From contig CAXTTL010000083.1 of the NCBI GenBank assembly GCA_964247135.1, positions 1 through 18,203 of the forward strand: a stretch of DNA of 18,203 nucleotides. The letters are read 5' to 3'. Below are positions 1-18,203 of this stretch, in pieces. Each line of letters begins with the position of its first letter. The first letter of the stretch is position 1. The position numbers were made by a program, and so were the translations under genes. The notes below the pieces were generated by a model. That model ran no database searches. It saw only the letters and a list, made by a program, of their open reading frames with translations, and had not been told where the DNA came from. The stretch is from an uncultured Deinococcales bacterium (GTDB lineage: Bacteria; Deinococcota; Deinococci; Deinococcales; JAAFIG01).

Positions 1-477
1 GAATTGGGGTGGAAATCCTTGGGCGTGCTCGAGTTGACCGCGCTGCCCAGCATCGACAAGGAACGCTGGGTTTCCTGGGTTCGGGAGGCAGACGTGCTGC
101 TGGTGAACGGCGGCGACGCGCTGTATCTAAGCCACTGGATGCGGGAATCTGGGCTGGCAGACCTCTTGCCGTCGCTCGAGGCGGTCTGGGTGGGGTTGAG
201 CGCTGGCAGCATGGTCATGACCCCCCGCATCGGGCAGGATTTCGTTGGCTGGAAGCCACCCACTGGCGGCGATGAAACGCTGGGGCTGGTCGATTTTTCG
301 ATTTTCCCGCACCTGGATCACGAGATGCTGCCAGAAAACACCATGGCAGACGCGGAACGCTGGGCAGCCACGATCTCGAATCCGGCGTATGCAATTGACG
401 ACGAGACCGCCATCAAAGTGGTCGATGGCAATCTCGAGGTGGTCTCCGAAGGACATTGGAAATTGTTCACGCATTAG
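1..477 (+). CDS. Peptidase E / S51 family (class I glutamine amidotransferase-like), 5'-truncated by the window edge
   Basis: Frame is open from base 1. Motifs GGDALYL, nucleophile elbow GLSAGS, FPHLD and AIDDETA are typical of S51 peptidases. Stop TAG at 475-477. Confidence 0.85.
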   Translation, partial: ELGWKSLGVLELTALPSIDKERWVSWVREADVLLVNGGDALYLSHWMRESGLADLLPSLEAVWVGLSAGSMVMTPRIGQDFVGWKPPTGGDETLGLVDFSIFPHLDHEMLPENTMADAERWAATISNPAYAIDDETAIKVVDGNLEVVSEGHWKLFTH

Positions 478-489
478 GTCGCTGGGTTG

Positions 490-1116
490 TTAAATCGCAA
501 TCAAACCGTGCCTGATTCCCAAATTCACCGCACTGACACGGCTCGAGACGTTCAATTTCGCATAAATCTGGGCGATGTGAAATTTCACGGTGCTTTGGCT
601 GATCTCGAGTTGCTTGGCAATGGATTTGTTGCCCAAACCCTGCGCCAGCGCTTCCAGCACCTCGAGTTCGCGCGGGGTCAGGTGCTCGAGCAGACCGTCC
701 TCAAGGTCGTAATTTGGCTCCAAATGGCGGTTTAAAAGTTGCTCGAGGATGTTTGGGTTCATGACCGTAAAACCTTGCGCGGCGGCGTGGATCGCGGCTT
801 TCAGTTCAGCCTCGGGCGCGTCGGGGGAGACGAGCGCCCAACCGTGCGGGTTGAACTCGAGCAGATCGCTGGCGGCATTGGTTTGGTCGCTGATGAGCAC
901 AATCGCTGGCAATTCGCGGATGGCATTCAAACTCGAAAGGTCGTCGGTGACGATCACGTCCAGGTTTAAAACCTCGAGTGCGTCAACACCCGAGGTTTGT
1001 CCGCTAACTTCAAAATCATTTTCGAGCAGCGCTTTCAAACCCGCCCGCACCGTGCTGGACCGAGCCACAATCATGATTCGCGGCTCGAGTTGGCTGCTGC
1101 GGATTTCGAGCATCAT
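490..1116 (-). CDS. NarL/LuxR-family response regulator with an atypical receiver domain
   Basis: C-terminal LuxR HTH (LTPRELEVLEALAQGLGNKSIAKQLEISQSTVKFHIAQIYAKLNVSSR). N-terminal REC-like fold (RIMIVARS...DVIVTD). ATGA overlap with the upstream protease at 1113-1116. Confidence 0.9.
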   Translation of the reverse strand: MMLEIRSSQLEPRIMIVARSSTVRAGLKALLENDFEVSGQTSGVDALEVLNLDVIVTDDLSSLNAIRELPAIVLISDQTNAASDLLEFNPHGWALVSPDAPEAELKAAIHAAAQGFTVMNPNILEQLLNRHLEPNYDLEDGLLEHLTPRELEVLEALAQGLGNKSIAKQLEISQSTVKFHIAQIYAKLNVSSRVSAVNLGIRHGLIAI

Positions 1117-1961
1117 GCCGCCTGGGGTTTGGCGTCTGGCATGACCAGAACTTGCTGCACTCGCCCGCCGCGCAAAACCCGAAAATCGAGTGGGTTGGCG
1201 GTCTCCAGCAATTCGAGCAGGGTTTCATGGTGTTCCAAAACCTGCCCTTGTACCTCGAGAATCACATCGCCTGTTTGCAAACCGTCCCGGGCGGCTGGGC
1301 TTTGGGCTTCGAGGTTGACGATCATCAGCCGACTGACCTGGCTGCGCTTGAGTGGAATCTGGACGTGTTGCAAACCCACGCCCAAGAACGCTGGTCGTTT
1401 TGCACTCAAAGCCCAATCTCGAGCGGTGTTGCTTGGAATGGCGATGCCCATGTTTGGCATCCAGACCATCGAATTGATGCCGATCAGTGCGCCGCTCGCA
1501 TTTACCAGCGCCCCGCCAGAATTGCCTGGGCGCAAGGTCACATCGGAGCGAATCAAATCTTTTGGTGCACCGCCTCCAGGCACTTGGGTTTTGCCCAGAC
1601 CCGTGACGATGCCGCGCGTTACCAGCCTTTGCCCCCAAGGATGCCCGATGGCAAACACCAATTCACCGATTCGCAACGCGCTCGAGTCTGCCAATTCCAG
1701 TGGCTCGAGATTGGTGTCCACCTCGAGCAGCGCGAGGTCGAGCCGTTTGTTGGTCTCGAGCACTTTGGCTTGATGTTCTCGCCCGTCAAAGCTGCGAACC
1801 TGGACACTTGCGGCATTCCCGACCACGTGGGCGTTGGTCATGACACGGTTATTCGCCCAGACCACGCCACTGCCCGCCCCTCGAGAGGAGACTTCAACCC
1901 GCACCACGGCTTGTTGCACGCGTTCCAGCATTGGTGCTGTCATGCCGAAAAAATCACTCAT
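1113..1961 (-). CDS. HtrA/S1C-type trypsin-like serine protease with PDZ domain (no signal peptide)
   Basis: Triad motifs TNAHVV, RLDLALL and PGNSGGAL. C-terminal PDZ (FLGV...SPAARDGLQTGDVILEV). Start placed at ATG 1961, which overlaps the upstream stop (ATGA). Confidence 0.9.
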   Translation of the reverse strand: MSDFFGMTAPMLERVQQAVVRVEVSSRGAGSGVVWANNRVMTNAHVVGNAASVQVRSFDGREHQAKVLETNKRLDLALLEVDTNLEPLELADSSALRIGELVFAIGHPWGQRLVTRGIVTGLGKTQVPGGGAPKDLIRSDVTLRPGNSGGALVNASGALIGINSMVWMPNMGIAIPSNTARDWALSAKRPAFLGVGLQHVQIPLKRSQVSRLMIVNLEAQSPAARDGLQTGDVILEVQGQVLEHHETLLELLETANPLDFRVLRGGRVQQVLVMPDAKPQAA

Positions 1962-2920
1962 CGTCCGCCCCGTCCGCGTCCCCACCCACCACGTCCTTCG
2001 CCATGTTCGCCGCGTCCTCGTCCATCGCGTTCATTTTGACGCTGTGGGCGTTCGCCAACCGTGACCTTGATCGTCTCGAGTTTGCCACCACGAATCAAAC
2101 TGGCACTGACCGCATCGCCCACGCCAACGCCCGCCAGACCCTCGAGCAAATCGTTCGCATCCTCGAGTTTGTGATCGTTGAGCGCAAGCAGAATGTCGCC
2201 GACCAGAATGCCGGCGTGTTCGGCGGGACTCTCAGACTCGACGCGAATCACCAGCAAGCCAAGTTCCTGATCGCTGACTTTTTTCGATAAGCGCACGGGT
2301 TGCCCAGCCACGCCCAGATAACCGCGTTTGCTGACCTTGCCGTTTTGAATGTTCTCGGCGGCGGTCCAAGCGAGTTGTGCGGGAATCCCCAAACCCACGC
2401 CGCGCATGATGCCCGCGTTGGTCACAGCCAGAACCTCGCCGCTGGCATTGACAATCGCGCCGCCCGAGCAGCCAGGAAATGGCATCGCATCGGTGCGCAC
2501 CACAGCCTCGAGCATCGACCCGCGCCCAAAACGCAAGCCGTGACTGGCGCTGACGATGCCGTGCGATGCCATCACACTGCTCGAGGTTTGGGCGACCATC
2601 AACACCAATTCCCCAACCCGAGCGGCTTGGCTCGAGATTTTCACAGGCTCGAGTTTGAGGTCTGGCACGCGCAACAATGCCAGATCGGTCTGTGGGTCAC
2701 GCCCGATCACGGTCGCCTGGAGTTTGCGACCGTCGGAAGTTTCGATGTGAACCGTTTCCGAACGCTCGAGCACGTGGGCGGTGGTCAATATCAAATCTGG
2801 CGCGTAGACCAAACCGCTGATGGCGGCTCTTGGCGCGTGAACGGTGACGATGCTGGTTTGGACGCCTGCGACGGCATCGGCGAGGGCGGAAGACAAAGCC
2901 GTTAAAGAAGTTTCATTCAT
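1958..2920 (-). CDS. HtrA/S1C-type trypsin-like serine protease with PDZ domain and RGG-rich tail (no signal peptide)
   Basis: Motifs TTAHVL, DPQTDLALL and PGCSGGA. PDZ (GYLGV...SPAEHAGILVGDILLAL). C-terminus GRGRGEHGEGRGGWGRGRGGR. Confidence 0.9.
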   Translation of the reverse strand: MNETSLTALSSALADAVAGVQTSIVTVHAPRAAISGLVYAPDLILTTAHVLERSETVHIETSDGRKLQATVIGRDPQTDLALLRVPDLKLEPVKISSQAARVGELVLMVAQTSSSVMASHGIVSASHGLRFGRGSMLEAVVRTDAMPFPGCSGGAIVNASGEVLAVTNAGIMRGVGLGIPAQLAWTAAENIQNGKVSKRGYLGVAGQPVRLSKKVSDQELGLLVIRVESESPAEHAGILVGDILLALNDHKLEDANDLLEGLAGVGVGDAVSASLIRGGKLETIKVTVGERPQRQNERDGRGRGEHGEGRGGWGRGRGGR

Positions 2921-2926
2921 GCCGCA

Positions 2927-2932
2927 AGTTTA
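2927..2932 (-). promoter_or_regulatory. -10 box (TAAACT) of a leaderless promoter for the protease operon
   Basis: Minus strand reads TAAACT-N6-ATG(2920); no Shine-Dalgarno sequence. Confidence 0.65.
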
Positions 2933-2954
2933 AAGATTCTCGAGCCTCGCCACA

Positions 2955-2993
2955 CCCGCCGTTTGGTCGGGGCGCACCTGTCCGAACGGTCAG
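2955..2993. promoter_or_regulatory. Two candidate NarL-type 7-2-7 operator sites
   Basis: CTGTCCG-AA-CGGTCAG at 2978-2993 (6/7 inverted match) and a more degenerate CCCGCCG-TT-TGGTCGG at 2955-2970, 23 bp apart, upstream of the operon that encodes the LuxR regulator. Confidence 0.4.
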
Positions 2994-3880
2994 TTGGTGT
3001 TTGCCTTCAAAAACGCCAGCGCCGTTTTCCAGGCTGCCAAAGATTCTTGCAACTGCACGCCCTTCAAGGCATCTCGAGTGTTGATGAACCCATGACCAGA
3101 GTTCGGATAGACCTTCAAGGTCACAGGACGCTCGAGTTTGGTCAAGCCATCAAACAAAAATTGCGCCTGCTCGAGCGGAACAATCGTGTCTTTTGCGCCC
3201 TGCAAAATCAGGGTCGGCATGGTCGCAGGGATTTGCGGCAAATAATTTAAGCCGTTGCGAATCGCAAAACTTTGCGGTCTGTCGTTTGGTCCCTGCCCAT
3301 AAGTGTCTTTGGTCAGTTGGTCCTTGCCGAGTTGGTTGGAATCGATCAAATACTGATACCAACGGTAAATGTCCGAGACGCCGTAAGCGTAAACCAACGC
3401 CCGCACATCACGGCTTTTTGCGGCAGCCAACAAACCAATGATCGCCCCGTGCGAGGTGCCCATCATGGCAATGCGTTTGGGATCAACTCGAGCTTGGGTT
3501 TTGAGCCAGTCAATGCCTGCCAGCACATCATCGACCTCGCCCTTCTCGACTTCAACGCGCCCTTCGCTGCCCTCCTCGCCACGGTAGGAACTGCCAAAAA
3601 CGATAAACCCCGCCGCCGCCAGTTCGCGGCAACGTTTTAAGGTCCCGCTCGAGAAACCCGTGACGCCGCCGTGGTTGTACAAGACCGCAGGGGCAACGCC
3701 AGAACCGCTTGGAAACCACACCCGAGCCGTAATCTTGAGTTTCCCTGAAAGGTACGTGATGCGTTCTTCACGCACCCCAGTTTGCGAAACCCCACTCGAG
3801 AAACCTAGCATTGATACAATACAAATCAAAGCCCAAAACCCAAAGGGCGCATGGCGATGCGCCCCTACAAAATTCTTCAC
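2990..3880 (-). CDS. Alpha/beta hydrolase, S9 peptidase / dienelactone hydrolase-like, probably exported
   Basis: NHGG oxyanion motif, GTSHG nucleophile, QGAKDTIV (Asp) and SGHGF (His). Hydrophobic N-terminus. GTG start overlaps the udk stop (GTGA); start is uncertain. Confidence 0.85.
   Translation of the reverse strand: MKNFVGAHRHAPFGFWALICIVSMLGFSSGVSQTGVREERITYLSGKLKITARVWFPSGSGVAPAVLYNHGGVTGFSSGTLKRCRELAAAGFIVFGSSYRGEEGSEGRVEVEKGEVDDVLAGIDWLKTQARVDPKRIAMMGTSHGAIIGLLAAAKSRDVRALVYAYGVSDIYRWYQYLIDSNQLGKDQLTKDTYGQGPNDRPQSFAIRNGLNYLPQIPATMPTLILQGAKDTIVPLEQAQFLFDGLTKLERPVTLKVYPNSGHGFINTRDALKGVQLQESLAAWKTALAFLKANTN
3845..3868 (-). repeat. REP-like element, copy 1 (GTAG-GGGCGCAT-CGCC-ATGCGCCC)
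   Basis: GTAG tetranucleotide followed by a perfect 8-bp stem and 4-nt loop, 8 nt downstream of the udk stop. 21/24 identical to 4979-5002. Confidence 0.75.
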
Positions 3881-4524
3881 GAAATCGCCTGAATTCTGGC
3901 TGCCAACATCTCGAGCGCGGGTTCGTTCATGCCACCGTGCGGAATGATCACATCGGCATAACGCTTGGTCGGTTCGATAAATTGCAAATGGCTGGGGCGC
4001 ACCGTCTCGAGGTACTGATGAATCACGCTTTCGGGCGAGCGCCCCCGTTCGCGCACGTCACGCTCGAGCCGCCTGATAAAACGCACGTCCGCATCGGCAT
4101 CGACAAAGACTTTGAGATTGAACAACTCGCGCAACCTGGCTTCGTACAAGACCAGAATGCCTTCGACCACGATGATCGGCGCGGGCAATACCGCTATCGT
4201 GGTGCTGGCTCGGGTGTCGTTGGAAAAATCGTAAATCGGCGAGTAAATCGGTTCGCCCTGAGAGAGTTTGACAATGTGATCGCACAACAAATCCCAGTCA
4301 AAGGCGTCAGGATGATCATAATTGGTGCCACGGCGTTCCTCGAGCGGCTTGTGGTCCTGGTTGTTGTAATACGAATCCTGGGCTAAGAGTGCCACGCTGC
4401 CAACCCCAGCCACCTCCAAAACGCGTTCGGTGACGGTGGTTTTGCCGCTGCCCGTGCCGCCAGCCACCCCAATAATAAAAGGTGGACGCAACGCCGTGGT
4501 GAATTCGGTGAGGGTGTTTGACAT
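3877..4524 (-). CDS. udk: Uridine kinase
   Basis: IIGVAGGTGSGKTT P-loop, QDSYY, NYDHPDAFD, IIVVEGIL, RRLERDVRERGR and FIEPTKRYADVIIP. Confidence 0.97.
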   Translation of the reverse strand: MSNTLTEFTTALRPPFIIGVAGGTGSGKTTVTERVLEVAGVGSVALLAQDSYYNNQDHKPLEERRGTNYDHPDAFDWDLLCDHIVKLSQGEPIYSPIYDFSNDTRASTTIAVLPAPIIVVEGILVLYEARLRELFNLKVFVDADADVRFIRRLERDVRERGRSPESVIHQYLETVRPSHLQFIEPTKRYADVIIPHGGMNEPALEMLAARIQAIS

Positions 4525-4625
4525 TGATGGTCATGATACTTTGCTACCCGAGCCAGACTCAAGCTTAAGCAATCACTCAACACCCATCACACCCGAGGCT
4601 TGCGCTTTAAGTTACAATGAACCCA

Positions 4626-4976
4626 ATGAAGGCTTTGCAATGGATTCAAGTGCTCTTGTTGGTCGCGTTTATCGCCTACCTGGTCACGTTTCATTTTCAA
4701 AACCCTGGTGGCGTGGTGTTCTGGACGCCATTCACAGGAATGCTCGGCACGACCAGCAGCGCGGCGTTGCTGATCGGCTTTTTGCTGGGATTGTTTTACG
4801 CCCTGTTTTTGTTCGTGCCCCAAATCTGGAAACGCTCGAGCACCGTGCGCGGTTTGCAACGCAAAATTCGTGAACTCGAGGCGGAGAACGCCAAATTGCG
4901 CCCCGTCGCCAATTCGCCCGTCATTCCAGACCGCAATACAACCCTCGAGAATGTGCGCGGCAAGGGTGGGTTGTAA
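4626..4976 (+). CDS. LapA-family (DUF1049-like) small membrane protein
   Basis: Two TM segments, an FQNP motif after TM1 and a coiled-coil C-terminus (LQRKIRELEAENAKLR). Start placed at ATG 4626 because TACAAT (4613-4618) lies 7 nt upstream. Confidence 0.7.
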   Translation: MKALQWIQVLLLVAFIAYLVTFHFQNPGGVVFWTPFTGMLGTTSSAALLIGFLLGLFYALFLFVPQIWKRSSTVRGLQRKIRELEAENAKLRPVANSPVIPDRNTTLENVRGKGGL

Positions 4977-4978
4977 CC

Positions 4979-5002
4979 GTGGGGACGCATCGCCATGCGT
5001 CC
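4979..5002 (+). repeat. REP-like element, copy 2 (GTGG-GGACGCAT-CGCC-ATGCGTCC)
   Basis: Perfect 8-bp stem with the same CGCC loop as copy 1. It starts 2 nt after the stop of the LapA-like gene, between convergent genes. Confidence 0.75.
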
Positions 5003-5010
5003 TGCTTGTT

Positions 5011-5814
5011 TCAAAGTTTCTGACATCCTGGGCAAAAATGCGTGCCGCGTTGCCCCAACCAGTATTTTTCGATGGTTGTCCCGCACCGTGGGCAAGCTTT
5101 TCCAGCCGAGTCGTAAACATGATGCTCGAGTTGAAAGTACCCTGGGTTGCCGTCGGGTTGCTGGTAGGAATTGTCCGAGAGCGTGCTGCCCCCAGCTTTC
5201 ACGGCTCGGGTCATGACTTGGATGATGGCGGTGTGCAAGCGCTTGCTTTGGGCTTTGGTCAGCTTGCTGGCTTCGGGATGAATTTTGGCAGCCCAGAGAC
5301 TCTCGTCGGCGTAAATATTGCCGACGCCAGCCACGGGTTTTTGACTTAAGAGCGCGGGTTTGACCTTGGAAACTTTTGCCATTGCTTTCGCAAAAGCCTC
5401 GAGTTTGAAATCTTCACCGAGCGGTTCTGGACCCATTGCAAAGAGCGTGCCAATGTGCGCCCAAGCGTTTTTGGGAACGACTTCCCAGAATCCAAACCGC
5501 CGAGCATCCACATAACTGACCTCGCCCGCGTCGGTGGTCAAGCGCAGGCGTTCAAAACGTGGAATGTCTTCACCCTGGTTTGGAAATCGAAACCCGCCCG
5601 TCATTTTAAGGTGCACGATCACATCCTGATCGTCTTCCAGCCTGAAGATTAAATACTTTCCGCGACGCTCGAGCGCTGTGATTTTGCGCCCGACGGCGTT
5701 CAAGGTGTTGCGGTATCGTTCGGGGTCGCTGTGGACAATACCCGTGATTGTTTTTCCCAGCAAATACGGCTCGAGGGCGCGGCGGGTGGTTTCGACTTCT
5801 GGAAGTTCGGGCAT
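5011..5814 (-). CDS. mutM: Formamidopyrimidine-DNA glycosylase / AP lyase
   Basis: N-terminal MPELPEVE, RRGKYL, HLKMTG, DARRFG, H2TH motif VAGVGNIYADESL and zinc finger CPRC...CPGCQ. Confidence 0.98.
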   Translation of the reverse strand: MPELPEVETTRRALEPYLLGKTITGIVHSDPERYRNTLNAVGRKITALERRGKYLIFRLEDDQDVIVHLKMTGGFRFPNQGEDIPRFERLRLTTDAGEVSYVDARRFGFWEVVPKNAWAHIGTLFAMGPEPLGEDFKLEAFAKAMAKVSKVKPALLSQKPVAGVGNIYADESLWAAKIHPEASKLTKAQSKRLHTAIIQVMTRAVKAGGSTLSDNSYQQPDGNPGYFQLEHHVYDSAGKACPRCGTTIEKYWLGQRGTHFCPGCQKL

Positions 5815-6054
5815 GAATAACGCAGTTTAGGACTTTTGGAACGGTGCAATTGTGTGGTCGCTCGAGATGCGAAATGACTTTGGTGCAGACTTGTATTTTT
5901 GAAAGTTTTTCTCGAGTGCGAGAGATTGATCTCATCATATTTTTTAAGGCACAAAACCCGACCAAAGTCGATACGCTTCGCATTATTCATTCAGGTTCAG
6001 TTCAGCTTAAAGGTAGAAACTTTAGAAAGTTCAGGATCAACAAAGGAGAACTTC

Positions 6055-7164
6055 ATGAAAAGTCTAAAGATCATCAGCGTGATCGTCTCGAGTGCCTTGG
6101 CACTCAGCCTCAGCGCCTGCAACACCACACCAATCGCCAACGGCAGCGCCCAACTCGTTTCAGGTCCAATCACCGCTCTCAGCGCCAGCAGCCTGACGGT
6201 CAGTGGCAAGACATTTTCGCTGAACGGTGCCGCCGCAAAATCCAGAAGCAAAGCCCCAACCAACGTCAGCATCAACGGTGATGCCGCCAAACCGGCAGCG
6301 CTCAGTGTGGGACAACACGTGACCGTCAAAGCCGACGGTACGGACGCCACCGACGTTGACATCGACCTCGAGCTGAAAGGCACAATTACCACTGTCGATC
6401 CAGTTGGTGGCACCATTGATATTGCGGGTCAGATCGTGATTGTCTCGAGTCTCACCCGCATTGACCTGGGTAACGATGATGATGCCGCACCCAGCACCAC
6501 GCACACCATCAGCGATCTTAAAGCGGGCGATTTTGTCGAAGTCACCGGCACAACCGATCCTGTTACCGGTAACATCACCGCCAGCAAAATCGAAGTCAAA
6601 ACCGACAAGGAAATTGGCGAAGACGGAGATCACAAAGACAACCACATCAAAGGCGCAGTCAGTGGTTTGGTGGCTGGCGCGACCAGCTTCACCCTTGGCA
6701 CGATCACCGTCAACTGCGTTGCACCTTGCACCCTGCCAACAGGCTTAAAAGATGGCGATGTCGTTCATGTTGAAGGCGTGCTCGATGCGACAGGCTTAAT
6801 TTTGACCGCCACAAAAGTGAAACTCGATGGAGAATCCCACAAGCATCCACTCCCAGGCTCGAGCGTTGTTTTGGATCGTAAAATCATGCTGCTTGATGAA
6901 GCCACCAAAACCTTTAAACTCTGCTACTTGACCGTGGATTACTCGACAGCAACCGTGACTGGAACGCTGGCTACCAAAGCTCGAGTTAAAGTTGAAGGCG
7001 TGGTTGATGCCACCGACGCAACTTTGGTTCATGCGACCACCGTCACTGTTTTAGCCGCCGATGAACCCAACGATGACGGCAGTCACGGCGATCACGGGCA
7101 TCATCACGGCGCAAATGGTGGCGTTCCTGGAACTGGCGGCAACTCAGAAAACCCTGGCAAGTAA
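6055..7164 (+). CDS. Lipoprotein with repeated DUF5666-like beta domains and a His-rich tail
   Basis: SD AAGGAG before ATG 6055 and lipobox LSA-C. Repeated units (LSVGQHVTVKA, LKAGDFVEVTG, LKDGDVVHVEG, LATKARVKVEG). C-terminal DDGSHGDHGHHHG. Confidence 0.8.
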   Translation: MKSLKIISVIVSSALALSLSACNTTPIANGSAQLVSGPITALSASSLTVSGKTFSLNGAAAKSRSKAPTNVSINGDAAKPAALSVGQHVTVKADGTDATDVDIDLELKGTITTVDPVGGTIDIAGQIVIVSSLTRIDLGNDDDAAPSTTHTISDLKAGDFVEVTGTTDPVTGNITASKIEVKTDKEIGEDGDHKDNHIKGAVSGLVAGATSFTLGTITVNCVAPCTLPTGLKDGDVVHVEGVLDATGLILTATKVKLDGESHKHPLPGSSVVLDRKIMLLDEATKTFKLCYLTVDYSTATVTGTLATKARVKVEGVVDATDATLVHATTVTVLAADEPNDDGSHGDHGHHHGANGGVPGTGGNSENPGK

Positions 7165-7179
7165 ATATTAAATGCAGGC

Positions 7180-7212
7180 AAGAACTCGAGGATCAACCTC
7201 GAGTTCTTTTTT
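7180..7212. terminator. Intrinsic terminator between convergent genes
   Basis: 12-bp stem AAGAACTCGAGG / CCTCGAGTTCTT with loop ATCAA, running into a T tract. Each arm contains CTCGAG. Confidence 0.85.
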
Positions 7213-7215
7213 GGT

Positions 7216-7908
7216 TTAAAACTGCAAAGTTCCCTCATACAATGCCCGCCCAACAATCGCGCCTTCAATCCCGACACGCTCGAGCAAATCCAAATCCTTG
7301 CTGCCTGCCACACCGCCACCCGCCACCAAACGCCCAGCCCAAGCCGCCCGAATTTCCTCGAGCGGGCGCTCGTCCAAACCCTCGAGCGTGCCGTCACGGG
7401 TGACATCGGTGTAAATCAGGGTGCGCACGCCCTGCGCCCAGACTTTTGCGGCAAGGTCTGTGGCGTGCGTGTGACTGGTTTGTGCCCAACCATTCACCGC
7501 CACCAAACCGTCACGCGCATCAATGCTGACAATCACCGCGCCCACCCCGAAAGACTCGAGGATGCTGTCCACAATTTCAGGATTCGTGACCGCCACCGTG
7601 CCGATCACGACCTGTTGTACGCCACCCTTGAGCAAGATTTTTGCGGCATCTAAACTCCGCACCCCGCCGCCAACCTCAACGGGAACATTCAACGTTTTGG
7701 CAATCTCGAGAATGATGCTGCGGTTTTCACCCGCGCCCGTCGCTGCATCCAAATCCACCAGATGCACCAAGCCCGCGCCCTTGGACACCCAGTGCTTTGC
7801 CGCCTCGAGCGGATGCTCAAAATACACAGTCTCGAGTTTCGGATCGCCCTTAAACAACCTAACGGCACGACCACGTTGAATGTCCACGCAAGGAATCACT
7901 TCGACCAT
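7216..7908 (-). CDS. hisA: ProFAR isomerase (histidine biosynthesis)
   Basis: VIPCVDIQRGRAVRL, HLVDLDAA, VEVGGGVRS, YTDVTRDGTLEG and GAIVGRALY. True start ATG 7908 with TACGCT 6 nt upstream; the extension to 8121 in the ORF track is spurious. Confidence 0.96.
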   Translation of the reverse strand: MVEVIPCVDIQRGRAVRLFKGDPKLETVYFEHPLEAAKHWVSKGAGLVHLVDLDAATGAGENRSIILEIAKTLNVPVEVGGGVRSLDAAKILLKGGVQQVVIGTVAVTNPEIVDSILESFGVGAVIVSIDARDGLVAVNGWAQTSHTHATDLAAKVWAQGVRTLIYTDVTRDGTLEGLDERPLEEIRAAWAGRLVAGGGVAGSKDLDLLERVGIEGAIVGRALYEGTLQF

Positions 7909-7914
7909 GGTGGA

Positions 7915-7958
7915 AGCGTAACACAAGGACTTTCGGTCTGGAACTCGAGCGTTAAACT
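7915..7958. promoter_or_regulatory. Back-to-back divergent leaderless -10 boxes
   Basis: Minus strand: TG-T-TACGCT (7915-7920)-N6-ATG of hisA. Plus strand: TAAACT (7953-7958)-N6-GTG 7965. Confidence 0.65.
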
Positions 7959-7964
7959 TTTCTG

Positions 7965-8315
7965 GTGCGTCTGCCATCCAAACGGTACTTGTTGCAACTT
8001 TTTCCGCCGATTCGGGTGCTGCTGGCAATTCTCGCCGCAACTGCCTTGACGTTTGCCACCAGTTTGATTCCGCGCCCGATTTACAACGCTGGTTTGCAAA
8101 CCGTGCAATTCGGTTATCCAATGCCGTTTGAAACCCTGACCCTCGAGCAACCCAGCAAACCCATCACGCCCGTTTTTGTTTCGATTCTAAACGCTCGAGG
8201 TACGAACATCAATTGGAATTTGGTGTTCGTGAACATTGCGTTTTACCTGACCGCGTTTGCGCTGGCACGAATTTTTTTCAGAAAACCTCGAACGACAAAT
8301 CTCGAGCAAGAATAA
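7965..8315 (+). CDS. Hypothetical small membrane protein (2 TM)
   Basis: Two hydrophobic segments flanking FGYPMPF. Fills the gap between hisA and the next convergent gene and has a leaderless -10 box. Confidence 0.7.
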   Translation: MRLPSKRYLLQLFPPIRVLLAILAATALTFATSLIPRPIYNAGLQTVQFGYPMPFETLTLEQPSKPITPVFVSILNARGTNINWNLVFVNIAFYLTAFALARIFFRKPRTTNLEQE

Positions 8316-8345
8316 AAAATCCTGACTTGAGATTTGGTGTTGATT

Positions 8346-9497
8346 TCAGGGCTTGGCGATGCTTTTGGTTAGGGCTGGCACAACAACCTCGAGCTTCGGG
8401 GCTTTGGTATCGAGCCGTCCGCTCAATTTCACCAGTACGGCTGGAGGATCAACCAATCGCTGGTACGGGTCAAGTTTCTCGAGGGTGTCCACAAAATTCA
8501 CCCTTGAATGCTCGAGCCAGATTGTGATTGTTCCGTCTGCTGCGACTGGCGCGATGCTGATGGAGGTAAGTCTGTCATAATTTTTGGTGAGCACAGCGTA
8601 AATTGTGCCAGGTTTGTCATTGACCGAGATTTGATGTTTGAAGTGGTTTAGTGTTGAAAGGATTGGGTCTGATTTCGCGGTCAGGACAGGCGAAACAAAT
8701 GTGAACTTTAGTAAGTTTTTGTGATCACTTTCTCGAAACATTTGACGCATCACACCGTATACATAAGTATAAAACGCAGTAAGAGGTTCTGTTCCCGTAA
8801 CAAGTTTCAAAGTTGTTTTACCAACATGTAAATTAGGATTTTCCCAACCTTCAAGTGTGACTCGGAGCGTTGATTTCTCGGCAATTTTGTTGATGACCTC
8901 AGTGACGCTCACCCAGGTTTCTTGATCTTTTTGAAACTGAACATCGCCTTTAGAATTTCCCAGTCCATTATTGATGTCCACGTCAGGAGTTTCGATGAGA
9001 GGCACAGCAATCTCTTGATCGTCTGGAAATTTCACAATGAATCCAATTTTGGTTGGTGCAAATTCCCCACCTGCTTTGGTGACATCGGTTGCGAAATCGG
9101 AAAGTCGCATCCAGGCAGATTCAGGTGAACAATCACCAACCTTTGTGGTGGGGTAAAACACTTGTGGGCAAGTTGGGTAAGGTCCAACACTCGAGGTTAA
9201 AATCTCTGCCAAACTCGAGGAAATCCCAACCAGCGCGACGCTCGAGATCAACCCTGCAAGCAATACTGCTTTGATTATTTTTGGCATCGTATGCACCTTG
9301 ACCATTTCCGCGTTTAAAACTCGAGCTTCCCCGAAGTCCAAAATCGCTTGTAAGATTGCTTGTTGTTCGCTCCAACCCGATATTTGATACTCGAGCGCCA
9401 GTTCTTTGATGTTGCCTTCAATCTCGGTTTTGACCTCGAGCTTTTTGCGTCCGTACAAGCCTTTGGTGGCGGCTTTCAGGTATGTTTCGAGGGTCAT
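8346..9497 (-). CDS. HAAS / permease-prefix-domain membrane-anchored protein, PadR-associated
   Basis: N-terminus LETYLKAATKGL...EVKTEIEGNIKE...AILQAILDFG, then one TM or signal segment and a large predicted extracytoplasmic domain. ATG 9497 overlaps the PadR stop (ATGA). Confidence 0.75.
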   Translation of the reverse strand: MTLETYLKAATKGLYGRKKLEVKTEIEGNIKELALEYQISGWSEQQAILQAILDFGEARVLNAEMVKVHTMPKIIKAVLLAGLISSVALVGISSSLAEILTSSVGPYPTCPQVFYPTTKVGDCSPESAWMRLSDFATDVTKAGGEFAPTKIGFIVKFPDDQEIAVPLIETPDVDINNGLGNSKGDVQFQKDQETWVSVTEVINKIAEKSTLRVTLEGWENPNLHVGKTTLKLVTGTEPLTAFYTYVYGVMRQMFRESDHKNLLKFTFVSPVLTAKSDPILSTLNHFKHQISVNDKPGTIYAVLTKNYDRLTSISIAPVAADGTITIWLEHSRVNFVDTLEKLDPYQRLVDPPAVLVKLSGRLDTKAPKLEVVVPALTKSIAKP

Positions 9498-9835
9498 GAT
9501 GCACCCCTTAAATTTTTGCCCCACAAGCTTTTGACGGTGTTGTAAAATTCGTCGAATTCGCCTTTGCGAGCCTTCAGTTCTTTGGCGCCCGTTTCGGTCA
9601 GGTTGTAAAATTTGACTGGGCTGCCGCCGCGTGGGGCTGGACGAAATTCGCCTTTGATAAAGCCTGCCTGCTCGAGACGGTGCAGCGCTGGGTAGAGGCT
9701 GCCAATCGAGAAGCTGAAGTATCCGCCCGTGCGGTCTTGGGCTTCTTTGGTGATCTCGAGTCCGTACATTTCGTTGCCCTCGAGAATCGAGAGCAGGATC
9801 AGGTCGAGGTTTCCTTTGAGTAAGTTTGCGTCCAT
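9494..9835 (-). CDS. PadR-family transcriptional regulator
   Basis: LLKGNLDLILLSIL, MYGLEI, GSLYPALHRLEQAGFI and KFYNLTETG. SD GGAGG at 9841-9845. Confidence 0.95.
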   Translation of the reverse strand: MDANLLKGNLDLILLSILEGNEMYGLEITKEAQDRTGGYFSFSIGSLYPALHRLEQAGFIKGEFRPAPRGGSPVKFYNLTETGAKELKARKGEFDEFYNTVKSLWGKNLRGAS

Positions 9836-9850
9836 GATTGCCTCCAAGTT

Positions 9851-9895
9851 GTTATCGCTTTTCGATAACGTAATCCGATAAGGCGATTTTGTCAA
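9851..9895 (-). promoter_or_regulatory. Sigma70-type promoter of the padR operon with an overlapping palindromic operator
   Basis: TTGACA (9890-9895)-N17-TACGTT (9867-9872). Perfect inverted repeat GTTATCG-N5-CGATAAC at 9851-9869. Confidence 0.75.
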
Positions 9896-10043
9896 GAGGT
9901 CACTCGAGATTCTAGATTTTCTATTTCATTTCCACAAAAACACTCTCGAGTACGAACTGATTCGAGTTGCAGCGTTCCAAAACCGATTTAAGACCTAGAA
10001 TTTCAACATGCCTTTTAACCTCGAGGCTCGAGAAGGAGAAATG

Positions 10044-10451
10044 ATGAAACGTTTCAAAATGATTTCGTTGTTTGCTTTGATCGCCATTTCGTTCGCCGCC
10101 TGTGCCCCAAACGAAGCCATTCCGTTGCTCAGTCGTTTTGATCTGGCTTTGATCAATGATTTTGCAAAACGCTCCGACGTCAGCACCATTGACTGCCCAA
10201 AAGACCTGATCTCGAGGTTGACCAGCGACGGCACACGGATTGTTTGCGGCACCACCAGCGATGGTCTTGAAGATTTTGGAATCAAGAGCGAACGGGCGGC
10301 AAAAGCCTTGGGTGCAAGTGAATCCAACGACTGGCAACTGACCAAAAACAATCAATTTTTGCGCGGTTACTTTTGGGAGTCCGAAGACGAAGTCGATGTT
10401 TATTACCAGCCTGTTTCGTCCGGCGGTGGTCAGGTGATCATCAATTACTAA
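10044..10451 (+). CDS. Hypothetical lipoprotein
   Basis: SD AAGGAG at 10033-10038. Signal MKRFKMISLFALIAISFAA-C and two further Cys. In-frame alternative starts at 10041 and 10008 (TAGAAT-N6-ATG). Confidence 0.75.
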   Translation: MKRFKMISLFALIAISFAACAPNEAIPLLSRFDLALINDFAKRSDVSTIDCPKDLISRLTSDGTRIVCGTTSDGLEDFGIKSERAAKALGASESNDWQLTKNNQFLRGYFWESEDEVDVYYQPVSSGGGQVIINY

Positions 10452-10483
10452 AGGTTGTAAGATCACATCACAAACCAAAATCC

Positions 10484-11383
10484 ATGAACGATTCCCGATT
10501 CCCACCCGAACTCATCACAGACCTTGAACCATTCATAGGCAAGTTGCTCGAGGTCGTGCCAATCGGTGGTGGAATGACCAACCGAAATTTTCGTCTCGAG
10601 ACCGAAAGAGGACGGTTCATGCTGCGCTTGGCAGGCGAACGCACGGCACTTTTGGGCATCAACCGCCATCACGAATTTGCCAGCGCCAAAATCGCCCATC
10701 AACTCGAGGTTGGGGTCGAAGCGATAGCCTATTTTGAGCCTCATGCGGCGATCCTGACGCGGTTTATTGGGGCAGAAACATTGACGGCTGTGACAGCCAA
10801 AACGCACCTCGAGCAACTGGTCAAAACCATAAAACGCTATCACCAAGCCCCCGTATTTCCAGCACACTTTAATCCATTTCAAACCGTCAGAAACTATCAC
10901 AGCCTCGCGCTCGAGTACGGCGTGAAATTCCCTCAAGATGTCGCTCGGGTTCTGACCCAGATGACGCACATCCAAACTGCGCTGCAACCCCACGCTCGAG
11001 AATGCCCATGTCACAACGACCTGCTGCCCGCCAATTTGTTGTTTGACGGCTCGAGCCTTTTTATTGTGGACTGGGAATACGCGGGCAACGGCAACCCGTT
11101 TTTTGACCTTGGCAACCTTGCCGTCAACCTCGAGCTTGATGCCGTGCAATGCCAGCACTTGCTCGAGATGTACTTTGGAAGCTCGAGTCCAGAACTCCTG
11201 GCGCAACTTCACCTCATGCGGCTGGCGTCGGATTTGCGCGAAGCCTTCTGGGGATTTTTGCAGGCAGGCATTTCGAGCATCGAATTTGATTTTATGGGCT
11301 ACGGCGAAAAGCACCTCGAGCGGTTTAGGCAGAATGTGGCGACAGAAGAATTTGAGCGGTGGTTAACGGTGCTACGGACTTAA
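10484..11383 (+). CDS. Choline/ethanolamine kinase (APH/ChoK phosphotransferase family)
   Basis: GGMTNRNF, GINRHHE, Brenner motif CHNDLLPANLL and IVDWEYAGNGNPFFDLGNL. Confidence 0.9.
   Translation: MNDSRFPPELITDLEPFIGKLLEVVPIGGGMTNRNFRLETERGRFMLRLAGERTALLGINRHHEFASAKIAHQLEVGVEAIAYFEPHAAILTRFIGAETLTAVTAKTHLEQLVKTIKRYHQAPVFPAHFNPFQTVRNYHSLALEYGVKFPQDVARVLTQMTHIQTALQPHARECPCHNDLLPANLLFDGSSLFIVDWEYAGNGNPFFDLGNLAVNLELDAVQCQHLLEMYFGSSSPELLAQLHLMRLASDLREAFWGFLQAGISSIEFDFMGYGEKHLERFRQNVATEEFERWLTVLRT
11306..11373 (+). repeat. 68-bp direct repeat, copy 1 (3' end of the kinase gene)
   Basis: 63/68 identical to 12205-12272 by manual alignment. Confidence 0.9.
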
Positions 11384-11712
11384 CTGACTGCAAAATCCAT
11401 GAGTTTTCGAGCATCAGGAGGTTGAAAACCAAGCACAATATCCGATTTTGGAACACCAGCCTCGAGCAGCAAACTGGTAATGCTTGGCAATGTGAAATCT
11501 TGTTGCACCCAGAATTTATGATCTTTCAAATCTACATGTAGCAAAACGTCATGCACACGCCCATCTGGTTTCCAACCAACGCTTAACACTTGATAATGCC
11601 CACGTTCCTTATCAATGACAACTTGAGATTCAATCAGACCATTTGACCTGGCATCATCTTGATAACTTAAGAATAACGTCTCTAAAAGCGTGGGGTAATC
11701 TACTCGATCCAT
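11380..11712 (-). CDS. xisI: XisI-family protein
   Basis: VIDKERGHYQVLSVGW, LLHVDLKDHKFWVQQDFT and LLEAGVPKSDIVLGFQPP are characteristic XisI motifs. Overlaps the end of xisH. Confidence 0.92.
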   Translation of the reverse strand: MDRVDYPTLLETLFLSYQDDARSNGLIESQVVIDKERGHYQVLSVGWKPDGRVHDVLLHVDLKDHKFWVQQDFTLPSITSLLLEAGVPKSDIVLGFQPPDARKLMDFAVS

Positions 11713-12115
11713 TGCACGACCTCCTCTAAATCATGGTCAAAAACAAGAATGCGTAAGTTAAACCGAACAATCATCTTTTGTGTAAATTCCAATTTCGAGA
11801 ATGACTTCCAAACCGCTTGAGGAACAGCCAAATACAAAACCCTGTTCGGTTCTTCAGATTCCAAAGCCAGTACATACGACAGGTACTGCCCAACGGCATC
11901 CTGAAAGGCTGACAGAGCCGAAATCTCGAGAAAACTCTTGACTTCCACCGCAATTTTTTTGTGTCCCGTTCCGCAATCAACAACCCTTCGGCACGAATAT
12001 CCACGAACATTCGCACACCACCAAATACCAGTGCGGTATTTTCGGCTGTAATGACCCAGCCATCGCGCTCGAGCGCGTGTTTTACGGCATTGTGGTATTT
12101 GTCGAGCGCTGGCAC
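11700..12115 (-). pseudogene. xisH: XisH-family PD-(D/E)XK-fold protein split by a frameshift in an A7 run
   Basis: The N-half MPALDKYHNAVKHALERDGWVIT...AERDTKK and the C-half IAVEVKSF...AVGQYLSY...LYLAVP...VVQWIE are in different frames, joined at the T7 run 11954-11960. Confidence 0.85.
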
Positions 12116-12121
12116 AGCCAC

Positions 12122-12150
12122 AGCCTACAAAGATTTTTTGCAATTGACAA
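12122..12150 (-). promoter_or_regulatory. Leaderless promoter of xisH-xisI
   Basis: Minus strand reads TTGTCA-N17-TAGGCT-N6-GTG(12115). Confidence 0.6.
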
Positions 12151-12204
12151 CACGCGGCAGATTGGGGTTTCTCGAGCGTCCAGTTTGACCGTATGTGATA
12201 CCTT

Positions 12205-12272
12205 GAAAAACACCTCGAGCGGTTTGGGCAGAATGTGGCGACAAAAGAATTTGAGCGATGGGTAACGGTGCT
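12205..12272 (+). repeat. 68-bp direct repeat, copy 2 (orphan duplicate of the kinase 3' end)
   Basis: Translates EKHLERFGQNVATKEFERWVTVL(EQH*), versus EKHLERFRQNVATEEFERWLTVL(RT*) in the gene. Confidence 0.9.
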
Positions 12273-12290
12273 CGAGCAACACTGAGCCTT
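12271..12290 (+). repeat. ~20-bp imperfect direct repeat, left copy
   Basis: CTCGAGCAACACTGAGCCTT versus CTCGAGCAACA-TCAGCCTT at 13860-13878 (18/20). Confidence 0.65.
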
Positions 12291-12321
12291 CTCGAGATAT
12301 TCAGAGCGTACACTCTGGTTT

Positions 12322-13839
12322 ATGACAGGTGAGCGCCCTCAAATTGATACGCGTCGAGTTCTGTTTTGGGTGCTGATTTTTCTTGGTTTTGCCGTTGTTG
12401 GATACGTGTATCGCTGGTGGAGCGGAGATGCGCGAGATGTTAGCGTGTTTACCACTCCTCATTTTAATGTTTTCATTGGTCCTCGAATAACACGAACTGG
12501 GCTTGAAATGATGTTGATTTCGTTGTTGGTGCTGGTCGTTTCTGGATGGTTGAAATTTTCAAATCAAACTCGAGTTCAACTTCAAACAGTGATCAGAATG
12601 TATGGTCTGTATTTGCTTATGGCAATCAACCCACCTGTACTGGCAACCATTGCTTGGCTATCACCTGAAATTGGTGAAGGTTGGGTCGGTTTAGTTTTCT
12701 TTATTTTGATAGAGATTGTCCTCGAGTTGATTGTGATTGCCTTCCTTTTTCGATCTGTCTTTAAGTTTGTGGGTTCTTTACTTATTGCTTGCTTGGCTTT
12801 GCCTGCCGCATTCTGGGGTTTGTGGAGTGGTTTTTTCTTCGAGTCTTTTCGACCCGCTATTACTGAATCTTGCTGGGCAGACCTGAATCTTCAACTTCCT
12901 AGCAGTGAACTGGCACTTCGGACATATAAACGCTGGGCTAGCCGTCGTGATTCCATTCCAGAAGCCACATCGCTGCCAGCGGTGGATTACATCACCAAAT
13001 TAACTGCGGTATCACCAAACGAACTCGAGAATGCGTGTCAGGATAAACAAGCCTTTAGTTTTCAGGCAGCCCATTATGTGCTCTGGTTTGAATTGGAATT
13101 TTATGCGAAAGATGGATTTGCCTACAAAGCGCAAGCACAGGTGACTTTCTCCGAGGATTTAGACCTCAAAGTGCTTGGAGGATGGAAATTTCAGAAAGAT
13201 AAAAATGCAAAGCCCAATGGTTTATTTGGAAGTAAACGCATGGGAGAGTTAGGAACCATTGGGCAACAACTCGAGCCACTGTTTCAAGTTGTGCCTGAAT
13301 TGCGGCAAAGTCCATGTGTTGGATTTACTCGACCAAAATCAACAACGAATAATTCAAGAATTGTTGCTGATTTTGACACCTCAAGCACCTTGAAAAACTT
13401 GTACCTCATTCGATCAGGAAAGCTCGAGCGTGCCTGGAATCAAGATCAAATTCGGTCTTCATTGCAACGCATTGCCCAGCGACTTGGATATGGAAAAGTT
13501 CAAACTTGGAATGAGCAGCGAATTTTTGAAAACGGAATTGTTTCTTGTTTTTCGGACAAACCTTATTTTGGTTTGCAAAGGCTCGAGGATCGTTATGTGG
13601 CATACATCCCACTGATTGAAGTGACGACAGGGACGAAGAAATTCAATGTTGTTTTGTCGTTTTTAACCAACAACAAACCAAGCTTGAGTATTTTCAAACT
13701 GTCAAAAACCAAGCCTTCTTTTGAAGAACGAATCTACGAATTTCTTCCAACCGAAGATGACATTCCTTGGAACAATGTTTCGACCAACGATCTCGAGTAC
13801 GGCGGCTCGCGGTTGATTTCAAAAAAAACGACAAAATAA
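12322..13839 (+). CDS. Hypothetical membrane protein (about 5 N-terminal TM segments plus a large soluble domain), AT-rich
   Basis: 505-aa ORF with a hydrophobic N-terminal third. TACACT (12309-12314)-N7-ATG. No family recognised. Confidence 0.8.
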   Translation: MTGERPQIDTRRVLFWVLIFLGFAVVGYVYRWWSGDARDVSVFTTPHFNVFIGPRITRTGLEMMLISLLVLVVSGWLKFSNQTRVQLQTVIRMYGLYLLMAINPPVLATIAWLSPEIGEGWVGLVFFILIEIVLELIVIAFLFRSVFKFVGSLLIACLALPAAFWGLWSGFFFESFRPAITESCWADLNLQLPSSELALRTYKRWASRRDSIPEATSLPAVDYITKLTAVSPNELENACQDKQAFSFQAAHYVLWFELEFYAKDGFAYKAQAQVTFSEDLDLKVLGGWKFQKDKNAKPNGLFGSKRMGELGTIGQQLEPLFQVVPELRQSPCVGFTRPKSTTNNSRIVADFDTSSTLKNLYLIRSGKLERAWNQDQIRSSLQRIAQRLGYGKVQTWNEQRIFENGIVSCFSDKPYFGLQRLEDRYVAYIPLIEVTTGTKKFNVVLSFLTNNKPSLSIFKLSKTKPSFEERIYEFLPTEDDIPWNNVSTNDLEYGGSRLISKKTTK

Positions 13840-13859
13840 TCCTGAAGTGCCCAAGGCTT

Positions 13860-13878
13860 CTCGAGCAACATCAGCCTT
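13860..13878 (+). repeat. ~20-bp imperfect direct repeat, right copy
   Basis: CTCGAGCAACATCAGCCTT; overlaps the stop codon of the convergent regulator. Confidence 0.65.
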
Positions 13879-14542
13879 GCGTTGGCGCAAGCGCAATGTG
13901 CGCGATATAACTTCCGCTTCCGTCTTTGCCCTTATACCGCTCGAGCACCTCAAAAAGCTCGAGTTGTAAGGCTTTGGCATCGTTAAAATCGAGCCGCAGT
14001 TGATCTTCCCACAAGGACAAAATCGCGGGTGCGGTCGGCTCGAGCGGGTTGATGTTAATCGGTTTGAGCGGGTGTGGTCCGTGCCGCACAACCAGTTTGC
14101 CGTCTTCGTTTTGCAACACGCTGATGCCAATTTCTTTGGCTGTTTTGACGTTGACCATCTGCATGGCGGCTTCCAAAAAATGCTCGAGAAACCGCTTGAA
14201 CAACGGTTCAAATTCGCGCAGCAGCATGTCGGCTGGGCTGGCAAAATGCGTGGCATCGAACGGCACAAAAAACACTTCGGCAACGGCGCTGTACTGTTTG
14301 ATGCTGCGTCCTCGGCGGGGTGTTTGTTCAATGATCTCGAGGAATCCAAGTTTGATCAGGCGTTTAATTTGATAAAGCAGCGTGTTCAGGCTGATGCCCA
14401 TTTCTTGGGCGACTTGATCGGCGCTGCGAACCCGTCCAACGAATGGCTCGAGAAACCTTAAATTGTTCGGCTCGAGCAGTTCTGCGGCGCGTGCGGGGTC
14501 GTGCAGCTCGAGTATTTCTCTACTACGAAAACTGTTAAACAT
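13871..14542 (-). CDS. Winged-helix (ArsR/HTH_20-like) transcriptional regulator
   Basis: LRFLEPFVGRVRSADQVAQEMGISLNTLLYQIKRLIKLGFLEI...RRGRSIKQY. TAATCT (14550-14555)-N7-ATG. Divergent from the ABC operon. Confidence 0.8.
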   Translation of the reverse strand: MFNSFRSREILELHDPARAAELLEPNNLRFLEPFVGRVRSADQVAQEMGISLNTLLYQIKRLIKLGFLEIIEQTPRRGRSIKQYSAVAEVFFVPFDATHFASPADMLLREFEPLFKRFLEHFLEAAMQMVNVKTAKEIGISVLQNEDGKLVVRHGPHPLKPININPLEPTAPAILSLWEDQLRLDFNDAKALQLELFEVLERYKGKDGSGSYIAHIALAPTQG

Positions 14543-14601
14543 TCGTAGCAGATTAAACCTAATCTCTGTTTCAGGTCAAGCCAGACTTTGAAAGGAATTT
14601 T

Positions 14602-15342
14602 ATGTTGCACCAAACCTTAATGCCGCCGTCGAGTCCCAAATCAACTCTCAAGCCACTCATTTCGCTGTCCAAGGTCAGCAAGGTTTTTAACACGCAGTCG
14701 GGCGATTTCACGGCGCTACAACACATCAATCTCGAGGTGAAAGCGGGAGAATTCGTTTCGATTGTCGGGAAGTCCGGCAGCGGAAAATCCACGCTGATCA
14801 ACATCATGACCGGCATCGATTCGCCAAGCTCTGGGCAGGTTATCGTGGCAAACAGCGCGGTTCATGCGCTCAACCAAGAGCAACTGGCGGTCTGGCGCGG
14901 CAAAAGTGTGGGCGTGATCTTTCAGTTTTTTCAACTGCTGCCCACCCTGACCGTTGCCGAAAACGTCATGCTGCCAATGGATTTTTGCAACACCTACCCG
15001 CCAGCAGATCGCCGCAAACGCGCACTGGGCTTGCTCGAGAAACTTGGCATCCTCGAGCAAGCCGATAAACTCCCGAGTGACCTTTCAGGTGGTCAGCAAC
15101 AACGTGCCGCCATCGCTCGAGCGCTGGCAAATGACCCGCCGTTGTTGGTGGCGGACGAACCCACGGGCAACCTCGATTCCAAAACCTCTGAAGATGTGAT
15201 GCAGCTTTTTGCGGCGTTGGTGAAAGAGGGCAAGACCGTGGTGATGGTCACGCACGAACGCGACTTTGGACGGTATTTCACGCGCTGCATCAACTTGGCG
15301 GATGGTGTGATTCTGCCTGAACAACTCGAGGTTGGCGTATGA
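14602..15342 (+). CDS. ABC transporter ATP-binding protein, LolD/MacB/FtsE type
   Basis: Walker A GKSGSGKS, Q-loop IFQFFQLL, signature LSGGQQQR, Walker B LLVADEPTGNLD and H-switch VTHE. Confidence 0.97.
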   Translation: MLHQTLMPPSSPKSTLKPLISLSKVSKVFNTQSGDFTALQHINLEVKAGEFVSIVGKSGSGKSTLINIMTGIDSPSSGQVIVANSAVHALNQEQLAVWRGKSVGVIFQFFQLLPTLTVAENVMLPMDFCNTYPPADRRKRALGLLEKLGILEQADKLPSDLSGGQQQRAAIARALANDPPLLVADEPTGNLDSKTSEDVMQLFAALVKEGKTVVMVTHERDFGRYFTRCINLADGVILPEQLEVGV

Positions 15343-17750
15343 ATATCAGCCCTCGTTGGAAGAAATTATTAGGCGATGTCAACGCCACCCAAGGGCGCAC
15401 GCTGATGATGATTTTGGCAATCGCGGTTGGCGTGTTCGGCGTTGGCACGATTTTGAACGCCTACGCGATTTTGACCCGCGAGATCAAACAAAATTACATC
15501 AGCACCAACCCCGCATCGGCATTGCTCGAGTTGGACAAGGTTGATGATGCGCTGGTGCACGCGGTTCGTTTGCGCCCAGAGATTGCGGACGCCGAAGCCA
15601 GTTCGACCATCACAGCAAGGCTCGAGTTTAAACCAAACGAATGGATGCCGTTGTTGCTGTTTGTGATTAAAGATTTTAAGACCATGCGAATCAATACCTT
15701 TACACCCGAGGCGGGCGCGTTCCCACCACCCACGGGTTCGATGCTGCTCGAGCGTGAGGCACTGCGATTGGTGAAGACCAAAATTGGGACTTCATTGCGG
15801 GTGGAAACCCCGAACGGTGCAAAAACGGGGTTGCTGATTTCTGGTACAGTCCACGACCCTGGTTTAGCTCCAGCAGGACAGGAGCAAACCGCATACGGCT
15901 ACATCACCCCAGCCACGCTCGAGCAACTGAATGAGGCGAAAACCTTGCACCTGCTGAAAATCATTGTCAAAAACCAGCCGCTCGAGTCTCGAGCCGTAGA
16001 TAACACGGTGGCGGGTCTTGCGGTTTGGTTGAAAGCGCAAGGGCGGGTGGTCGATGAAATTCGCATTCCGCCCCCCGCCAAGCATCCGCATCAAACGCAA
16101 ATGACCGCGATCCTAACCATGCTGCTAATTTTTAGCCTGATGGCGCTCGTCTTAAGCGCGATTTTAACCGCCACCATGATTGGTTCAATGCTGGCGCAAC
16201 AAGTGCGGCAAATTGGCGTGATGAAAGCCATTGGCGCACGATCAATCCAGATTGCCAGTTTGTACCTCACTTTAATTGCCGTCATGGGTTTGATTGCCGT
16301 GGGTGTCGGCGTGCCGCTTGGCATTCTGGCTGGACGTGGTTTCTCGAGCGTGATTGCCGAACTGCTGAATTTTAAGATTAACAGCAGCGCCATTCCAGTT
16401 TGGATTTACGTCTTGCAAATCTGCCTCGGCATTCTGGTACCGCTTGCCATTGCCGTCTTCCCAATTTTGAGTGCCACCCGCATCACCGTTCGGGAAGCCA
16501 TCAACGATTTCGGCTCGAGTCGCAACATGATTTCGCTGCCCTGGTTTGACCGATTGCTCGAGACACTGCGTTTTGACCGAACCTTGATCCTGTCGATTCG
16601 CAACACCTTCAGACGCAGAGGACGTCTGATTCTGACCTTGGGACTGCTGGCGGCGGCTGGAGGCATGTTCATGACCAGCCTGAACGTCAAGAACGCCTGG
16701 CAACAAGCCCTGACCGATGCCGCGTCTGACCGTCATTACGACCTCGAGATTCGCTTGAACCATCCGACTTCAGAAGATAAAGCCCTCAAAGCAATCTCGA
16801 GTGTCCAAGGCGTGAAAACCGTCGAAGCTTGGAGTACATCCCCCGCTGCCATCGCTCGAGCCGACGGTCTGGACATTGTGCGCACCTATCCCGACGGTGG
16901 TCATGCCAGTTTTAGCTTGCGCTCCGTGCCGCCTCAGACCAAATTCGTACAACTCGAGATGTTCGCTGGACGCTGGCTCGAGGCGAGCGACAGCAACTCG
17001 GTGGTACTCAACCACACCGCCAAAGCCTTCTTCCCAAGCGCCAAGATCGGCGACACCATCAACCTGAATGTCGAAGGTCGCGCCGTGGAGTACAAACTGA
17101 TCGGCGTCGCTCGAGAAATCCTGACGCCAGCCAGCGCTTACGTGACACCGAGCACGTTTGTCGATGCCACAGGGTTTTTGGGTCAAATTAACGCCGTGCG
17201 AATCGTCCTCGAGAATAAAAGTCTCGCCAGCATGAACAGTGTTGGGAAAGCCATCGAACGCAACCTCGAGCGTCAAGGCATCAGCATCAAAGTCAGCATC
17301 TCAGAAGGTCGTTTGGATGGCGCATTAAACGGTCACGTTTACATTCTGATTTTCGCCCTGATCGCCATGAGCATCCTGATGGCAACCGTCGGCATCCTCG
17401 GCTTGATGTCCACCATGAGCACCAGTGTCATTGAGCGCACTCGAGAATTTGGCATCATGCGAACCATCGGCGGGCAGTCCATGACCGTGCTGCGCAACAT
17501 CATCAGCGAAGGAATTTTTATTGGCATTTTAAGTTGGTTTATTGCCATTGTGCTTTCGCTACCGTTGTCGGCATTTGTTGGCAATTTAATAGGCACGCTC
17601 GCGTTTCGCCTGCCACTGCCATTGGTGCTTTCACCCAGCGCCATGCTGTTGTGGCTGGGCTTGATCGTTGTCGGTGCAATTGCCGCCAGCAGTTACCCCG
17701 CCTGGAAAGCATCACAACTGACCATCCGCGAAACCCTCGCCCACGTTTAA
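15339..17750 (+). CDS. ABC transporter permease, duplicated MacB/FtsX-type
   Basis: Two MacB_PCD plus FtsX halves (QQVRQIGVMKAIGA; ERTREFGIMRTIGG). ATGA overlap with the ATPase gene. Confidence 0.93.
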   Translation: MNISPRWKKLLGDVNATQGRTLMMILAIAVGVFGVGTILNAYAILTREIKQNYISTNPASALLELDKVDDALVHAVRLRPEIADAEASSTITARLEFKPNEWMPLLLFVIKDFKTMRINTFTPEAGAFPPPTGSMLLEREALRLVKTKIGTSLRVETPNGAKTGLLISGTVHDPGLAPAGQEQTAYGYITPATLEQLNEAKTLHLLKIIVKNQPLESRAVDNTVAGLAVWLKAQGRVVDEIRIPPPAKHPHQTQMTAILTMLLIFSLMALVLSAILTATMIGSMLAQQVRQIGVMKAIGARSIQIASLYLTLIAVMGLIAVGVGVPLGILAGRGFSSVIAELLNFKINSSAIPVWIYVLQICLGILVPLAIAVFPILSATRITVREAINDFGSSRNMISLPWFDRLLETLRFDRTLILSIRNTFRRRGRLILTLGLLAAAGGMFMTSLNVKNAWQQALTDAASDRHYDLEIRLNHPTSEDKALKAISSVQGVKTVEAWSTSPAAIARADGLDIVRTYPDGGHASFSLRSVPPQTKFVQLEMFAGRWLEASDSNSVVLNHTAKAFFPSAKIGDTINLNVEGRAVEYKLIGVAREILTPASAYVTPSTFVDATGFLGQINAVRIVLENKSLASMNSVGKAIERNLERQGISIKVSISEGRLDGALNGHVYILIFALIAMSILMATVGILGLMSTMSTSVIERTREFGIMRTIGGQSMTVLRNIISEGIFIGILSWFIAIVLSLPLSAFVGNLIGTLAFRLPLPLVLSPSAMLLWLGLIVVGAIAASSYPAWKASQLTIRETLAHV

Positions 17751-17775
17751 ATTTCTCGAGCTTGAAGGAGTTGTT

Positions 17776-17889
17776 ATGAATAAGAATGTTGTTCGGATTG
17801 TGGTTGTGGTCGTATCGGTTTTGGGTTTGGGATTGATCGCGCACCTGACCAATTTTGTGGGTTTGATTCGACAATTGCACGGCGGGTAA
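17776..17889 (+). CDS. Small 37-aa single-TM peptide (not in the ORF track)
   Basis: SD AAGGAG at 17765-17770. Translation MNKNVVRIVVVVVSVLGLGLIAHLTNFVGLIRQLHGG*. Lies between the permease stop and the operon terminator. Confidence 0.8.
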   Translation: MNKNVVRIVVVVVSVLGLGLIAHLTNFVGLIRQLHGG

Positions 17890-17912
17890 GGCGGTTTTGG
17901 TGGTTAAGATTG

Positions 17913-17943
17913 GTGCTCGAGTGACAAGCTCGAGCACTTTTTT
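17913..17943 (+). terminator. Intrinsic terminator of the ABC operon
   Basis: Stem GTGCTCGAG / CTCGAGCAC with loop TGACAAG, followed by TTTTTT. Confidence 0.85.
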
Positions 17944-17966
17944 GATTTTGTGAAACTCGAGAGAAC

Positions 17967-18084
17967 CTAAATCACATCAGCAAAGCCACGCAAGAATAAA
18001 GCCGTTCGTTTCAATCCTTGAATTTCAAAAACCTCGAGCATGGAAATCAGGCTTTTGACCGACGATTGCCTGGTACAGGGTCAT
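17967..18084 (-). pseudogene. Probable remnant of a PIN-domain toxin gene
   Basis: MTLYQAIV (ATG 18084) and MLEVFEIQGLKRTALFLRGFADVI* (18041-17967) are in different frames. They resemble the two ends of the PIN protein normally found after excisionase-like HTH genes; resemblance judged by eye. Confidence 0.4.
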
Positions 18085-18202
18085 CCTTGCCGTAACCCAT
18101 CCGCAATTCTTGGGCTTGTTCAACCAATTCGCGCAAAGCCTCCTCTCGAGCGCGATCCAGTTTCAGTTTAAAACCAAGCACATCCTCGAGCGCAATCCGA
18201 CG
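18047..18202 (-). CDS. Excisionase-family (HTH_17) DNA-binding protein, C-terminal part; runs off the window
   Basis: Own translation: RRIALEDVLGFKLKLDRAREEALRELVEQAQELRMGY(GKDDPVPGNRRSKA*), matching the typical C-terminus of this family. Confidence 0.75.
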   Translation of the reverse strand, partial: RRIALEDVLGFKLKLDRAREEALRELVEQAQELRMGYGKDDPVPGNRRSKA

Positions 18203-18203
18203 G

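Follow-up and report, generated by a model that had tools for sequence, protein, structure and literature searches.

The uptake sequences of Neisseria (DUS) and Pasteurellaceae (USS) are non-palindromic words of 9-12 bases that occur about once per kb. In E. coli, Dcm/Vsr very-short-patch repair enriches CCWGG and depletes CTAG, an effect that is small and limited to T:G mismatches at methylated C. In cyanobacteria, HIP1 (GCGATCGC) and the alternate HIPs are GC-rich palindromes and the most over-represented word of the genome, as described in the available text of PMC4390886 and PMC5861425. The conservation of HIP1 sites was read as selection in the available sections of PMC5861425, and HIP1 has been proposed as an uptake watermark in those of PMC13756078, which draw the link to uptake sequences. 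CTCGAG, the word analyzed here, is a denser counterpart of HIP1 outside the cyanobacteria. A literature search for CTCGAG enrichment in Deinococcota found no published report, and there were no mentions of CTCGAG in the available text of Elhai 2015 (PMC4390886).

The window, which is the whole stretch of 18,203 bases analyzed, comes from the genome of an uncultured Deinococcales bacterium and contains exactly 145 copies of CTCGAG, which run from 28-33 to 18185-18190. In 200 dinucleotide-preserving shuffles of the window the mean was 3.56 copies (sd 1.82, largest 10), and none of the 200 attained 145. The initial annotation had counted about 145 copies where few were expected, and both parts of that statement held. 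It had also named GAGCTC and GTCGAC as control words; as predicted, there were 0 copies of each, and likewise 0 of GGCC. The features of the window are as follows.

28..18190, no strand assigned: array of 145 dispersed CTCGAG palindromes, 8.0 per kb, from the motif count and shuffle test
2939..2944, no strand assigned: intergenic copy between flanking genes that end at 2920 and 2993, from motif positions and gene calls
6087..6092, plus strand: copy in phase xxC-TCG-AGx, GTC TCG AGT = Val-Ser-Ser, in ORF 5899-7161
6367..6372, plus strand: CTC GAG copy, Leu-Glu (translation LEL), in ORF 5899-7161, which encodes a DUF5666 protein
6980..6985, plus strand: copy in phase xCT-CGA-Gxx, GCT CGA GTT = Ala-Arg-Val, in ORF 5899-7161
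10020..10032, no strand assigned: pair of copies 7 bases apart, outside gene calls, from motif positions
12171..12296, no strand assigned: four intergenic copies (12171, 12214, 12271, 12291) between an XisH-like gene and ORF 12322-13836, from gene calls
15981..15993, no strand assigned: pair of copies 7 bases apart in the FtsX-type permease gene 15339-17747, from motif positions and Pfam
17755..17961, no strand assigned: four copies (17755, 17916, 17929, 17956) 3' of the permease stop codon, from gene calls

Genes were called from open reading frames, with no gene finder. By these calls, 118 of the 145 copies are genic and 27 lie outside genes. The genic copies were found in all phases (86 CTC-GAG, 15 xCT-CGA-Gxx and 17 xxC-TCG-AGx) and in genes on both strands (68 minus, 50 plus), as had been claimed; the three phases said to occur within one gene, at 6367, 6087 and 6980, are indeed all within ORF 5899-7161. 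Both tandem pairs named earlier, 10020/10027 and 15981/15988, are present. Eleven sites had been described as intergenic. Nine of them (2939, 5861, 9903, 9945, 12171, 12291, 13860, 17755 and 17956) are outside the gene calls, and the other two, 5911 and 7944, fall within ORFs in their longest form (5899-7161 and 7219-8121). Both of these ORFs may in reality start later; the Pfam match to HisF begins only at residue 74. Among named records, those nearest to this HisF are entered as "MAG: Deinococcales bacterium", in agreement with the Deinococcota placement assumed in the initial annotation.

The same pattern extends over the 5.09 Mb genome, as expected of the highly iterated palindrome that the initial annotation described: copies occur in every phase, on either strand and also outside coding DNA. 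This genome, like all those of the family a metagenome bin, is 84% complete and consists of 386 contigs, most shorter than 10-90 kb (that of the window is 18 kb). There were 33,925 copies compared to 1,369 expected (24.8-fold), or approximately one per 150 bases, making CTCGAG the commonest of all hexamers; the runner-up palindromic hexamer by enrichment reached only 3.7-fold. Each 5-kb window held at least 8 copies, and gaps never exceeded 3 kb. The spacing was near random (CV 0.96), and therefore no regular array was evident. Pairs less than about 18 bases apart were under-used, at 0.05-0.8 of expectation, including the spacing of 7 (87 observed, 217 expected).

The density of CTCGAG was 7.28 per kb in non-coding DNA and 6.57 per kb in coding DNA. 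It peaked 3' of stop codons, 2-fold within 40 bases, and was greatest, 13.5 per kb, within the initial 20. Trimmed long intergenic stretches contained 2,869 copies compared to 83-946 expected under Markov orders 1-3. Genome-wide, the intergenic enrichment was 30-fold or more, bearing out the excess between genes on which the earlier proposal depended. The 29,236 genic copies (18,277 CTC-GAG, 6,651 xxC-TCG-AGx and 4,308 xCT-CGA-Gxx) compare with 4,071 after synonymous shuffling, which preserved all protein sequences and the codon usage of each gene, and 1,735 after shuffling of codon order (5 replicates each). The excess above the synonymous shuffle was 7.2-fold overall and 5.7-, 14.9- and 11.4-fold by phase, so codon and dipeptide bias is insufficient, as the initial annotation had supposed.

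Leu-Glu was the most over-used dipeptide, with 23,814 occurrences compared to 10,152 expected (2.35-fold), and 18,277 of these (77%) were spelled CTCGAG; the ratio for Glu-Leu was 1.01. In CTCGAG-poor relatives the Leu-Glu ratio was 1.09 (G014 sample) and 1.28 (G191 sample), and in an independently CTCGAG-rich genome it was 2.47 (G249 sample). The pressure for CTCGAG has thus added roughly 13,600 extra Leu-Glu to the proteome, and the word has altered protein sequences.

The unit is the exact hexamer, neither part of a longer repeat nor a by-product of codons or dipeptides. The flanks were poor in information (G at -1, 0.39; C at +1, 0.38), and no octamer around the motif was dominant.

The trait is wide and patchy in its distribution. 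All 11 sampled genomes of this uncultivated Deinococcales family were rich in CTCGAG (4.3-6.7 per kb). The word is a genuine, lineage-wide iterated palindrome of this family, and several further Deinococcota lineages were rich at equal or lower density. One 100-genome genus of the phylum avoids CTCGAG, and another genus mixes rich and plain species (0.3 per kb in G191, 7-8.6 in its congeners). The proposal that this lineage has its own system was thus too narrow, as more than one family of the Deinococcota, several in all, shows the trait.

Comparison with orthologues, suggested earlier as a check, revealed that CTCGAG is conserved. There were 853 conserved sites among 1,035 aligned with three congeners, compared to 45-48% for other hexamers, and the conservation was present in both coding and non-coding DNA. 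Positions were also shared with other genera of the family (50 of 116; other hexamers, 17%). Sites diverged less than their surroundings, with ratios (inside to outside) of 0.25 for non-coding DNA and 0.35 for third codon positions. Protection was confined to the hexamer, with identity of 0.94 inside it and of 0.73-0.81 beginning at the nearest flanking base, and all six substitution classes were lowered inside the sites, to 0.30-0.59 of background. Counted over third codon positions and non-coding DNA, losses numbered 136 compared to 441.7 expected (0.31), alike in all four lineages, and changes from one-off words to CTCGAG numbered 20 compared to 10.6 expected (1.88); the equivalent one-off positions changed to other bases 8 times, with 13.3 expected. 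A directional fixation bias therefore holds CTCGAG, with loss about 3 times slower and gain about 2 times faster than neutral at like positions. The measured gain/loss bias, about 6-fold, is below the shift of about 40-fold in the ratio of motif to one-off words. Sites uniquely absent outnumbered those uniquely present by 65 to 30 in the congener comparison (16 to 13 in G000 itself), and CTCGAG may therefore be eroding in the genus, or the more fragmented assemblies may have produced false losses. Taken as a whole, CTCGAG is very likely a genuine, maintained signal at the DNA level.

We favor, with a probability of about 0.6, a maintained, lineage-wide CTCGAG palindrome with a reader that we infer. 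A sequence-specific factor would read the duplex hexamer, and because of such reading the fixation bias would reflect selection. The pattern of divergence is common to selection and to a conversion bias that favors the motif; we think that upkeep is probably due to selection on the reader. The word would serve as a dense "self-DNA" tag in DNA exchange, recombination or repair. Such a specific role as self-tag, in uptake or in recombination, which matches the current proposal for cyanobacterial HIP1, is the one we consider most likely, but it is put forward tentatively. Because no reader was found, the functional step is one that we only infer.

The next alternative is that an orphan methyltransferase for CTCGAG (or TCGA) marks the sites and a methyl-dependent process creates and keeps them, as Elhai proposed for HIP1. 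Processes of this kind that we considered were strand discrimination in repair, replication control and regulation. In the available text of Elhai 2015 (PMC4390886), every HIP-bearing genome has a matching methyltransferase. CTCGAG itself is methylated elsewhere, with m5C in Halorubrum (PMC8112702) and as a methylated motif common to genomes of hot-spring communities (bioRxiv 10.64898/2026.06.24.734251), according to the accessible portions of these reports. Within our sites C-to-T was the least suppressed change (0.59, compared to 0.30-0.49), which would fit hypermutable modified cytosines, and the genome, only 84% complete, has at least 10 methyltransferase-like genes. However, protection of the A/T positions equalled or exceeded that of C/G, and gene content did not support the link to methylation that had been proposed. 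Pfam showed neither methyltransferase nor nuclease in the window, in agreement with the initial annotation. The suggested search for an orphan enzyme gave 6 small candidates, all patchy in 21 relatives and none with orthologues of at least 50% identity in more than 3 other genomes; no family of methyltransferases was found to be shared by the CTCGAG-rich genomes. The N4/N6 family, PF01555, gave no match in G011, a rich genome assembled as one contig that has 23,515 sites. Of the five rich genomes searched for PF00145, three gave no match (G008, G013 and G201; G013 and G201 are 98-99% complete), and cytosine-5 methylases were present in the other two. Most genomes have PF07669 matches of about 500 residues, which are type I HsdM subunits with HsdS and HsdR adjoining and are present in CTCGAG-poor genomes too. 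The 13 family genomes yielded no XhoI-family nuclease; the only one found was in a relative, G015, and the PF01555 methylase adjoining it has no close relative in this genome (25% identity). Methylation may occur but, on present gene content, is not required, and we regard this explanation as unlikely.

A drive with no benefit to the cell, in which biased repair or gene conversion writes and restores CTCGAG, would also give the observed gains (1.9-fold) and losses (0.31-fold), which are the mark of any fixation bias, conversion included. Very-short-patch-like repair and a cycle of nuclease and repair were the mechanisms considered. Of 30 new sites, 7 had at least 3 of their 6 bases different from every one of the three orthologues, a state seen in 4.3% of other hexamers (binomial P = 2e-4), which could mean multi-base events, and a region unmatched in congeners nonetheless has 116 copies in 20 kb. 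On the other hand, protection covers each of the six positions and every one of the six substitution classes, unlike in mismatch-specific repair such as Vsr, and there is no regional dip in divergence beside the sites. One-off neighbors were not depleted (0.8-3.2 times expectation), and of 93 one-off words agreed by three genomes only 1 became CTCGAG in the fourth, although these words are probably constrained for other reasons. No candidate enzyme follows the trait, and roughly 13,600 Leu-Glu replacements would have to be tolerated without benefit. These considerations make such a drive decidedly improbable.

We think it very improbable that the copies are binding sites of an abundant nucleoid or chromosome-organizing protein. 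We know of no nucleoid protein with strict 6-base specificity, spacing is otherwise near random, and G191 manages with 0.3 per kb where its congeners have 7-8.6. Such a protein would account for the uniform coverage and for conservation in coding and non-coding DNA alike, its footprint would suit the scarcity of copies closer than about 18 bases, and the same reading was favored for HIP1 by Xu et al. 2018 in the available text of PMC5861425.

There is next to no chance that a preference for CTC (Leu) and GAG (Glu) or a longer repeated element leaves CTCGAG as a by-product: the Leu-Glu phase does make up 62% of genic copies, and a high-GC genus of about 2 Mb (g9) has CTCGAG and its reverse GAGCTC both common in similar counts, the pattern of a pure codon effect, but here this reading is refuted by the equal density in non-coding DNA and the excess that persists in both shuffles, and is further opposed by GAGCTC, with the same two codons, at 0 copies compared to 1,690 in shuffles, by CTC and GAG being 15% of Leu and 32% of Glu codons outside the motif, and by the near-random flanks.

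CTCGAG is thus comparable to known systems in different respects. The XhoI/PaeR7I restriction-modification systems recognize the identical word; G015 has the nuclease with its adjoining methylase, and one genus avoids CTCGAG as would be expected for a restriction target, whereas in the family the word is 25-fold enriched and the nuclease was not found. As in Dcm/Vsr, where repair linked with a methylated palindrome can change how often words occur across the genome, the frequency of a palindrome is altered, but CTCGAG is protected at all positions and in all substitution classes, its one-off neighbors are not depleted, and three of the five rich genomes searched gave no cytosine-5 methylase. 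Like DUS and USS, CTCGAG is short, genome-wide in and between genes, common to related species, enriched just 3' of genes and able to shape peptides; its form differs, being 6 bases, palindromic and about 7 per kb. CTCGAG also resembles HIP1 as described in the available text of PMC4390886 and PMC5861425: it too is palindromic and GC-rich and heads the over-represented words of its genome, lies both between genes and, in every phase, within them, is conserved above background among related genomes, and is lineage-wide with exceptions within the lineage. It differs from HIP1 in being in another phylum, a hexamer rather than an octamer, without a matching methyltransferase found, denser (approximately 6,660 copies per Mb, compared to 300-2,700 in Table 2 of PMC4390886), and measurable in its effect on protein.

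The window contains 145 copies of CTCGAG, the first at 28-33 and the last at 18185-18190. Following 200 dinucleotide-preserving shuffles of the window, the mean number of copies was 3.56 and the largest was 10. In the whole assembly from which the window comes (G000; 5,091,702 bases in 386 contigs, 84% complete, the window being contig C83), there were 33,925 copies compared to 1,369 expected from base composition, a 24.8-fold excess and a density of 6,660 per Mb (6.7 per kb). CTCGAG was the commonest hexamer of all in this genome, and 62% of the TCGA tetramers fell within it. The next most enriched of the 64 palindromic hexamers was TTTAAA, at 3.7-fold. Between 8000 and 14000 in the window the G+C content is 0.45-0.49, compared to 0.53-0.58 elsewhere in the window, and CTCGAG is still frequent there.

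The flanks of the 33,925 copies carried little information. All base frequencies from -10 to +10 were between 0.18 and 0.39, including G at -1 (0.39) and C at +1 (0.38), and octamer counts over G000 revealed no dominating octamer. The 20 octamers with the highest ratio of observed to expected all held CTCGAG or five of its six bases, and 19 held it whole. The uninformative flanks and the lack of a dominating octamer indicate that the repeated unit is the hexamer itself, with no longer repeat around it. A longer repeat, or a dispersed REP- or MITE-like element, was rejected because the copies have no common sequence beyond the core. An inverted-repeat scan of the window found nothing beyond the palindromes themselves.

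The initial annotation considered codon or dipeptide bias insufficient to explain the word, and the examples it gave from the window were largely accurate. The three codon contexts in the ORF at 5899-7161 (Leu-Glu at 6367, Val-Ser-Ser at 6087 and Ala-Arg-Val at 6980) were correct, and the tandem CTCGAG pairs are present. Nine of the eleven sites called intergenic are so; the other two fall within the N-terminal parts of long ORFs that may in fact start further in.

For the whole genome we used our own ORF-based gene calls (4,691 genes, 87% of the genome), which are cruder than those of a proper gene finder. The density of CTCGAG was 7.28 per kb in non-coding DNA and 6.57 per kb in coding DNA. 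Long intergenic stretches, with 20 bases trimmed from each end, held 2,869 sites, compared to 83, 212 and 946 under Markov models of orders 1, 2 and 3, so the excess extends to intergenic DNA. Within genes there were 18,277 sites in the phase CTC-GAG, 4,308 in xCT-CGA-Gxx and 6,651 in xxC-TCG-AGx. Permuting synonymous codons within each gene, which retains the protein and the per-gene codon usage, gave 4,071 sites (5 replicates) compared to 29,236 observed; this 7.2-fold excess was 5.7-, 14.9- and 11.4-fold in the three phases, respectively. Shuffling codon order gave 1,735 sites, for a 16.9-fold excess (5 replicates). Outside the motif, CTC accounted for only 15% of Leu codons and GAG for only 32% of Glu codons. 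Codon or dipeptide bias is therefore rejected by both shuffles, by the non-coding density and by codon use outside the motif. Neither of the two outcomes that the initial annotation named as refuting it (loss of the excess when dipeptide and codon usage are preserved, or no intergenic excess) was seen.

The word has also left a mark on proteins. Leu-Glu was the most over-used dipeptide in G000 (23,814 compared to 10,152 expected, a ratio of 2.35), and 18,277 of the 23,814 were spelled CTCGAG; the ratio for Glu-Leu was 1.01. In two relatives poor in CTCGAG, the Leu-Glu ratio was 1.09 (G014, 120-kb sample) and 1.28 (G191, 156-kb sample), and in the independently rich G249 it was 2.47 (39-kb sample). 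The pressure for CTCGAG is strong enough to alter proteins, with about three added Leu-Glu per gene. This effect is relevant to the modelling of protein and codon evolution, and also to binning these widespread uncultured bacteria by composition.

We analyzed the layout of the sites along the genome. The mean spacing was 148 bases with a coefficient of variation of 0.96 in the short-range analysis. Spacings had a 3-base periodicity that arises from the phase preference, and those below about 18 bases were under-used. There was no gap greater than 3 kb, and each of 825 five-kb windows contained at least 8 copies; the least dense of these had no clear content in common. Density was nearly flat over gene starts and ends, except for a 2-fold peak within 40 bases after stop codons (13.5 and then 10.5 per kb in successive 20-base bins, compared to about 6.7 elsewhere) and dips just before the stop codon and just after the start codon, each over 20 bases. 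The 66 tRNA genes found with ARAGORN held 10 copies in 5,129 bases, compared to 34 at genome density and about 1.4 from base composition.

Conservation was determined by comparing the window and parts of contigs C2, C3 and C5 with three congeners (G001-G003), which are 84-89% identical to G000 in DNA, depending on the region. In 26,943 four-way columns, any two of the four genomes have an identity of 0.864-0.882, and their tree is nearly star-like. The opening 20 kb of contig C1 (G000:C1:1-20000) were not usable; this stretch has 116 CTCGAG (5.8 per kb), yet no match in the three congeners at E <= 1e-50. Either it derives from a relative with the same word, or sites build up fast.

Of 1,035 aligned sites, 853 were fully conserved, compared to 45-48% of all other hexamers. 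The ratio of divergence inside to outside sites was 0.25 in non-coding DNA and 0.35, 0.52 and 0.53 at third, first and second codon positions. For third-position and non-coding bases in the window, identity was 0.94 within the hexamer and dropped to 0.73-0.81 from the first flanking base, close to the background of 0.75. All six positions were protected (identity 0.94-0.98 in the window), and all six substitution classes were reduced, T:A changes the most (0.30-0.31) and C-to-T the least (0.59). A regionally low mutation rate near sites is rejected because protection ends at the edge of the hexamer. Vsr-like repair specific to one mismatch type is rejected because all positions and all substitution classes are protected.

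Rates of gain and loss were estimated at third-position and non-coding sites from majority-rule ancestral states. There were 136 losses of motif bases compared to 441.7 expected (ratio 0.31), alike in all four lineages. Hexamers one base away from CTCGAG (one-off words) changed to the motif 20 times compared to 10.6 expected (ratio 1.88), and the same positions changed to another base 8 times compared to 13.3 expected (ratio 0.60). Only one of the 93 one-off words agreed on by three genomes had become the motif in the fourth; those 93 sites are probably constrained for other reasons. A rival explanation for the word is a conversion drive without function. The 1 in 93 had suggested no drive at all, a conclusion we soften since gains ran at 1.9 times the neutral rate at unconstrained positions. 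Genome-wide, one-off words were present at 0.8-3.2 times expectation, that is, they were not depleted. The 1 in 93 and the undepleted one-off words speak against a strong drive still at work, as do the modest bias and the unique absences described next.

The measured bias between gain and loss, about 6-fold, falls short of the shift in the motif to one-off ratio, which is approximately 40-fold. This gap points to stronger pressure in the past, to an estimate blunted by long branches, or to sites added by further routes. Multi-base change may be one extra route: of the sites unique to one genome, 7 of 30 differed from all three orthologues at three or more of the six bases, compared to 4.3% of other hexamers (P = 2e-4), in a small sample in which alignment errors near indels are possible and with P values from overlapping hexamers overstating significance. 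Unique absences outnumbered unique presences (65 compared to 30, two-sided binomial P = 4e-4) in a comparison where the other three assemblies are more fragmented than G000; in G000 itself the numbers were 16 and 13. Net erosion of CTCGAG in the genus is a possibility. Other genera of the family, at 69-76% DNA identity, had the word at the same position for 50 of 116 sites, compared to 17% of other hexamers. Turnover across genera was visible as 32 sites present only in the relative.

We surveyed 301 Deinococcota genomes for CTCGAG and for the reversed control word GAGCTC. One of the 301, G261, is unpublished, and none of the claims made here depends on it.

CTCGAG and GAGCTC in groups of Deinococcota
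The window's family (f1), 11 of 11 genomes: CTCGAG 4.3-6.7 per kb; GAGCTC 0-568 copies
Genus g7, 100 genomes of 1.9-6.7 Mb: CTCGAG 26-1,010 copies (avoided); GAGCTC 9-1,208 copies
Genus g9, 31 genomes of about 2 Mb: CTCGAG 1,455-2,803 copies; GAGCTC 1,113-2,680 copies (no asymmetry)
Genera g12-g14, 29 genomes: CTCGAG 1.4-3.5 per kb; GAGCTC fewer, by about 2- to 40-fold
Many genera of another family (f2): CTCGAG about 2-2.8 per kb; GAGCTC few (8,868 compared to 73 in genome G201)

A 120-kb sample of G014, from genus g7 (loci L293-L302), had 2 CTCGAG compared to 41 expected. The avoidance in g7 indicates that the same word is a restriction-type target in one lineage and hyper-abundant in another. 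Both states were found within a single genus, g36 (G249, G306 and G191; loci L334-L349): two species had CTCGAG at 7.0 and 8.6 per kb and almost no GAGCTC (30 and 2 copies), and in the third, G191, CTCGAG was at 0.3 per kb and GAGCTC at a normal count of 384. One of these assemblies, G306, is only 58% complete. In tblastx segments, the rich G249 and the plain G191 were equally distant from G000 (about 55% and 53% amino-acid identity), which indicates more than one gain or loss of the trait, or a mixture of the two. The trait is thus graded and reversible in the phylum, with very rich, moderate, plain and avoiding lineages.

The HisF protein encoded in the window has three records named 'MAG: Deinococcales bacterium' as its nearest named relatives (83-96% identity), followed by Trueperaceae and Thermus/Deinococcus-group bins (54-58%). 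In five fetched loci from the latter bins the excess of CTCGAG was weaker, 44 copies compared to about 4.8 expected. The G000 assembly, 84% complete, has no 16S rRNA gene. We also searched viral contigs in IMG/VR, where at least 120 loci had three close copies; the dense matches listed were from high-GC contigs that are mostly rich in GAGCTC too, unlike this lineage. Among these matches, loci L289, L192, L201 and L248 (58-69% G+C) had 4-6 CTCGAG per kb and no GAGCTC; these contigs may belong to phages that infect other CTCGAG-rich hosts.

The initial annotation saw no responsible enzyme in the window, and this was borne out: neither a methyltransferase nor a nuclease is among the encoded genes.

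Genes of the window
1113-2920, minus strand: two adjoining, overlapping paralogous genes for HtrA-like proteases (trypsin-like domain and PDZ), after the gene for a LuxR-type regulator
11700-12143: XisH-like gene, with a small neighbour at 11383-11712
8346-9524, 9921-10505 and 12322-13839: ORFs without a Pfam match
Other peptidases and enzymes: S51 peptidase, alpha/beta hydrolase, uridine kinase, Fpg and HisF
Remaining genes: PadR, phosphotransferase, and ABC transporter with FtsX-type permease

Elsewhere in G000, methylase-type genes were PF01555 at five places, two PF00145, three large PF07669 proteins and a type I system on contig C169. Orthologues of all six small methyltransferase candidates were patchy among 21 relatives.

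Methylase and nuclease loci
G000:C4:2-397, minus strand, and G000:C207:3-824, plus strand: an apparently split PF01555 gene at contig ends, with about 45 near-identical overlapping residues
G000:C189:4859-5632, minus strand: gene for a 258-residue PF01555 methylase
L054 (G015:C1:73699-77256): convergent XhoI-family nuclease and methylase, ORFs at 1198-2136 (plus strand) and 2073-3095 (minus strand)

The C4 and C207 pair is one gene interrupted by the assembly, or else two closely related paralogues. The C189 gene has no CTCGAG in its 774 bases, compared to about 5 at genome density. Close orthologues of it are lacking in 20 relatives, so it probably arrived recently. Nucleases of the XhoI family (PF04555) were detected in none of 13 genomes of the window's family and in one of 21 relatives (G015). 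Because the nuclease family was not found in those 13 genomes and the word is enriched rather than avoided, an XhoI-type system was excluded for the family. In G015, the methylase (340 residues, PF01555-type, SPPY motif) adjoins the only XhoI-family nuclease among the 21 relatives, and the two are presumably a CTCGAG restriction-modification pair. The methylase was rejected as a lead: its relative in G000 is only 25% identical, is encoded by a gene with no CTCGAG and has no close orthologue in the relatives.

No PF01555 gene was found in the rich genome G011 (a single contig, 94% complete, with 23,515 sites), and the PF01555 search of G297 gave a marginal partial match only. PF00145 was not found in three of five rich genomes searched (G008, G013 and G201). 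The PF07669 proteins of about 500 residues, present in 19 of 21 relatives, were rejected as candidates; they are type I HsdM subunits beside HsdS and HsdR and occur in poor genomes too. Another rival explanation is a methylation-centred mechanism. Enzymes of the PF07669 and PF02384 types (type I/IIG) were everywhere in the genomes searched, and no methyltransferase family or orthologue group common to the rich genomes was found in these incomplete bins, with specificity unreadable from sequence.

Many other palindromes are nearly missing from G000. There were no copies of GAGCTC in its 5.09 Mb (and none in the window), compared to 1,369 expected and 1,690 in synonymous shuffles. Of the 64 palindromic hexamers, 52 were below expectation and 28 were below one tenth of it; GGGCCC occurred once, CGGCCG 3 times, AGGCCT 4 times, CGTACG 5 times and GGATCC 7 times. 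The tetramer GGCC occurred 380 times compared to 24,454 expected, an avoidance that the CTCGAG-rich G249 does not have. The missing palindromes are restriction avoidance of unusual completeness, which could reflect nucleases without a protecting methylase.

CTCGAG is a genuine signal of the DNA itself, found throughout the lineage, and fixation favours exactly these six bases; we infer that a sequence-specific reader of it exists. Most likely, the word would serve in DNA exchange, recombination or repair as a dense tag of self-DNA, a role suggested by analogy with current work on HIP1, the cyanobacterial highly iterated palindrome (HIP), in the accessible text of PMC13756078 and of a 2024 bioRxiv preprint whose subject is HIP1-dependent transformation. 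Binding by a nucleoid protein is a further rival to the self-DNA tag, alongside a methylation-centred mechanism and a drive without function. A fuller reading, to which we give tentatively about one chance in four, is that CTCGAG is the word of an old Deinococcota self-DNA recognition system (for uptake, recombination or defence) that is switchable between congeneric species, works without a dedicated methyltransferase and acquires its sites partly by multi-base events. If so, the rich and plain congeners in g36 would offer a direct route to the reader protein and with it, after 30 years, a first mechanistic explanation of what HIPs are for. Genus g36 is in any case a natural on/off contrast for tracing the responsible genes, and several moderately rich lineages have complete genomes, maybe from cultures, making the question directly testable.

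The word differs from two other classes of short repeated or targeted sequence. DNA uptake sequences (DUS/USS) are non-palindromic words of 9-12 bases at about 1 per kb, often in inverted pairs in terminators, and DNA bearing them is taken up preferentially by competence machinery with a specific receptor. CTCGAG has 6 bases, is palindromic, occurs 6.7 times per kb and shows only a 2-fold peak after stop codons. Unlike a target of XhoI or PaeR7I, it is enriched and not avoided, and the cognate nuclease family was not found in any of the 13 family genomes. A literature search, which did not reach most subscription journals or supplements, turned up no account of hyper-abundant CTCGAG in Deinococcota.

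The closest comparison is with the HIPs. In the accessible text of Elhai 2015 (PMC4390886), CTCGAG is not among the alternate HIPs listed, and every HIP genome has a methyltransferase predicted for its word; this one firm correlate of HIP1 was not seen here, where no matching methyltransferase was found. CTCGAG also differs from HIP1 in density (6,660 compared to roughly 300-2,700 per Mb), in having a hexamer rather than an octamer core, and in its host (Deinococcales rather than cyanobacteria). HIP1 sites are conserved, and their distribution along the chromosome is periodic at 10-90 kb, according to the accessible text of Xu et al. 2018 (PMC5861425). Like a HIP, CTCGAG is a GC-rich palindrome and the most over-represented word of its genome, occurs beyond what codon usage gives, in several phases within genes and also in non-coding DNA, and is conserved at its sites beyond control words, both among congeners and across genera. 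For three decades HIPs have been a puzzle confined to cyanobacteria, and a second, independent case, which is denser and involves another phylum and another word, makes the phenomenon a general one.
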